Part shown: in pieces, positions 1 through 64,000 of the stretch
Position numbering within the stretch: position 1 is the stretch's first letter
How the letters are laid out: each line of letters opens with the position of its first letter
Assembly (NCBI GenBank): GCA_040285855.1
Contig: JAUFOQ010000016.1
Coordinates: 2,666,001-2,730,000, forward strand
DNA from: Eukaryota sp. GEM-RC1
Taxonomy: Eukaryota
DNA: 64,000 nt
Reading direction: 5' to 3'
Position numbers and translations under genes: made by a program
The notes under the pieces: model-generated
Database searches by the model: none
Told to the model about the DNA's origin: nothing
The model's input: the letters and a program-made list of their open reading frames with translations, nothing else

Positions 1-123
1 AACGGTATGATAGTTTGGTGTTTGTATTTAATACTATTGCTGTGAAGTTCCAAGGTAAGATACTAATCCATATAAACGACAACATGTTGTTTTCTACCTT
101 ACAAAAAATGTTTATAGCATCAT

Positions 124-3100
124 TTACAAAGGACTAAACAATTTGGCTAAACCATCAAAAATTTCGGACACTTTCAATTTTGATTCCGCCAAGAATTCTA
201 AATCTTCATTGTAATAGCGAACTTCGCAATCTTGAGAATCCATGGGATGAAGTCCGACTCTCAAAACAAACTTCTTTAATAATCTACGATGATTTCTAAT
301 AGATGTCCTTTTGTCAGTTTCTGTAATGAATTTGCTTTGCTAGTAGTGAGTTTCTTTTTAAACTCAGGCTGAACTAATTCTTGTAGGAGCTCGATTGGGA
401 AAGTCTGCTCAACTAAATTTAATATAGTTAAAATCTCTTTAACTGGTTCATTTGCAAAATGGAGTCCAATATTTTGGCAAAAATCGTCAAGTCTTTTCTG
501 TTTCAGAAATGCCTTTAAGCTCATAGATCTGTCATTTGGAAGATCTGTAGCAATAGTTCTAGTGACAATAATAATTTCATTATACAAAGGTTGGTATTCA
601 TCATCAAAAATGGAAGGTGGACAGACAACATTATCATCAACAGTAAAACCTTGTTCCAAAAGAACATCCTCTAAATCCCACAAGTCTTTGGTTTTTGACA
701 ACAAAAACTCTGGTGATTCTATTGGTTCAATTTTGTGCTTAATCAATCCAGAAAGAATGTAACCGTCATAAACGTGATCTACAACTCGTAAACTGCAAGT
801 GAAAGGATCAAGGGTAATACCACGACTGTCATAATTGATTTGAACAAAGGAATCAGAATTGATTGAAAAGAGATCAATCGATCCCAATGAATAATTTCCA
901 ACAAGAGTATTATGAGTATTGACAAATTCCTCTTCAATTAGAGTTCGAATAGGTAATGCATCCTCAGAATCGTCAAGAGTGAATAATCCAAGGCAAGAAG
1001 AATCAGAAATTTTGTTTGGAACAGAAAGAGAAGTGCAACCAACAGTTACATTTCCTGTTCTCAGAGAAGTCCGTAAATCAGACAAAATACCACTATAAGT
1101 ATCACGAGCATCTACAAAAGGCTTCTACTTCCAGTACTGGTCAATATTTTTTTGGTTGGAGTTGCAATAGCTTTGAATTTGAACATTAAAGCGGTCTTTT
1201 CACGAACAAACTTCACCAGTTTTACAAATGCAGGGAGGTGTTCGGCAACGCTCATAAAAATACAAGCTTTAGAAATATCAACATTATTTAAAAATGGTGA
1301 TGACTTGTCAGGAATATCGTTAACAATTGGTGACGATGCAACCAAAGATGACAACGCAGCAACATCACTACCTAATTCCTCTATTGAAACTCCCTCAATT
1401 CTAGAGCTTAAAGTTAGAGCAGTCACATCAGACTTGGGAAGTGGATCAAGTTCAATTGAATTAAGAATGGTCATGATACGATCTTCAGCTTGAAATTTTT
1501 CCTCTATTGATGCACATACAAAATTTGGAATTTCATTAGAAATCTTTCGAATTACGTGCGCAAGGATTAAAGAGACTTGAGGTCTAGTAACACGCAGAAT
1601 GTTGGCCAAAACATTTAAACATTCAATCAATGTATCACGAAGTTGAGCCAATCCATGTTCAACGTCATACATTCTAGCATACTGGTCTCCAATACCATTA
1701 GTAACACAAGCACGAGCTAAGACCATGTACAAAAAGACACATGATCCAAGTAACCAAGATCTTAGATTTGAATAGCGGAATAAACCCTTCATACAAGGTT
1801 CTAAAGTTCCATTAGTAAATACATCGTAACGACCAGGTTGTAGTCCAGGTTGCCATTGAGGATTGGAGGAAAAGTGTTTGAAAGGAACTTCAGGTGAAGA
1901 ATCCATTTGTGACCAATTGATAGCAGAACATTTTGGACACTTGTGTTGATCTGGGCCAGTCCAAACATTAGGCCCACTACCACGATCACTAACTCCTGAG
2001 CGCCCACAATCACCAACAATTTGGGTAAAACCACAAGTTAAACAGTAATAGAGATGCAGTCCAATGTTTTTCAAATGAATTCGTGCAAATGAACTGCTTG
2101 GAAAATTGAAAGGAATAAAATCAGCTTCAATAGAGGAAGTAGTGAAGACTTGACAAGCATCAGAATTTAAAATTTCTCCCAGTGGAAGTAGACAACAAAG
2201 GGAAGTATCAAAAACATTGAAAAGTTGTTTAAAATTTGATTCTGGTATATTCCTATTCTTAGAAATCAAAATAGCAGAAACCTTATGCCCAGTAATTTCA
2301 GATAGGTCAATAGCTCCGCTTTGAAGTCTTTGGACTTCTTCAATGATTGCAGGATTACTCTTATAGTCAGTATCACCTGCTAAACCACTAAAATCGTCAT
2401 CATTCAAGTTCAATGGGGCAAGTAACTCCTGTTTTTGACTGGTAGTTCCATCTGAATCCTTGATTAAACAAGAAAGAGCTTCCATTGCTTCACCCTCAGT
2501 TCCACGTGATAAAAGTAAACGAATAAGGAAAGTCTTTGTTCCAATCAAATGTGATTTTGTCTGTTCTGATGGGTCAAGTGAGAAGATCAACACTTCAATA
2601 GGAAGTGTATGGTTTTTGTCAATAAGATCTGTAATCAAGACAGAAAATAACTTACTATAAAGAGTTATTAGAGTGAGTTGTGAGGCTTTACGTAACTTGT
2701 CCAGTACTTCAGACAGAGTTGGTAAGTGGAAACCAAGTTTAGGCAGACATGAAGCAAATGACTGAGACAAAGAAGCCAAAAACCATGGGAAAGTGTCAGG
2801 ATTAGCATACATTGAAAAGAGAGCTTCAAGAGCAGTCGTTACCGATGTAACAAATGTTGACAATTTTTTCGGCTTTGTTTCATTTATCAGCTTTTCAAAC
2901 AGTTTTTCAAATATTAGTGGAGCTACATCACCAATAACAGAAGAGTCAGTGACAAACTCAAAAAGATTAGATTGTAAGAGCAACTTATGGTCAAAATAAT
3001 CACAAAGAGCTCCAATAACACGTAGCCGATTAGGTGTTGGATCTGACAAGAAGAATTTAATAGTGTCTAAAACACCTTGCTTACTAGTAATTAAATTCTC

Positions 3101-6100
3101 AGAAGCAAGTTCGTCAGGACAATCATGAACATATGCTAACTTTAACCAAGAAGTACATATTCTGCCTAAAGAACTATCCTCAATCTCTAAAGAAAGATGA
3201 GATAACACAGCTTCTTTAGCTTCAGGTTGGAGAGAATTAATGAGCTGGAAACCCAGAGCTGTCGCTGATTGATCCTCATGGATTGGTTGGTTGAGTGATT
3301 GCAGATGAGCAATAACACGTGATTGGTGATACAGTTGTTTGTTTGTCAAGAAAATGTAAAGCTCAGAAAAGAGATCAACGATTGAGGAACAGTCAGAAGC
3401 ATTTTGAACGAAAGAATCTACAAGGTAATCTGATATCTGGAAATATTCAAATATTGGTCGAACAATTGAGGTGATATCGTTGTTTCCAAATTTGCAGTTG
3501 TAATTGTGAAGCAAAACATCGTGAACTGACATATCTTCAATAAACTCCAAAAAGAGATCAAGTTCAGAGTTGTTATCACGATGATATTCAATTAAAGCAC
3601 AAATAAAGTATATGAAATGTAACTCACCAAAATTCAAAATTTCAAAGGAATTGCATGGTAAATTCCAGTGAGGAAATTTCGTCGAAGAAAGAATCCAAGA
3701 AACACAGTGAAGGTAAGAATTACTAGGCATTAAATCGGTATCAAAAGGAATCATCAAATTCCAATCAATTAAAACAGAAAAAACCCCCTGTAATTGAGAA
3801 AGTAAATGACCTTTAACAAATAAATCAAGTTGTTCTAATAAACATTTAGTTTCATTGGTAGAAACATTAAACTGAGTATTTGCAGAAGCTGGAATTCTGT
3901 CAGATTCTTGAAGAAGAGGAAGAACCACGTGGAAAAATTCAACAAAAGCATCTCCTAATGACGTGACCATTTGATAACAAGGTCGGATTTTGGCAGGAGG
4001 AAGAGGCAGTTTCATTAGGGCAGGAACTAGGAGTGATCCATACAGCGGTAATAATTGATCTCGTGGAATATCAGAAACTGAAAAATTGAATAATTGAGAA
4101 ATATTGGAAACAGAATCACCAACTATTGAAGCATAGTTAATTGAGTCACAATAGACTGCAATGAAAGAAGAAAGTGGAGATATCTGGAGACCTTCACCAT
4201 TGATCATGGCGATTACAATATCGAAATTTGAGAGATATTTTAAAAATACTTGGGGATCTGCGTGTTGGCTGAAGTGCTTTTTCAATGTATCAGAAATATT
4301 CAATTTTTCAATGAAATCATAATGCTGAGCCTCATCGCCTTCAATTCTAATAACCAACAAAGATTTGGCTGTTTCTGCTGTATCTTCGTCGAGTAATTTT
4401 TGGATAATTTCAATACCAGTATTTTTCAATAATGTTTTTAAATCACTAGATTCAGAAACACTAGAAACGTTGGCGATTTTCACAGAATCATATCCAGGTA
4501 ATGAGTCAAACGACTGTCCAAACACTTTAGACAGAGCTACGACTTTAAGTGGATGTTGAAGTACGGCAAGACTAGAAAGGTGGTCAAGGGCATGGGTAAG
4601 AGTAAGAAAAGGACCATCATGGGAGTGATTGTTAGATGAAATAACATGGGCAGGATTTGCAAGAAAATGAAGACGTTCAAGACGAAGATTATCAACAAGT
4701 TTCAATTCAGACAGGAAGTTTTGCCGAATTTGAGAATTAGAAATTGAACATTTTGGAAGCGATTTTAAAACACCCAAATCATTAAACATATTTTCAATAT
4801 CAGCAGTTGATTCTTTCACAGCAACAAGATCTGAAAGAACAAACTTTTCCATTCTATTCAAGAGAGCTGGAGGTGTGGATTTTAAATTTTCTTCGGAAAC
4901 TACCAAAATAATTTTAGTTTTTTCATGAACGTGGCACAAAGAGTTAGAAACAGGTCCTAAAGCAACTCTACAAAGAGCATCACCGGTTTTTGTATCTTTT
5001 CTAAGATAATTCTTATTGATTAAATCGAACAAAGCTCCAATAATGTGTTCAGTACCAGAAAGAACAATCACTTTCCCTAACTTAACAGCAGTAATCACTT
5101 TTGATAGATGATTATAGGACACATCATTGTAAGCATCCTTCTCAAACCGTGAACCTTGAACCACGACAATATCTTGCCGTGATCTGTTAATAACATACAA
5201 TGAGAATTGGAGGGAGCCAATAAAGAGAACATGTCTTGAATCGGCGGTTGAATCCTGAATTGATGCTAAACATGCTGTAAGTGAATCCTTTTGAAGTTTT
5301 GGTCGGTCTTGAAAAGTGACTCTACGTGGGTAGAAAAGAGAAGTGACGATGCCCTTGTCGTTCGTTATCCTTTTGAAACATCAGGAGAAAAAATATCAGT
5401 AAGAACTTTAAAAACGGCATCATTCTTTAAAGGTAAACCTCCATAAGCTCTGAGGAACCCATTACGTCGATTCCGTTGGGTAAAATCACTTCTATTCAAC
5501 CACTTAGATAGCTGGTAAGCATCTCTCATACCGTAGAATTGATTACCATGACAAGGATAAATCTTATAAGCTTGAGCCTTCATAAGCTTATGAATCTTTG
5601 TTAGTAGAATGGGAATTTTGTCATCATTATACTGGCCAATTTCCTTCAGTAAAGCAGTAAGTTCAGCATCAGAGGGCTCCTGACGATGGATGACGATAGC
5701 ACGACTAGAAGGAGCGGCATCAAAGTCTGAATTAGAGATTCCAATGAAGGCAAACAGAGGTACTTTTTTCTTCTCGAGGTTCCAGGACAGAATGTAAACA
5801 CTTTAGAGGGTTTGCAGGGGCATCTAAAAGTAAAGAAATTTCGTCCATGATTAGAGCTTGACGAACGTTAGTATCAGCTATTGCATTTTTCTTGACTCTA
5901 TCTACCACGGTCATTACTGATTTAGTAGTTGCGGCGTGACTTCCTTGGAAATGATGAGGGAAAATACGATGAAATCCAGATTCACCAGTATTAACTTTGG
6001 AAAGAAAAGTAAGTAAAACAGTAAGTGAAAGAGACTTTGAAGTTCCTGGAGCACCAATAACCATAATTGGAGTTCTAGAAATTAAGGCAAGAAACATTGC

Positions 6101-9100
6101 AAAAGTATTTTCCAAAAAGTAGGTAGTTTTACGAACACCTTCAGGAAGAGTTCCCAAGTCTACGAACTGAGACAACGTGGTATTAATTCTCTGTTGAGCA
6201 ATAGCCGGTCTAATGTGTAGTTCCCCGCAAATTCTTGATAGAAGTGTGTCTTGATCGACCTTAGTAGGTAATCTAAGAATGTAGCACACGTAAACAGTGA
6301 GGAGAAGCAAGTGCGAAAAAGTGGACTCAGAGAAGAACATGAAACCAGGAGCAAGATCGTTTTTAAATTCGATCAAAAATTTCAAAATTCTTGTTGCTCT
6401 AACTGCATCTCGAAGAGAGATCATCCAAGGAACATTAGCAGCAACTGATATATTGTTCAAGCATTTATGGATTCGTGACAAAGTTCGAGCTAAAGTAGCG
6501 ACTTCAGTAGTGGAACAAATCGAAACTAAATCAGATCGTTCAGCTATTTTAACGACATATTCTTCTTCATCCTGTTCAGACAACTTACCAAAGTCCATCA
6601 TAAGAGGGATTAAACATGAAGGTTCTGGGTGAACATTATACAAAAGCTTATCACCATCACCTTTTTGATATGGATTGATAGCAGCTACTAAACGGACTTT
6701 TGGATGTAAAGTTAGAGTTCCAAGTTTTCTGTTGGTAATTAAACAAGACACAAGTCCTAAGAAATCAGAAGCATTACATTCGTCTAAAAATAGAATCGGA
6801 AAGAGAGGACTTTCAGGAGGAAGTAGTATGGCGAGATCGTTGACCCTTTTAATAGCATCTTCTACTTCGTGAAGTTCTGTACCAGCATTAACGGTAACAT
6901 TAACAAATAATTCTTCCCATAAATTAGGATTTTCAGCAGAATTATTCCAAAATAAAATAAAACTTAAACATTCGAGTAAATGAGTTTTTCCAACACCACT
7001 AGCACCTCGAAGAATGGTTGGCAAATTAGCGGAAAATCTAAGAGCAATTAAGGTTTGTTTAAGGTAAGCATCACCAGTGAGGGCGTAGCTTCCGAAACGT
7101 TCTTTCCATAATTTAGGTGGTACAGAGCTATCAAAAGTAAATGCTCGAATTTTCGAAATTTTACCTTCATCAGCGACTGGAATTTCAACTGAATCCCTGG
7201 AATAAGTGTTCATATCTATATAGGTTTTGAGAGCACGTGGAACTCTACTTCCTCTTGGAACTGTAATTGAAGGAGATTCACGAGTTAACATGAACATAAC
7301 ATGATTCATATCATTCCAATTGATCACAACTTCCTCTCTATCCACAATGGTAGTCGGAACTGACATGAGGACGGTCTGACGAGAAAAACCAAATATCACA
7401 TCAATGACATCACGTCGGATGTCTTGAATGTGACTGACACTGATTCCACTATCACTCATAATGTCAGCACTAAAGAAAGGAGCCTTATCAAAGTAGTTCA
7501 ATTGAGATCCAAGTAAAGAGACAATATCTGTAAGAAGTCTAAATGACCATTGACTTTGATGAGGAGGAGGTAGATCTGCAAAAGTATTAGTAAAAAGAGG
7601 TTCTAACGAAGAAGGAGAATTGAGAAGAGAAGAAAGAAAACGACAAACAGTAGCAGCATTTGCAATCATTTCATCAGAAGTAAAATCAACATGGGAAAAA
7701 TCAAAAGAAAGTTCATGGACCAGACCAGTTTTGTTTGGATACAAAGAATCTATAAGAGAATCATACCAATTAAATGAAGTTGAACTGGCTTTGGAATTGG
7801 CCGCGAACTCAATATACATCTTATTTTCAAGTCTAAAAATAGAACCATTGTGCCGGATACCTGAAAGAAAGGACAAGGAAAACAAAATGTAGCCAGTATT
7901 GTAGAAGTCTTGAGAAGTCAATTTGGATGACGTTGTCCAGTGTTCCCCAGTTAACGTTCTTTTTAAAACATCCAAAGGCTCTCGAATATCTAAATGAATA
8001 TTGGGATTCGTCCAATCAATCTGGTCGTCACGAAGATACTTATCAATAAATTGAGAAATATCGACTTTTCCAGAAATATTAAATGTTTTCGGATGCGTTT
8101 CAACTAAACCTTCATGAATGCATTCTCTTAAACACCTTGTAGTTTTACCTTGACCAGGTACTGCTGACGTGTAAATTGCACCTACAGTACAGCTTTCTAA
8201 TACTGAAGATAGGTCGACTTCTGAAGGAAGGGTACCAAGTACACAGTGGGTATTGTCAAGGAAATCAGTACCACACCCAACTACAGAAATTTTAAAATTG
8301 TCCTTGTTCTTATCCTTCATGTAGATATAGAACTTCTCCCGAACAGAAAATCTCAATTGATCAAAACCAATAATTAATCGTTCAGATACTAGTGAGTCAG
8401 ACATAACTGCAACTAAAGAACTGAAAGAAGTTTCCCAATTACAAATTAAAACATTTCGAATGTTTAATTCAATGTCTCTAGAAACTGCTACTTTCAAAGC
8501 ATCAGTGAAGAGTTTTGATAGAGAATCTGATTGGAAATACGTGATTGATCGGTCTTTGATTTCAACAGAAGGAGGAGGAGAATTGAAGATTTCCTCGAGT
8601 TTAACATTAACAGAATTACTGGCATCAATTCCAGATTGAGCCTCTTCATTTATTAAATATTCTGGAATATCAAAGAACACCTGAATATCAGCCACTCGAA
8701 GTTTTAAAAGAAAATTTGAAATTTCTTTTGGATGCATCCCTCTAAACCAGCCATTTTGAGCTTGTTCCAAGAGAGTCATCCAAGTATCACGTAATTCTCG
8801 TAAAGTCTCGACTTGTTGTTGAATACCAGAGTTATGTTCTTCAATCATGACAATAAGTTCAGGCTCATTAGATTTGATGGGAAAACCACAATCAACTAAT
8901 TGTCTCAAAATAAAAAGTGTTTCATCAACTAGCTGGCACATATTTAAAAATTCATCTCTTTTTCATCATCAACTCCAGACTTTCGATCAACTTGTTCCTC
9001 GATATTCTCAATTGATTCTGCTTGTAAAAGAATTCCTTCAGCTCTAGCTCTATGAAACTCCTCTTCTGGGACATCAATTGTACTACCTTCACCAGTAGGA

Positions 9101-11947
9101 AGTTGCAGACCGACAGTGATGGTCTCAAGATTGAAAAGTAACGTTCCTTCTTGGAAATTACACTTAGAAATGATATTAATCAAAGCAGATTGGTCACCAT
9201 CACTGCCCAACAATTCATTAATTGCCTTGATTGCACTCTTTAATTGATTGATGGACTTACAATCGGCAGCAACACGTTGAGGAGAGTGGCAATTTTCTTC
9301 CATCCAGACATGCAGATTCCTTATAAGCTGACGCATATAGACATCTCCACCATGAAATACTGGCTTTAATACAGAATTCCAAAGAGATTTGGGATCATCC
9401 AACATACTGATAAAAAACTGAGCAACAGAGCTATTAACAGTATAAGATGCGGCAAAGTTACCATAAAGCTTTGATGAAAGTTCTTCAGGAGTTAAAGTAG
9501 AGTATTTGTTCAGAATTGAAAGTAATTCATCTACATTGTTAAGAAGTTGGAAGATTTGTAAAAACAGTGGTGGTGACGTACGATTGCAATGACTACAATC
9601 AATCAGTGAACTGAAATTCTTGGAGTAAGATCCAAAGTCAGATAATAAAGAATCTGAAGAGAGTTCCTGAATAGAATTAAATTTTTTATCAGCAAGCGAA
9701 ATTTTGATTGAGCTCAATAATCCAGAAGCCTTCTGGAAACAAGCGATGATTGGATCCCACACGTGACGATTGACCCATGATTTGATATTGAAAAGATCTT
9801 CTTCATGAAGTTTTCCAGAGGGATTTAGAAGAGAGAGAATTTCGATTTCATTAAACATTTCTTCTTCATTAAAATCACTGTAGACGGATTCCAAATGAGA
9901 AGCCTTGACATCAGGTTCAAGCAATTGGGTAATGAATTGTAGAATTTGTTGAGAAATTGTAGCAGCAACCGTGACAAGGTCAATTCCAGAAGGGACATCA
10001 CCTTCTTGATCTTCTTCAACAATATCCCCTTCTTCGTCATCACTAAGGAGGATGGCAGGGAGCTCAATCATGACGTTTGAACTGGAATTAACATAGCTGG
10101 TATAGAAATGACGGAATAGAGCCGTAGAAGAGATCTTTGCAACTAAAGTTTCAGGAGGGAACTTATTATCGAACTGAACGCCTTCCAAAAAGGCGGAAAC
10201 AATCTGAGTGATAACAGTAGAAATTGGATTAGCCAATACAGTAGATAACTTCGCAGTAGATACGAAAAGAGAGTCTTTCAGTTTGTGAATGGAATTGAAT
10301 TCGTCAGGTAGATCGAAGACTTCAGCAATAGTAACAAAATCAGTGAGCTTTAGCTGGAAGAGTTCAATTTGAGAAAATATTTCGGTAAATCGACTACGCA
10401 AAGACTCCTCGACAGTATCTTCAACTTGTAATAACCATGATGGCGCAAAATTAGCAATGAACTTTTCAAAGTTAGTTCCTTCTTTTAATAAAAGAATATC
10501 TCCTACTACGCAAGTTTCTTCAATGTTATTGTAAACATTCTTGCAATATGCAAGAGCTTGACTCAAAGGAATTTGCATGATGAAAGCCTCGCGTAATGGT
10601 GGTTCAATCAAGCTTTCTAGACAATCAAAGGAAATGTTGGAAAAAAGCCGAGTCAAATACTGCTGAATTTCTGGAGTTTGTGACCATCCATTGAAGATAT
10701 TAGGAAGGCCCAGAACAAGAGTTTGGAACAAGTTATGAACAGAACCACGTTGTACAAATTCACGAAGAATTACAATTAAAACTTTTTGAGTTTTAGAGTC
10801 TAGTTTGAAGAATTCAACAATGACTGGAATAGCTTGTATAACAGACTTCGTATGCTTAAAATTCTTCAAGAGTTCCCAAAATTGAGCATTGTTATTGAGA
10901 TGTGTGGCTACAAACGCCAAAGCATGAGGGTTCTGTCGTATGATCAAGCCAATGGATTTAAGAAAGTTGTCGGGTGAGAGTAAACCATCCTTCCAGTTCC
11001 TGAAGAGGAATTTGGAAAGGAGTAAGGAGTTGTTGTCATGTTGAAGCCGATTTAGTATTGGTTCGTGAAGAGAGTCATGGACCTTGAGAGAGAGGTAGCT
11101 ATGGGGGAGAACATCAATAAGTTGGGTACAGAATTGGTGGGAAAGCTCTTTAGGAAAAGGAGAAGAAGCGAGACGGAGAAAGCTGGTTGGGGATTGATCT
11201 TTGAAAGAGCGGAGGCTTCGACTGAGCAAATGTTGATGTTGAGAAAGAAAGCCGAAATCTGGTTGGAAGGAGGACTGACCGGAAAGAGCGGAGAAGACTG
11301 GGAAGAGAATTGAATGGTCTGAGTTATGTTGGAGGAAATGGCTAACGATGGCAGAAGAGTTGCGGAAGGACCAAAACTGTGGAGACTGGAAACAACAATG
11401 AAAGAGATTCGGTGGATATGTGGCTTAGAAGAGACCTGAACAGAGCTAAGCAATCAATGAGGAGGGGAAGTTGATGGTAGCGTACAAGAACTCTGATGGC
11501 GAACTGGATCCCTTCTGTCAATCCATGTGAAGAGAAATCTACGACAAATTGGCCCGCGACAGCCATATCGAATATTCTCCTTGTGATACGGCATAGAAAA
11601 TCCAGATCTTTGATATACTGCTGGCCACTATGGAGAACATCAGCGAGAGCAATTAGCAGCTCACCAGCATAAAAGGGAGTGTTGCGCCCTAAGCAAGAAT
11701 CGATGATGACGGGATCCTTATCACGACTGTTATCATGATACTCACGGTTATATCCAGGTTCTATGGCATTCTTAGAACGATACTTGTATTCAAATGACTG
11801 TTTGTCCAGTTTGACAAAGTAGCAACGTCCTTCCCCTAATTGTGTCAAAGAAATGGCTCGAACCCAGTAATTAAAGGACCCTTTTATAGAAAATGGACCC
11901 TGAATACCTTTCAAAAGGACAAAGCATGGTACTTGTTGTTTCACCAT
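124..11947 (-). CDS. RNF213: RNF213/mysterin-like giant AAA+ ATPase / RZ-finger E3 ligase (copy A, ~3,900 aa): CBM20-like N-terminus, helical stalk, dynein-like AAA modules, E3 module with RZ finger, C-terminal domain
   Basis: Consecutive minus-strand ORFs 11342-11959, 8944-11229, 5732-8941, 5365-5583, 1112-5200, 276-1085 and a tail ending TAA at 124-126 join by single-base shifts, mostly in homopolymers. Motifs matching RNF213: GSFNYW..FEYKY..EPGYNR (CBM20-like), PGQGKTT, GASGVGKT/LFLDECN, GAPGTSKS/MDEISL..PLKCLHSVLE, FYGMRDAY, GSRFEKD, CRVALG, PPALLNRMEK, and RZ-like YYCLTCGFTQIVGDCGR..CPKC. Likely start ATG at 11947 (MVKQQVP). Confidence 0.88.
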
Positions 11948-12129
11948 AAATGAAAGCAAATGATAGAATTAAATTTCTGGAATGTTTCTTCTAGTTGTTC
12001 GATTTGATTTAGAAGACAGATCAATAATGATAAGATCACTTCATGTTGATGAGACCATATGCTATGTTCGCCCCACAATATACAATGATCTTCAATTGCA
12101 GCAACGAAACATTTGTTTTGTGTTTCAAC

Positions 12130-12766
12130 CATAGTTGTGGATACCTATATCCCAATAAATAGAATACCTAATACCTGCCAAAATACCAAAATACCGAATA
12201 CCTCAGCCTGATACCTGAATACCCAGAAAAATGATTGAACACATTATCGAAACTAATTTATATAACCTGTTGTACAAACATCTAACTCAACAATCCACAG
12301 TGCTACAAACTATGTTACTCGTCACTTCGTCTTGATTTTCTTCCACTTTGGCATAGTCCATCCCTATGGTTGACAACCATTACACCTGATATCCACAAGT
12401 TCTTTCGTGAGAACCTTGGCTGTGACAAGCTTCCACAATGAGTTCTTAGAAGTTTGCCTAACGGTGGCAAAAGAAGTGTCCTCTTTTTGGGAAAAGATTC
12501 AAAGAGAAGGTTGGCAACAATTCAACAAACAGTTTTAATCTGGTGTTGACTTAGAACACGTACAATGTATCCATTTGTTCAAAAATAGAAAACTTGATTA
12601 ATCTAAATGAATATACTAAACAAAATTAATACTATTTAAATGTAGCATTAGAAGGGTACTTTTGGTAGTGACAGGTATCTCCAATATGAGACATGAAAAT
12701 ACCTAATACCTACCTCAATACCTAATACCTACCGAAATACCTCGAATTTAGGTATCCACAACTATG
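12130..12766. mobile_element. Non-autonomous hAT-type MITE, 637 bp
   Basis: Perfect 18-bp TIR CATAGTTGTGGATACCTA (12130-12147, inverse 12749-12766); 8-bp TSD GTTTCAAC (12122-12129, 12767-12774); subterminal ATACC(T) repeats at both ends. Confidence 0.93.
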
Positions 12767-13713
12767 GTTTCAACAGTTTGCAATGTAGATATACGGAAAT
12801 GTTGGACCAGCTGCATAAGGTTTTCTATCACCCTTTGGTAAATTGAACAGTTTATTGATGGAGGGTACAAAAATGTATATCATAATCAAAGCTATGATAC
12901 ACTAGACACCGAAAATTCCTGGTCCACAGTACCACAGTTTTTATACAACGTTGTGAAAATTGATTTAAAAAACTTAGGCATCGAACGGAACAACGAACAA
13001 ATCAAACAGTTATGCCAAATTGATAAGTTAATTCTCTTAATTTCATTAATTAATTGGTAAATTGTGTTCTGAGTACGGTAAAGTTTTCAATCAAAATTTC
13101 TGATAGAGGTTAACAACGCACAGGTAATTGAATTCAATTTTAGGTAAGTTGTTGGGTGATGGACAGAAAATCATAGTTTAGATAGTTTAGATAGTGTCTG
13201 TTAGTTATTGTTTTCTGCAAAAGCCTTTATTTCACCGATTGATCATAAACCCCGTTTTTTTGGAATACAAGTGATATATGTAGAGACTAAACAACTAAGA
13301 TTTGATACAAATTGTATCATTAAAGCAAAACCCGTCCTATCAAAGATTAGAACAAAATATACTAAGAGTGCTAAAATGTTCACTTATGTTCATTTAAGTT
13401 CAGTCAGAGTCTTGAATTGTTGGTACGTTGTTGTTGATGTAGTTGGATGTATCAGATCAGTTCCTGGAGCAACTAGGCGTCTAGAAGAAGGTGCGGATAA
13501 GTTTTCACTTGGTCGTCCCTTAGTTTCTGAACAAAATTTGGTTAATAAGAAGTGGCAGTTTGAAGGAGATACCATGTGTTGATGTGTTAATTGTTTTGGT
13601 TGTTTTCGACCAATTTTGGAAGGCGCAAAATGTATACACTTTGAAAAGTCATCGGTATGCACTTTTCAAAAACAGGGTACAGTACGCCTGGGTATTATTC
13701 ATGGTTTTGAAAA

Positions 13714-15968
13714 ATGAAAACCAATTCCTTCACACTTCATATGGACTGCTTTGTCTGTTATCAGTCATTTAATCTATCTTCTCGTCTTCCTCTATTGATT
13801 TGTTGTGAAGAACACACTGCCTGTACTGAATGCTCTGCTTCTCTTAACAACTGTCCCATCTGTCGTACCAAATGTCTCACCGAGAAGAAAACCAATTTTG
13901 CTTTACAGGATCTCGTCCAAGCCTCTCGTAATGGCAATCTTTGTCCTCAAATTCCCTCCGATCACATACTTCTGGGAGCCAAGATCGCAAAGGAGGTTTT
14001 GCTGTCGTCTACGCATCACGTTATCCTTTCTCAATATGAGACTACATCAATTGTTGCTTCCATGATCTTCGTGGACGTTACTCTGTATATGAGACAACTT
14101 CTATTCTTGACTGAGAGCATCTCAGTTTTCTCTTGACATCTCTTCTTCTTCCCTGTCGCTGTAAAGATGGTTGAACTCACGGAAAAGGAAAACTCCAACT
14201 CCAAAAGGAAATGAATCTGCTCTACAACTTGAATCATCCTTCTATTATACGTGTCTATGGCATCTCCTTCTTCAATGAATCCATTGGTATCGTGATGGAA
14301 AGAGCTTCTTCTTCCCTCTCCTTCCCAAGTTCTCTGTCACCAGTAACACTTAGATACGTTAAAGAGCTTTGCCAGGGTGTCAAGTTTCTCCACCTGAAGT
14401 CTGTTGTACATGGTGACTTGAAACCAGGTAATATTCTTTTAGTGGATGGTCATGTTAAAGTTGCTGATTTTGGTACTTCCCAAACTGTTTCAGCTACTAC
14501 TAGAGTAACGAGCGCTAATGCTGTGACTTTCACATACGCAGCACCTGAACAATTTGATGATCCTCCTGGTCCTTTTAGTGACATTTATTCTCTTGGATTA
14601 GTTATTTATGAAATTTTGTCTGGAAAAGAAGCTTTTGAAGGGTATTCAACGAAGCAGATTTTTGGTGCGAAATTTCGAGACAAACCATTACCTTTTGATT
14701 CTTCAGTACCTGATTGTTTAAAGGATTTAATTTCAAAATGTTTGAATTCTGATCCCATGCTACGACCAACAATCAATGAAATCATTGAGGTTATTAAAAG
14801 TGTGATTGTTTCTGATTGTGATGATCAATCATTTTTTATTAACGACGGAAATCTTAAGGAGATCATTTCCCTTTTGAAGAGTGAAAAGAATAGTTTGAAG
14901 GTGAAAGTTTGTGATTTAGAAAGTAAATTTGAAAAATCCTGTCACGTTTCAAAAGGACTTCCTTTAATTACCCCATTGGTTATAAGTGATAACGATTTTA
15001 GTGGTCTAGCAGGTGATACTGACTATAAGAGTAATCCTGCAATCATTGAAGAAGTCCAAAGACTTCAAAGCGGAACTATTGACTTATCTGAAATCACTGG
15101 GCATAAGGTTTCTGCTATTTTAATTTCTAAGAATATGAATATACCAGAATCAAATTTCAAACAACTTTATAATCTGTTTGAAATATATATTTCATACCTA
15201 CTTCCACTCGGTGAAATTTTAAATTCTGATGCTTGTCAAGTCTTTATGTATTCCTTTATTGGTGCTGTTTTTATTCCCTTCAATTTCCCAAATAGTTGTT
15301 TTTCAAGAATTGGTATAAGTATGTATAGGTTTCATAGCTACATGTACTACTGTTTAACTTGCGGTCACACTCAAAGCGTTGGTGAAGATGGTAATCGTCC
15401 TGATGTTTGGAAATGGGTAGCTAATAATTGTCCAAAATGTTCTGCAGTCAATTGGGCACCAAAGAATTCTTCACCTGAAGTTCCTTTTAAACACTTTTCC
15501 TCCAATCCTCAATGGCAACCTGGACTACAACCTAGTCGTTACGATGTATTTACTAATGGAACTGTAGAACCTTGTATGAAGGGTTTATTCCGCTATTCAA
15601 ATCTAAGGTCTTGGTTACTTGGATCAAGTATCTCTTTGTACATGGTCTTAGCTCGTGCTTGTGTTAATAATGGTATTGGAGAACAGTATGCTAGACTGTA
15701 TGACGTTTATCATGGATTGGCTCAACTTCGTGATACATTAATTGAGTGTTTAAATGTTTTGGCCAACATTCTGCGTGTTACTAGACCTCAAGTTTCTTTA
15801 ATCCTTGCACACGTAATTCGAAAGATTTCTGATGAAATTCCAAATTTTGTATGTGCAACAATTGAGGAAAAGTTTGAAGCTGAAGCTCGTCTTATGACCA
15901 TTCTTGATTCAATTGAACTTGATCCACTTCCCAAGTCTGATGTGACTGCTATTACTTTGAGTTCTTGA
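13714..15968 (+). CDS. Chimeric RING finger - Ser/Thr (TKL-like) protein kinase - RNF213 E3/RZ-module protein
   Basis: RING: CFVC..LICCEEHTACTECS..CPIC. Kinase: (K)GGFAVVY after a 1-base shift at ~13990, VAVK, HGDLKPGN, DFG, APE, SDIYSLG. From ~14964 to the stop it is a close copy of gene A 1400-2425. An unexplained ~120-nt insert lies at ~14021-14140. Confidence 0.82.
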
Positions 15969-16331
15969 ACGGAAACTTCTTGTTGGAAATTATACTAGTA
16001 GTTTTCTTGTCCTTGAGGTATTTTTTGAGAACATTTACAAATCAACCTTCAACAATAATAATCTATTTGTCAATAACCTAATTGTATATTTGAAATCATT
16101 CAGTTCAACACACAAACCAAGGATCAGAAATAACATATTTATGTTTATTGTACACCAACAATATTTTCTGACACTATGAGAACTGGAACAATATGGTACA
16201 TGTGTAGTTACTGTGAATAATAAATATATATTGACAACATTTTGCTAATGGAATATGCTAGTACACACAACACGGAGCCTATTTGCAACAAAAATTTGGT
16301 ATACGTTACATTGACGTAAAATAAAATAGCG

Positions 16332-17153
16332 TACCGTAAAAAACGGTAACTGTTAAAATTCGGAAATTATTTACGGCAAATGTTTCCTTAGTGGATATAT
16401 AAAATTGTCTTTTTTCATGTCCCGAAAATCGAAACATCAAAGCATAATTGATCATCTTTATGAGAGTATTACAAGTGATGAGTTTTTATCGACATACCTT
16501 ACAAACTGTGAGCTGTTTCAAGTCTAAAACACGTCCAAAACACATTGTTTGGATTATTAGGAACAATGGTTTTTAGATATGGCTTTTGACCATAAGGGCT
16601 CCTTTATAATTTTTTAGAAATTTTATTGTAACATCTTCATATAGTTCATTATGCAAATACATGACGTAATTTCATGAACAAAATGTAAGTTTTATCCTCT
16701 ATTTTGTCATGAATTGAATCAGTTCAGTACTAATTGAACCGACATCAGTTTCCTTAGTACTTACAAGTACAGAATTGAGTAAGTCGGACACGTATTGTCG
16801 ACACGAAGAAGCTGGGTTACCATCATGGTTCTGAAGAATCAAGGGATCTACCACTGACAAGACTTCCCCAAAACCGTATTCTTTTGACAATCGTCATTGT
16901 TTGAAGTGAAGATCTTTTCCGTTTTCCGCTGTACAAGTTAAAATTCTCCAAATTGTTCAAACGGTTCTGCGTACAGACCATCCAGAACGATGTCATGACT
17001 CCGATTCTGATTAGTCAGTTCATGGTTTTTCTTTATCCGTTCTTAGTTCTGTAGTTTTACTTGTAAAACTATTTTTCCGTATTTCGCGTAGCCACTTTTT
17101 AAACTTGCCGTTAAATACGGCAACTGTAAAAATAGGAAACCAATTTACGGCAA
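16332..17153. repeat. Two copies of a ~48-bp quasi-palindromic motif (T(A/G)CCGT..ACGG..AACTGT..GGAAA..TTTACGGCAA), probably subterminal repeats of a decayed DNA transposon
   Basis: 16332-16379 and 17105-17153 align in direct orientation; each has TTGCCGT/ACGGCAA-type inverted ends. Confidence 0.4.
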
Positions 17154-18473
17154 TCTTCAAAATTGTTACAACAATATAGCTGGGTTCATCCACAATATAT
17201 ATATACTGTTATAATGCGGCGCATAGTATGTCTATCTCAGCCAGTGATGGTAGTAAGTTCTTCATGCAATCCAATCTACTGTAAATCAATTGTTTTGATT
17301 TACATTTTAGATGTCGTCATTGTAGCACATGTTTTGCGATGTACAGCTCCTCCAATCGCTCTGAATTTTTGTAGAACTTTTAACGAGTTGAGGATTAATT
17401 TTTTTGTATCAATATTAAAAGTTGATTCAACGTTAGGTAGAAGTTACTTGTTTACTTCTGCCCATTTTGGTGGTATTGTTTTTATCAAATCGTCAATTTT
17501 ATGCAAATCTTCATTTTTAGGTGAAAAAGTTTCATTATTGAATTTGTTAATCGATTTCTTTATGATATTTGACCTACTAACCCCAATTCGTCTAAATATT
17601 TATTGAACTTAAACTAAGCGTTGATTAAATTACCGTTTGACGTTTGGTCTCAATGTTTCCAAGAATCTGTGTCTGAAAAAGCTGAAAAATCTTTGACTAA
17701 TCTTCAGTTCTGTCTCAAAAAATTACAACAGAAAAAACAAATATTATTGAAAGGATGGATTATAGTGTTCGACTTGGCTTTGTCAAGGAAAAAAATTCCG
17801 TTTTTGCAAATTGTTTAATGAATGTTTCTGATGGCTCTGCTTCATTTCTGATTACTTATACTCCTCAAGTTTCCAGTATTTTTCTTGGTCATTAAACATG
17901 CGTTTACGGTCATGTATTTGGCCTGATAATTCTCCATATAATTTGAAATGCCAAAGTGGGCAATCTGTAATGCTAAAAACCATCTGTGCATTGGTGAATT
18001 TTTTTTGCCGTAGTGTCATTCACGTGTGTACAGCCTTTTACTCAACACTGAAATCCTTTTAAGAACATTTGAAGGGCCCCAAAAAGCAAGTTCCCAATTC
18101 AAGTAGAATAAAGTGATTTTATTACTTGCATTGTATTAAAGTTGATTGAGATACCTAGTTAGGATGTACAGTCAATTACAAGAGAAAATTGTTATGCCAC
18201 CTTACAATCTCATTATACAAAGTCAATTCTCAGAAAACAATGTTAGTAATGTTGTTCAAATTCTGATGGTTTCTGCTGATGTGCAGAAATATATGTGTGT
18301 GTGTTAACCGGACCCATACGAACCGTAGAGGTTTCTGATGAATATAACATTCTCATGTAATTAAACACGGAAAACATGTTACATGCACCTTAAATGGTGT
18401 AGCCGGTGTTGAGCATATCAAACTTGTCAGAACTGCGGAATGAATTTCAATCTCTTGTTCTTCTCTTGATCAG

Positions 18474-21400
18474 ATGATGATATCGTTTCCAATTTCTCCC
18501 CTCAAAACACAGATAGCTTCCGCTTTGTTGAAAGACTTACAGATCGATAATAATTCCCCCCGTGAAATTTTAGTTGCAAAGATTGCTTCTACGGCTTTAT
18601 TCCATCATTTCTACACCATCTATGTTAATTCCTGTTCCGATTTCCTGCTTGAGCATCCTGCCACTCTGCTTAGTGATGACAAAGACGTCAAAGATTCTTT
18701 TGAAGAAGATCAAGATGATAATGTCCCTTCTGGACTTGATCCTGTAGCGGCTGCTGCTACAATTTCTCAACAAATTCTACAATTCATTGCCCAACTTCTT
18801 GAGCCTGATGTCAAGGCTTCTCATTTGGAGTCTATTTATAGTAGTTTTAAAGAAGGAGAAATGTCTAATGAAATTGAAATTCTTTCTCTCCTTGATTCCT
18901 CTGGAAAACTTCAGAAAGACGTACTTTTTAATATCAAATCATGGGTCAATCGTCACGTGTGGGATCCAATCATTGCATGTTTCAAGAATATTTCCGGAAT
19001 ATTTAGTGTCATCACAGTTTCAGCATCCATTGTTGATAGAAGATATGCTTTTGATGTGGAACTCTCTTCAGAATCTCTATTATCTGATTTTGGATCTTAC
19101 TCCAAGAAGTTCAGCTCAATGGTTGATTGCAGTCATTGCAATCGTACGTCACCGCCACTCTATTTACAAATCTTCCAACTTCTTAACACTGCGGATGACT
19201 TACTTCGAATTCTGAACAAATACTCAGCGTTCACACCGGAAGAACTCTCCTCAAAGCTTTATGATAACTTTGCCACCTCTTTTGCTCTTAGTAGCTCTGT
19301 TGCTCAGTTTTTCATTAGTATGTTGGATGATCCCAAATCTCTATGGAATTCGGTATTAAAGCCAATGTTTGATGATGGAAATGTTAACATGCGTCAGTTA
19401 TTAAGAAATCTTCATGACTGGATGGAAAAGATTGCCACTCTCATGATCGTGTCGCAGCAGATGTTAAATCAATCAATCAATTAAAGAGCGCAATCAAGGC
19501 GATTGATGAGTTGTTGGTCAGTGATGGTGATCAATCTGCATTGATTAATATCATTTCTAAGTGTAATTTCCAAGAAGGTATTTTACATTTCAATCTTGAA
19601 ACCATTACTGTCAGACTACAACTTCCTACTGGAGAAGATAGTACAATTGATGTCCCAGAAGAGGAGTTTCATAGAGCCAGAGCTGAAGGACTTATTTTAC
19701 AAGCAGATTCCATTGAGAACAACGACAAACAAGTTGATCGAAAGTCTGGAGTTGATGATGAAAAAAGAGATGAATTTTTAAATACGTGCCAGTTAGTTGA
19801 TGAAACTCTTTTCATTTTGAGACAATTAGTAGATTGTGGTTTTCCCATCAAATCTAATGACGATGAACTTATTGTTATGATTGAAGAACATAACTCTGGT
19901 ATTAAACAACAAGTCGAGACTTTACGAGAATTACGTGATACTTGGATGACTCTCTTGGAACAAGCTCAAAATGGCTGGTTTAGAGGCATGCATCCGAAAG
20001 AAATTTCCTATTTTTTCTTGAATCGTCAAGTGTCTGATATAGTGAAATTTTTTCATCTGTCGGGTTTGGACTGTAATTCAATCCAATCACGCAAAAATGT
20101 TCAATCAGGAATTGATGCTTGTCCCTCTGTTAGTGACACACTGCAGGAAGTTCTGAATTTTAGGGAACCATCATCTGTTGAAACCAAAGACCGATCAATC
20201 ACGTACTTTCAATCAGATTCTCTATCAAATCTCTTTAGTGATGCGTTGAAAGTAGCAGTGCACAGAGAGATTGAATTAAACATTCGAAATGTTTTAATTT
20301 GTAATTGGGAAACTTCTTTCAGTTCTTTAGTTGCTGTTATGTTTGACTCATTAACATCTGAACGATTAATTATTGGTTTTGATCAATTGAGATTTTCTGT
20401 TAGGGAACAGTTCTATACCTACATGAAGGATAAGAACGAGGAAAATTTTAAAATTTCTTTAGTTGGGTGTGGTACTGATTTCCTTGACAACACCTACTCT
20501 GTACTTGGTACCCTTCCTTCGAAAGTTGACTTGTCTGCAGTGTTAGAAAGCTGTACTGTAGGTGCAATTTACACGTCAGCAGTACCTGGTCAAGGAAAAA
20601 CTACAAGATGTTTGAGAGAATGCGTTCCTGAAGGTTTGATTGAAACTCATACAAAAACATTTAATGTTTCGGGAAAAGTTAATATTTCTGAGTTTATTGA
20701 AAAATATCTTCGTGATGATAAGATTGATTGGACAAATCCTAATATTCATTTAGACATTCGAGAGCCTTTGGATGTTTTAAAAGAACGTTCACTCGAGAAC
20801 ACTGGACAACGTCATCCAATTTGACTTCCCAAGACTTCTACAATACTGCTTACATTTTGTTTTCATTGTCCTTTCTCTCAGGTCTTCGTCACAATGGTTC
20901 TATTTTTAGACTTGAGGAAAAGATGTATATCGAATTTGCATCGTACAATTCCAAAGCCAGTTTAACTCCATTTAATTGGTATAATACTCTTATTGATTCT
21001 TTATATCCAAACAAAAATGGTCTTGTCCATGAACTTACTTTTGATTTTTCCCATGTTAAATTCACTTCTGAAGAAATGAAAGCACACGTCGCTACAATTA
21101 ATCGTTTTCTTTCCACTCTTCTCAATTCTTCTTTTCATTAGAACCTCTTTTCACTAATACTTTTGCAGATCTACCTCCTCCTCATCAAAGTAAATGGTCA
21201 TTTAGACTACTTACAGATATTGTTTCTTTACTGGGATCACAATTGAACTATTTTGATCAAGCTGTTGCCTTTTCTCCTGAGATTATGACTCTAAATGGGT
21301 ATAGTGACAGTCAAATTGATGACATTCGCCGTGGTGGTATTGACCTAATATTTGGTTTTTCCCGTCAAGCAGTTCTCATGTCAGTACCTACGATCAGTGC

Positions 21401-24400
21401 TCCTAATAGAGATGAAGTTGTGGTTAATTGGAATGATATGAATCATGTTATGTTCATAGTAACTCGTGATTCAATAACATCTACAATTCCAAGAGGAAGT
21501 ACCGTTCCAAATGCTCTCAAGTCCTATATCAGCTTGTATGAGTCATTTCGAGATTCTCCTGCAATTCCATCCTCTGATGAAGGTAAAATTTCAAAAATTA
21601 GATCTTTTACATATAACAGCTCTGTTCCACCTATATTATGGAAACAAAGTTTCGGAAGCTACGCCCTTACCGGTGATGCGTTCCTTAAACAATCCTTAAT
21701 TGCTCTTAGATTTTCTGCTAATTTGCCTACCATTCTTCGAGGTGCTAGTGGTGTTGGAAAAACTCATTTACTTGAATGTTTAAGTTTTGTTTTATTTTGG
21801 AATGAATCTGCTGAAAATCCTAATTTATGGGAAGAATTGTTTGTTAATGTTACTGTAAATGCTGGTACAGAACTACACGAAGTAGAAGATACTATTAAAA
21901 GGGTCAACGATCTCGCCATACTACTTCCTCCTGAAAGTCCTCTCTTTCCAATTCTATTTTTAGATGAATGTAATGCTTCTGATTTCTTAGGACTCATGTC
22001 TTGTTTAATTACCAGCAGAAAGCTTGGAACTCTAACTTTACATCCAAAAGTCCGTTTAGTAGCTGCTATCAATCCTTATCAAAAAGGTAATGATGATAAG
22101 CTTTTGTATAATGTCCATCCAGAACCTTCATGTTTAATCCCTCTTATGATGGACTTTGGTAAGTTGTCTGAAAAGGAAGAAGAAGAATATGTCGTTAAAA
22201 TAGCTGAACGATCCGATTTAGTTTCGAGTTGTTCCACTACTGAAATCACTACGTTAGCTAAGACATTGTGTCGTATCCATAAGTGCTTGAACAATAGATC
22301 TGCAGCTTCAAATGTTCCTTGGATGATCTCTCTTCGAGATGCAGTTAGGGCAACCAGAATTTTAAAATTTTTAATCGAATTTAAGAACAATCTTGCTCCT
22401 GAATTCATGTTTTTCTCTGAAAGAACCTTTTCTCATCTACTTCTGCTTACTGTTTACGTTTGTTACATCCTTAGATTACCAACCAAGAATGACCAGAACA
22501 GTCTTCTAAAAGTAATTTGCTATGAACTACGTACTTCACTTACTGTTGCTAGACAACAAATCAATACCACTTTGTCTCAGTTCGTAGACTTGGGAACTCT
22601 TCCTGAAGGTGTTCGTAAAACTACCTACTTTTTGGAAAATACTTTTGCAATGTTTCTTGCCTTAATTTCAAGAACTCCAATTATGGTTATTGGTGCTCCA
22701 GGAACTTCAAAGTCTCTTTCACTTACTGTTTTACTTACTTTTCTATCCAAAGTTAATACTGCTGAGTCCGGTTTTCATCGTGTTTTCCCTCATCATTTCC
22801 AAGGAAGTCACGCGGCAACTACTAAATCAGTAATGACTGTGGTAGATAGAGTCAAGAAAAGTGCAATAGCTGATACTAACGTTCGTCAAGCTTTAATTAT
22901 GGATAATTGTTCTTTACTTTTAGATGCCCCTGCAAACCCCTTAAAATGTTTACATTCTGTCCTAGAACCTCGTGAAGAAAAAGTACCTGTGTTTGCTTTT
23001 ATTGGAATCTTTAATTCAGACTTTGATGCCGCTCCTTCTAGTCGTGCTATCGTCATCCATCATCAGGAGCCCTCTGATGCTGAACTTACTGCTTTACTGA
23101 AGGAAATTGGCCAGCACAGGGGTACCAAAATTCCTGAACTTTTGACCAAGATTCATAAGCTTATGAATTATCAAGCTAATAAGATCTACCCTTGTCATGG
23201 TAATCAATTCTACGGTATGAGAGATGCTTACCAGCTATCGAAATGGTTGAATATTGGAAGTGGTTTTATTCAAAGGGATCGTCGTCTTGGTTTCCTCAGA
23301 GCTTATGGAGGATTACCTTTGAAGAATGATGCTATCTTTGAGGTTGTCTCCACAATATTTGCTCCAGAGAAGAAAAAGAGGGTGAGGAATGAATCTGGTA
23401 CTGAAGATATCGATCTTTTCTTTGATAAACCACTCCCCCGATCCTTCCGATCACAACTTGACAAGGAATTACTTATAGCATGTTCACGATCTCTCCGAGA
23501 TCCGTCTCCTGATTCAAGACATATTCTCTTCATTGGGTCACTCCAACACTCTTTGTATATTGTTGACAGGTCACGGCAAGATGTGGTCGTGGTTCAAGGA
23601 TCTAGGTTTAAAAAGGATGCTTATAATGACGTGTCCTACAATCATCTATCAAAAGTGATTACTGCTGTAAAGTTAGGGAAAGTGATTGTTCTCTCTGGTA
23701 CTGAACACATTATTGGAGCCTTGTTTGATTTAATCAATAAGAATTACCTTAGAAAAGATGCCATCACTGGTGATGCTCTGTGTAGAGTCGCTTTAGGCCC
23801 TGTTTCTAACTCTTTGTGTCACGTTAATGAAAAAACTAAAATTATTTTGGTAGTTTCAGAGGAAAATTTAAAATCCACACCTCCAGCTCTCTTGAACAGA
23901 ATGGAAAAGTTTGTTCTTTCAGATCTTGTCGATGTGAAGGAATCAACTGCTGATATTGAACGTCTGTTTGATAATTTGGGTGTTTTAAAATCTCTGCCAA
24001 AATGTTCAATTACTGATTCCCAAATTCGTCAGAACTTCCTATCTGAGTTGCAACTTGTTGATACCCTTCGTCTTGAACGTCTTCATTTTCTTGCAAATCC
24101 TGCCCATGTTATTTTATCTGACAATCACTCCCATGACGGTCCTTTTCTTACTCTTACCCATGCCCTTGACCACCTTTCTAGTCTTGCCGTACTTCAACGT
24201 CCACTTAAAGTCGTAGCTCTGTCTAAAGTGTTTGGACAATCATTTGACTCATTAACTGGATATGCTTCAGTTAAAATTGCCAATATTTCTAGTGTTTCTG
24301 AATCTAGTGATTTGGAGAGTTTGTTGAAAAATACTGGTATTGAAATAATTCAAAAATTACTTGACGAAGAAGCTTCAAAAACGGCTAAATCTTTGTTGGT

Positions 24401-25456
24401 CATTAGAATTGAAGGTGATGAGGCACAACATTATGATTTCATTGAAAAATTCAGTATTTCAGATGCATTGAAAAAGTACTTCAGTAAACACGCAGATCCC
24501 CGAGTATTTTTAAAATATCTCTCAAATTTCGATATTGTCATCGCCATGATTAATGGTGAAGGTCTTCAGATATCCTCACTGTCCTCTTTCATTGCAGTCT
24601 ATTGTGACTCAATTAACTTTGTTTCAATAGTTGGTGATTCTGTTTCCAATATTTCTCAATTATTAAATTTTTCAGTTTCTGATATTCCACGAGATCAATT
24701 ATTACCGCTGTATGGCTCACTCCTAGTTCCTGCCCTAATGAAGCTACCTCTTCCTCCTGTCAAAATCCGACCTTGCTATCAAATGATTACATCTTTAGGA
24801 GATGCTTTTGTCGACTTTTTCCACGAGGTTCTTCCTATTCTTCAAGAATCTGACAGAATTCCAGCTTCTCCAAGTACTCGGTTCAATGTTTCTACTAATG
24901 AAAATAAGTGTTTGTTCGAACAACTTGAAGTATTTGTTAAAGAACAATTACTTGTTCAATTACAGGGGTTTTTTCTGTATTAATTGATTGGAATTTGATG
25001 ATTCCTTTTGATACTGATTTAATGCCTAGTAATTCTTACCTTCACTGTGTTTCTTGGCTTCTTTCTTCGACGAAACTTCCTCACTGGAATTTAGCATCCA
25101 ATTCCTTTGAAATTTCAAATTTTGGTGAGTTACATTTCATTTACTTTATTTGTGCTTTAATTGAATATCATCGTGATAACAACCCTGAACTTGATCTCTT
25201 TTTGGAATTTATTGAAGATATGTCAGATCACGAGGTTTTGCTTCATAATTATACCTGCAAAGTTGATGAAAATGATATCACCTCAATTGTTCGACCAATA
25301 TTTGAATATTTTCAAATTTCAGATTACCTTGTCGATTCTTTCGTTCAAAATGCTTCTGACTGTTTCTCAATCGTTGATCTCTTTTCGGAGCTTTACATTT
25401 TCTTGACAAAGCAACAACTTTATCACCAAAGTAAAATGTTAGTTAATGTTAACTGA
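18474..25456 (+). CDS. RNF213-like paralogue B, truncated at both ends (distal stalk + AAA core + start of E3 back; no CBM20, no RZ finger)
   Basis: ORFs 18474-19484, 19511-20824, 20821-21141, 21243-24983 and 24995-25456 align collinearly with A 10227->3323. All four joins are -1 homopolymer deletions (~19427, ~20780, ~21133, ~24966). Homology stops at LYHQS (~25430), next to a hAT remnant. Could be a functional gene or a pseudogene. Confidence 0.8.
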
Positions 25457-25463
25457 CATCTCC

Positions 25464-26640
25464 TTAGTCATTGTGATCCCGAACTTGGAGATTCTGATGG
25501 AAATAAGGATCAAAGAGTTCCATGCCATCATCATCTTCGTTATCATCTTCGTCAACATTCTCTTCAGCTTGAACTTGTCTCACATGAACGTTGTCTTCTT
25601 CTTCTTCGTTTTCTTCCGTCTTTTCATGCATTTCCGCAATATCTTCCGCCATCCATTGTGGGAGGTCATCACATCACATGTAATCAAAAGCTTCTTCCGG
25701 AGTTTAAGATTACAATAGACAAAAACGAGAAACTTTAGCATCACTGTACCCATTCTATTTCTGCATTCTATTTCTGCAGAAATTGAATCCTTCATTGAAC
25801 CTTTGCTGAGATCTCTTGACATCAATCAACATCGCAAAAAGATAATTCTTATGGGCAAAGACGTGCTGACTTGATTATACCTTCATCTTCTGAATCTCTG
25901 ACAGTTATCGATGTTGTTTCAGTGGATGTGTGCAAAAAAAGTTGTAACAAGTTTGTTACAAAGGAAATCTCACCTTTAGACATTGCTGAAAATAACAAGC
26001 AAAGTAAGTGTGATGATCCTTTGAAAGACCTGAAACACATTGTCCATGTTGAATATTCACTTGTCCCATTTTCGATTTCCATATATGGTAGATTAGGCAA
26101 ATTGGCCTTGAAGTTCCTTGATGAATTTGCAAAGGTTGTAGCTCGTAGAACTAACAAAATATTTGATCGTTCTTTTGGCAGAACCGAATTGTCTTTACGA
26201 TTCTAAAGGCAGTTCCCACAATGATTTCAGAAGCTTTGTTATCCCTAAGGGTGTTTTATGAAGACAAAGCTTCAACAAGGTTCGATTCGAAGGAATCTTG
26301 TTTTGATGACATTGAGTAGTAGATCATCTTTTTTTTATTTTCGAATAAATGTACGATATTTAAAAAAAACATTTCTGCTTTTGTTCATAATGCTGGCCAA
26401 TTTCTTTCAATAGAAGATGCAGATGAAATTTGTCCCAACAACTGCGATGCTACTGTTTTTAATGGACTATCAGTTCCATGTAGCTTCCACCACTCATAGG
26501 CTGGTTGCTTCTGCGCTTTTTCCCAGATAAATGAATTATCATAATAAGGAACATTTTGAATATCGAGTATCTTGATCAGAAAAATGATTAAATCAGCAAA
26601 TGGCTTGAACAAATCAGAAATTTGGCCTATTTTGTCACAA
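25464..26640 (-). mobile_element. hAT transposase remnant (dimerisation domain + acidic tail), split by a non-LTR insertion
   Basis: YEWWKLHGTDSPLKTVASQLLGQISSASSIERNW (26385-26612) continues past the insertion as RNRMGTVMLKFLVFVYCNLKLRKK, followed by an E/D-rich tail. Confidence 0.78.
25778..26370 (+). mobile_element. 5'-truncated non-LTR retrotransposon, RLE (CRE/R2-like) endonuclease 3' end
   Basis: IESFIEPLL..RRADLIIP..IDV..AENNKQSKC..VPFSISIYGRLG; AATAAA and an A8 tail; TSD ATTTCTGC at 25770-25777 and 26371-26378. Confidence 0.8.
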
Positions 26641-27015
26641 ATATCAAAATAAATGTTGTTGTAACATTAAGGATAATTTGACCGAAAAGATCGTAGGTAA
26701 ATGTACAATTGTTACAAAGACACAGTTTTGTTAGGAGTGCTAACTTAGCACTACACTTAGGATATCAAGTGTGGTAGATACACTAAATATGTGAACATAT
26801 GTGTTGAGAACAGAATTGACATTGATCAACGTATTATTTATCACTGGTTGGACGGCTACGTAAAGTCATCAAATGCCAATTCCATACTGAATGCATATGA
26901 AGATAAATAACTCTTGAAACATGATTAATACAACATATATCACGAAACTTTTCTGTAAAAAAAACAACAAAGTGAAAAAGAAATGTACAATAAACAAAAA
27001 CAATAAACAACTATC

Positions 27016-30000
27016 CTATGATCTAAAAACTTCCTCAATCTCATCTTCTTCTTCTTTTTTAGACGATACACTTGAACTTGCCATAGTTTCTAGGGCAACA
27101 GAAGTGTCCATTGACTTCATTGAAACGTTTTCTTCATTAACAATTGTTGAAGAAACGTGTAATTTAAATTGCTGTAAACTCATTAATCTCTCTTCAATAG
27201 AGTCCAATGTAATTAATCTGTAAACGTTTACAGTCCTTTTCTGACCCAATCGATGAGCCCTATCCATCGCTTGGAGGTCTTCCTGAGGGTTATACGAGTG
27301 TTCAAACATTACAACTGTATCAGCTGCTTGAAGATTAAGTCCTAGGGAACCGATAGAAGTTGTGAGAAGCAGAATTGAAATATTTGGCGAAAACGAAAAT
27401 TCATCGACAACGCTTTGACGATGCGTGACTGGAATATCACCATCTACTCTTAAAAATTCAAGACGACAAAACAATGGAAATACCAATTTTTCAATAAAAT
27501 CTAGTGATTTCTTGTGTTGTGCAAAAATTAAAATTTTGTGATCAATGGACGGTTCCAATGTATCTTCATTAATTAAGTTCAAGCCACACTGAGTTAGCAA
27601 GTCAACCAAAGCAATCAACTTGGCTGAATGATGATACACTGAAGCGTCATCAATCACGTCATGGAAATACGGATATGTCAAAATTCGGAGCTCTTTCTGA
27701 TCTCTCGACATTTGAGTAGTATCTGACTTGTCCAACCAAGAGAGAACTCCTTTTGAACAGCAGTAAGTTGACAATAAATATCGGTAATAATCTTTGGTGG
27801 AAGATCTTTTAACACATCTTCTTTCTTCCTTCGTAAAATAAATGGTAGTAACTGACGATGTAGAGCAAAAAGTGCTAGAGCGGCCTTTTCGTTGTCTTTT
27901 CCATCTTTTAAGGCCATGATTGGTCTAGTAAAGCTCTTGTTAAACTTCGATTTTGAACCAAAGTAACCGGGCATTAAAAAATCGAACAAACTCCATAGTT
28001 CAATAACGTTATTTTGAATAGGAGTTCCGGTCAAAATTAATCGATGATTGCCTTGAATTCCCTTGACCGACTGTGTTAGACGTGACGTTGGATTTCTGAT
28101 CAAGTGACCTTCATCCAAAATGACATAATCGAATAACGTGGATGAAAACCAATCGGCATTAGAACGAACATACTCATAAGAAGTAATCAGCAGCCCATTC
28201 TTATGAATATTTAAAAATTGCTCAGCTGCAACACTTCCAGTAATGAATATAAACGAATTCATATTCGGAAACATCGTCTGACATTCCTTATGCCAATGGG
28301 TAACGACAGACGGAGGACAAACAACAAGTGAAGGTAGAGTTGAAGATGAAGCAGACAATATACATAAAGTTTGAATTGTTTTACCTAAACCCATATCATC
28401 AGCAAGAATACCGTGGAGATTGAACTTTTGAAGGAAATTTAGCCATAAGATTCCTTCCTTTTGATATGGTCTAAGAGAGAAGGGGTAATCTGAAATATTG
28501 AAATATTTTGAAAAGTTTTCGACTTGAGAGTGTTGAATGGTTGTGAGTTCGTTCAAAAGGCCTCGTCTTTTTTTAATATTTCAGAGGCAGAGTGTATATG
28601 TGGGATGGACGACTCATGTCGGCCAGATAGTGAAATAAAACTAAAAAGCTTGCTGAAGCAGAGATTCGCAAGAGAATTCAAAATAATATTAGTTTTGTCG
28701 GAAATATGGTTAATACACTTAATAATTAAAGACGGAACAAATGGAATTAATAGTGTTCCATTAAGTTCTAAATATTTAAAAAAGAAGAAAAAACTGCTAG
28801 TAATAAATACAACATCATTCCCATTAATGAAGTTTAGGAACAATTGAACTAGTAACGAATTTTGTGAATTCATGACAAATTTAACCAGCAACTCAAAACA
28901 AAGACAGAATTTTGAAGAAATTAAAAATTCTTGAATGCTACCCACATCTTGAGACTCATCAATATCATTGACAGTTAGCATTATCAATGCACTGAGTGTA
29001 GAAAATACAGCTGACAGAAACGGGAGAAATGTGTGAATAATTGAGTTATCAACTGAAGCAGAAAAGGCAGTGATAGCAGATAGAATTTTCAAAATGCTCC
29101 AGAGATTGATGTTTTCATTCAATAAACTTTGAAAACGTTCAATAAAAGATGGAGAAATTTCAAAAGTTGAGGTCCGCAAAATTTGACGAAATAATTTAAA
29201 AACAATCGACAATTTCGCTGAGGTATAAGTTCATCACTTTGTAAAAATGAAAACACTTTGGAAACCACCAATGAAACGGGAGACTTAACACGAGTTCTAG
29301 ATTGAAACGTCAAGAAAGCAAAGTTTTTACAGTAAAAATCGGCAACAACCACATCGTCCTCCGTTTCCAAGGAATATAGAAATATTTTAATTATTGGACC
29401 GAGTTTTTCAGGATAATTATCACTAGGTGAACTCGAAATAATTGAACAAAAGAATGATGATAGTGTGTTTTCAAGATATTTGAAAATTCGTTGAGACGAA
29501 GAAATCTCTTCACTTAAAAGAGAGGTTTTTGTACAATCTCAGCATCATCAGAACTCGTCAAAAAATTCAATAGTTCAGTTCCTTTAGCAATAAAATTATT
29601 TACATCAGACACAGTCGACTCAAAATTTACATTTTTAATTTTCATTGTGTCTTCCAAATCCAAAACACGGCTGGCAATATTCTTTAATGATTCCTGAATC
29701 TCGGGTGAAATCAATTCCACGTGAGATTTAGATAGCTCCTGTTGTAGGAAACTCTTCAATTGAATGCCATTATCAGCACTATCTTGTAAATGACTGTTAG
29801 CAAAACAAAGAAAAATTAAAGCATAAATTGTTGAATTGTAACTGTTTTTCGAATACATGTGAGTAAAGATTGAGAGGAATGTATCGGAACAAGACTGAAT
29901 TAGGCTAGATAACAGAGTGACAAAGAAGTTACCAGTAATAAGGGCATGACTAAAAGCCGATGAATATTCGCATAGTTTGGGATAGCATTCAGATAAAAAC

Positions 30001-31492
30001 AGAGATTTCAACAATTGCGATCCCTCATCTGAATTGTGTACATCAATTCGAGATCCAATTATTTTAAAAAGATCCAATATTTCATTCAAAAATGAGAAAT
30101 CTCTGATGACGTATTCTGGGGTACATTGATCAGCAAAGAGGTCAGAACTAATTGATTGATCAAACAGAAATTCCAATAATACTGATGGCAACAGTGACGT
30201 CAAAATCTTCGAAATTGAGTTAGTTAGTGACTCAATAGTTTTAGAATCTGAAAGGAAAACTCGTTGTCTAACAGCATTAAAAGCTATGGCAGATAAACTA
30301 CACTTAGCTTGTTCCCTGACAGTAAATAACTCATGATTTAAAAAGGGAACAATAAATAAACATAAATCCTCAAAGCTGAAGTATGAAAAATCACGAGAAC
30401 CGTAAATGATTTTTAAAATTTTCAATATAGGAACAGATGCTGCTGAGAGATCATCGAGGTACTTTCGTGAAAAATCAAGTAAACATTGGGTATATTCAGT
30501 GTATTTGTCGAATAAAATCAATAAGAAGTCTTCAAAAGTCAGCAGAAGGTCCAAACAATTGGCAACAACGTCATCCTCGATTGTAGATGATGTGTTACCA
30601 GACAGAGTATGAAATATTGTTAGAAAAATGACTTCCTTTTGTTTTTCTGTGAATAGATTATTTAAATTTCTGAGGATGAAACAAGAAGCATTCATTAAAT
30701 GTGCTTCAGCCGACTGGTTTCTGAACAAATTAAAGAATTCCAAGCAGATTTCGTCAAAAATGAAATTCTGAACAGGTTCTAATATTCGCCCATATTTTAA
30801 AAACAATACTCTCAATAATTTTGACGTACACTCTGCAGTGGGATAAAAAACCACATCTCCCATAAAATCCCTTAATCGATCACGATATACAGAGGAAATA
30901 ATTGAGCTCAAAAGACAATCAACATTAAGAATAGAGAACAGTTGCGGAATGTGATTGATAACCTGATAGAGTAGAATAGAACACCCATGGCGGAGGGTCC
31001 AGTCCTCTGACTCTAAAAGAGACGGGAGACATGAAACAAGAAGAGGGAAGGATGTGTCAAAAGTAGAGAAATCAACAGAAAAGAAGGACTTCTTCTTTTT
31101 GGGGTAATTGGGGGAGCCTTGCGTTTCTTTCCAGGAACAGAGGAAGTAGATACATCATCTATTTTAGCAGATCCAAGATGTGGTAGAGAAACGAGAGTAG
31201 AAGTGTTAAGAGAGAATAGGGAAGAAAAGGAAGGGTACTCGGAATCAACATTTAGAGGAAACAGTTGACGTGCAAAGGGAAGGATTCTGTCAAGGCAAAC
31301 CCCAGCAGAAACTCGAACTCTGAATTTCGGGTAGTTAAGGAGGTCAATTACACTAGAAACAGCTTGAGGAACTAGAGAAGGTGTACAAAGAAGGAGATCT
31401 TCAAACTGCTGAGCAGCTAGAGACTGAATGGAGTCAGATGGATCGGATGATAGTAGGACAGTTATCCGATGAATTCGAGCATCCAATGACAT
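27016..31492 (-). CDS. BTAF1: TATA-binding protein-associated SNF2 ATPase Mot1/BTAF1 (~1,490 aa)
   Basis: N-terminus MSLDARIHRITVLL..AAQQFED, WTLRHG and HEAT region, then LRPYQKEG..HGILADDMGLGKTIQ, DEGHLIRN, LTGTPIQNNVIELWSLFDFLMPG, QAMDRAHRLGQKRTVNVYRLIT. The ORF breaks I checked (~28556, ~27752) are homopolymer shifts. Confidence 0.92.
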
Positions 31493-31889
31493 TTGATCTA
31501 ATTTTTCAGTAACTGAATCTCAACTCAAAAGAGTTTGATTTTCCATATATCGATATTTATGGTGTAGGTGAAGATACTACGGTGATATGCAGATCGTACA
31601 ACAGAGTGATAGGTTATTGATCTGTATAACAGTAAGACGATGATCTTCTAAACTTACCATGTTGTGGGGAAGTTATGACCGAGCTATGTTGAAATGAAAT
31701 CTAAATCCCCTTTCACCACTCTTTCTGATGACTTGTGTCTTCTTTTTTTCTTCTTTTAAAAAAAATAAAAAATTTAAACAATACTAAGTTATTGCCATAT
31801 TGATATACGTGAGGTGTCTTATGATATGTACAAATCTAATATTCTGGTAGTTGTAAAATTGAAACATTTTCAAAGCATTAAATTGCATA

Positions 31890-32150
31890 TCATGTGTTTG
31901 ATTGATTCTCCTCGTGGCGATCTAGTTGGTCATTTCGTGGCTTCTCTAGTTGTGCTTTATTATACTACAGTTGATCCATGTGCAAGAGTTTGAAAGGACT
32001 CAGTTTTGAATTCCTTTAGTGGCCACCATGATACTTTTAGGAAATGTTGACGGAAACTTAATGAATATTTAGATTCTTCAAGTGCATTTGGGAGTTTTCT
32101 TAATTCCATTTTTGGTAATTTTCAGGTACAGGTTTACATAATAAATTATA
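31890..32150 (+). mobile_element. Degenerate RLE non-LTR remnant
   Basis: Translates to ..DSPRGDLVGH..YTTVDP.., similar to the 39563-39892 remnant; heavily decayed. Confidence 0.35.
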
Positions 32151-32844
32151 TTAAAATATACTTCAGATTTTCCTATCTTTTTTACTATACACAGCTTTAT
32201 CTTCACAAAAGGAACTCACAGATAGTAAAGCTTTAGAGATGATTAAGGGAATTGTTTAAAAAACAGTATTAGCGATACGATTCAACTAATACGAATGATC
32301 AAAGAACTTGTACATTCTCATTTTTACGATTCTTTTCGAAATCGTTTAGAATACTCAATACACTTTTCCCTAAACGGTCGTAAATTGTTAGATCAAAAGG
32401 ACAAAATTCAACATGGTTTATCTGCATTAGATAAATCAATGATTTTTGTATTTATGATGTTGTTCCGAATTGTAAAGTAAATTTATAAAATTGTAATAAT
32501 AAACGTTCGGCCGGAAGCCGTCCGACCCACGATAGAAGTGGTTCCTAATAGTTGATGATACCAGAATCAATTGGTTAGAATCTTGGTAAATTCTGGTAGA
32601 AACAGAGTGGACGTGAAAAATGTGAGTGATGGGTATCCACAAGAAGGACTAACAACTTGTGTAATTGAACTTGAAGAAGATGATGGAGTCAACAAAAAGT
32701 CGGGTAGATGAAAAGTGTCAAGAATATATTATGGACTATGCCATAGATGGGAAAAAATGAAAGTACATTATGTATTTATCTACTGTTGTTACATTATCTT
32801 GATTATTATCAAACGCTAAAAAAGTAATTTAAGTATACATCAAA

Positions 32845-35800
32845 CTAATCATTGAGACTCCAATCAGACGTAGTTGGTCCTGTTCTAGTGTAAAGACCAG
32901 AGCTAGACTGTTCACTTTCATAAACTGAGGCAAAACCTCCTGGAATGGCGATACTATGAACAGAGACCCCTTGTCCAATTTGGACTGATACCAAGGAATT
33001 TCTGTCAAATACCTGACTTCCAATTGTTACCAAGTTGGCGGGAAGAATAACATTAGTTAACTTATTCTCATAAAAGGCGCGAAACGCAATATCAACCACA
33101 TTATCAGAAAAGATCACTTCAACCAGTTGATTACCTTTAAAGGCTGCTTCACCAATAGAGGTCACATTGCCTGGGAACGTGATCTCAGTCAATTTGTTAT
33201 TTTCAAATGCAAACAGTACAATAGTGACAAGCATTTCAGGTAACACAACAGATTCCAACTGATTGTCAGAAAAAGCACCTTGACCTATTGAACTAACTGA
33301 AGGAGGTAGATTGACCGACGTCAACTTATTATTTGCGAATGCATAACCACTAATGGTAGTAAAACTGACGGGGAAACTTACACTAGTTAACAAATTGTCA
33401 TTGAACGCACTTGATCCAATGCTAGTTATACCATCATGGAAAACCACAAATTCTATTTGGTTAGAAGCAAATGCGAAACTACCGATAGAGATTATGTTCT
33501 CAGGAATGTCAACAGTCGCAAGGGAATTTGCTTGAAACACGGAATTTTCAATGGTTTTAAGTCCAGAACCCAGAACTAAATGTTCCAGTTTGTTACTTAT
33601 AAATGCCATTGATAAGATATCTGTAACAGAATCTGGGATGACGAGATCAATCAATTGGTTTTCACCAAACGCAATAATTCCAATAGTTTTTAGAGAACTA
33701 CCCAGTATTAGTGTTGATATCTGATTGTTTCGAAAAGCCCCCAGACCAATAGAGGTCACACTTGATGGCACAATAAGATCAGTCAAATGGTTGGAAAAAA
33801 ATGAGTGCGTGCCAATAGAAACAAGAGAATCAGGCAAAGTGATGGATGATAATTGATTTTCCCTGAAGGCATTATCTGGAATTTGAGTAACTCCATTGGG
33901 AATAACAAGGGAAGAAATAGAGTTTCCAGAGAGTACATTGGATCCCAAGGTAGTAACACTATCAGGAATTACTAATTCCTCAAGGTTATTGTTTTTAAAA
34001 GCACTGTCCCCGATAGATAACAATCCAGAATTAAGAGTAAGACTAACAATGAAGTTATCCTTGAATGCACTTCCCTCAATAGTCTGAACACTGTCTGGAA
34101 TTACAACAGAAGTTAAACCCTTATCCTGGAAAGCTGACTCACCAATTGTAGTGATCACGTCACCATTAAGACTGGTAGGAATTACAACATTGAACCCAAA
34201 AGAAGCGTTATAACCAGTAATGGAGTTACTAACGGAAGTAAAACCATGACGTGTCATTGAAACTGATTCTGTCTTAGAAGTAAAAATTTGGATTGTCACA
34301 GTTCGATCAAAATAATTAGGATGTATCACAGTTAGTTCATAATCACCAGCAATCAAATCAAGAACAATGTGGCCTTCTTCATTTCCGTCAACAATCAAAT
34401 TTTGATTGATGAGTTTAACACGAGGATTGGGAATTGGTTCAGAATTAACATCATCAAGGATGATTAGTTCCAATGAAAGTAAGAAATCAAGAGAAACGTC
34501 AACAAACTTGTCACTATCAGACACTGTAACATTGATTGACTTGGGATCATAACCTTCCAAATAGAAATTGAGCTCATAATGACCAGTAGGAAGAGGTTCG
34601 ATCTCAAACTGACCATCATCGTCAGTAAATACGTCATCAAGGACATCACCAAAAACAAGAACACTCGGGAGAGGAACTGAATCGCTAGTAACTGTACCTG
34701 AAACATTAAATGTTGGTGCAAACAAAAGAGAAACATTGACAAACACGTTAAAGTCAGATATAGTGACATTAACAGACTTTGAATCGTATTTATGTAATTG
34801 AAAGTTTAGTTCGTATATACCATTTACAAGAGGCTCAAGTGCAAATAACCCATTTTCATCACTGTAAACGTCATCAAGGTCATCACCAAACACAAGAACA
34901 CCCGGGAGAGGAACTGAATCGCTAGTAACTGTACCTGAAACATTAAATGTTGGTGCAAGCAAAACAGAAACATTGATAAACACGTTACTGTCAGATACTG
35001 TGACATTAACAGACTTTGGGTCGTACTTTTCTAGTTCAAAGTGTAGCTCATAGTCTCCATTGACAAGAGGTTGAAGCTGGAAAGATCCATCGTCAACAGT
35101 ATACACGTCATCAAGGTCATCACCAAAGACAATAACACCTGAAAGAGGAACTGAATCACTAGTAACTGTACCTGATACAATGAAAGTATTTAAAGAAAGA
35201 GAAACATCAACAGTCTTATCATTGTCAAACACTGTGACATTTACTGACTTAAGATCATAACCTATAAGTTCATAAGTGAGTTCATAAACTCCATTAGTAA
35301 GTGGACGAAGCTCATAAAAGCCATCATCATCACTGTAAACGTCATCAAGGTCATCACCAAAGACAAGAACACCTGAAAGAGGAACTGTATCGCTAGTGAC
35401 TGTACCTGAAACAAGGAAAGTTGGAGGAGCGGATGAACGTAAGAAAAAGAATAATAGAAAAGCTAAGATAACAAGAACAACACAAGATAAACCAATAATG
35501 ATGTTACGTTGAGTCCCAATCAAATTCCAGTTGTCCTTTACTTTAGTAATCCACGGTGACGTAGGTTCTGGATCTTCTTTAAACTCTAACACTACATCTT
35601 TCATTTCTGTACTATCAACCTTTGAATAGGAGATCACGTCATGAACAAGTTGATCAGAGTCAGATGATTGGTTAGTGACTTCAATAGGAGAAGCTGTAAC
35701 AGTTTCAATCACAATATCAGGGTTAATATCCGATTCCACCACAGATTCTTCACTAGTGGAATCACTGGTGGAAGTCAAGTCCTTCTTGATTTCAGAAGAA

Positions 35801-38800
35801 AGAGATTTCTCAAAGACAACTTCCTCTTCAGACTTCTCAGAATCCTCTTTCTCTTCTGATTGTTCAATTACCTCCACGTGATGTTCAGCCATGGGAGGAG
35901 AGAGGGAGCCACTGGGAGTAACGAGAGGACTATCATTCAAAAGCTGTTTCTTCTTCAAATTAGCTTCTTGTTGACCAAGCCTCTTGAAGACTCCTATTCT
36001 ACGGAAAAACAAACACATTGCAAGAGATTCAGATGCATGGTCAGGATCGAGAGAAAGACAAGCAATCATGATTAATTTAGGTGAATAAAACATGTTAAAA
36101 CGAAGAACTGAAGTTAACAAACAGTTTCTATAAGGAACGTGTGGTTGACCACTAGTTACAGCAGACAACACACCTTCTAAAAAGAAGAGAGATTTGTTAT
36201 GATCAGTACATTGCTTAAACATTGGACTCTGTTTGTCTGGTAGATCGGAATTCTGAATTGGAGCTGCTAGATCAACAAAACATAATTTACTATTAGTTTC
36301 TTGAGTTTTCGAGACCAACTGAATTGAAAGAACAAAATGAGATCTTGTTGATCCTAGATTGGACTTTGATCGTTCACATTGCCTTAAATCATTTCCATTA
36401 GAAAGTAATTCTAGAGCTTCACGTAAGGTTGAGACTTTATTCTGGGAAAGTCCTGGAATTGACGTGATCTTGGCGTTGTTACAAACACTGGAAATAACAG
36501 CAGAATTCAGTAATGTAGGCGACTTCTTACCATGTGTATCGGATGACGCTTGCATGAGGTCATAAATCGCATCATCATTTAAACGTAGAAAAGAGATCAA
36601 TACTTCCTGGTCGTCAACAAGACGATGAAAGATAGAATGAAGTGACAAAGGAATCAGACCAATAGTCTCTTGTGAAATACACGTGGGAGAACCAAAGAAA
36701 GTATAAGTCTTACCACTAGCTACTCCACCATAGGTAAATAAGGTAGAAGAAACGTTGTTGAAAAGGTCTCCAACAGCAGGAGCTGCAACTTCCTCATAAA
36801 CTTGTATGTTTTCTTTAGTAAGAATAGAAGTAAAAGGAAATGACGACTTAGGACCATTAACTGGAGTTCCTTGAGCAGAACTCTTAGAAATACAAATAGA
36901 GACAGAGTTATCAGTTGGTGTGTCTATATAAACAGTCTCAGCATTAGTGGGTTTAAGTCGACAGTAAGCACTAAGTGTACCAGTCTTTGGAGTAGCAGAT
37001 GACCTGGAAGTAGAGCTTTGGAGGGAGGAATTGAGAAGGAAGACGTTAAGAAAAGGGTGATGACATTCGGGATCTTCAAGATCCTGCGAAGATACTGTGT
37101 TGTGATCGTTATCTTTGAGAGAATGAGATAGTGTTAGAGAGTTCAAATTCTTGATGTACTTGTTAAGATCATGAGATGGAGAAGGAGTATCGGAATGAAG
37201 ACGGAACAGAAGCAGAGTAGGATCTTGTGCCAGATTGTGATCTAAAGTGAAAAAGGATTTATCAGAAGGATCAATGGATATGGCAGGTCCACGTATATCA
37301 CTAATTAAGAGGGCTTGTACTTTGAGATAAATGGGGTTAACTGGAGATCTTTCATGGAGTTTCTGAACAACTAGTGACAGCTGTTCCCATGGATCTTGAG
37401 GAATCACGTGACCCAAGGATTGGAGACGTTGGAGGTACCCTTTGATTATCTGTTGGGATGTGGTGACATCCAGATCTTTATGTGTTCCTGAAAATCCAAT
37501 ATCCTCAGATACATTGGACAGGTCTTGAGGAGCAACATTGAAGACGACAGATGAAAAGGTCTCAACAAATGTCCGATAACATTGGAACGCGAAACAATGA
37601 TCAGTGATTTTGGCGAGTTCTTCTACAACGGAATCGTTGAGTCCAATGTTTAAAACTGATATTAGATCGGGTAACAAGACAAAACAAACCAACTGAATCT
37701 ATGGCTGTTGCATCATACTGTTGTTCCACTGCGAGATAAAGAGGGTTCTCGGATGAACCGAACTTCAACCCTGTAGTTTTTTCTAGCTCTTGAATCAGTT
37801 TAATTGAATCATGATTCGTGCTGAGCGCCAGAGCATGGGTTAAGGGAAAAGAGTTACCCTGAAACAAGGGAAAAAGTGATAGTATATACTCGTAGCTCGT
37901 AAGTGAAGCCAGTAGGGCTGTTAATGGGAGATGGGAGTTTCTCCCACTCCCAACACGTGTTCTCCCACTCCCAGTCCCACCTCCCACTTGTCATAGGTGA
38001 GACTCCCACTCCCACTCCCAACAAATTCTCCCAACTCCCACCCAACTCCCATTTTTGTATCTTCTAGTACAATGACACTTTACTTTATAAACATAACAAT
38101 CACTAACTCTATCTCTGATTCATGAACAACTCTCTCATCTCCCGACCTTTGAACCATGATTTCAAACAAAGGACTACTTCAATAGAATCACTACTCAAGG
38201 AAGCTCGTAACTTCGTAACAACACACCCTGCCTGAGAAAATAACTGTTCACTTGGAACTGATGAGGCTTGTGTTGTCATAAAGTTCTTAGCATACAATGT
38301 ATGCGGATAGTCGTGAATACCTGTTGAAACACAACACATTTTGTATTTTAAACCAAATTCAGTAATAATTTCTTCCACAGCATCGGCAATGTTGATGGCA
38401 GTGTTGTTTTCTTTCAAGTGCTTAAAACCGTGGACGTACATTGTAAATGTTTAAATTCCAGTCTTCAATACAGTGAACTGTTACCCCATTAAAATGCTTG
38501 TTTGTATTCGATGTCCATCTATCAATCCTAATAGATACTTTAGAAGAATTACACACATTTTTGAATTTATCTATCAAGTATCCTTTAAATGACTCATAAA
38601 CATTCAACATATCATTTCTTATCGTGGTTCTTTTTGGAATTTTGAAACTGAAAGAGAGGAAACAAATTCAATAAAATCAGGATGTTTAAACAGACCAGAG
38701 TTTTCAGGATCTTCAGATAAATCAAGCGATGACATTGGTTGAAATTTACAGATAAACAACCACGCTCTTTATAAAACGAAAATAAATAAAACAAAACAAA

Positions 38801-39111
38801 GACAGTAAAAATGTAATACACCTAGTCCTATTAATATTCTAGAAAAATTATAACTGTATTTGTCTAGCTAGCTTGTTTCTGTTTTAAATTGAAGTTAGAG
38901 TTGTGTCTGTAAATGGGAGATGGGAGATTTTGGGAGTTCCCACCTCCCAACGGAGAGCTCCACTCCCACTCCCACTCCCAAAAATTGCTACTGAGCTCCC
39001 ACTCCCACTCCCAAGGGTCATGGGAGATGGGAGTTGGGTGGGAGTTGGGAGAAATGGGAGAAATTGACAGCCCTAGAAGCCAGGGACTTGTAGGTTGTTT
39101 GCCAGACTCAT
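32845..39111 (-). CDS. Single-pass membrane protein: PPDK-N-terminal-like domain - kinesin motor domain - acidic linker - TM - 4-5 carboxypeptidase-regulatory/Ig-like repeats - BspA (TpLRR/LRR_5) repeats
   Basis: Continuous 1615-codon ORF 37692->32845. PPDK-like: QVPGFT, ELEKTTGLKFGSSENPL, VLNIGLND..FQCYRTFVETFSSVV..IPQDPWEQL. Kinesin (~36985-35990): YCRLKP, TYGGVASGKTYT, NLGSTRSH, FVDLAA, HVPYRNCLLT. TM IIIGLSCVVLVILAFLLFFFL (~35441-35503). LRRs of type IPDSVTSIGxxAFxxNxL (~34150-32960). The 5' exon (ATG at 39111) is recovered by removing the hAT at 37913-39075 and two short introns. Confidence 0.85.
34500..35425 (-). repeat. Four ~235-bp intragenic tandem repeats encoding Ig-like/CarboxypepD_reg domains
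   Basis: VSGTVTSD(S/T)VPL(S/P)GV..FGDDLDDV occurs four times; the DNA ACTGTACCTGA recurs near 34691, 34928, 35166 and 35399. Confidence 0.9.
37656..37689 (-). other. Putative 34-nt spliceosomal intron
   Basis: GTTTGT...CTAATATCAG, with a branch-point-like CTAAT 5 nt before the 3' end. Removal joins AIDSV to VLNIGLND in frame, matching PPDK MMDTVLNLGLND. Confidence 0.7.
37913..39075 (-). mobile_element. Internally deleted hAT (Ac-like) DNA transposon, 1163 bp
   Basis: TIR TAGGGCTGT(T/C)AAT; 8-bp TSD GAAGCCAG (37905-37912, 39076-39083); dense subterminal CTCCCA/TGGGAG repeats; transposase relics IDRWTS..GVTVH and QASSVPSEQLFSQAG..LCLKSW. Confidence 0.93.
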
Positions 39112-39562
39112 AATTGATGGTGGGGACCGAGTTGATCGAAATTCTTTTTTTGGATGATCTTGCCTCTTGATTTCAAGCGAAACAGGCAATTTTCGAATGA
39201 CCAGACACTAAATGTTTTCTGTAACAGACTATCATTGTCACCGTCTGTCATACGTACGTAGCATGGCTATTGCTAGCATTCCGACCTAACAGTATCTTTA
39301 CAAGTAACGTGTTTCTAAACACTTGTTTTATAGAATCGATTCTTTAGAGAGTTTTCCAATTAGTACAAAACACACTCATTGGCAGTCAGTTATCTGACTG
39401 TGTTTTTAGTGCTAAAAAGCTGTGTTTATGATCAATACAGTGAAATATAAAAATAATAAACCCTATAGCAACATCGCAAATGCTTGGAACACAAATGAAA
39501 TGTACCTGTCACATTCAATTTCGTAAGTAAATGACAGTACTTTACATATATTGCAATTATTG

Positions 39563-39930
39563 CTACTCCAAGAGCTGAAAAGTCTTCATGCAAAATTTTG
39601 AAAATTGATCTTGATCAACAGTGGTGGAATCCATGATAAGTTCCTGACAAGGTAACCAAGGACCAATCAAATCACCACGACTTCTGTCAACTTTTGGCTG
39701 ATCAGAAAGACTAGACAGTGCAGGTTCAATTTTTCCATGAAAACCATTGGCCTTGAACATATTCAGACATATATCCCAGATACTATTGTGAATATTAGAT
39801 CTAGTATGAATAAATTGATGACAGTTCACTAAATGATGAAAATTTGAAACGATTGAACGACCACAAAGACATGGAGACTGCTTATAAGACAAGTAGGTTA
39901 TAAACCTAACCTAAGCCACATTTTAAGCCA
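39563..39930 (-). mobile_element. RLE non-LTR retrotransposon remnant (zinc knuckle + endonuclease)
   Basis: CLCG..HHLVNC..HN..KIEP..RGDL..MDSTTVD. Confidence 0.65.
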
Positions 39931-40229
39931 ATAGTGGTTAATGATTATCCAAAATTGAAAAATTTGACGAAAAATTTCTCACATCAATCGGCAAATTGTG
40001 TAAACAGTATTGAAAGAAATTTAATAAAAGTTATTGGAGAAGAAGGTTGCCTTTTTCTCTTTATAAGGCATTATTTAGATTAAGGATTTTGGCGGGTAAA
40101 GTACGTGAAACTGCTTCTACTACCTGGGTGAAAAGAAACTATTTTATAGGATGATTCGATTTTGAACGGTTTCTTTGCATTGAGACAGGAATGTCAGATG
40201 ATGAAGAGGTATTTGTATCTCATTTGTTA

Positions 40230-41070
40230 ATATTGAAATTCACGATTTCCAATTTAAAACAAAAGGCTGCTTGAACTGAAATTGAGCTTGTAGAAGTCTT
40301 CAACATACCAAAGTCTTCAACATCACCAACATCACTTTGTCGCCAAATTGCTGACAAACATTTCACAATGATCATCAATGGACTACAACATTTAGACTTC
40401 GATGTTTCCTTTGACCCTCTAAATTGCCTAATGAGCTTGAGCGTATATATGGTCAATTTGTTATTTTTTGTGACCTTTTGAGTTGTAACCGTTTCATTAC
40501 ACATCGAACTTGCATTCCTGATGCTGTCAGAGATCAAATTCATGATATGTGTAAGTCATACAAAATCGAAACTTTCGTTGAGCCACTGTTGAGATCACGT
40601 GTCATTAATAATTTTAAAAATAGTGATTCTGATCAGACTTTTGGTTAAAGAAGAGCTGATGTGATCGTTCCATCAGTCAATGATGAACTGACGGTTGATG
40701 ATGTGATTACTTTGAGTGTTTGTAAAAAAGAAGTGCATTTAAAGATGCTAAAAATGAAGTGTTATCCCTTAATTTTTCAGAACAGTTTAAGAGAAACAAA
40801 TGCGATGTTCCTTTGAATCCTGGCCAACATATCAGGCTTGTTGAGTACAAATTTTGTCTTTTGCAATTTCAATTTATGGGCGACGTGGTAAAGATGGTCT
40901 TTGTTTTCTCTCTGATTTTGAGAAAGTTGTCAAAAATAGAATGAACAAGAAATTTGATCTTAAATTTTCGTTGAATCGAAATCAATTCCTATTATGATTT
41001 CGAAAACTACATTAGCTCTCAGTATTTTCTACGCAGAAAAAGCTGATGTGAGTCTTAATGACAATGATTG
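40230..41070 (+). mobile_element. RLE non-LTR retrotransposon 3' remnant
   Basis: DLLSCNRF..DAVRDQIHDMCKSYKIETFVEPLL..RRADVIVPS; same family as 25778-26370 and 42880-43740. Confidence 0.68.
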
Positions 41071-41155
41071 TTGCAAAAATGTTGTTGGTCCACACACCAT
41101 TTTTCATAAACAAAAATGTTGAGTTCTGGTTTTTGCACTTTTCTTACTTCCACAA

Positions 41156-42118
41156 ATGACTTCAAGAGTTCCTATACTTACTTGTGATCCTAAAACAGAT
41201 CCATCTCAGTTTCTTACTGTTATAAATGTCGGAGACCACTCTGTACATTATTATGACCTCCCTTTACAAGGTCATCCTCGAATTGTTGAGCTTTCACGTC
41301 CACACTTTCTTGACTACATTGGCAGACTTGCTGGTGTTTCTCTCATTGTACGCGGTTCATTAAATTCTCAACGCCAAGAAGAGCGTTCACTACATATCCA
41401 CATCAGCGGACGAAGCAAAACAGGTGTTTCCAATGCTATTGCCCTAATATATGACACCATTGAAGGCCATCTAGACTATCCTGAATCCAACATTGATGAC
41501 GCTTCTACCAAGACCGAACACTCATCAGAAGTCCATCTCAACATCATTAACCCTCCGTCTTCCTTCAATCTTCGAGCCAAAGTTCTGGGAAGAGAAGGGG
41601 CCTACGTTAAGCACATCACCGCCACCACTGGATGCAAAGTCCAACTCAAGGGTCTTGGGTCTCAATTCAATGATCCAAGGACGGGAAAAGAAGAACCAGT
41701 GCCTTTGTACATGTATATCACCGGACCAACTCAACTACAAGTAGATGAAGCTCGAGATTTAGGAGAGAATCTGGCAACCACTGTTCGAAAGGAGTATGAA
41801 AGGTTTAGAGATAACGTTCGACCGAAAGAAGGTTCTACTCTTACAGACTTCTTCTCATGGGCTAAGAATGACCCAGGTAGTGCCCAGGTTTATGTTCAAC
41901 AGATGAAGACTCTTTATGCTTCACTGCAGCATTCATCTCTATTGTCACAACAGCGTTCTCAGCAGCAGCAACAACAGTCACAGGAACCTGATATTGATGT
42001 TGAATCTGCTCCTGAGATAGAGGAAGTAGACATGGATGAAGACATGGAGGATGATGAGGAGTCTGTTGTTGTTTCTATAGATGCACCGCCAATTAAGAGT
42101 TCTAGGATTGATGACTGA
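41156..42118 (+). CDS. KH-domain RNA-binding protein, KHDC4/BLOM7/RIK-like
   Basis: Intact 320-aa ORF with two KH-like domains: FNLRAKVLGREGAYVKHITATTGCKVQLKGLGSQF..EEPVPLYMYIT..LGENLATTVRKEY; Q-rich and acidic tail. Confidence 0.82.
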   Translation: MTSRVPILTCDPKTDPSQFLTVINVGDHSVHYYDLPLQGHPRIVELSRPHFLDYIGRLAGVSLIVRGSLNSQRQEERSLHIHISGRSKTGVSNAIALIYDTIEGHLDYPESNIDDASTKTEHSSEVHLNIINPPSSFNLRAKVLGREGAYVKHITATTGCKVQLKGLGSQFNDPRTGKEEPVPLYMYITGPTQLQVDEARDLGENLATTVRKEYERFRDNVRPKEGSTLTDFFSWAKNDPGSAQVYVQQMKTLYASLQHSSLLSQQRSQQQQQQSQEPDIDVESAPEIEEVDMDEDMEDDEESVVVSIDAPPIKSSRIDD

Positions 42119-42499
42119 GTTTGGAAAGTAATTATTTATTTAAATTGTTTAAACTTTTTTGATTTGTGATGTTTGGAGGTTTGTTTATTTTGAGATAATT
42201 ATTTAGGTAGGTAGCATTAAATCTATTTGAGGTTTGTTGTATAAAACATCAAGATCAAATAGTGTAATTGCAGTTGTCAATTTGCATGAACTACACCTGC
42301 TCATGGACCATGAGTCATAGTAGACAAGTGACAATTTTAGATGTTCAGTACAATTATGGCTGATCTACAAATATACACCTTTTATTTTCAATTAAAGACT
42401 GTCATCAAAAATATGAAGAACATTAACAAGGGAGCTATCAATAGCTCTGCACCATGTCTCAATTCAACGAGACGGTTTGAAATCGAACATAAATAAATA

Positions 42500-42820
42500 A
42501 TTCTTTAAAAAAGGAAAATGACAACCTTCCTCTTCAATAACTTTCACTATCCGTACTGCTTATACAGTGTAACGAAAGCTGTAAATGAATTGTTGTCCAA
42601 AAAGGCATAAGTTTCACAAAGAGAAATATCAAAAGGATATAAATCAAACGGTTTGTGTCGACAAGAATTCGTCTTGGTAATTAATTGACCATAAAGATCT
42701 AATATTTTCATTTCAGCTGTTTCAAGAGCCAAATAACTTTCGTCTAAAATTTTGTTAAAAGAAGTTGAGTTTCTTGGATCAACTTTAGTAAAGTCCATAA
42801 GTATTTCTTGAGAAGACAAT
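42500..42820 (-). mobile_element. RLE non-LTR remnant
   Basis: QEILMDFTKVDP..LETAEMKILDLYG..FDLYPF, similar to 39563-39892. Confidence 0.5.
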
Positions 42821-42879
42821 AGTCTGCAAATTGAACTTTTCTGCTAATTTCGAATGATTATCTCATCTAGGAAACGATG

Positions 42880-43740
42880 TTGTTGCTCTCAGTTTGAGTT
42901 GTAACCGTTTCATTACATATCGAACTTGCATTCATGATGCAGTAAGAGATCAAATGCTATGGATTAGTCTGATAAAATCGAATCTTTCATTGAGTCACTG
43001 TTGAGACCACTTGAGATCAATAATTTAAAATTGTGATTCTGCAAAGATTCTTGGTAAAGAAGAGCTGATATCATCATGCCATGAGTCTATGATGAACTGA
43101 CGGCTGTTGATGGTATGACAGTGTATGTTTGTAAAAAAGTGCAACTGAAGACTAGAATGTGTTGCCGTTAGGTCAACGTTGATAAGAATCAATAAGAAAC
43201 AAGAGTTTATTGTTAGAAGAGAACTCCTTCAAACATATCATCAGATGTGAAGACATCTACTAAAGGTATCGCTATCTTCACTAACAGATGCTAAAAATGA
43301 AGTATATCCCCATCATTTTTCAGAACAATCCAAGAGAAACAAATACGATCTTCCCTTGGCTGATCTCCAACATACAAACACATTGAGTACAAATTAAGTC
43401 ATTTTGCAGTTTCTATTTGAGAACGGCTTGGTAAGGATGTCTTCTCTCAGATTTTGATAAAGTTGTTAAGGGAAGAATACACAAAGAGTTTGATCATAAG
43501 TTTTTATGTTGAATCGTACTGTATAGTATTTTCCATCTTCAAAACAATTCATGTTATGATCTCGAAAGATCTTTGAGCTCTTGGTGTGTTTATGCAAAAT
43601 ATGCTTCTGTGAGAAGCTGACTGAGAATCTAAGGCTGTTGTTGCCCTGAAAAAGTTAAACTGCTTGTTGAGTTCAACAGCTTGTTTCCAAAGCTTCCTAA
43701 GTAGCACTTCTTTTGTATCAAAAGATTCATCAATAAAATG
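42880..43740 (+). mobile_element. RLE non-LTR remnant (decayed relative of the 40470-41070 copy)
   Basis: DNA match TTGAGTTGTAACCGTTTCATTACA..CGAACTTGCATTC..GAAGAGCTGAT with the 40478 region; AATAAA near 43732. Confidence 0.62.
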
Positions 43741-43829
43741 TTTATTGTAGAAGAATATGAGGGAAGAGTGTGATCCTGCATACTAACACAAAATCAAAAT
43801 GATAGAAAACGAATGATGAATTGCTGAAT

Positions 43830-44104
43830 TGTTGTAGTTGTAGATTTGTGTAATTTCATATTAGGTTTTTATCTTCCCCCTTACATCTATAGAGGTTCTT
43901 TCCTTATAAAGGTTCTCCTCTACCAAGTATGTATTCCTATAGTGCACAAAGACCAACAGTAATTACTGTGGGCAATCCCCATTCTACCAACTCACTATCA
44001 GAACCGCTCTTGAACGGAACCTCCCGTATCGAGTCATGTAAGTTCTTGGAAGACCTCCAAGCTTATGTTGCTGCTCTTCAAGCTTCCGAAGCATTGTCCC
44101 GCCC
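43830..44104 (+). repeat. 5' terminal repeat (LTR) of Gypsy family 1
   Basis: TGTTGTAG...TGTCCCGCCC; about 6 mismatches versus 50518-50792. Confidence 0.88.
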
Positions 44105-45811
44105 TGCTGTTGCCTAAGTGGAAGAAGAGTTTGAATCCGCTACCGAATCTGAAGATGAAGGTAATGAAGCCGTACAAGGTCCCGCCCCTCCCTCCAGAAT
44201 TGCTCGCTCTCTCATGCTTCAGTTCTGCCCCGACCCATCCGAAGTCTCTGTCCCGCCAGAGATGAGTCATATCATTCCTGTTATCGTTATCCGACGATTT
44301 ATCAGTCCTCGCCTCCTATCTGCCCTACCTCTTCTTTGCCCTGAAGCTGAAGAGGACAACGAAAAACTCCTTGCTTGGATCTTTTCAAACTCCCTGATCC
44401 ACGACAAAGCTCTTTCAGATCGTCTGCTATCCAAGATCTGCATGAACTCTGCTATCAAAGAATCATCTATGCGTGCGACTGGCCGATTATGTCCAAAGAT
44501 TCCAAGACTTGAGGAAGCAAATTTCCCACTTCATATACAAAGAGGACCATTTCTTATCTTGCTTCATCCGAGGAATATCTCCCTCCTCTGTCTCGTCTCG
44601 CGTTTTCTCCTCCTTCAAGAATGGAAGAATCTCATTCCTTGAAGAAATTCTGAGTCTTACCCGCCAACTTTTTGCTGCCATGCAACTTTCCTACTCTCTC
44701 GAGGAACGCCGTCCTCAACAGCAAGCCCCTAGCCGAGTGACTAACCGTCAACCCAGAAACCAACCTGCTCGTTCCTCAAGACCCTCTCCCTCCTCTTCTT
44801 CCCATCTCACTTGCAAGGAACCCGGACATGTTAAAGCTGACTGTCCAGACCCAGTTGCCGTGCTAGTAGATTCCATCGTCCTTTGTCTACTCCACAGTTC
44901 CCTGCTCATCAAAACCGCGCCCCAAGACCCTCTGCTGCTCGTGAGATTGCTCCTCGAAACCCTTCAAGAGACCAGCCAAGAGACCAGCCTCTCCATCGTA
45001 GGAACTCTAGAGATCCCACCATCAATCGTCGACCTAACACACGCTCAGCTAATCAACGACAAGTCAACTCAGTAGATACTTCTTTACCTGCTCCAGAATT
45101 CGTGGATCACATTCCCCTCTGTCTCCCAGTAGACCTTGGGATTGATGATTCACAGAGTAATTCTGTAAATGCAGTATCCACTCATCCAACTTCAGCCCCT
45201 TTTATTTCCAAACTTCCCAACAAAAATGATTTCCTAAAAATCAATCTTACAATTAACGGAGTACGTGCCATGGGTACTATTGACACCACTGCTAAGACCT
45301 CATGTATTACACAAGACATCGCCTTAGCTGCTAACATGGAGATTTCAGAGAAGCAAATCCCCATCTTGATTGCTAATCAGTCCGTGATTTACTCCCCCGG
45401 ACTTGCTTGTGGTTACCTCACTTTTTCTTGAGGGCCCAGCTAAAAAGGTCCACCTGAAGTCCACCTTACCTATTCTGCCTGGTCACAGCCAGCTTCTAAT
45501 CGGTTGTGACATTTTGACTAAACTGGGCCTTATGAATGCCAACGGTGTTTATATTAAACTCGATGAAGAACATCGAAATTTCATCTCTGCTGAAACTGCC
45601 TTTGACCAGTTTATGACTACTCCTCCTGAAGTGTTTGCTACTAATCCTAACTTTTCGATCTCCTCTTTCAAAAAACAACTTGAATTAACAAAAACCAGAA
45701 TTGAACTTCCCGCCACCGAGAAAGAGACTTTGATTGATGTTCTTGCTGAATTTGCTGAATCCAGTGACGTCTTTAGCGACCTGCCACATCCCGATGGTAT
45801 TGACTGCGAAC

Positions 45812-46440
45812 CATAGTTCGAAATGTGTACGGCACGTTCGGTAACGTACTCCATACGCGCACGCGGAATACGTGCGGCTTCTTTTTACCGTATTCCAACG
45901 TATTCTTCTTTTTAATACTCTTTTCTGTTAACCATCACCTATTTTATATTATACAATAATCTTGATGAAACAAAATCAACCACTCTTCAATAAGGTAGGG
46001 ATTCTGGTGTTTCCGTCTTTGATTAGCGTAAAGAAATGCCAAATGATGCAGGAGTGAAGCTTTCATCCTATTGCGTTTCTTGGTTTTAATGATGCAGTGC
46101 ACAATCCAATTTCTCTCGACAGCTGATTTACAACTTTGATTGGTACTGAACGAAGAATACCATCTCGTGAGGCATTTTTTTCCCACAAAGATTTGGTTGA
46201 ACATTTCTCCATTTCTTGCCATGATGGTTGTTTTTTGAAAAGGCACGTTTGTTCCCGTAATCATAAAACTCATTTAAAGCATCACTGTAATGTTCTAATG
46301 TAATGGACCATATGATAAAAGAAATGCAACACGTGTATATGTAAGAATACAGTATTCTCGCACGTGTTCTGCCGTACTCCATACGCGCACGTGCGAAATA
46401 CGTGCGGCAACTGAATAACACGTTCGCATTTCGAACTATG
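45812..46440. mobile_element. hAT-type MITE (629 bp) nested in the Gypsy RT N-terminus
   Basis: 14-bp TIR CATAGTTCGAAATG; 8-bp TSD CTGCGAAC (45804-45811, 46441-46448). Excision restores PDGIDCEPMRIPF (compare PDGIDCPPMEIPF in family 2). Confidence 0.94.
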
Positions 46441-49400
46441 CTGCGAACCTATGAGAATCCCATTTTCTGACGGATCCCGCATCGTTAGTCGACCCCCTAG
46501 GAACCTTAGCCCAGAGAAATTAGAGATTGCTAACAAAGAATATGATGACCTGTTCAAGAAAAACTTCGCTGTCCCCAATGAAACTAAATGGTCCTCTCCC
46601 ATCCGCCTGGTCACCCATGCTGACAAAGCTCCTCGTCTGACTTGTGATTTTAGTTGCAAGAATGGAATTAATGATCTTTCTCTTACCTTAGATGCCGATT
46701 TACCCAAAATAGCTGATATGTTGCCTGTCTTGTCGAAAGCCAAGTACATAGCTACTCTTGATTTACCCAAAGCCCTCTGGCAAGTCAAACTCCACCCTGA
46801 CGACGTGAAAAAAGCCTCCTTATCTATTCCCGGCCGATCAATTTCATTTACTCGTGCTGCTTTTGGCCTCAAGAACGTCCCAGCATTCTTTCAAAATTTA
46901 ATGGTCTCGTTCTTCGCCGATGAAGACATCTTCATTTATATCGACGGTATAATCGTATGTTCTGAAGATTTCTCAAGTCTACTTTCTAAACTCAGAAAAA
47001 TCCTACTGAAAGCCCGTGATAAACGAGTTATATTTGGCCTCCGCAAATGTGATTTTCTTACTTACAAAAGTAAAATCGAAATTCTAGGATGCATATTCCA
47101 AAAATCTCAACGCTCGATCATCCCAGACCGGATCAAAGCCATCTGCTCACTCTTCGCGACCAAAGATCTTATCAGAAGTCCGAAGCTTCGTTGGTTCAAT
47201 CAACTTTATTAGAGATTGGATCCCAAACCTCGCATCTGTCCTAGAACCGATTTCCAACCTCCTAAGAAAAACCAACAAAAACATTTGGACCTCCGAGACT
47301 GAATCCTGTTTCCAAGAAATTTTAAAGCTCATCTCCAGCAATATCCCTCTGAATTTGCCTGACCCCAATGATACTATTCTGATTTCAACCGATGCCTCCG
47401 GACTCTCTGGAATTATATGGGAGCAGACAGAAGACTCACTGGAACTCCCCCTGATCGAAAGAAAGACTAGACCTCTCTGCTTCTATAGCAAGAAATTCAC
47501 GGACAGTCAAAAGAATTGGCCTACCATACAGAAGGAGCTGTATGCAATTCTTGCTTCTTTGACTCTTTCCCCATTATCTTCTTTCACCCTGACCCAACGG
47601 TTCACTCTCTTTTGTGACCACAAAAATGTATTATATTTAATCTCAGCCCCAGAAAAGAACAGAATCGTCATACGATGGATCCCTATCCTGGCCAACTTTG
47701 AATTTGAGCTCGTTCACACTGCCGGTCAGGACAACCACTTCGCCGATCTGCTCTCTCGCTGCTTCCCCGAACCTTGATAACTCTAGTATTCTGATGTGCT
47801 CGTCTACGGTGCCGGTTGCAGTCGATGGGAGACACTTGATGGTTGAGGATAGCGAGTTATCCTCTTCACAGACTTCTCATCAACCCTCAGGACCTGTTTT
47901 TAGTAATAGGGCTTCTGGAGCAACGTCCCAAATGTCGACGCTGATGATGCAAAAATTTATCGAGCAGAGTGAAGGGCTCAGCAGAGAAGAACAAGTACAA
48001 CTATACTGGGAAAGAAAAGACGCCTTTTTCGCCGAACATAAACGACTCCAGAAACATGTAGACGAACTAGATGCCGAAATCAAACAAGCCGCTGATGAAC
48101 AACTCCGTCTGCTTCTGGAGAGAGATGCTGTTGTTGCTCTGGTCGAAGAGAAAAGAAAAGACCATGACTACCTAAGAGAATATGGTCTCTACATCGACGC
48201 TGACGGCCACATGTGTCAATTGTCCTCTGACTCAGATGATGAATTTCGTATCTATATGACTGACGTACCAGATCATATAGAGCTCAGTAGCTCTGATGAG
48301 TCTCACATCGTCATCGTAGATGATGAGCATCCCCCAATGCTCGAAGATCTGTCGTCGATCGAAGCGATCGATGCTGATTACCGTCTTTTCCCTCAGCTGA
48401 TCCGAGACACCTCGGACTTCCTGAGAATCACGAATTCCCCTTCAACCTCCGCTATAATCCCAGTCTCTTCTGAAGACGAAAACGACCTCTATGAACAATT
48501 CCTTGGTGAATCGCTTAAAGACACTCGCCTCTTCGACAACCTTGACAACCAACTGCCTGACCCTTGGAACCTCCTATCAACATTAACATCCACCCTAGAC
48601 CGGATATTCCCCTTGCTCCCTCGAACTTCGATTATGTAGGTATCCATGACAACGCCGGATACTACAGTCCTTGTACCGACCCTGCTCACCCTGATGAGGG
48701 TCCTTTTGATATTATGATCGCCACCCTTGACGATGCTAGAGCAATTGAATTCGAAATCGACGAAGACAACCTGTTCGCTGAACGTTTAACCATTGATAAC
48801 TTAGCTCACAACCCGCTAAGCAGTTCAGATAGTCACCTTCCCGAAGAAACTTCCTGGTCACAGATTCCCGACCCCAGCTACGTTTTTAACGATTGGCTTC
48901 AGCTCTATGCCAAGAACAAGAGAAAGCCACTGCCAACAACGACGTCACCATGACCACATACACAGAACTTATTTCTATGACCGCTAACGACAAAGATTAT
49001 GTGCTCACTTGGAACCACAGAAAGAAGAAGTTCGTTATTCCTGACTCCTTGAAACGACATTTACTTCTGACAATCCATGGATCCACTAGAGCAGGCCACC
49101 CGTCGAAGAAAGACTCTATCTCCGCCTTAATCAGAAGCGATTATTGGTGGCCAAATTGTGTTTATGACATGAATACCCATGTAAAAAATTGTATCCCGTG
49201 TCAAAAGACCGCTCCTGTCCCTGAACTGAAACTCCCCTCCTCCGGAAATCTCTGATCAGACTGCCCATTCCAATGACTACACGCTGATGTAATTAGCCCG
49301 CTATCTTCTGACTCAGAAGATTACAAATACATACTAGTATTTGTCTGCTCGTTCTCTAGGTTCACCATCCTAGTACCCCTCAAAATTCTCAACGCTCAGG

Positions 49401-50517
49401 AAGTCGCGTATGCGATACTCTGGAACGCGGTTGGCAACTACGGTATTCCATCGCAAATCCTAAGTGACAATGGACCGGAGTTCGCCAAAGCCGTTAATAA
49501 AAGTTTATGTTTGTTCTTGAACATCGAAAAGAAATTCTCAACCCCCTATTTTCATCAGGTTAACGGACTGGTAGAAAGAAGGCACCGAGAAGTCTTGCAA
49601 ACCCTTCGCCGCCTGCTCATTGACCTCCAAGCACACGCCAATTGGAGCACGTACATTCCAATTACCCAACTGATCCTAAACACCAGAACCAGTTCCATCA
49701 CAAATTTCACCCCCTTCAAGCTTATCTTCGGCTCTAAAACTGATCCCAGACAACTTCCCCTTCAAGTCATCCAGAACTGTACTGTAGATGATCACTTACC
49801 GCAGTATTAATACGTTGATTCCTTGAAACAGAAAACTTCCACTATCTTAAACTAGTGGAAAGAGGCAAAAAACTCCTATTAATCTCAAAAAAGATCAGTT
49901 TCATCCAGGAACTCTGCTACCAACAAGAAACTCATCAACGACATCCAACAAGGAGACTTCGTCTTGAAACTCAGTGAACACCCATTCAAGACTCATGGAA
50001 AGTGGACCGGCCCCTACTTAGTTGAGACTTTTTCTTATCACCCCTCGAATTGTCTCATCCGTAATTTCATCACAGGAATCTCGGTTAAATGCTCTCATTT
50101 TTCTCTTTGTCACGTTAACAAATGCCACACCAACCACTCTGAGAACGTTCTACAAGCCTACGCCGCTACCGACTCGGAAGAAGTCATCATCGACAAACTT
50201 ATTGATCATGACTTGACCTCTCCTCAAGACCCCAAGTACCTAGTCCGCTGGCTGGACGGTACTACCACATGGGAAGGCCGCTCTGTAGAAAATACAGCCG
50301 CTTACTACGCTTACCGCAGAAAGTACATTGACGAACCTCCTCAAGCTAAAGGTCCTTCAACTGCCCGTGCCAACTCTAAACTATACGCTGCTTGGAAAGC
50401 CCAACACCACAAGTCCGCTCCTGTTGTAGCCCGCAATCAGCACCGTATGGAAACAAGAAATCGTACGTCCCACTAGGTTATTTTTAATATGAATTACCCA
50501 ATAAGAAGAAAATGCAG

Positions 50518-50792
50518 TGTTGTAGTTGTAGATTTGTTTAATTTCATATTAGGTTTTTATCTTCCCCCTTACATCTATAGAGGTTCGTTCCTTATAAAGG
50601 TTCTCCTCTTCCAAGTATGTATTCCTATAGTGCACAAAGACCAACAGTAATTACTGTGAGCAATCCCCATTCTACCAACTCACTATCAGCACCGCTCTTG
50701 AACGGAACCTCCCGTATCGAGTCATGTAAGTTCTTGGAAGACCTCCAAGCTTATGTTGCTGCTCTTCAAGCTTTCGAAGCATTGTCCCGCCC
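50518..50792 (+). repeat. 3' terminal repeat (LTR) of Gypsy family 1
   Basis: 275-bp direct repeat of 43830-44104, preceded by purine-rich AATAAGAAGAAAATGCAG. Confidence 0.88.
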
Positions 50793-51758
50793 AAATTTGG
50801 GTTTTGACTTATCATGTACCATAAATTTTGAGTTATCCTGTTGATGCTGTATGGAGTTAGTGGACATACAATGAATGAAATTAAGTTGGTTTATAATCTA
50901 TGATTCTCATACTATGATAATCTACACTGTACCTTTTCACTTAGACTAATTTCATGCCTTCAGATGTTGATGAAATCGATTATACAGCACTCAGCTCATC
51001 TGTATGGATGCTCAAACTTTTGAATTATTGGAAGAACATCTCTAGGGGTGGTGTTTGAGTACTGGATTTGCACTGTATTGATGCACCCACAAATGATATT
51101 GTTCTTGAACAATCAGAGTTTGATAGTCATATCTTATCCGTAGTCGAGCAGTAGTGCAATGAGAACAATAAACTTTATTTGAAACAGTAATGGTTGTGTT
51201 TTACAATCGTAAAAGTTCAAACACTGTCAATCTATCAGAAAAGTGGGGAGTCGATTCCATCCTAGAATCAGGAGGAGGGAATGAATGATACGAAAGACAT
51301 TGTTTGAAGTTTCTAACATGTACAACGTTGTGCTCAACAGGAAGATCAATCACCATCAAGTGAGACATACGTTTCCAGGCAGTTCACTTCAGATAGTCGA
51401 AAATCCAAGAATGGAATTGCAAATGATTCTGATAATGGAAGATCAGGATCCGGAAGACTTAAGTGTGGTAACTGCTAGCAAGAATGACACGGTGTAAAGT
51501 GTTTGAGCTTATGAGGAAAGTGTGGAAACGAAGATCACAAGCTCAAATCTTGTTCAGAAGCGTAGACTAGATAGAAATCATTGTTGAAGATGTATGTTTG
51601 TGTAAGAGATTGGGTATTGAAAGTCAAAAGGTACACTGTCGTTTTCAATTAATTTGCACTATCACACACACTTTTGCTATAATCTTGACAGAATTGACTA
51701 AAATCTTGACAACTTCTTTTCACTTCCCCTCAAATATCTCTCAGTATAATTCATAATT

Positions 51759-52074
51759 ATGAGCTTAAATCAAAACATCGTCTTAAATGAGGGAGGACCC
51801 TGCAATCAATCCAACAACACCAGTTCCAAATAATTTGATGTCCTTTGAATCCTATGAAGATGCTGTTAACTCTCTGCAAAAGTGGGCCGGTGATAAAGGT
51901 TTCTCTCTCCGTACCGATAGTGGTAATGAAGGCCGTGGACGTGTTTATCTTTTATGCTCCTGTGCTTCTGTCCATAGACCTGGTCGTGTTAATGAGAACA
52001 ATGACATTGTTCGACGTCGCTCAAAGACAAGAGTTACGCAATGTGCTTTCAAGCTGTACCTTAAACTCATATGA
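51759..52074 (+). mobile_element. MULE/Mutator FAR1-type DNA-binding domain remnant
   Basis: SFESYEDAVNSLQKWAGDKGFSLRT..YLLCSC..RRRSKTRVTQCAFKLYL. Confidence 0.62.
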
Positions 52075-52399
52075 AATTGTAAAAACAAACAAATAATACT
52101 AGGATTAAATCCAAACGACTTCATCACCACCCGGTAAAAGATTTCGTTTTTCAACATTAACCTTCACACCAAACTTGTACAATTTCTCAATTACTAGTAA
52201 TCGAGAGAAATAGAAATGCATATTCCGATACATGGAAAACACTATCCGGTTTTTCCGATCAGCCGTTCTAAACTTACGCTTCTTTTGTTTACACAGTTCT
52301 TCGAAATTCTGGAAAAATTGATCAACATCAGGACTAAAAAGATTCAAAAAGAGAAACAGCCAAAGGTGGAAACACAAATTTGGAATATGAGTTTCGATT

Positions 52400-52790
52400 T
52401 AATTCTTCAACTTGAGAGTCATTCTTAGAGTGTTTGAGCTTTTCAGCAGCTGTTAACGGATTAAAAGCAGAATCTAATATCCTACTAACACAAGATTGGT
52501 TCCATTCATGATTGACTCGATGTAAGCCGCGGAATATGGAGATCCCCTCGTTTTTGGTCAGTAAATAGATTTTCTGAAAGATGATTCAAAACTTTACAGT
52601 GCAAACCATGTGCTTTAAACATGGAATAACCAGAATCACGTACACCATCATGAATTACTGCACGTAGATGAATACAAGAACGACAATTAATTAAATGGCG
52701 AAAAATTACCATTAGACCTACAGAGCAAGTTGAATAGTTTAATAGATTTGCAGGCCAAATAGCCAAACGAAACTCTAATAATCAAAATCC
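52400..52790 (-). mobile_element. RLE non-LTR remnant
   Basis: CSVG..RHLINCRSCIHLRAVIHDGVRD..MFKAHGLHCKV..KRGDLHIP. Confidence 0.6.
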
Positions 52791-52829
52791 ACAAAGTCCA
52801 GATTACCGATCTAGAATTTCTCACCTACC

Positions 52830-53350
52830 ATATCCTCATAGTGTCTGCCAAGAGATAATAAAGCGTTAGATATAGAAGTCACCATACCTTTAAAGATAGC
52901 AAACACAATTCGATTTTTCCAAAATCTAAGATCAAAAGTCCTGGATGTTTTTTCTTTTATATTTCTTCACAAAGATTTCAAGTAGTGATGTTGCCGATTC
53001 ACCTAAAGAACCGTACAGCGAAAATACAAAAGGGTACAACAAGTAATTCGAGTGTGAAACCGAATTCAGTACAATTTCAATTTAGCACAATATTTTTCCA
53101 TTAATAAATTTTCACCAATCAACAGGGGGTTTTTAGCATTAGATTTAGCAAGCTTCTTGTTGGAATCATTACAAACGTCGATGGACATAACATCAGCAAT
53201 AATGAAAGAACCATCGAGATCAGGAAATATGACATCACTACGGCTATTTCCGTACGAATTGTCAACATCCGTATCTTCAAACAAACCAGCCAGAACTGGT
53301 TCCAAAAAGGAAACTAATGCATAAGATTTACACATACAGTGTAATTGATT
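52830..53350 (-). mobile_element. RLE non-LTR remnant
   Basis: MCKSYALVSFLEPVL..SRSDVIFPDLDGSFIIADVMSIDVC..GENLLMEKY..YPFVFSLYGSLG. Confidence 0.65.
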
Positions 53351-53752
53351 TCTGTTCTATAAAGTGAAAAAACTACAAAAAGGTTTGTTTCGTCGTTTGT
53401 TGTGCATGAATGAGTACGTACTCCAAACTCTTTCACACAATCTTACAGAGCATACTTGTTATTGTTGTGGATGCATTGACAATTTTTGTTCTTTATAAAT
53501 CTTTTTTCTTGATCTTCATTGCCTTTCGGTATCAATAATTTTTGACCCAAACTGGTAATCTGTTTTTCGAACTATACTAACCATAGAATAATGAACGTTA
53601 AATCAACGTGCCAATGAAATATACTAAGGCTGACAGTCACAACAGTGTTTATTAGTGTGGTCCACAGTAAATTCAGATACTATAAATTAGTGTACAATGT
53701 AGTGCATCAAAAATTAATTTACTGAGCTATAAAAAACAATCTACTCGTCAAT

Positions 53753-53754
<2 letters not shown>

Positions 53755-53823
<69 letters not shown>
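53755..53823. repeat. (CAT)23 microsatellite (poly-Asp on the minus strand)
   Basis: Perfect trinucleotide run, directly downstream of the minus-strand ORF 53844-54110. Confidence 0.95.
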
Positions 53824-53824
<1 letters not shown>

Positions 53825-53843
53825 TTCTTCTTCATCGTCGCTG

Positions 53844-54135
53844 TTAGGCCAAGTGTCTGGTTTCAATCCTAGAAAAGTTTTCCATGTATTTGTTAATTAT
53901 GAATTGGAGTTCTGGCTTGAACTGTGCCCATCTCACAGTAGTGGTCAATGGAAGGCCACATAAGATCATTGCATTTCTTGGATACGTTAACCCGTCTTCA
54001 TCACGCTGCTCATTAAGTTTCTGGATGTATCTTGCTGCTAGTTCTAGAAAGTACTTCTTACATGGGTTCTTAAGTTTACCGCGTTTTTGCCAACTCTCAT
54101 TCTCAATCAAAAGTGGTGTTAAGCTTTTGAAGAGC
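53844..54135 (-). mobile_element. Probable DDE (pogo/DDE-1-like) transposase C-terminal remnant
   Basis: GKLKNPCKKYFLELAARYI..RDEDGLTYPRNAMILCGL..W..PELQFIINKY resembles C-termini of protist DDE-1-like transposases, followed by an acidic tail. Assignment is from recall, not a search. Confidence 0.4.
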
Positions 54136-54142
54136 AGCCAGA

Positions 54143-54790
54143 ATGGGTAACTATTGTATAGGGGTGTACAAGGAAAACCACGAAAGTATTCGAAAGGACC
54201 TAGATGCTATGACTGAAAACTCTTTACTCAAATTTACTTTGGATTTTTGTACCTGCAGAAGTGGTACTCCATTCCTGGGAGTTACTGTACATTACATCGA
54301 TAAGAATATTGGGCTCAAAACTAAGATCCTTGATTGTGGGTTATTTACACATCCACATACTGCCGTCAATGTTGCTGAGTTGTTTAACAACGTTCTAGAA
54401 CATTTCAAATTTGAGAACAAAGTTTGTTCTGTAACTTACAATGCCTCAAACATTCGTTTAACAAATTATTTGAGGAATTATTGGGTACACCTGGTATTGT
54501 TTATCATAGAAGATGTTTGGCGTTCACATTGTTCTCAACCAATTATCTAGAAGTACTCCCAATTTTCTTGAAGATCAGGATTGTTTTTCGTCAAAAAAAT
54601 TAGAGAATTTTGTGTCAGATCACACAGAAGCTCAGACTTGAGGGAACGTATTTCTGATAGATGCAAGTTGGAAGGACTTGAAACCACCTCCATGATTTTT
54701 GATGTTTCAACAAGATGGAATTCGTCCTTCATGATGCTAGAAAGGTACAGCCAATTGATAGACATTGTAGATCATATGATTTTCAAGTAT
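54143..54790 (+). mobile_element. hAT transposase remnant (catalytic region)
   Basis: FTLDFCT..FLGVTVHYID..LDC..HPHTAVNVAELF..TYNASN; DVSTRWNSSFMMLERY. Confidence 0.82.
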
Positions 54791-54793
54791 TTT

Positions 54794-57700
54794 TACAGTA
54801 TTCTCGCACGTGTTCTGCCGTACTCCATACGCGCACGTGCGAAATACGTGCGGCAACTGAATAACACGTTCGCATTTCGAACTATGCTGCGAACCTATGA
54901 GAATCCCATTTTCTGACGGATCCCGCATCGATAGTCGACCCCCTAGGAACCTTAGCCCAGAGAAATTAGAGATTGCTAACAAAGAATTTGATGACCTGTT
55001 CAAGAAAAACTTCGCTGTTCCCAATGAAACTAAATGGTCCTCTCCCATCCGCCTGGTCACCCATGCTGACAAAGCTCCTCGTCTGACTTGTGATTTTAGT
55101 GGCAAGAATGGAATTAATGATCTTTCTCTTACCTTAGATGCCGATTTACCCAAAATAGCTGATATGTTGCCTGTCTTGTCGAAAGCCAAGTACATAGCTA
55201 CTCTTGATTTACCCAAAGCCCTCTGGCAAGTAAAACTCCACCCTGACGACGTGAAGAAAGCCTCCTTATCTATTCCCGGCCGATCAATTTCATTTACTCG
55301 TGCTGCTTTTGCCCTCAAGAACGTCCCAGCATTCTTTCAAAATTTAATGGTCTCGTTCTTCGCCGATGAAGACATCTTCATTTATATCGACGGTATAATC
55401 GTATGTTCTGAAGATTTCTCAAGTCTACTTTCTAAACTCAGAAAAATCCTACTGAAAGCCCGTGATAAACGAGTTATATTTGGCCTCCGCAAATGTGATT
55501 TTCTTACTTACAAAAGTAAAATCGAAATTCTAGGATGCATATTCCAAAAATCTCAACGCTCGATCATCCCAGACCGGATCAAAGCCATCTGCTCACTCTT
55601 CGCGACCAAAGATCTTATCAGAAGTCCGAAGCTTCGTTGGTTCAATCAACTTTATTAGAGATTGGATCCCAAACCTCGCATCTGTCCTAGAACCGATTTC
55701 CAACCTCCTAAGAAAAACCAACAAAAACATTTGGACCTCCGAGACTGAATCCTGTTTCCAAGAAATTTTAAAGCTCATCTCCAGCAATATCCCTCTGAAT
55801 TTGCCTGACCCCAATGATACTATTCTGATTTCAACCGATGCCTCCGGACTCTCTGGAATTATATGGGAGCAGACAGAAGACTCACTGGAACTCCCCCTGA
55901 TCGAAAGAAAGACTAGACCTCTCTGCTTCTATAGCAAGAAATTCACGGACAGTCAAAAGAATTGGCCTACCATACAGAAGGAGCTGTATGCAATTCTTGC
56001 TTCTTTGACTCTTTCCCCATTATCTTCTTTCACCCTGACCCAACGGTTCACTCTCTTTTGTGACCACAAAAATGTATTATATTTAATCTCAGCCCCAGAA
56101 AAGAACAGAATCGTCACCCGATGGATCCCTATCCTGGCCAACTTTGAATTTGAGCTCGTTCACACTGCCGGTCAGGACAAGCACTTCGCCGATCTGCTCT
56201 CTCGCTGCTTCCCCGAACCTTGATAACTCTAGTATTCTGATGTGCTCGTCTACGGTGCCGGTTGCAGTCGATGGGAGACACTTGATGGTTGAGGATAGCG
56301 AGTTATCATCTTCACAGACTTCTCATCAACCCTCAGGACCTGTTTTTAGTAATAGGGCTTCTGGAGCAACGTCCCTAATGTCGACGCTGATGATGCAAAA
56401 ATTTATCGAGCAGAGTGAAGGGCTCAGCAGAGAAGAACAAGTACAACTATACTGGGAAAGAAAAGACGCCTTTTCGCCGAACATAAACGACTCCAGAAAC
56501 ATGTAGACGAACTAGATGCCGAAATCAAACAAGCCGCTGATGAACAACTCCGTCTGCTTCTGGAAAGAGATGCTGCTGTTGCTCTGGTCGAAGAAAAAGA
56601 AAAGACCATGACTACCTAAGAGAATATGGTCTCTACATCGACGCTGACGGCCACATGTGTCAATTGTCCTCTGACTCAGATGATGAATTTCGTATCTATA
56701 TGACTGACGTACCAGATCATATAGAGCTCAGTAGCTCTGATGAGTCTCACATCGTCATCGTAGATGATGAGCATCCCCAATGCTCGAAGATCTGTCGTCG
56801 ATCGAAGCGATCGATGCTGATTACCGTCTTTTCCCTCAGCTGATCCGAGACACCTCGGACTTCCTGAGAATCACGAATTCCCCTTCAACCTCCGCTATAA
56901 TCCCAGTCTCTTCTGAAGACGAAAACGACCTCTATGAACAATTCCTTGGTGAATCGCTTAAAGACACTCGCCTCTTCGACAACCTTGACAACCAACTGCC
57001 TGACCCTTGGAACCTCCTATCAACATTAACATCCACCCTAGACCGGATATTCCCTTGCTCCCTCGAACTTCGATTATGTAGGTATCCATGACAACGCCGG
57101 ATACTACAGTCCTTGTACCGACCCTGCTCACCCTGATGAGGGTCCTTTTGATATTATGATCGCCACCCTTGACGATGCTAGAGCAATTGAATTCGAAATC
57201 GACGAAGACAACCTGTTCGCTGAACGTTTAACCATTGATAACTTAGCTCACAACCCGCTAAGCAGTTCAGATAGTCACCTTCCCGAAGAAACTTCCTGGT
57301 CACAGATTCCCGACCCCAGCTACGTTTTTAACGATTGGCTTCAGCTCTATGCCAAGAACAAGAGAAAGCCACTGCCAACAACGACGTCACCATGACCACA
57401 TACACAGAACTTATTTCTATGACCGCTAACGACAAAGATTATGTGCTCACTTGGAACCACAGAAAGAAGAAGTTCGTTATTCCTGACTCCTTGAAACGAC
57501 ATTTACTTCTGACAATCCATGGATCCACTAGAGCAGGCCACCCGTCGAAGAAAGACTCTATCTCCGCCTTAATCAGAAGCGATTATTGGTGGCCAAATTG
57601 TGTTTATGACATGAATACCCATGTAAAAAATTGTATCCCGTGTCAAAAGACCGCTCCTGTCCCTGAACTGAAACTCCCCTCCTCCGGAAATCTCTGATCA

Positions 57701-59370
57701 GACTGCCCATTCCAATGACTACACGCTGATGTAATTAGCCCGCTATCTTCTGACTCAGAAGATTACAAATACATACTAGTATTTGTCTGCTCGTTCTCTA
57801 GGTTCACCATCCTAGTACCCCTCAAAATTCTCAACGCTCAGGAAGTCGCGTATGCGATACTCTGGAACGCGGTTGGCAACTACGGTATTCCATCGCAAAT
57901 CCTAAGTGACAATGGACCGGAGTTCGCCAAAGCCGTTAATAAAAGTTTATGTTTGTTCTTGAACATCGAAAAGAAATTCTCAACCCCCTATTTTCATCAG
58001 GTTAACGGACTGGTAGAAAGAAGGCACCGAGAAGTCTTGCAAACCCTTCGCCGCCTGCTCATTGACCTCCAAGCACACGCCAATTGGAGCACGTACATTC
58101 CAATTACCCAACTGATCCTAAACACCAGAACCAGTTCCATCACAAATTTCACCCCCTTCAAGCTTATCTTCGGCTCTAAAACTGATCCCAGACAACTTCC
58201 CCTTCAAGTCATCCAGAACTGTACTGTAGATGATCACTTACCGCAGTATTAATACGTTGATTCCTTGAAACAGAAAACTTCCACTATCTTAAACTAGTGG
58301 AAAGAGGCAAAAACTCCTATTAATCTCAAAAAGATCAGTTTCATCCAGGAACTCTGCTACCAACAAGAAACTCATCAACGACATCCAACAAGGAGACTTC
58401 GTCTTGAAACTCAGTGAACACCCATTCAAGACTCATGGAAAGTGGACCGGCCCCTACTTAGTTGAGACTTTTTCTTATCACCCCTCGAATTGTCTCATCC
58501 GTAATTTCATCACAGGAATCTCGGTTAAATGCTCTCATTTTTCTCTTTGTCACGTTAACAAATGCCACACCAACCACTCTGAGAACGTTCTACAAGCCTA
58601 CGCCGCTACCGACTCGGAAGAAGTCATCATCGACAAACTTATTGATCATGACTTGACCTCTCCTCAAGACCCCAAGTACCTAGTCCGCTGGCTGGACGGT
58701 ACTACCACATGGGAAGGCCGCTCTGTAGAAAATACAGCCGCTTACTACGCTTACCGCAGAAAGTACATTGACGAACCTCCTCAAGCTAAAGGTCCTTCAA
58801 CTGCCCGTGCCAACTCTAAACTATACGCTGCTTGGAAAGCCCAACACCACAAGTCCGCTCCTGTTGTAGCCCGCAATCAGCACCGTATGGAAACAAGAAA
58901 TCGTACGTCCCACTAGGTTATTTTTAATATGAATTACCCAATAAGAAGAAAATGCAGTGTTGTAGTTGTAGATTTGTTTAATTTCATATTAGGTTTTTAT
59001 CTTCCCCCTTACATCTATAGAGGTTCGTTCCTTATAAAGGTTCTCCTCTTCCAAGTATGTATTCCTATAGTGCACAAAGACCAACAGTAATTACTGTGAG
59101 CAATCCCCATTCTACCAACTCACTATCAGCACCGCTCTTGAACGGAACCTCCCGTATCGAGTCATGTAAGTTCTTGGAAGACCTCCAAGCTTATGTTGCT
59201 GCTCTTCAAGCTTTCGAAGCATTGTCCCGCCCTTAAATTTGGGTTTTGACTTATCATGTACCATAAATTTTGAGTTATCCTGTTGATGCTGTATGGAGTT
59301 AGTGGACATACAATGAATGAAATTAAGTTGGTTTATAATCTATGATTCTCATACTATGATAATCTACACT
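54794..59370 (+). repeat. ~4.58-kb near-identical direct duplication of 46348-50928 (MITE right end + RT-RH-insert-IN-chromo + 3' LTR 58958-59232 + ~135 bp flank)
   Basis: Same ORF set at an offset of ~8.44 kb, with shared inactivating lesions. Confidence 0.95.
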
Positions 59371-62300
59371 ACTTCTTCTCCTTCTTCGAACCAGTTCTTC
59401 TTCGAGTTCTCTTGGCTATGGGAGTCTTGTTAGGATTAACTTTTGAGGATGATCTCTTTCTCTGGTCTATGCAAGGATTATTATTATTTTTCTTAAACGC
59501 CATAAATGCCTTAGTGTTTTTAATACTTGAAGTAGCAACTGCAGTGATATCTCCTCCATACCATAATACAGAACACATTGGACCTTCAGGTGAGTCGAAT
59601 TGATCTAACACTTCAGTGATGACATGTTCTTCCTTATCACCAGCTGCAACTTGTTGGTGGATGCCATGATCTGATGGAAGGTCAGAATGGTAGAGTTTGC
59701 ATTGATGTACACTAGCTTGGGATTCAATGCCAGATACAAGGTTCTTGATTTTCAAGGATGATGATGAAAGGAGCTCGATGACCAGGAATGGGCCAGAGTG
59801 TTTGCCATGATGCTTTGTAGCAGTCTTAGAGGATCTGAGGATCAGATCGCCAATTTCAAATGGATTTGATTTATTGGACTTAGGGGGTCTCTTTGACGAT
59901 TGATTGCTACTTGCTGATTCTTGCCTTTCCCGGATTCTCTCGTTTTTTCTTTGAAGGTCTTCGATAAAAGGGATACTTAAATTGGAAGCTTCTAGGGCTC
60001 TGAGTATGATACTAGGATCTGCCTTAGGCCCAAAAGAGGACCCAAACATTAGTTCATAAGGGATGTGTTCAGTGTAACGATTCTTTGTTGCGTTTAGCTG
60101 GAGTTGTACGAAGGGAAGGTATTCGGTCCAGTTGTCGAATGTTCCAAAGTCGATTAGGAAACGTTGAAGATTTCTTAAGACATCGCGATGACGTCTCTCG
60201 ACTAACCCGTTAGATTGAGAAAAGTGGGGGATGGATGTTGTGTTATCAATTGCCAGCAGTTGACAGACTGCGTTGAATGTTGCGTTAGCAAATTCAGGAC
60301 CGTTGTCGCTGTGGATGGAATAGGGGATACCGAATATACCACATACGTTGAACACGAGTGCATATGCAACTTCTTTAGCGTTCAGTTCATTGATTGGGGC
60401 TAATATAGTGAATCTTGTGAAAGAATCTACAAATACTAGGATGTAACGGTTACCTTCAGCGTCAGGGGATAATGGACCAATAGTGTCTACATTAACTTTG
60501 GCGAATGGTTTATCGGCCCAAAGTGATCCTGAGTGAGGGATTTGATCCCTTTTGACAGGGGATGTCTTTTGGCATGAGGGACAGCTCTTGATATGATTGA
60601 CTAGATCGTCTTTCATGTTAGGCCACCAGTAGTCGCTGTCGTTAAGGTTTTTAACTGATGTTGCTATACTGGGATGACCAGATTGTACTAATCCATGGAT
60701 GTTGAGCAAGGCGGATTTCCTGAGGGACAAGGGGTTCAGGATTTTCTTGTCGTTGGTTAGATATAACTGTACTCTATCGTTGAATGTTGTGTTGTTGAAG
60801 AGGGGTTCGTTTGACTCAATCGCTTTGAATTGTTCGGAACGGATTCTGCTCAACCAATTGCTGAAGATTGGGAGATCTTTTCGTGCAACTTCACGGAGAC
60901 TGTTAATTGAGGGGAGATCGGTGTGATCAATTCTTGTAACGGCTACTGGATCATCAGTAGGTTGTGCAGCGGATTGCTGGATGGGAGATTGGTGAGGACA
61001 TAACCGTGAGAGCATGTCTGCCCAGTGGTTGTCAACTCCAGATGTGTGTACGATGTCGAATTGGTATTCTGAAAGTACGAAGAGCCATCTTTTAACCATT
61101 CTGTTCTTATCGGGACACGAAATGAGGTATGCTAGGTTCTTGTGATCTGTGAAGATTGTAAGGTGCCTAGTCTTGAGGAAGTTAGCCAAGCTCGACTCAG
61201 TCAAGATGATGAGGATGGCGTAAAGCTCTTTCTGGATGGTCGCCCATTGAGCTGAGAATCGGACAGTATACGGCTGAAGAAACTAATAGGTTGAACCTTT
61301 CGTTTTATCAATGGTGTACCTGGTGGACTTGGAGAGATTTCGTTCTAGATGACACCTCCAACAGCAAGGTCAGAAGCGTCTGCGCTAATGAGGATGTTAC
61401 TATTGGGGCCAGGAAGGTCGAGTGGTATTTGATGGACTATCAAATTTTTGATTGAATCAAAAGCTCGTTGGTGTTTGTGTTCCCATTTTACGCCTTTAGG
61501 TTTTCCTTTGGTCAGGGCGATAATTGGGGATAACAATTGGGAGATTCCTGGTAACCAGTCTCTGATGTAGTTGATTGTACCTACGAGGCTTCTTACATCT
61601 TTTACTGTCTTGGGGTTTGGAATTTCAAGGACAGCTTTGATTCTGACATCATCGATTAATCTGGTTTTGTTGTGGAAGATACTGCCTAATATCTTGATTG
61701 GGTGTTTGTGGGTTACAAACTTGCACTTGTGGATGCCGAGGGTTACTCTAGCGGATTGTGCTTTATTGAAAACTGCTCGAAGTCTAGTTATAAATTCATC
61801 GAACACTGAAGCTATAACTATGATATCATCTAGATAGATGAAGACTCCATCCATTGCGAAGATCTCTGTCATCAGGTTTTGGAAAATTGCTGGTACATTT
61901 TTCAGGCCGAATGGAGCTCTGGTGAACTTAATTGTTCTGCCAGGGATTGTTAAAGCAGTTTTGTCCATATCTTTTGGAGCAACTTTGAGTTGCCAAAAGG
62001 CCTTGGGGAGATCGAGAGTTGCAATGAAGTTTGCTGCTGGTAAGAATGTGATCACGTCAGCGATGTTGGGCAGGTCGGATGCTATCGGGACTGTTGAATC
62101 GTTAACACCTCCTGTTCCGCTGTAATCTCCAGTCAGACGTGGTTTCCTATGATCAGGGTACGTGACGAGTACTACAGGGCTTGAGAACTTAGATTGTGGG
62201 GATGACACGGCGAAACCTTGTTCGATAAGTTCGTCAAAGATGCCATTGGCGATCTTTAGCTTCTCAGGATTGAAGTAGCGTGGTTTCCTTTTGACGACAG

Positions 62301-64000
62301 TTGACTCGTCGTGGAAGGGTATTTCCATTGGGGGACAATCTATTCCATCGGGATGAGGAGTCGACTGGAATATGATCCTGAATTCTTCTAAGAGGGATGT
62401 GAGCTCTTCCTCTAGAAGTTGATTGTCTAATTCGATTGTGCAACCGGATTCAACTGGGTTGAATGATGTGGAATGATCGGTGTGTCTGGACCTCACTGGT
62501 GAGTGTGTGCTCATTAGGTGATCGAATTACGATTCATCTTTAAGATGGTGTTATGTTCTTTTTCTAGTCTAATGACTAGGCTGTCCTCTGTCAACAGCCC
62601 TAATTTGTTTAATAAATCGATTCCGATGAGCATTGTTTTATTACCGGTAACAATAGGGAAGGAGTGATTTATATAAACTAGGTTAGCTGCGCTATTGAGC
62701 TGGAACGCAAGAACACCTTTGGCTGTGCCTAAGGACGATGTACGGGTGCCATTTGCAGTGATGTAGGGGATTGTTTCCTGTGAGGTGTTCATCTTGCAGA
62801 GATCGACTAAGTCTTGAGTGATGACGGAGACTTGTGCGCCTGAATCTATGGTTCCGGATATTGAAACATCGTTAACAGACATGTTCAGGGCAATGAATTT
62901 GTCTTGGTTGTTGCGAGTTATACTCATAATCCTGGGTGTATCGTTGAGGATTTCGCTGATAGGATTGTTGAGTGTGTGTGAGGTGTAAGAGCTTGGTGTC
63001 GAGGTTGTCGACAAAAATTCAAATAATTATCATTTTTATTACGCTTTAAATCTACATTACCACTACCGGATCTGCGTTTTCTTTCTTCAAACTTACCAGC
63101 GTTTAAAGAGGATACTCTGCAGTTGGGATCGGGGCACATTTCGACTGTATGGCCAGGCTCTTTGCAGTACTTACATACTGATTCAGATCCTGTGTCTCTG
63201 TGCTTGGGCTTTTGGCGATTCTTACCGGGACCTCTGGGACCTTTGAATTGTCCACGTTTATGAGATTTTTTTCGGGGTTCCTATTTCTAACGTCTGAGTC
63301 ACTGTCAGAGTCGAAGGAGGGACGGAAGTTCTTCAACTTGTTGTATCGAGGGACACTCGCGTTATGGAGATAGGGGGCACCTGACTCAGTGATTGGGGGA
63401 GTGGATGGGCGAGTAGTGTCCAGGAATCTAGCATCTGAGATATATTGGGGTCTGACATTCTGACGCTGGATGTTCTGGCTGCACCAGTTCAAGTACCGGT
63501 CTTTCAGGTCCTTGAACACCTCGACTGTGCTGAGTTGAGCAAAGGAGGCTTTATCTTTGAAGAAGATCTTCGTGTCCGATCGGATGATTCGAATACCGAT
63601 GTTGTGGGCAAAGTATTTTAGAATGTCCCGGGCTTCGAAACAGTACAACTGAGTGGTGTTCAGTTCAATCATGGTGGACATGTTTGCCACGATTGTGAAG
63701 CGGCGAAGGAAGTCATCCCAACGCTCTTTGTTGGAGCTCCATGACTTGTCCCAGTCCATGCGGCATTCGGCAAGGGCGTTGTCTGCAATCTGGGGGGATT
63801 CAAATTGGGAGCTGAGGATTATTCGTTCCCAGATTGCCCAGTTGCATAAGAAGTTGGCGATGGTGCCATCAGATTTCCACGAGCTCAGGATGTGAGGGTC
63901 TACATGGAGTTGAATTCCTCTAATGTCGACGTTTAGCAGAAGGTCTCTGGCTAAATCGAGGCCATGACGGGGTTCGCCATAAGTGGTCTTGTTGATGGAT
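59369..64000 (-). mobile_element. Ty3/Gypsy retrotransposon family 2 (gag-PR-RT-RH-IN-chromo-like); 5' part runs beyond the window, no 3' LTR seen
   Basis: CKYCKEPGHTVEMC knuckle (frame-shifted); GTIDSGA; LDLPKAFWQ, PFGLKN, YLDD; ADASD, TDHKNL, ADMLSR; GHPS..CPSCQK, DTIGP, SDNGPEF, SNGLVERRHR, SGPF. One W->TAG at ~61345. Confidence 0.92.

What the first reader, a model, noticed from the sequence alone, without database searches (positions are those of the whole stretch)
124..25456. Protist RNF213 cluster undergoing domain shuffling: candidate cell-autonomous antibacterial ubiquitin system
Seen: three RNF213-derived genes in 25 kb: full-length A (minus), then on the plus strand a RING-kinase carrying A's RZ module (A 1400-2425) and B carrying A's stalk+AAA (A 3323-10227). 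The two plus-strand derivatives are non-overlapping parts of A in permuted order. Known: mammalian RNF213 ubiquitylates LPS on cytosolic bacteria through its RZ finger. Inference: a modular immune locus in a phagotrophic protist in which ATPase 'sensor' and E3 'effector' parts have been split and re-wired to kinase signalling.
Basis: partly seen in the sequence, partly recalled or inferred. Interest (0 to 1): 0.85.

Follow-up and report, generated by a model that had tools for sequence, protein, structure and literature searches.

The report
RNF213 pieces captured by protist kinases
A single-celled eukaryote close to Skoliomonas carries a full-length relative of the human immune ligase RNF213 beside two partial copies, one of them fused to a kinase and missing the cysteine that carries ubiquitin in RNF213, so the captured piece likely serves as a binding or decoy part rather than as an enzyme.

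Summary
The three genes are real and the coordinates hold. A (11947 to 124, about 3,940 codons) is a full-length, RING-less RNF213 relative: its AAA core matches by sequence, its E3 shell by fold (Z 12.6), and it has a divergent four-cysteine RZ-like finger that keeps the putative nucleophile. B is a headless, ligase-less stalk+AAA copy under purifying selection (dN/dS 0.29, no stops), with the AAA4 Walker B Glu lost. K is a RING-kinase carrying A's finger module, but without the nucleophile, the E2-docking C-terminal domain or the ATPase. This copy is also broken in its kinase N-lobe. The trio is not a dedicated locus: 17 RNF213-derived gene models turned up in the close relative Skoliomonas sp. 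GEM-RC1. Seven kinase fusions form one clade within a large RING-kinase family with variable tails. S. litria has an independent TRIM-like fusion, also cysteine-less. Shuffling is confirmed; the split sensor/effector model is not. Immunity and expression are untested. This scan noted RNF213-like genes in other protists and fungi before (48 notes), but my look-ups found no kinase fusion.

The parts
124..11947 (-). Gene A: full-length RING-less RNF213-like protein, about 3,940 codons, in 7 overlapping frames (6 breaks)
   Evidence: ORFs; ATG and stop read; colinear with full-length relatives P0003-P0006 of 3955-4396 aa
11670..11947 (-). A: N-terminal beta-sandwich, probably a CBM20/CBM48-type carbohydrate-binding module (weak)
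   Evidence: Pfam AMPK1_CBM E 0.21 for A and CBM_20 E 0.0015 for P0004; Foldseek top hits AMPK glycogen-binding domain E 0.036; VIA wide search inconclusive
4800..8200 (-). A: dynein-like AAA core (approximate limits), with Walker A in AAA2/3/4 and Walker B in AAA3 (DE) and AAA4 (DE)
1399..2425 (-). A: E3-shell segment holding the RZ-like finger (CxxC at 2044, putative nucleophile in the G-D-C-G motif, second CxxC); the part captured by K
   Evidence: model residues 365-642 align to human RNF213 4417-4702, Z 12.6, rmsd 3.8, 172 residues; HHalign 92%
124..1398 (-). A: hinge and C-terminal domain (the E2 docking site in mouse RNF213); absent from K and B
   Evidence: HHalign of family C-termini 70%, E 4e-5, 308 columns; controls at most 0.15%; A matches P0068 here at 71-72%
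13741..15968 (+). Gene K: RING - Ser/Thr-type kinase - short coiled coil - RNF213 E3-shell/finger module; broken in the kinase N-lobe
   Evidence: Pfam; homologues with RING and kinase in one protein start at 13741; kinase C-part and module lie in one open frame 14175-15968
14016..14151 (+). K: 136 nt where homologues have 18 nt; holds stops; no GT/GC-AG intron restores an open frame (12 of 12 in-frame candidates hit a stop)
14964..15968 (+). K: captured module (= A 2425-1399); four zinc-type Cys kept, putative nucleophile removed by an in-frame deletion of about 24 nt
18474..25456 (+). Gene B: stalk + AAA core + start of the E3 region (= A 10228-3323); no CBM-like head, finger or CTD; 4 frame breaks; AAA4 Walker B reads DN (codon at 22905)

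Best explanation
A is a full-length, RING-less RNF213 relative that likely works as an ATP-gated ubiquitin ligase, and B and K are partial duplicates from a young gene family, in which the piece captured by the kinase lacks the catalytic cysteine and likely acts as a binding or decoy domain rather than as a ligase. Shown: a RING-kinase-coiled-coil family with variable C-terminal tails acquired RNF213's E3-shell/finger part in one clade, which then multiplied with three different junctions. K-type copies keep the four zinc-type cysteines but have lost the nucleophile, the E2-docking domain and the ATPase. Inferred: the dead module binds what the RNF213 E3 module binds (ubiquitin, a partner, or a microbial inhibitor) and passes the signal to the kinase and RING. 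The K copy in this window is probably itself a dead gene. B, an ATPase ring without head or ligase and with one hydrolysis site disabled, would act as an ATP-locked subunit that joins or damps assemblies of A. A role in defence against ingested bacteria is plausible by analogy only.
For: RNF213 architecture of A from head to CTD. The 7 of 36 kinases with RNF213 cargo form one clade, 95/100. Other tails among 28 scanned family members: LRR 7, ubiquitin 1, TLDc 1. The nucleophile is kept in 8 of 8 readable fingers of AAA-bearing copies (A, P0003-P0006, P0058, P0060, P0068). It is lost in 4 of 6 fusions with a readable finger: by deletion in K and P0022, by Ser in P0023 and P0063. K and P0023 share both junctions yet are only 73% identical in the module. 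K's module has no stop where 4.2 are expected under neutrality (P 0.013), and its indels keep the frame. There is an independent RING-B-box fusion in S. litria from another paralogue lineage, starting at nearly the same boundary. B: dN/dS 0.29, 0 stops in 2304 codons against 36 expected; the DN Walker B is shared with its sister P0001.
Against: No expression or biochemical data. K here is disrupted. dN/dS of A vs K is 0.45 (0.32-0.66); the upper end fits a neutral K branch, and K's branch is 2-4 times longer than A's. Cys loss is also what relaxed selection gives once the CTD is gone. P0024 and P0027 keep the Cys. B's truncation cannot be dated: selection may have acted on a full-length ancestor. 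P0001, P0063 and the other named fusions are automatic gene models whose DNA I could not see. The family also carries tails with no immune flavour (a SpoU-like piece in P0057).
Confidence: 0.5

Rival explanations
1. Only the full-length genes matter. B, K and their kin are by-products of duplication and rearrangement in a repeat-rich genome; they persist briefly and do nothing.
For: K is broken. Many of the 17 GEM-RC1 models are fragments. That genome is 48% repetitive (PMC11316075 Table 1). A MITE-like element and LTR elements lie in the window. Neutral evolution of K's branch is not excluded. Kinase fusions were found in one species only.
Against: The K-type architecture survives in copies 27% diverged. 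There are no stops in B or in K's module. B and P0001 begin at about the same stalk position and share the Walker B change at 88% identity. A second species shows a parallel capture.
Confidence: 0.27
2. The working form is the longer fusion (P0024/P0027 type). It keeps the cysteine and would act as an ATPase-free two-step ligase, in which the N-terminal RING loads the finger as Miz does for RZ in ZNFX1, under kinase control. K is a degenerate offshoot.
For: P0024 and P0027 keep the Cys and run from A 3349 to at least A 1094. The junction lies 435 aa before the finger, close to where a fish RNF213 has its RING (454 aa). An isolated ZNFX1 RZ fragment is active and a RING-like-to-RZ relay is proposed (10.1101/2025.10.14.682297, passages).
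Against: The P0024/P0027 models begin inside the kinase, so their RING is unverified. They end before the CTD unless frameshifted. The general-base His is missing at the canonical place. Three fusion lineages lost the Cys.
Confidence: 0.13
3. One reading: B is the ATPase sensor and K the ligase effector of one split antibacterial machine encoded at this locus.
For: Non-overlapping complementary pieces side by side; B under purifying selection; B ends at A 3323, close to where P0024-type cargo begins (A 3349).
Against: K lacks the nucleophile and the CTD, and B+K leave out a third of A, including the putative carbohydrate-binding head. K's nearest relative (98%) is another gene model, and the family is spread over locus tags 001644-003134 of one contig. 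B has lost the AAA4 Walker B Glu.
Confidence: 0.07

Closest known systems
Mammalian RNF213 / mysterin (PDB 6TAX, 7OIK, 8S24, 9JWG)
   Same: Order of parts (CBM-like head, stalk, dynein-like AAA core with Walker A in AAA2-4, E3 shell, zinc finger with a non-ligand Cys, CTD); AAA core by sequence; E3 shell by fold.
   Different: A is about 1,200 aa shorter, has no RING, has a four-Cys finger with a long variable loop instead of CHCC, and has no His at the general-base position. The papers read describe no truncated or kinase-fused paralogues.
ZNFX1 (SF1 helicase + Miz + RZ)
   Same: An RZ finger attached to a different engine, with a RING-like domain in the same chain.
   Different: ZNFX1 keeps the catalytic Cys and takes only the finger. 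Here the surrounding E3 shell is carried along, the partner is a kinase or RING-B-box scaffold, and the Cys is often lost.
Cereal kinase fusion / tandem kinase immune receptors with integrated domains (Sr43, WTK4, RWT4)
   Same: A kinase fused to a captured host domain; per the abstracts listed, an integrated domain recognises a pathogen effector.
   Different: Analogy only: unrelated lineage, N-terminal RING, no effector or defence function shown here.
TRIM ligases (RING - B-box - coiled coil - variable C-terminal domain)
   Same: P0063 of S. litria has RING and two B-boxes followed by an RNF213 E3 piece in the cargo position.
   Different: K has a kinase in place of B-boxes. That TRIM C-terminal domains select substrates is recalled, not from a call.

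Membership tests
RNF213 (gene A) | Dynein-like AAA core with Walker A and B in AAA3 and AAA4 | tested here: met
   9 of 9 PDB hits are RNF213, E 1e-26; motifs present
RNF213 (gene A) | N-terminal CBM20 domain | tested here: inconclusive
   Pfam CBM-clan hits below cut-off; Foldseek top hits are CBM48-type, E 0.036; low-confidence model; not decisive
RNF213 (gene A) | RING domain in the E3 shell | tested here: not met
   Only two CxxC pairs in the 1422-aa ORF, both in the finger; no Pfam RING. The RING is dispensable for activity in mouse, and RZ-bearing relatives P0013 and P0016 show no RING either
RNF213 (gene A) | E3 shell fold around the finger | tested here: met
   9jwg_A ranks first by Foldseek (E 1.8e-3) and by VIA-align (Z 12.6, next 8.4)
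RZ finger (gene A) | CHCC zinc site / Pfam PF20173 above cut-off | tested here: not met
   E 1.2, 9.3 bits against cut-off 27; four invariant Cys instead. Homology is supported by HHalign 89-92% against a 0.1% control
RZ finger (gene A) | Nucleophile Cys (human C4516 position) | tested here: met
   Aligned Cys-Gly present in A and in 7 of 7 other AAA-bearing copies with a readable finger
RZ finger (gene A) | General-base His (human H4537 position) | tested here: not met
   No His after the second CxxC in the alignment; a His elsewhere in the loop could substitute, untested
RNF213 (gene A) | C-terminal E2-docking domain | tested here: inconclusive
   HHalign 70%, E 4e-5, controls at most 0.15%; homology likely, docking residues not checked
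RNF213 (gene A) | ATP-dependent transthiolation and LPS ubiquitylation | not testable with these tools
   needs biochemistry
RZ-type E3 (gene K) | Nucleophile Cys and CTD present | tested here: not met
   Cys deleted in frame; gene stops at A 1399
RNF213 (gene B) | Intact AAA4 Walker B and an E3 module | tested here: not met
   DN instead of DE; ends at A 3323
Kinase fusion / integrated-decoy receptors (gene K family) | Kinase fused in frame to a captured host domain | tested here: met
   One open frame 14175-15968; 6 named relatives
Kinase fusion / integrated-decoy receptors (gene K family) | The captured domain binds a microbial effector and triggers defence | not testable with these tools
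   no effector or assay available

The most novel reading that the evidence does not exclude
In skoliomonad protists the RNF213 E3-shell/finger module has become a mobile cargo. It was captured independently by a RING-kinase family and by a TRIM-like scaffold at nearly the same boundary, repeatedly stripped of its catalytic cysteine and diversified in the finger loop. The result would be integrated-decoy immune receptors that guard RNF213 in a free-living bacterivore, alongside ligase-less ATPase subunits that tune it.
Probability: 0.2. Interest if true: 0.82.

Novelty: new variant of a known kind. Interest (0 to 1): 0.55.

Why it matters
RNF213 is studied as a single 5,200-residue animal protein whose sensing mechanism is open. 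A metamonad lineage with several full-length copies, a four-cysteine finger variant, ATPase-only copies and kinase or TRIM-like fusions offers natural dissections. They show where the protein can be cut, let one ask whether the E3 module can work without the ATPase, and let one ask what a cysteine-less module binds. If the fusions are decoys, the guard/decoy logic known from plants would extend to a unicellular predator of bacteria. If they are debris, what remains is a new, deep-branching RNF213 subfamily.

Tried and rejected
No genome is held for this window, so paralogues were counted from named proteins of a close relative, not from DNA. No sequencing run was listed, which is no evidence on expression. 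The metagenome scan found 44 pattern matches and 0 relatives. The supplements of PMC11316075 that were searched hold no entry for four of the locus-tag numbers or for RNF213; one file was too large and one unreadable, and they might bear on expression. The finger-module profile against PDB sequences gave only an antibody chain, taken as chance. The ESM Atlas gave no usable hit. P0065 (C2H2 repeat protein), 1 of the 14 hits, was dropped as a Cys-pattern artefact. Introns as the cause of K's break were rejected. Decayed homology upstream of B was suspected by eye but not supported (p 0.82). A SPRY-like reading of some kinase tails (recalled resemblance) was not confirmed by Pfam. One versus two losses of the Cys among K, P0022 and P0023 is unresolved (AU p 0.30). 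There is no Rfam match in 1-27000, and a bacterial promoter scan was uninformative. Complex prediction was not run: B is too large, and halves of a split gene tend to pass by likeness to solved structures.

Full report
Observation. The window holds a long minus-strand gene A (ATG 11947, stop 124) and two plus-strand genes that copy parts of it. B (18474-25456) matches A 10228-3323 at 86.7%, and the 3' part of K (14964-15968) matches A 2425-1399 at 84.9%. The junctions are sharp.

Frame breaks. A has 6 breaks in 11.8 kb and B 4 in 7.0 kb. The neighbouring Snf2 gene (Mot1-like by a DUF3535 hit and its top PDB matches, name recalled) has 5 in 4.5 kb. Eight of 9 located breaks lie at runs of 4 or more identical bases, against 20% of background positions; the other three breaks of A were not placed exactly. 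Close relatives were assembled from nanopore reads with short-read correction (PMC11316075, section 6 and passages). I read these breaks as probable assembly errors. The exception is K 14016-14151: 136 nt where four homologues have 18 nt, containing stops, and none of 12 in-frame intron candidates gives an open frame.

Origin. The closest named proteins are from Eukaryota sp. GEM-RC1 (86-98%), then TZLM1-RC and TZLM3-RCL. These are Skoliomonas, anaerobic bacterivorous metamonads (PMC11316075 passages; PMC11603281, start of abstract in listing). That the window's organism is a skoliomonad is an inference from these matches.

Gene A. All 9 solved-structure hits of the AAA ORF and all 4 of the next ORF are RNF213. 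Walker A is present in AAA2-4 and Walker B in AAA3-4. A model of A 3349-1115 is mediocre (pLDDT 57). It still ranks the human RNF213 E3 module first by Foldseek (E 1.8e-3) and by VIA-align (Z 12.6, rmsd 3.8, 172 residues, model 365-642 on human 4417-4702; next hit 8.4). That range contains the human RZ finger (C4505-H4537; PMC11549300 passages) and lies within what K captured. The finger itself is divergent. Pfam RZ gives E 1.2, four Cys are invariant in 6 of 6 aligned copies, and the general-base His is absent. Profile-profile comparison with six RZ-type relatives gives 89-92% against 0.1% for a control, and paralogue P0068 has the most RZ-like motif. A keeps the Cys at the nucleophile position and has no RING. 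The family's C-termini match the RNF213 CTD at 70% (controls at most 0.15%). The N-terminus is a beta-sandwich with weak, concordant CBM20/48 signals; the wide fold search was not decisive. A is thus a RING-less RNF213-like protein with an RZ-like finger; its ligase activity is inferred.

Gene B. Over 2255 aligned codons dS is 0.31 and dN/dS 0.29 (95% 0.25-0.34). There are no stops in 2304 codons, whereas neutral decay since the split would give about 36, and even 2% neutral divergence gives P(0)=0.015. B was therefore coding until very recently at least, but its truncation cannot be dated. It has an in-frame ATG-ATG 14 nt before the homology start and a stop 27 nt after its end. AAA4 Walker B reads DN in B and in its sister P0001 (BTB + stalk + AAA; SH-aLRT 88), and DE in A, P0002-P0006 and P0068. 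In mouse RNF213, Walker B mutants bind ATP and keep E3 activity (10.1101/2021.05.10.443411 passages), while in cells hydrolysis is needed for cooperative coat formation (PMC11549300). An ATP-locked, ligase-less subunit that joins or damps assemblies of A is my inference.

Gene K and its family. K's kinase belongs to a large family. Of 33 hits at E<=1e-40, 30 are GEM-RC1 proteins. A RING pattern begins 19 of 35 examined, and among 28 scanned the tails include LRR (7), ubiquitin (1) and TLDc (1). Six named members carry RNF213 pieces; with K they form one clade (95/100, 36 rows, 97 columns). There are three junctions: A 2425 (K, P0022, P0023), A 3349 (P0024, P0026, P0027) and A 3817 (P0034). K and P0023 share both junctions at 73% module identity. 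A vs K gives dN/dS 0.45 (0.32-0.66, 327 codons, rough in the finger), so constraint on K's own branch is suggested but not proven. The module has no stop against 4.2 expected, and its indels keep the frame. The finger region is the most variable part among five close copies (29% invariant columns against 60% and 76% in the flanks). The nucleophile is deleted in K and P0022, is Ser in P0023 and is kept in P0024 and P0027. Mouse RNF213 needs this Cys, the CTD and ATP binding; K has none, so it cannot be an RNF213-type ligase.

Wider picture. In all, 17 GEM-RC1 gene models were RNF213-derived, 12 on one 3.56-Mb contig with locus tags 001644-003134. This is a lower bound from capped searches, and some models may be pieces of one gene. 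A profile search of 1.84 billion representatives gave 14 hits: 13 skoliomonad and one artefact. One is P0063 of S. litria (TZLM1-RC): RING, two B-boxes, then an RNF213 E3 piece from about A 3301, with Ser at the nucleophile position, grouping with a different paralogue (SH-aLRT 91). It is a gene model whose DNA I could not check. The nucleophile is kept in 8 of 8 readable AAA-bearing copies and in 1 of 4 fusion lineages (tail probability 0.018, lineages not independent). Two copies were left out because their models are garbled at the finger (P0002, P0066), and one because it is a fragment of unknown context (P0061, Cys kept).

Mechanism. Best reading (0.5): A is the working ligase, the kinase-borne module is a catalytically dead binding or decoy domain, the K copy here is probably dead, and B is a regulatory ATPase subunit. 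Rivals: neutral debris (0.27); a RING-to-finger relay in the longer fusions, by analogy with ZNFX1 (10.1101/2025.10.14.682297 passages) (0.13); the split sensor/effector pair (0.07). Human RNF213 is a target of a bacterial effector, but through its RING (PMC12440826 passages), which A lacks. This makes decoys conceivable but gives no direct support. Plant kinase fusion receptors are known to me from a search listing with abstract starts only.

Novelty. Searches for RNF213 with protist, non-metazoan, unicellular, choanoflagellate or metamonad terms listed no paper on protist RNF213 paralogues or fusions. 'metamonad + ubiquitin + RNF213' gave 0 papers, and the main text of the genome paper does not mention RNF213, kinase or ubiquitin. 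The library lacks most subscription papers. This scan holds 48 earlier notes on RNF213-like genes in at least 18 genomes; the 8 shown were mostly RING-less relatives with varied fingers. Look-ups for kinase fusions or for these sequences found none. Verdict: a real, lineage-specific RNF213-like family with recurrent module capture; a new variant of a known kind; immune function unproven; interest 0.55.

Noticed in passing
window 27016-31519 (-): Mot1/BTAF1-like Snf2 ATPase gene split into 6 overlapping frames; used as a control for assembly indels.
   Followed up: partly
window 32845-37990 (-): One long ORF joins a kinesin motor, a hydrophobic stretch, four carboxypeptidase-regulatory-like repeats (237-nt period) and BspA-type leucine-rich repeats; another odd fusion.
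   Followed up: no
window 12121-12775: MITE-like element between A and K: 30-nt inverted ends, 90% complementary, with short internal repeats.
   Followed up: no
window 43830-63999: LTR retrotransposon copies (protease, RT, RNase H, integrase); 46348-50928 and 54794-59370 are a 99.5% direct duplicate; a different element lies on the minus strand from 59369.
   Followed up: no
window 14029-14109: The insert in K holds two 28-nt repeats 53 nt apart that encode the same short peptide with synonymous differences, as if taken from another coding gene; no source among stored proteins.
   Followed up: partly
P0063 (P9112_009508, S. litria): TRIM-like RING-B-box-B-box protein fused to an RNF213 E3 piece with Ser at the nucleophile position.
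   Followed up: partly
P0001 (GEMRC1_001644): BTB domain fused to stalk + AAA core, sister of B, same Walker B change.
   Followed up: partly
P0008, P0009, P0012: Other RNF213-like proteins with extra parts: source names mention PARP and CARD in a flatworm; weak UBA hits in an unnamed 2266-aa protein.
   Followed up: no
window 41123-42118 (+); 53753-53836: KHDC4/BBP-like KH protein; a run of 28 ATC repeats.
   Followed up: no

Follow-up and report, generated by a model that had tools for sequence, protein, structure and literature searches.

A stretch of 64,000 nucleotides from Eukaryota sp. GEM-RC1, a free-living protist (metamonad), contains an open reading frame (ORF) in which a protein kinase is followed by a piece that resembles part of the antibacterial enzyme RNF213. 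This whole stretch is referred to below as the window. RZ-type ubiquitin ligase (E3) activity has been described from RNF213 and ZNFX1, and the RNF213-like piece carries a zinc finger that may be of this kind. Has a kinase captured an RZ finger that then lost its catalytic cysteine, and what might such a finger do on a kinase?

A kinase joined to an RNF213-like lobe

The fusion resides in one 597-codon ORF on the forward strand (14175-15968), in which the C-lobe of a kinase, a short linker and a 334-residue RNF213-like piece are encoded in frame (Table 1). A 585-residue product of the chimera that starts at 14211 is an entry in a public protein collection. The Pfam Pkinase match covers only positions 44-259 of the 263 in the profile. 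Within the main ORF, the αC glutamate (QKEMN, 14202), the aspartate of the catalytic loop (HGDLKPGN, 14409), DFG (14466) and APE (14541) are all present, and the captured piece is in frame with them, as had been predicted. The same prediction held that the kinase core is intact. This is not so in the assembly, because the glycine-rich loop is cut off by two stops and the VAVK lysine of strand β3 lies in another frame; both of these features of active kinases are present in the DNA, yet outside the frame of the chimera ORF. The linker is probably a coiled coil, judging from its sequence pattern.

Table 1. Features of the chimera and of related or control genes in the window
Feature	Coordinates	Strand	Remarks
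Gene A, RNF213-like AAA+	276-11947	-	Five long ORFs as assembled
RING ORF, 140 aa	13714-14136	+	C3HC4-type RING (13747-13866) ending CPICR, linker, start of kinase strand 1
Kinase glycine-rich loop, GGFAVVY	13992-14012	+	One base off the RING ORF frame; A-run near 13990
Unexplained insert, about 130 bp	14020-14150	+	Between glycine-rich loop and VAVK; internal 28-nt repeat (79%)
PVAVK, catalytic lysine	14152-14166	+	One base off the main ORF frame; A-run near 14185
Kinase, αC to end of C-lobe	14175-14786	+	Pkinase E 2.3e-38; motifs
Linker	14787-14963	+	50 residues shorter than the P0003 linker (in-frame deletion)
Captured RNF213-like E3 lobe, 334 aa and TGA	14964-15968	+	By blastn and VIA; predicted to correspond to human RNF213 about 4375-4709
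RZ-like finger of the chimera	15345-15440	+	Four cysteines kept; conserved Cys-Gly loop lost to an in-frame deletion of 24 nt (within 15375-15401)
Gene B, second RNF213-like copy (87% to gene A)	18444-25429	+	Without both ends; 2.5 kb downstream of the chimera
SNF2-type helicase gene	27016-31519	-	Five ORFs as assembled; homopolymer runs at some of the breaks

The 5' end of the chimera is less orderly. The RING encoded upstream has all eight ligands of the C3HC4 pattern, falls into RING clusters of the Atlas (0.91) and matches Pfam Sina_RING with an E-value of 1.5e-4, which is below the cut-off. Its ORF ends in a stop before the main ORF and is separate as assembled, and the product starting at 13714 is absent from the public protein collection. 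The VAVK lysine sits in the frame of the RING ORF, behind a stop. The continuity from RING to kinase to RZ that the original prediction assumed is not borne out by the assembly as it stands. A single canonical intron in the kinase N-lobe was considered as a source of the insert and rejected: no single GT-AG or GC-AG intron repairs the reading frame, and a stop is left by each of the 14 candidates that restore its phase.

The two single-nucleotide shifts in this region are likely to be homopolymer assembly errors. Single-nucleotide frame breaks are widespread in the window, and at least five of the seven single-base gaps between genes A and B fall in homopolymer runs. The SNF2-type helicase gene, which we take to be Mot1/BTAF1-like, served as a control for assembly error. 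The source assembly of the GEM-RC1 paralogues discussed below was built from Nanopore R9.4 reads and corrected with Illumina reads (PMC11316075). Such an origin, together with the frequency of similar breaks in the window, makes assembly error plausible for the two shifts, whereas the insert is a different matter. The RING ORF is likely to be the 5' end of the chimera gene, and a continuous RING-kinase-RZ protein, although a prediction, is likely as well.

Both borders of the captured piece can be placed by homology. From 14964 to 15969 the chimera aligns to gene A (2425-1399) with 84.9% identity over 1033 columns (blastn, E=0), and beyond the piece ungapped identity is at background (19/90 before 14964 and 24/90 after the stop). 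Homology ends at TCT-AGA in gene A and TCT-TGA in the chimera. The stop codon thus has the position that was claimed for it, but it need not have arisen by a point mutation from AGA: homology ceases at that very codon, and the TGA may come from flanking DNA. Three indels separate the piece from gene A (+6, -24 and -3 nt), all of which keep the frame. Gene A matches at the DNA identity given above, but the paralogue P0030 is closer at the amino-acid level (84%, compared with 80% for gene A), and the donor may be a different copy. Gene A and the chimera are arranged head-to-head, and the interval between their divergent starts measures about 1.77 kb. It contains an inverted repeat of 30 nt (90%; 12121-12150 and 12746-12775).

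The sequence match to RNF213 is weak for gene A itself (E 8e-4) and strong for P0030 (E 1.7e-40, in the AAA region). Structures were predicted for the corresponding stretch of P0030 (pLDDT 67) and for the captured piece (pLDDT 54), with the finger loop under 50 in both models. Foldseek ranked the RNF213 E3 module first for each, at E-values that are not significant (0.074 for P0030 and 0.26 for the chimera). VIA matched the P0030 model to residues 4288-4704 of 9jwg_A (Z 13.0, rmsd 4.3, 225 residues; next-best Z 3.6) and the captured-piece model to residues 4375-4709 (Z 12.8, rmsd 3.6, 186 residues; next-best Z 3.4). With this tool, helical bundles may generically reach Z values of up to about 13, and the output consists of ranges, not residue pairs. 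Both ranges span RZ residues 4505-4537, consistent with a modelled finger that is inserted in the C-lobe of the E3 shell as in RNF213. The best Z in a wide VIA search of 48,161 representative chains was 4.5; RNF213 is absent from that output and may not be among the chains compared. On the basis of these models, we predict that the captured piece corresponds to the E3 lobe of RNF213 that carries the RZ finger. The chimera stops at about RNF213 position 4709 and appears to have no RNF213-type C-terminal domain (CTD); a CTD deletion studied in mouse RNF213 spans 4930-5148 (10.1101/2021.05.10.443411). An AAA+ ring is present in gene A and P0030, and none was found in the chimera.

The finger and its missing cysteine

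The RZ finger of RNF213 extends from C4505 to H4537, and C4516 is its nucleophile (PMC11549300). In gene A the corresponding finger lies at 2050-1928 on the reverse strand, with the motif GDCG at 2014-2003. All four putative zinc-binding cysteines are kept in gene A and in the chimera, and both motifs occur where they had been reported. The cysteine of GDCG is indeed gone from the chimera, but an in-frame deletion of 24 nt from the loop describes the change better than a mutation of GDCG to GEDG. We rejected the point change because, in the alignment of paralogues, the deletion is the better fit; it takes out eight residues, the Cys-Gly of GDCG among them.

The residues lost are ones that full-length homologues keep. 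Twenty-nine columns are invariant among five full-length homologues, and the chimera retains 27 of them; the two exceptions are that cysteine and its glycine. Across seven sequences with identities down to 22%, 18 columns are invariant, including the four finger cysteines and the Cys-Gly pair. At the place of gene A's GDCG, P0030 reads GECG. The cysteine is kept in six of the six readable skoliomonad homologues of full-length type (gene A, P0030, P0001, P0032, P0033 and P0034) and also in the fragment P0026. P0035 and gene B were excluded from this count because the finger is unreadable in them.

Profile searches bear on the identity of the finger to differing degrees. The chimera has no match to the Pfam RZ finger profile PF20173 (curated cut-off 27 bits). 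Two of the seven members of the homologue alignment, gene A and P0030, match it below threshold (10.9 bits, E 0.36 for P0030), and the P0030 match at residues 172-193 spans GECG. The top Atlas cluster for the finger is PF20173 at 0.76, which is a lead only. When a profile of the homologue alignment was run against the PDB, RNF213 was not matched, and the top hit, an antibody chain, was taken as chance. The finger region also resembles the zinc ribbons of rubredoxin and MCM (Z about 3).

The finger differs from its canonical counterparts in several details. Its ligands, whose metal binding is putative, are four invariant cysteines (C-x2-C...C-x2/4-C) in place of the canonical C-H-C-C (C-x3-H...C-x2-C in RNF213). 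Twelve residues separate the first ligand from the GDCG-type cysteine, compared with 11 in RNF213 and ZNFX1, and the loop is longer here. The general-base histidine found nine residues after the last zinc cysteine in RNF213 (H4537) is absent from the chimera, gene A and P0030. Most homologues carry a histidine 5-9 residues after the conserved cysteine, a candidate substitute for the general base by its position; gene A and the chimera do not. In gene A, an arginine occupies the place of this loop histidine (1987-1973, reverse strand). If the histidine is the general base, then gene A itself may be impaired. An all-cysteine finger with a relocated candidate histidine would widen the definition of RZ beyond the Pfam model.

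Taken together, the finger is very probably an RZ homologue, and the lost cysteine is probably the equivalent of the catalytic cysteine of RNF213. This central claim of the original prediction is the most likely reading, given a Cys-Gly pair that is invariant at 22-26% identity, the GECG of P0030 and a lobe that matches RNF213 4288-4709. For these same reasons the term pseudo-E3, although a prediction only, is well founded.

Two junction classes and the question of constraint

The chimera in the window is not the only fusion of its type. An exhaustive HMMER search yielded nine proteins, three of which, of about 4000 residues, come from two other named skoliomonad isolates. Five other kinase fusions are attributed by their source to Eukaryota sp. 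GEM-RC1 and are likely to reside in the same genome as the window, which brings the total to six, in two junction classes. In the long class (P0004, P0006 and P0007), the kinase is joined at about gene-A coordinate 3286, and the cysteine is kept in both copies that can be read at this point; in P0006 the reading frame is lost ahead of the finger. In the short class (the window copy, P0002 and P0003), which has a common junction of KGLP followed by L, the cysteine is absent from all three members, through deletion in the window copy and P0002 and replacement by serine in P0003. The window copy and P0002 are 98% identical and represent one event, so the cysteine was lost at most twice. Their pairing is the sole grouping that a tree resolves among the GEM-type copies.

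As far as the junction, the linker is common to the long and short classes, and the short class may therefore have arisen by trimming of the long one. Gene B breaks off on its 3' side at gene-A coordinate 3323. The long chimeras begin about 12 codons further on, which suggests a shared breakpoint. Neither an N-lobe nor a RING is annotated in any of the five paralogous fusions, and a strict RING pattern had no match in any of the five long homologues. Two of the five fusions, P0003 and P0007, start out of frame within the catalytic loop of the kinase. They belong to different junction classes, and both open with MVTWKPGN at the same frame break. This common start may be a real shared lesion, a product of gene conversion or a systematic error.

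Two metagenome scans gave 140 and 225 pattern matches, among which no relative was confirmed. In the protein collection, the chimera's own protein (P0008) is clustered with unrelated Pseudomonas proteins of 51-56 residues and thereby escaped the search for homologues. Clustering of this kind may conceal further members of the family.

Pairwise comparison of the captured piece with gene A gives a dN/dS of 0.49 over 332 codons (81 non-synonymous and 46 synonymous differences). This value is below 1, but dS is a mosaic by region (0.17, 0.60 and 0.11), a pattern suggestive of gene conversion or of another donor. The branch of the chimera itself therefore cannot be credited with the constraint, which may be a legacy of the donor or may have been renewed by gene conversion. 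Regional dN/dS values from the two DNA copies range from 0.37 to 0.65, with 0.46 for the variable segment and 0.65 for the finger; the finger and the segment before it form the most variable part among the paralogues. Positive selection on the finger was rejected on this pairwise comparison, in which no region has a dN/dS above 1. Under uniform change within regions, the chance that the chimera would keep all 27 invariant residues is about 0.009. Enrichment of changes at variable columns (35/207, compared with 9/103 at conserved columns) is borderline (p=0.058).

Possible roles of the captured lobe

We tentatively favour a reading in which the disarmed RZ lobe may be a binding module that is kept on the kinase and tunes it. 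Recombination inside an expanded, rearranging RNF213-like family would have placed an E3 module behind a RING-kinase, with the cysteine retained, to give the long class. Later trimming would have produced the short class, limited to one lobe, in which the cysteine was lost (to serine in P0003 and by deletion in the window copy and P0002). The lobe would still bind the ligand of its parent, whether ubiquitin itself, a target modified with it or a ligand of microbial origin, and binding would change the activity or location of the kinase. The RING, if it is truly in the chimera protein, would be the sole remaining E3.

Mechanistic studies of RNF213 and ZNFX1 are compatible with a lobe that binds without catalysis. 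In RNF213, the CTD is the main docking site of the E2, which also contacts the E3 shell more weakly, and ubiquitin is then passed to the RZ cysteine (10.1101/2021.05.10.443411). The short capture stops ahead of the CTD and lacks the RZ cysteine; it is therefore very likely incapable of transthiolation and unlikely to hold an E2 firmly on its own. The finger of ZNFX1 is immediately preceded by a helix that is needed for activity and for which binding to the hydrophobic patch of ubiquitin is predicted (10.1101/2025.10.14.682297). The chimera model has a helix at a like place, with pLDDT under 50, that serves as a lead only.

It is somewhat unlikely, though the main rival reading, that the chimera is instead decaying debris of ectopic recombination in a repeat-rich, expanding family, with an N-lobe that is truly broken and a cysteine loss that escaped selection. 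The insert in the N-lobe is unrepaired, gene B is truncated near the long-class junction, and many fragmentary paralogues exist. P0003 and P0007 have their common out-of-frame start in the catalytic loop, APE is changed to ASE in three long-class kinases, and P0003 has lost four of the 29 invariant columns. Polarisable amino-acid changes are also more numerous on the chimera side (35) than on that of gene A (22), with 9 unclear. Evidence against decay includes a 597-codon ORF that is open across the junction, three indels and a linker deletion that all keep the frame, a loss confined to the catalytic loop with 27 of 29 invariant residues preserved, and the duplication of the short class after its deletion (window copy and P0002). 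If the 5' lesions are real, then the chimera is a pseudogene that still records the rearrangement of the family.

Two further readings are less likely still. It is improbable that the ancestral long chimera was a kinase-gated ligase in which ubiquitin was relayed from RING to RZ, with the short class having cut the RZ branch, which would leave the RING as its sole output, and kept its lobe as a passive scaffold. Retention of the cysteine in the long chimeras and a chimera RING with all eight ligands, ending CPICR, agree with this idea, and so does a likeness to the Miz-plus-RZ pair of ZNFX1. The RING-like domain of ZNFX1 docks an E2 and works with or without the RZ cysteine, and its two branches lead to different chains (10.1101/2025.10.14.682297, 10.1101/2025.09.05.674436). 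However, RING linkage is putative for the window copy and seen in no paralogue, a kinase and linker intervene between RING and RZ, and the canonical general-base histidine is absent. Very improbable is a disarmed lobe that acts as bait for a microbial inhibitor of RNF213-type ligases, or that poisons or regulates the gene A product. The head-to-head arrangement with gene A at about 1.77 kb recalls plant sensor-helper pairs, the finger and its preceding segment are the most variable part among paralogues, and RNF213 is a known effector target (10.1101/2024.09.24.614686). Yet dN/dS is nowhere above 1 (0.46 in the variable segment and 0.65 in the finger), and the effector IpaH1.4 binds only the RING of RNF213 (10.1101/2024.09.24.614686), which does not match the captured lobe, so there is no direct precedent for a decoy at this lobe.

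A binding module on a kinase, the reading that we favour, can be compared with three known systems. The parent genes resemble RNF213 in their AAA region, in the fold of the E3 lobe (Z about 13, a score near those that helical bundles can reach generically) and in the GxCG cysteine of the finger. The chimera differs from RNF213 in having a kinase and in lacking the AAA ring, the catalytic cysteine and, apparently, the CTD. It resembles ZNFX1 in that an RZ finger stands behind another module that uses nucleotides; if the RING belongs to the chimera protein, the two also have in common a RING-type dock for the E2 on one chain. ZNFX1 activity is reported to survive loss of the RZ cysteine. In the chimera, by contrast, that module is a kinase, the RZ finger is accompanied by the RNF213 shell lobe and the loss of the cysteine is natural.

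In plants, integrated-decoy receptors and kinase-fusion resistance proteins carry an altered defence-related domain on a signalling protein, with a head-to-head partner. The chimera is similar in that a signalling protein has captured a catalytically altered domain and its gene faces that of a partner head-to-head, but it is found in a protist, has no NB-ARC or LRR, shows no sign of positive selection and has no known effector. It is unlikely, though conceivable, that the fusions form a RING-kinase-RZ immune family built from RNF213 parts, with kinase-gated RING-to-RZ relay ligases that keep the cysteine and natural pseudo-ligase sensors that lack it and signal through the kinase. On such terms the kinase would be the third nucleotide module found with RZ, after the AAA ring and the helicase, and the family would be a protist counterpart of plant integrated decoys.

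In the listed titles and abstract openings from outside the subscription journals, we found no kinase-RZ fusion, no natural RZ without its cysteine and no metamonad RNF213 family; neither 'kinase' nor 'ubiquitin' occurs in the main text of PMC11316075. The fusions are a new predicted RZ architecture, of which one class looks active and the other disarmed. If they are expressed, the coexistence of fusions with and without the cysteine is a natural experiment on RZ lobe binding apart from catalysis. Expression would also make them evidence that RNF213-type defence has been shuffled into kinase signalling in single-celled eukaryotes.

The remainder of the window holds several unrelated features. 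A 1617-codon ORF on the reverse strand (32845-37698) is, by its predicted domains, a kinesin fusion of receptor-like type: besides the motor it encodes carboxypeptidase-regulatory-like repeats, BspA-type LRRs and what is likely to be a membrane span. Roughly the first 200 residues presumably resemble a PEP-utilising enzyme. An ordinary KH-domain gene of the KHDC4/BBP-like type lies at 41123-42118 on the forward strand. The region from 43830 to 64000 consists of LTR retrotransposon material, in which a 275-nt repeat occurs at 43830, 50518 and 58958, and ORFs at 59369-63999 are, we assume, protease, reverse transcriptase and integrase-like. It also contains a near-identical duplicate of 4.6 kb (46348-50928 and 54794-59370, 99.5%).

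Follow-up and report, generated by a model that had tools for sequence, protein, structure and literature searches.

A chimeric skoliomonad gene with a kinesin-9-like head inside a predicted transmembrane BspA-type protein

The window, i.e. the whole stretch of 64,000 nucleotides analysed (Eukaryota sp. GEM-RC1, contig JAUFOQ010000016.1, positions 2,666,001 to 2,730,000), comes from a free-living anaerobic protist of the skoliomonad group. It harbours a gene that codes, in this order, for a PPDK fragment, a kinesin head, an acidic linker, one transmembrane (TM) helix, five beta-sandwich repeats, and 18 BspA leucine-rich repeats (LRRs) (Table 1). An earlier note, made from the letters of this DNA, had reported a 1615-codon open reading frame running without frameshift through the domain junctions. 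Indeed, a frame of 1617 codons from stop to stop was found (32845–37698, reverse strand), the longest frame in 200 shuffles being 175 codons, but it is not a stand-alone open reading frame: over its first 14 codons, it coincides with intron 2 and the last part of exon 2, and its earliest methionine is residue 382, within the kinesin motor. Exon 3, once translated, corresponds exactly to the C-terminal part of the database model P0001. For intron 2, a length of 38 nt was considered but discarded, since an intron of 34 nt yields both P0001 and an open frame; at the position of this intron, P0035, an annotated isoform of a paralogue, carries an 11-residue insertion.

Table 1. Features of the fused gene and of the inserted element (positions in the window).
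Feature	Position	Strand	Remarks
18 BspA/TpLRR repeats, 22 residues each	32989–34176	-	LRR_5 E 1e-86
Four tandem CarboxypepD_reg beta-sandwich repeats and one divergent fifth	34255–35433	-	
Single predicted TM helix (signal-anchor)	35446–35502	-	Kyte-Doolittle 3.2
Acidic Ser-rich linker	35560–35964	-	First part shares homology with the linker that follows the P0002 motor
Kinesin-9-derived head	35965–36981	-	P-loop GGVASGKT, switch I STRSH, switch II DLAAPI
Remainder of the PPDK N-terminal-like fragment	37138–37655	-	Family matches PPDK residues about 50–215
Coding exon 3	32845–37655	-	Single stop, terminal, codon at 32845–32847
Intron 2, 34 nt	37656–37689	-	GT-AG
Exon 2, start of the PPDK-like fragment	37690–37858	-	
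Intron 1, 31 nt	37859–37889	-	GT-AG; spliced product gapless versus P0031/P0032 here
First exon of database model P0001	37890–37994	-	tblastn 100% and translation
Degenerate hAT DNA transposon, 1163 bp	37913–39075	.	9-bp terminal inverted repeats and target-site duplication
Transposase remnant, hAT C-terminal dimerisation region	38112–38450	-	PF05699 E 5.5e-7
Native beginning of exon 1 (12 codons, start codon included)	39076–39111	-	12-residue peptide, then TAG

Exon 1 is split by a hAT element, on which the earlier note was silent. Its assignment is based on short terminal inverted repeats, a perfect 8-bp target-site duplication (37905–37912 and 39076–39083), and the remnant of a hAT transposase, around which the frames contain stops. 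The 12-codon native N-terminus matches the N-termini of the kinesin-less paralogues P0155, P0031, and P0032. Exon 1 is interrupted after codon 12, the native start at 39111 reading into a TAG (codon 13) of the terminal repeat of the element. In P0001, the first exon starts from an in-frame, transposon-derived ATG at 37994 and continues into the native remainder of exon 1 (37912–37890); upstream of 37994, the element contains 19 ATGs on the gene strand. For expression at present, either the element would have to be removed or a transcript would have to begin within the transposon end. Mobile elements are abundant in the window.

The PPDK-like nature of the N-terminal part, recognised in the earlier note, was corroborated by profile comparison (E 2e-9 for the window piece and E 2e-17 for the family profile). 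When the complete enzyme was tested for, the score was 67 bits (cut-off 843); only residues about 50–215 match. The predicted model of a paralogue resembles the N-terminal domain of PPDK (TM-score of 0.69), whereas the rest of the ATP-grasp, the His-carrier, and the PEP domains are absent from the fused family; Pfam scans of the PPDK-fragment proteins likewise retrieved neither His-carrier nor PEP domains. In addition, the arginine of the VSVRS motif, which has an ATP-binding role, is substituted in this family. The fragment is predicted to be non-catalytic.

The kinesin head, residues 317–655 of P0001, was retrieved with the Pfam profile PF00225 (E 8.6e-49) and contains the motifs GGVASGKTYT (at 36729) and HVPYRN (at 36141). 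An AlphaFold2 model of the head, proposed as a check in the earlier note and based on a 69-row alignment, displayed a kinesin fold (pLDDT 89) and matched kinesin-1 in Foldseek (E 7.5e-27). The identification as a kinesin thus held, but that as a working motor was not supported. The P-loop pattern GxxxxGK[ST] occurs as GGVASGKT, in which other residues take the place of the usual Q, T, and G, and the switch I pattern NxxS[ST]RSH occurs as NLGSTRSH. The STRSH variant was rejected as a sign of degeneration, since it is present in 59 of 138 control kinesins. Switch II, DLAGSE in consensus, reads DLAAPI, so that both its Gly and its Glu are lost; this Gly occurs in all 138 control kinesins and is replaced by Ala in all seven family members. 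Furthermore, of 72 positions conserved in kinesins, 42 are retained in the fused head (control minimum of 60), which has also lost two glutamates, namely the conserved one of the YxE motif and that of alpha-4. On the microtubule face, NKSL and HVPYR are retained; the neck-linker (post-alpha6) sequence is unlike that of the controls. A crude heptad proxy for coiled coils did not separate the query from the control. According to the available part of PMC13016605, the corresponding G234A change in kinesin-1 abolishes ATP hydrolysis and motility, the protein remaining attached to microtubules. Given the loss of the switch II Gly and Glu, the fused head is therefore probably not a motor.

The best hits of the head outside its own family were kinesin-9 proteins (KIF6/KIF9, axonemal central-pair kinesins). 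Similarly, a quick tree of 45 rows placed the family on the kinesin-9 side of a branch with a support of 98, albeit on a very long branch and hence subject to the long-branch caveat. A grouping with kinesin-4/KIF27 was disfavoured (p-AU 0.028, for a group chosen after the tree had been seen). The fused head differs from kinesin-9 by its identity of about 30%, its degenerate switch II, its predicted membrane-integral state, and the lack of PF23735, a domain that occurs on most kinesin-9 hits and was absent from the Pfam lists of P0001–P0005.

The single TM helix of the earlier note was recovered as one strong hydrophobic helix, conserved in P0031, P0032, and P0034, and, as stated there, no N-terminal signal peptide was seen by hydropathy. 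By inspection, more basic residues are located on the N-side of the helix. Glycosylation sequons were rejected as topology evidence, as they were not enriched on either side (7 in 828 residues before and 10 in 866 residues after the helix). As there is one TM helix, no signal peptide by hydropathy, and a kinesin part that must be cytosolic, the protein may reasonably be considered type II (N-in/C-out). Concerning the ectodomain, the count of four or five Ig-like repeats proved correct (four, with DNA repeats of 234–237 nt, plus a divergent fifth read by eye from P0001), but not their class, since they are CarboxypepD_reg/prealbumin-type beta-sandwiches (E 6e-36). The estimate of about 18 BspA/TpLRR repeats was exact. 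The best prokaryotic matches to the ectodomain, encompassing three loci, were 35–43% identical.

Three fused copies are annotated, namely P0001, P0033, and P0034. The diverged paralogue P0034, 81% identical to P0001, has all of the junctions as well, which speaks against a misassembly and agrees with the single gene across the motor/TM junction that had been proposed; P0033 repeats the PPDK/kinesin junction at 90%. As annotated, P0033 stops shortly after the motor and P0034 in the course of the third repeat, and the start of P0001 is cut off, so that no fully intact fused copy was found. Residues 29–274 and 759–911 of P0001 match the kinesin-less P0031 (56% and 65%, respectively), and residues 255–760 match P0002 (55%). 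The fused head and that of P0002 share 65–67% identity, and in the tree, P0002 is the sister of the group formed by the three fused heads (SH-aLRT 99). The kinesin-less PPDK-fragment–TM–BspA family is species-restricted and comprises at least 10 loci, P0031, P0032, P0156, and P0157 being short or ending early. The putative donor family, P0002–P0005, has a kinesin–H-lectin–GT2 architecture with a terminal GT2 synthase-like domain and is conserved in three skoliomonad species, between which the head is 51% identical versus 21% for the linker. The fused architecture was found under one species label only. Judged by these comparisons, the gene is a chimera, in which a stretch of some 500 residues, made up of a kinesin-9-derived head and its linker, lies inside a PPDK-fragment–TM–BspA gene; the head would derive from a duplicate of a P0002-type kinesin–H-lectin–GT2 gene, with kinesin-9 as its ultimate source.

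Between P0001 and P0034, the head is better conserved (314 of 339 residues) than the PPDK part (143 of 173; Fisher p 0.0008) and not significantly different from the acidic linker (p 0.09); gene conversion could account for the conservation of the head between these fused paralogues. Exon 3 has stayed open over about 1600 codons despite 7–17% amino-acid divergence from P0034 (cytosolic part). In a neutral simulation, with divergences taken as half of the P0001–P0034 differences, the probability of encountering no stop in exon 3 was 0.07 to 0.003. This suggests that selection acted on the fused frame until recent times. Over 139 columns, the fused head accumulated 16 private changes versus five in the P0002 head (p 0.027), indicating a faster evolution of the former.

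The explanation to which an even chance is given is that of a chimeric type II protein whose ATPase-crippled head likely holds an adhesin on microtubules, in a copy that is interrupted by the hAT element. Its N-terminus would be cytosolic and its LRRs would be located outside the cell or in the lumen of a vacuole. Having lost residues for ATP use, the head would likely act as a clamp and not as a walker, binding microtubules in a rigor-like manner, as kinesin-1 G234A does. If prey bacteria or a substrate are the ligands of the LRRs, such a static tether would position the adhesin at a microtubule-supported membrane, e.g. the groove or cytopharynx. According to the available text of PMC6701047, BspA proteins increase adhesion in trichomonads; their location there, mainly in internal compartments, counts against a surface position. 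A wider reading, put forward tentatively, is that skoliomonads possess membrane-integral pseudokinesins, in which the head of a kinesin-9, naturally altered in the manner of G234A, may serve as a transferable 'microtubule clamp' cassette. It would have been placed first on a lectin–glycan-synthase membrane protein (in three species) and then on a bacteria-binding BspA adhesin, linking prey outside to microtubules inside in one chain, the present copy perhaps still being expressed from the transposon-supplied start codon.

It is rather unlikely, although a serious contender, that the chimeric lineage, part of a birth-and-death family of surface proteins, is defunct or becoming so, with P0001 silenced by the transposon, the other two copies broken, and no protein made now. 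The hAT insertion with its immediate stop, the truncation of P0033 and P0034 as annotated, the accelerated evolution of the head, and the several short or early-ending kinesin-less paralogues, in a window rich in mobile elements, are in line with this. The long open frame of exon 3 at the above divergence and the in-frame ATG supplied by the transposon end speak against it, and P0033 ends in a run of lysine codons, so that its truncation could be a sequencing slip. Less probable again is a protein that is made, as an ordinary BspA member of the surface or vacuole, with the head as a passenger that does not bind microtubules; the reduced number of conserved kinesin positions and the at least 10 family loci that are entirely headless would fit, but no region is better conserved between the fused paralogues than the head, the predicted fold of the head is intact, and in the donor family it is far better conserved between species than the linker. 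An active motor that drags bound prey or membrane along microtubules is very improbable, since, despite the GKT of the P-loop, the switch I (whose STRSH also occurs in control kinesins), and a complete predicted fold, the switch II residues are lost, a single such change abolishes hydrolysis and motility in kinesin-1, and the neck-linker is atypical. Finally, an assembly artefact or bacterial contamination is scarcely credible, for although the junctions are known from assembled sequence, two in-frame junctions recur in a diverged paralogue, the head is too different from that of P0002, the GC3 of the domains (0.24–0.35) is similar to that of neighbouring genes (0.26–0.32), the prokaryotic ectodomain matches are distant, and the gene has spliceosomal introns.

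If the clamp reading is true, nature uses the same switch II change as the laboratory rigor kinesin, the head has moved between unrelated membrane proteins, and a mechanism would be at hand by which adhesins or wall synthases could be positioned at the feeding apparatus of excavate protists. The locus records domain shuffling, duplication, and transposon damage within one lineage. The fused copy may be dead and its fusion comes from one species; the donors P0002–P0005, intact and conserved, represent the safer target.

Kinesins normally reach membranes via adaptors or lipid-binding tails. Non-motile kinesins, such as kinesin-11/KIF26, Smy1, Vik1, and Costal2, combine a kinesin fold with a degenerate nucleotide site and with microtubule binding or tethering; unlike the fused protein, they are soluble. 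In the literature searched, which covered few subscription papers, no membrane-integral kinesin of this kind was found, nor a kinesin–TM–BspA LRR fusion or a kinesin–glycosyltransferase synthase fusion in protists. The preprint on the skoliomonad group does not mention kinesin, BspA, PPDK, or leucine-rich, and the readable supplements of its journal version gave no matches for the same subject. The BspA/TpLRR proteins of Trichomonas and Entamoeba share with the fused gene the LRR_5 arrays, an expanded family, and the occurrence of TM members and pseudogenes (available part of PMC2843621, which does not mention kinesin). However, the TvBspA TM proteins described there are type I/III, with N-terminal LRRs outside and C-terminal cytoplasmic tails; the fused protein has the reverse order, with LRRs C-terminal of its sole TM helix (predicted type II), beta-sandwich stalks, and a PPDK-derived cytosolic domain, and thus falls outside that type. 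A transmembrane protein with a kinesin head, not described in the literature searched, would correspond on the microtubule side to the myosin-motor chitin synthases (Ustilago Mcs1/myosin-17 and molluscan ones), which unite a cytoskeletal motor and a membrane protein in one chain. Indeed, the donor family P0002–P0005 likewise ends in a GT2 synthase-like domain, whereas the fused gene involves kinesin and microtubules instead of myosin and actin, and carries an adhesin-type ectodomain instead of a synthase on the far side. In Mcs1, the myosin-17 motor tethers and shows no motility, according to the available part of PMC3252574.

P0001 (1694 amino acids; source label 'Eukaryota sp. GEM-RC1'), the database protein of the fused gene, was identical to the long frame of the window and extends it by two upstream exons, with GT-AG introns of 31 and 34 nt. 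On its own, the long frame lacks a methionine before residue 382, which lies within the motor. The longest frame in 200 shuffles of the region comprised 175 codons. Within the frame, Pfam retrieved a kinesin motor (E 8.6e-49), four CarboxypepD_reg stretches, and LRR_5 (E 1e-86). The beta-sandwich stalk is encoded by four DNA repeats of 234-237 nt each, followed by a divergent fifth repeat, found by inspection, and downstream by 18 LRRs with an exact period of 22 residues. The N-terminal part matched PPDK (E 2e-9), as did the PPDK-fragment family profile over PPDK residues about 50-215 (E 2e-17). Together with one strong hydrophobic helix, these features bear out the architecture proposed in the earlier note, namely a PPDK-like part, a kinesin, a transmembrane helix (TM), repeats, and LRRs in one frame.

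Coordinates of the fused gene and of other features of the window
Feature	Position	Strand	Remarks
Fused gene	32845-39111	-	
Long frame	32845-37698	-	1617 codons stop-to-stop, single frame
Hydrophobic helix	35502-35446	-	by hydropathy
hAT transposon	37913-39075		9-bp terminal inverted repeats, perfect 8-bp target-site duplication
ATG used by P0001	37994	-	within the transposon
Native ATG	39111	-	upstream of the transposon
Inverted duplication	3323-10228 and 18488-25429		large; 86-90% identical; long ORFs, weakly matched in Pfam to dynein/midasin AAA types
SNF2-family helicase gene	27016-31519	-	downstream neighbour; long helical N-terminal region, several frames; presumably Mot1/BTAF1-like
115-codon frame	39563-39910	-	upstream of native start; by eye resembles part of a non-LTR retroelement; Pfam gave no match
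KH-domain gene	41123-42118	+	upstream, divergent orientation; KHDC4/BBP type
LTR-retrotransposon cluster	43830-64000		protease, RT, RNase H, integrase; several frames
Direct repeat in LTR cluster	46348-50928 and 54794-59370		4.6 kb, 99.5%
Repeats in LTR cluster	43830, 50518, 58958		about 276 bp

Two parent families were distinguished. The first (parent A), kinesin-less and ordered as PPDK fragment – TM – beta-sandwich repeats – BspA (short members end earlier), was found at ten loci (P0006, P0007, P0031, P0032, P0037, and P0153 – P0157). A profile was run exhaustively against 1.84 billion cluster representatives; the seven best matches (E 2e-30 or better), among them P0007 and P0032, all carried the GEM-RC1 label; the representatives being clustered at 50%, close members from other species may be masked. 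PPDK_N was present in all nine scanned (Pfam) of the 143 further matches listed. Parent A appeared species-restricted, and its PPDK fragment is predicted to face the cytosol in type II membrane proteins; BspA repeats occur in several members, and two loci have several annotated isoforms. Five unnamed proteins (P0202, P0213, P0222, P0235, and P0248; 1405-3376 aa) contain an internal PPDK_N-like domain, adjoined in one of them by a methyltransferase domain. The second family (parent B; P0002 – P0005, 1403-1733 aa, three skoliomonad species labels) is ordered as kinesin – linker – TM – two H-type lectin domains – TMs – GT2. The C-terminal part of P0002 falls among GT2, hyaluronan- and chitin-synthase-like clusters of the atlas (score 0.96-0.97), and P0002 and P0003 are 51% identical in the head, 21% in the linker, 30% in the lectin loop, and 70% in the GT2 core. 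The DDD, ED, and QRVKS[WY] motifs are conserved in P0002 – P0005. These proteins combine an apparently kinesin-9-derived pseudo-motor with a GT2 synthase-like domain, as a microtubule counterpart of the myosin-chitin synthases; any involvement in making a cyst wall or coat is conjecture. All family members carry the source name 'hypothetical protein'.

P0001 was 56% and 65% identical to the parent A protein P0031 over residues 29-274 and 759-911, respectively, and 55% identical to P0002 over residues 255-760. It is a parent A protein carrying about 500 parent B residues, inserted just before the TM. The three fused heads (P0001 and its paralogs P0033 and P0034) grouped together as the sister of P0002 (SH-aLRT 99) in a quick maximum-likelihood tree of 45 motor domains. 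Transfer would have occurred from B into A, given the wider distribution of parent B.

The head apparently derives from kinesin-9. With the family profile, KIF6/KIF9-type proteins ranked next after five family members among the best 120 of 805 matches, and the top three PDB matches of the donor-family profile were a kinesin-like chain (7n61_0X, from the structure 'C2 projections and MIPs') and two KIF9 entries. In the same tree (seven family rows and 38 of 138 control kinesins, hand-picked for spread), the family is very long-branched and falls with kinesin-9 on one side of a branch supported at 98, a side that also includes three rows not labelled kinesin-9 beforehand. The AU test disfavoured a kinesin-4/KIF27 grouping, picked after the tree was seen (p 0.028). 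AlphaFold2 predicted a full kinesin fold (69-row alignment, pLDDT 89; Foldseek E 7.5e-27).

The nucleotide site of the P0001 head retains the P-loop GKT and switch I, the STRSH of the latter being ordinary (59 of 138 control kinesins). In switch II, the glycine of all 138 controls is alanine in all seven family members; the glutamate position is occupied by isoleucine in P0001, P0002, P0033, and P0034, by aspartate in P0003 and P0005, and by glutamate only in P0004. Among the 72 positions that at least 90% of 63 control kinesins have in common, a set defined by the controls themselves, the P0001 head retained 42, the donors 45-49, and the controls at least 60. Also retained were NKSL and HVPYR, which we take to be microtubule-facing motifs. 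The protein is probably a clamp instead of a motor. Kinesin-1 G234A is immobile and without ATP hydrolysis, remains microtubule-attached (PMC13016605), and releases ADP rapidly (10.1101/2024.09.19.613825); by analogy, the skoliomonad heads would behave likewise.

A static tether, in which the pseudokinesin head pins a BspA adhesin to cortical microtubules, has about an even chance of being correct. P0001 would be a signal-anchored type II protein with the PPDK fragment, presumably without catalytic role since nothing else of the enzyme is present, and the head on the cytosolic side, and a stalk that presents the BspA solenoid either extracellularly or in the lumen of a vacuole. PMC11603281 assigns isolates GEM-RC, TZLM1-RC, and TZLM3-RCL to Skoliomonas, free-living anaerobic metamonads that feed on bacteria; they have a ventral groove and a long cytopharynx, and cysts occur in one isolate. 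A bacterial surface would be the likeliest ligand, as prey of this bacterivore is ingested at the cytopharynx. Trichomonad BspA proteins increase adhesion by a mechanism not known (PMC6701047).

Less likely, albeit the most serious alternative, is a dead chimera. The native ATG opens 12 codons matching the N-termini of P0155, P0031, and P0032, before a stop at codon 13, and 19 more ATGs precede the one used by P0001. As the match to the kinesin-less paralogs resumes on the far side of the transposon, which holds a hAT dimerisation-domain remnant (Pfam, E 5.5e-7), the element has inserted into native exon 1. Since P0033 and P0034 also end early as annotated, no intact fused copy was found among the three annotated ones. 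In favour of selection on the fused copies, identity between P0001 and P0034 amounted to 92.6% in the head versus 82.7% in the PPDK part (p 0.0008), 87.2% in the linker (head versus linker, p 0.09), and 65% and 57% in the first two repeats. Under a neutral substitution model without indels, exon 3 stayed free of stops with a probability of 0.07 when 3.5% of amino acids had changed and of 0.003 when 8.3% had; these levels are roughly half the divergences seen in the motor and the PPDK part. Against selection, private changes over 139 columns numbered 16 in the fused head versus 5 in P0002 (p 0.027), and 29:12, 41:18, and 37:16 with single outgroups. The simplest reading of these sequences is that a genuine, if relaxed, constraint persisted after fusion and that the damage came later and is recent. 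A mere passenger head is improbable. Still more so is an active motor, the working kinesin that the earlier note had assumed, as switch II of the head is altered (Gly to Ala, Glu to Ile). An assembly artefact is hardly credible: all four junctions, from PPDK/kinesin through kinesin/linker and linker/TM to TM/repeat, recur in P0034 (939 aa, separate locus tag, 81% identical), the PPDK/kinesin junction recurs in P0033 (459 aa) at 90% identity, GC3 of the domains is similar to that of flanking genes, and prokaryotic ectodomain matches are at best 35-43% identical (three loci from 129 pattern matches), which argues against misassembly.

In the full-text literature, as far as covered, neither a membrane-integral kinesin nor this architecture was found described; a term search of a preprint on the skoliomonad group (10.1101/2023.05.03.539051) retrieved neither kinesin nor BspA, and the readable supplements of PMC11316075 gave no term matches. 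The P0001 copy is damaged, and the intact donor family P0002 – P0005 merits at least as much attention. The fusion of a motor domain to a membrane protein is real; its principle is already known, this variant being apparently undescribed. P0001 shares the fold of kinesins and kinesin-9 descent, but differs in lacking the switch II residues of an active motor. It shares BspA repeats with TvBspA, in a topology predicted to be reversed (PMC2843621). In its working, it would resemble myosin-17 chitin synthase, of which it is not a family member and the motor domain of which tethers vesicles without motility (PMC3252574).
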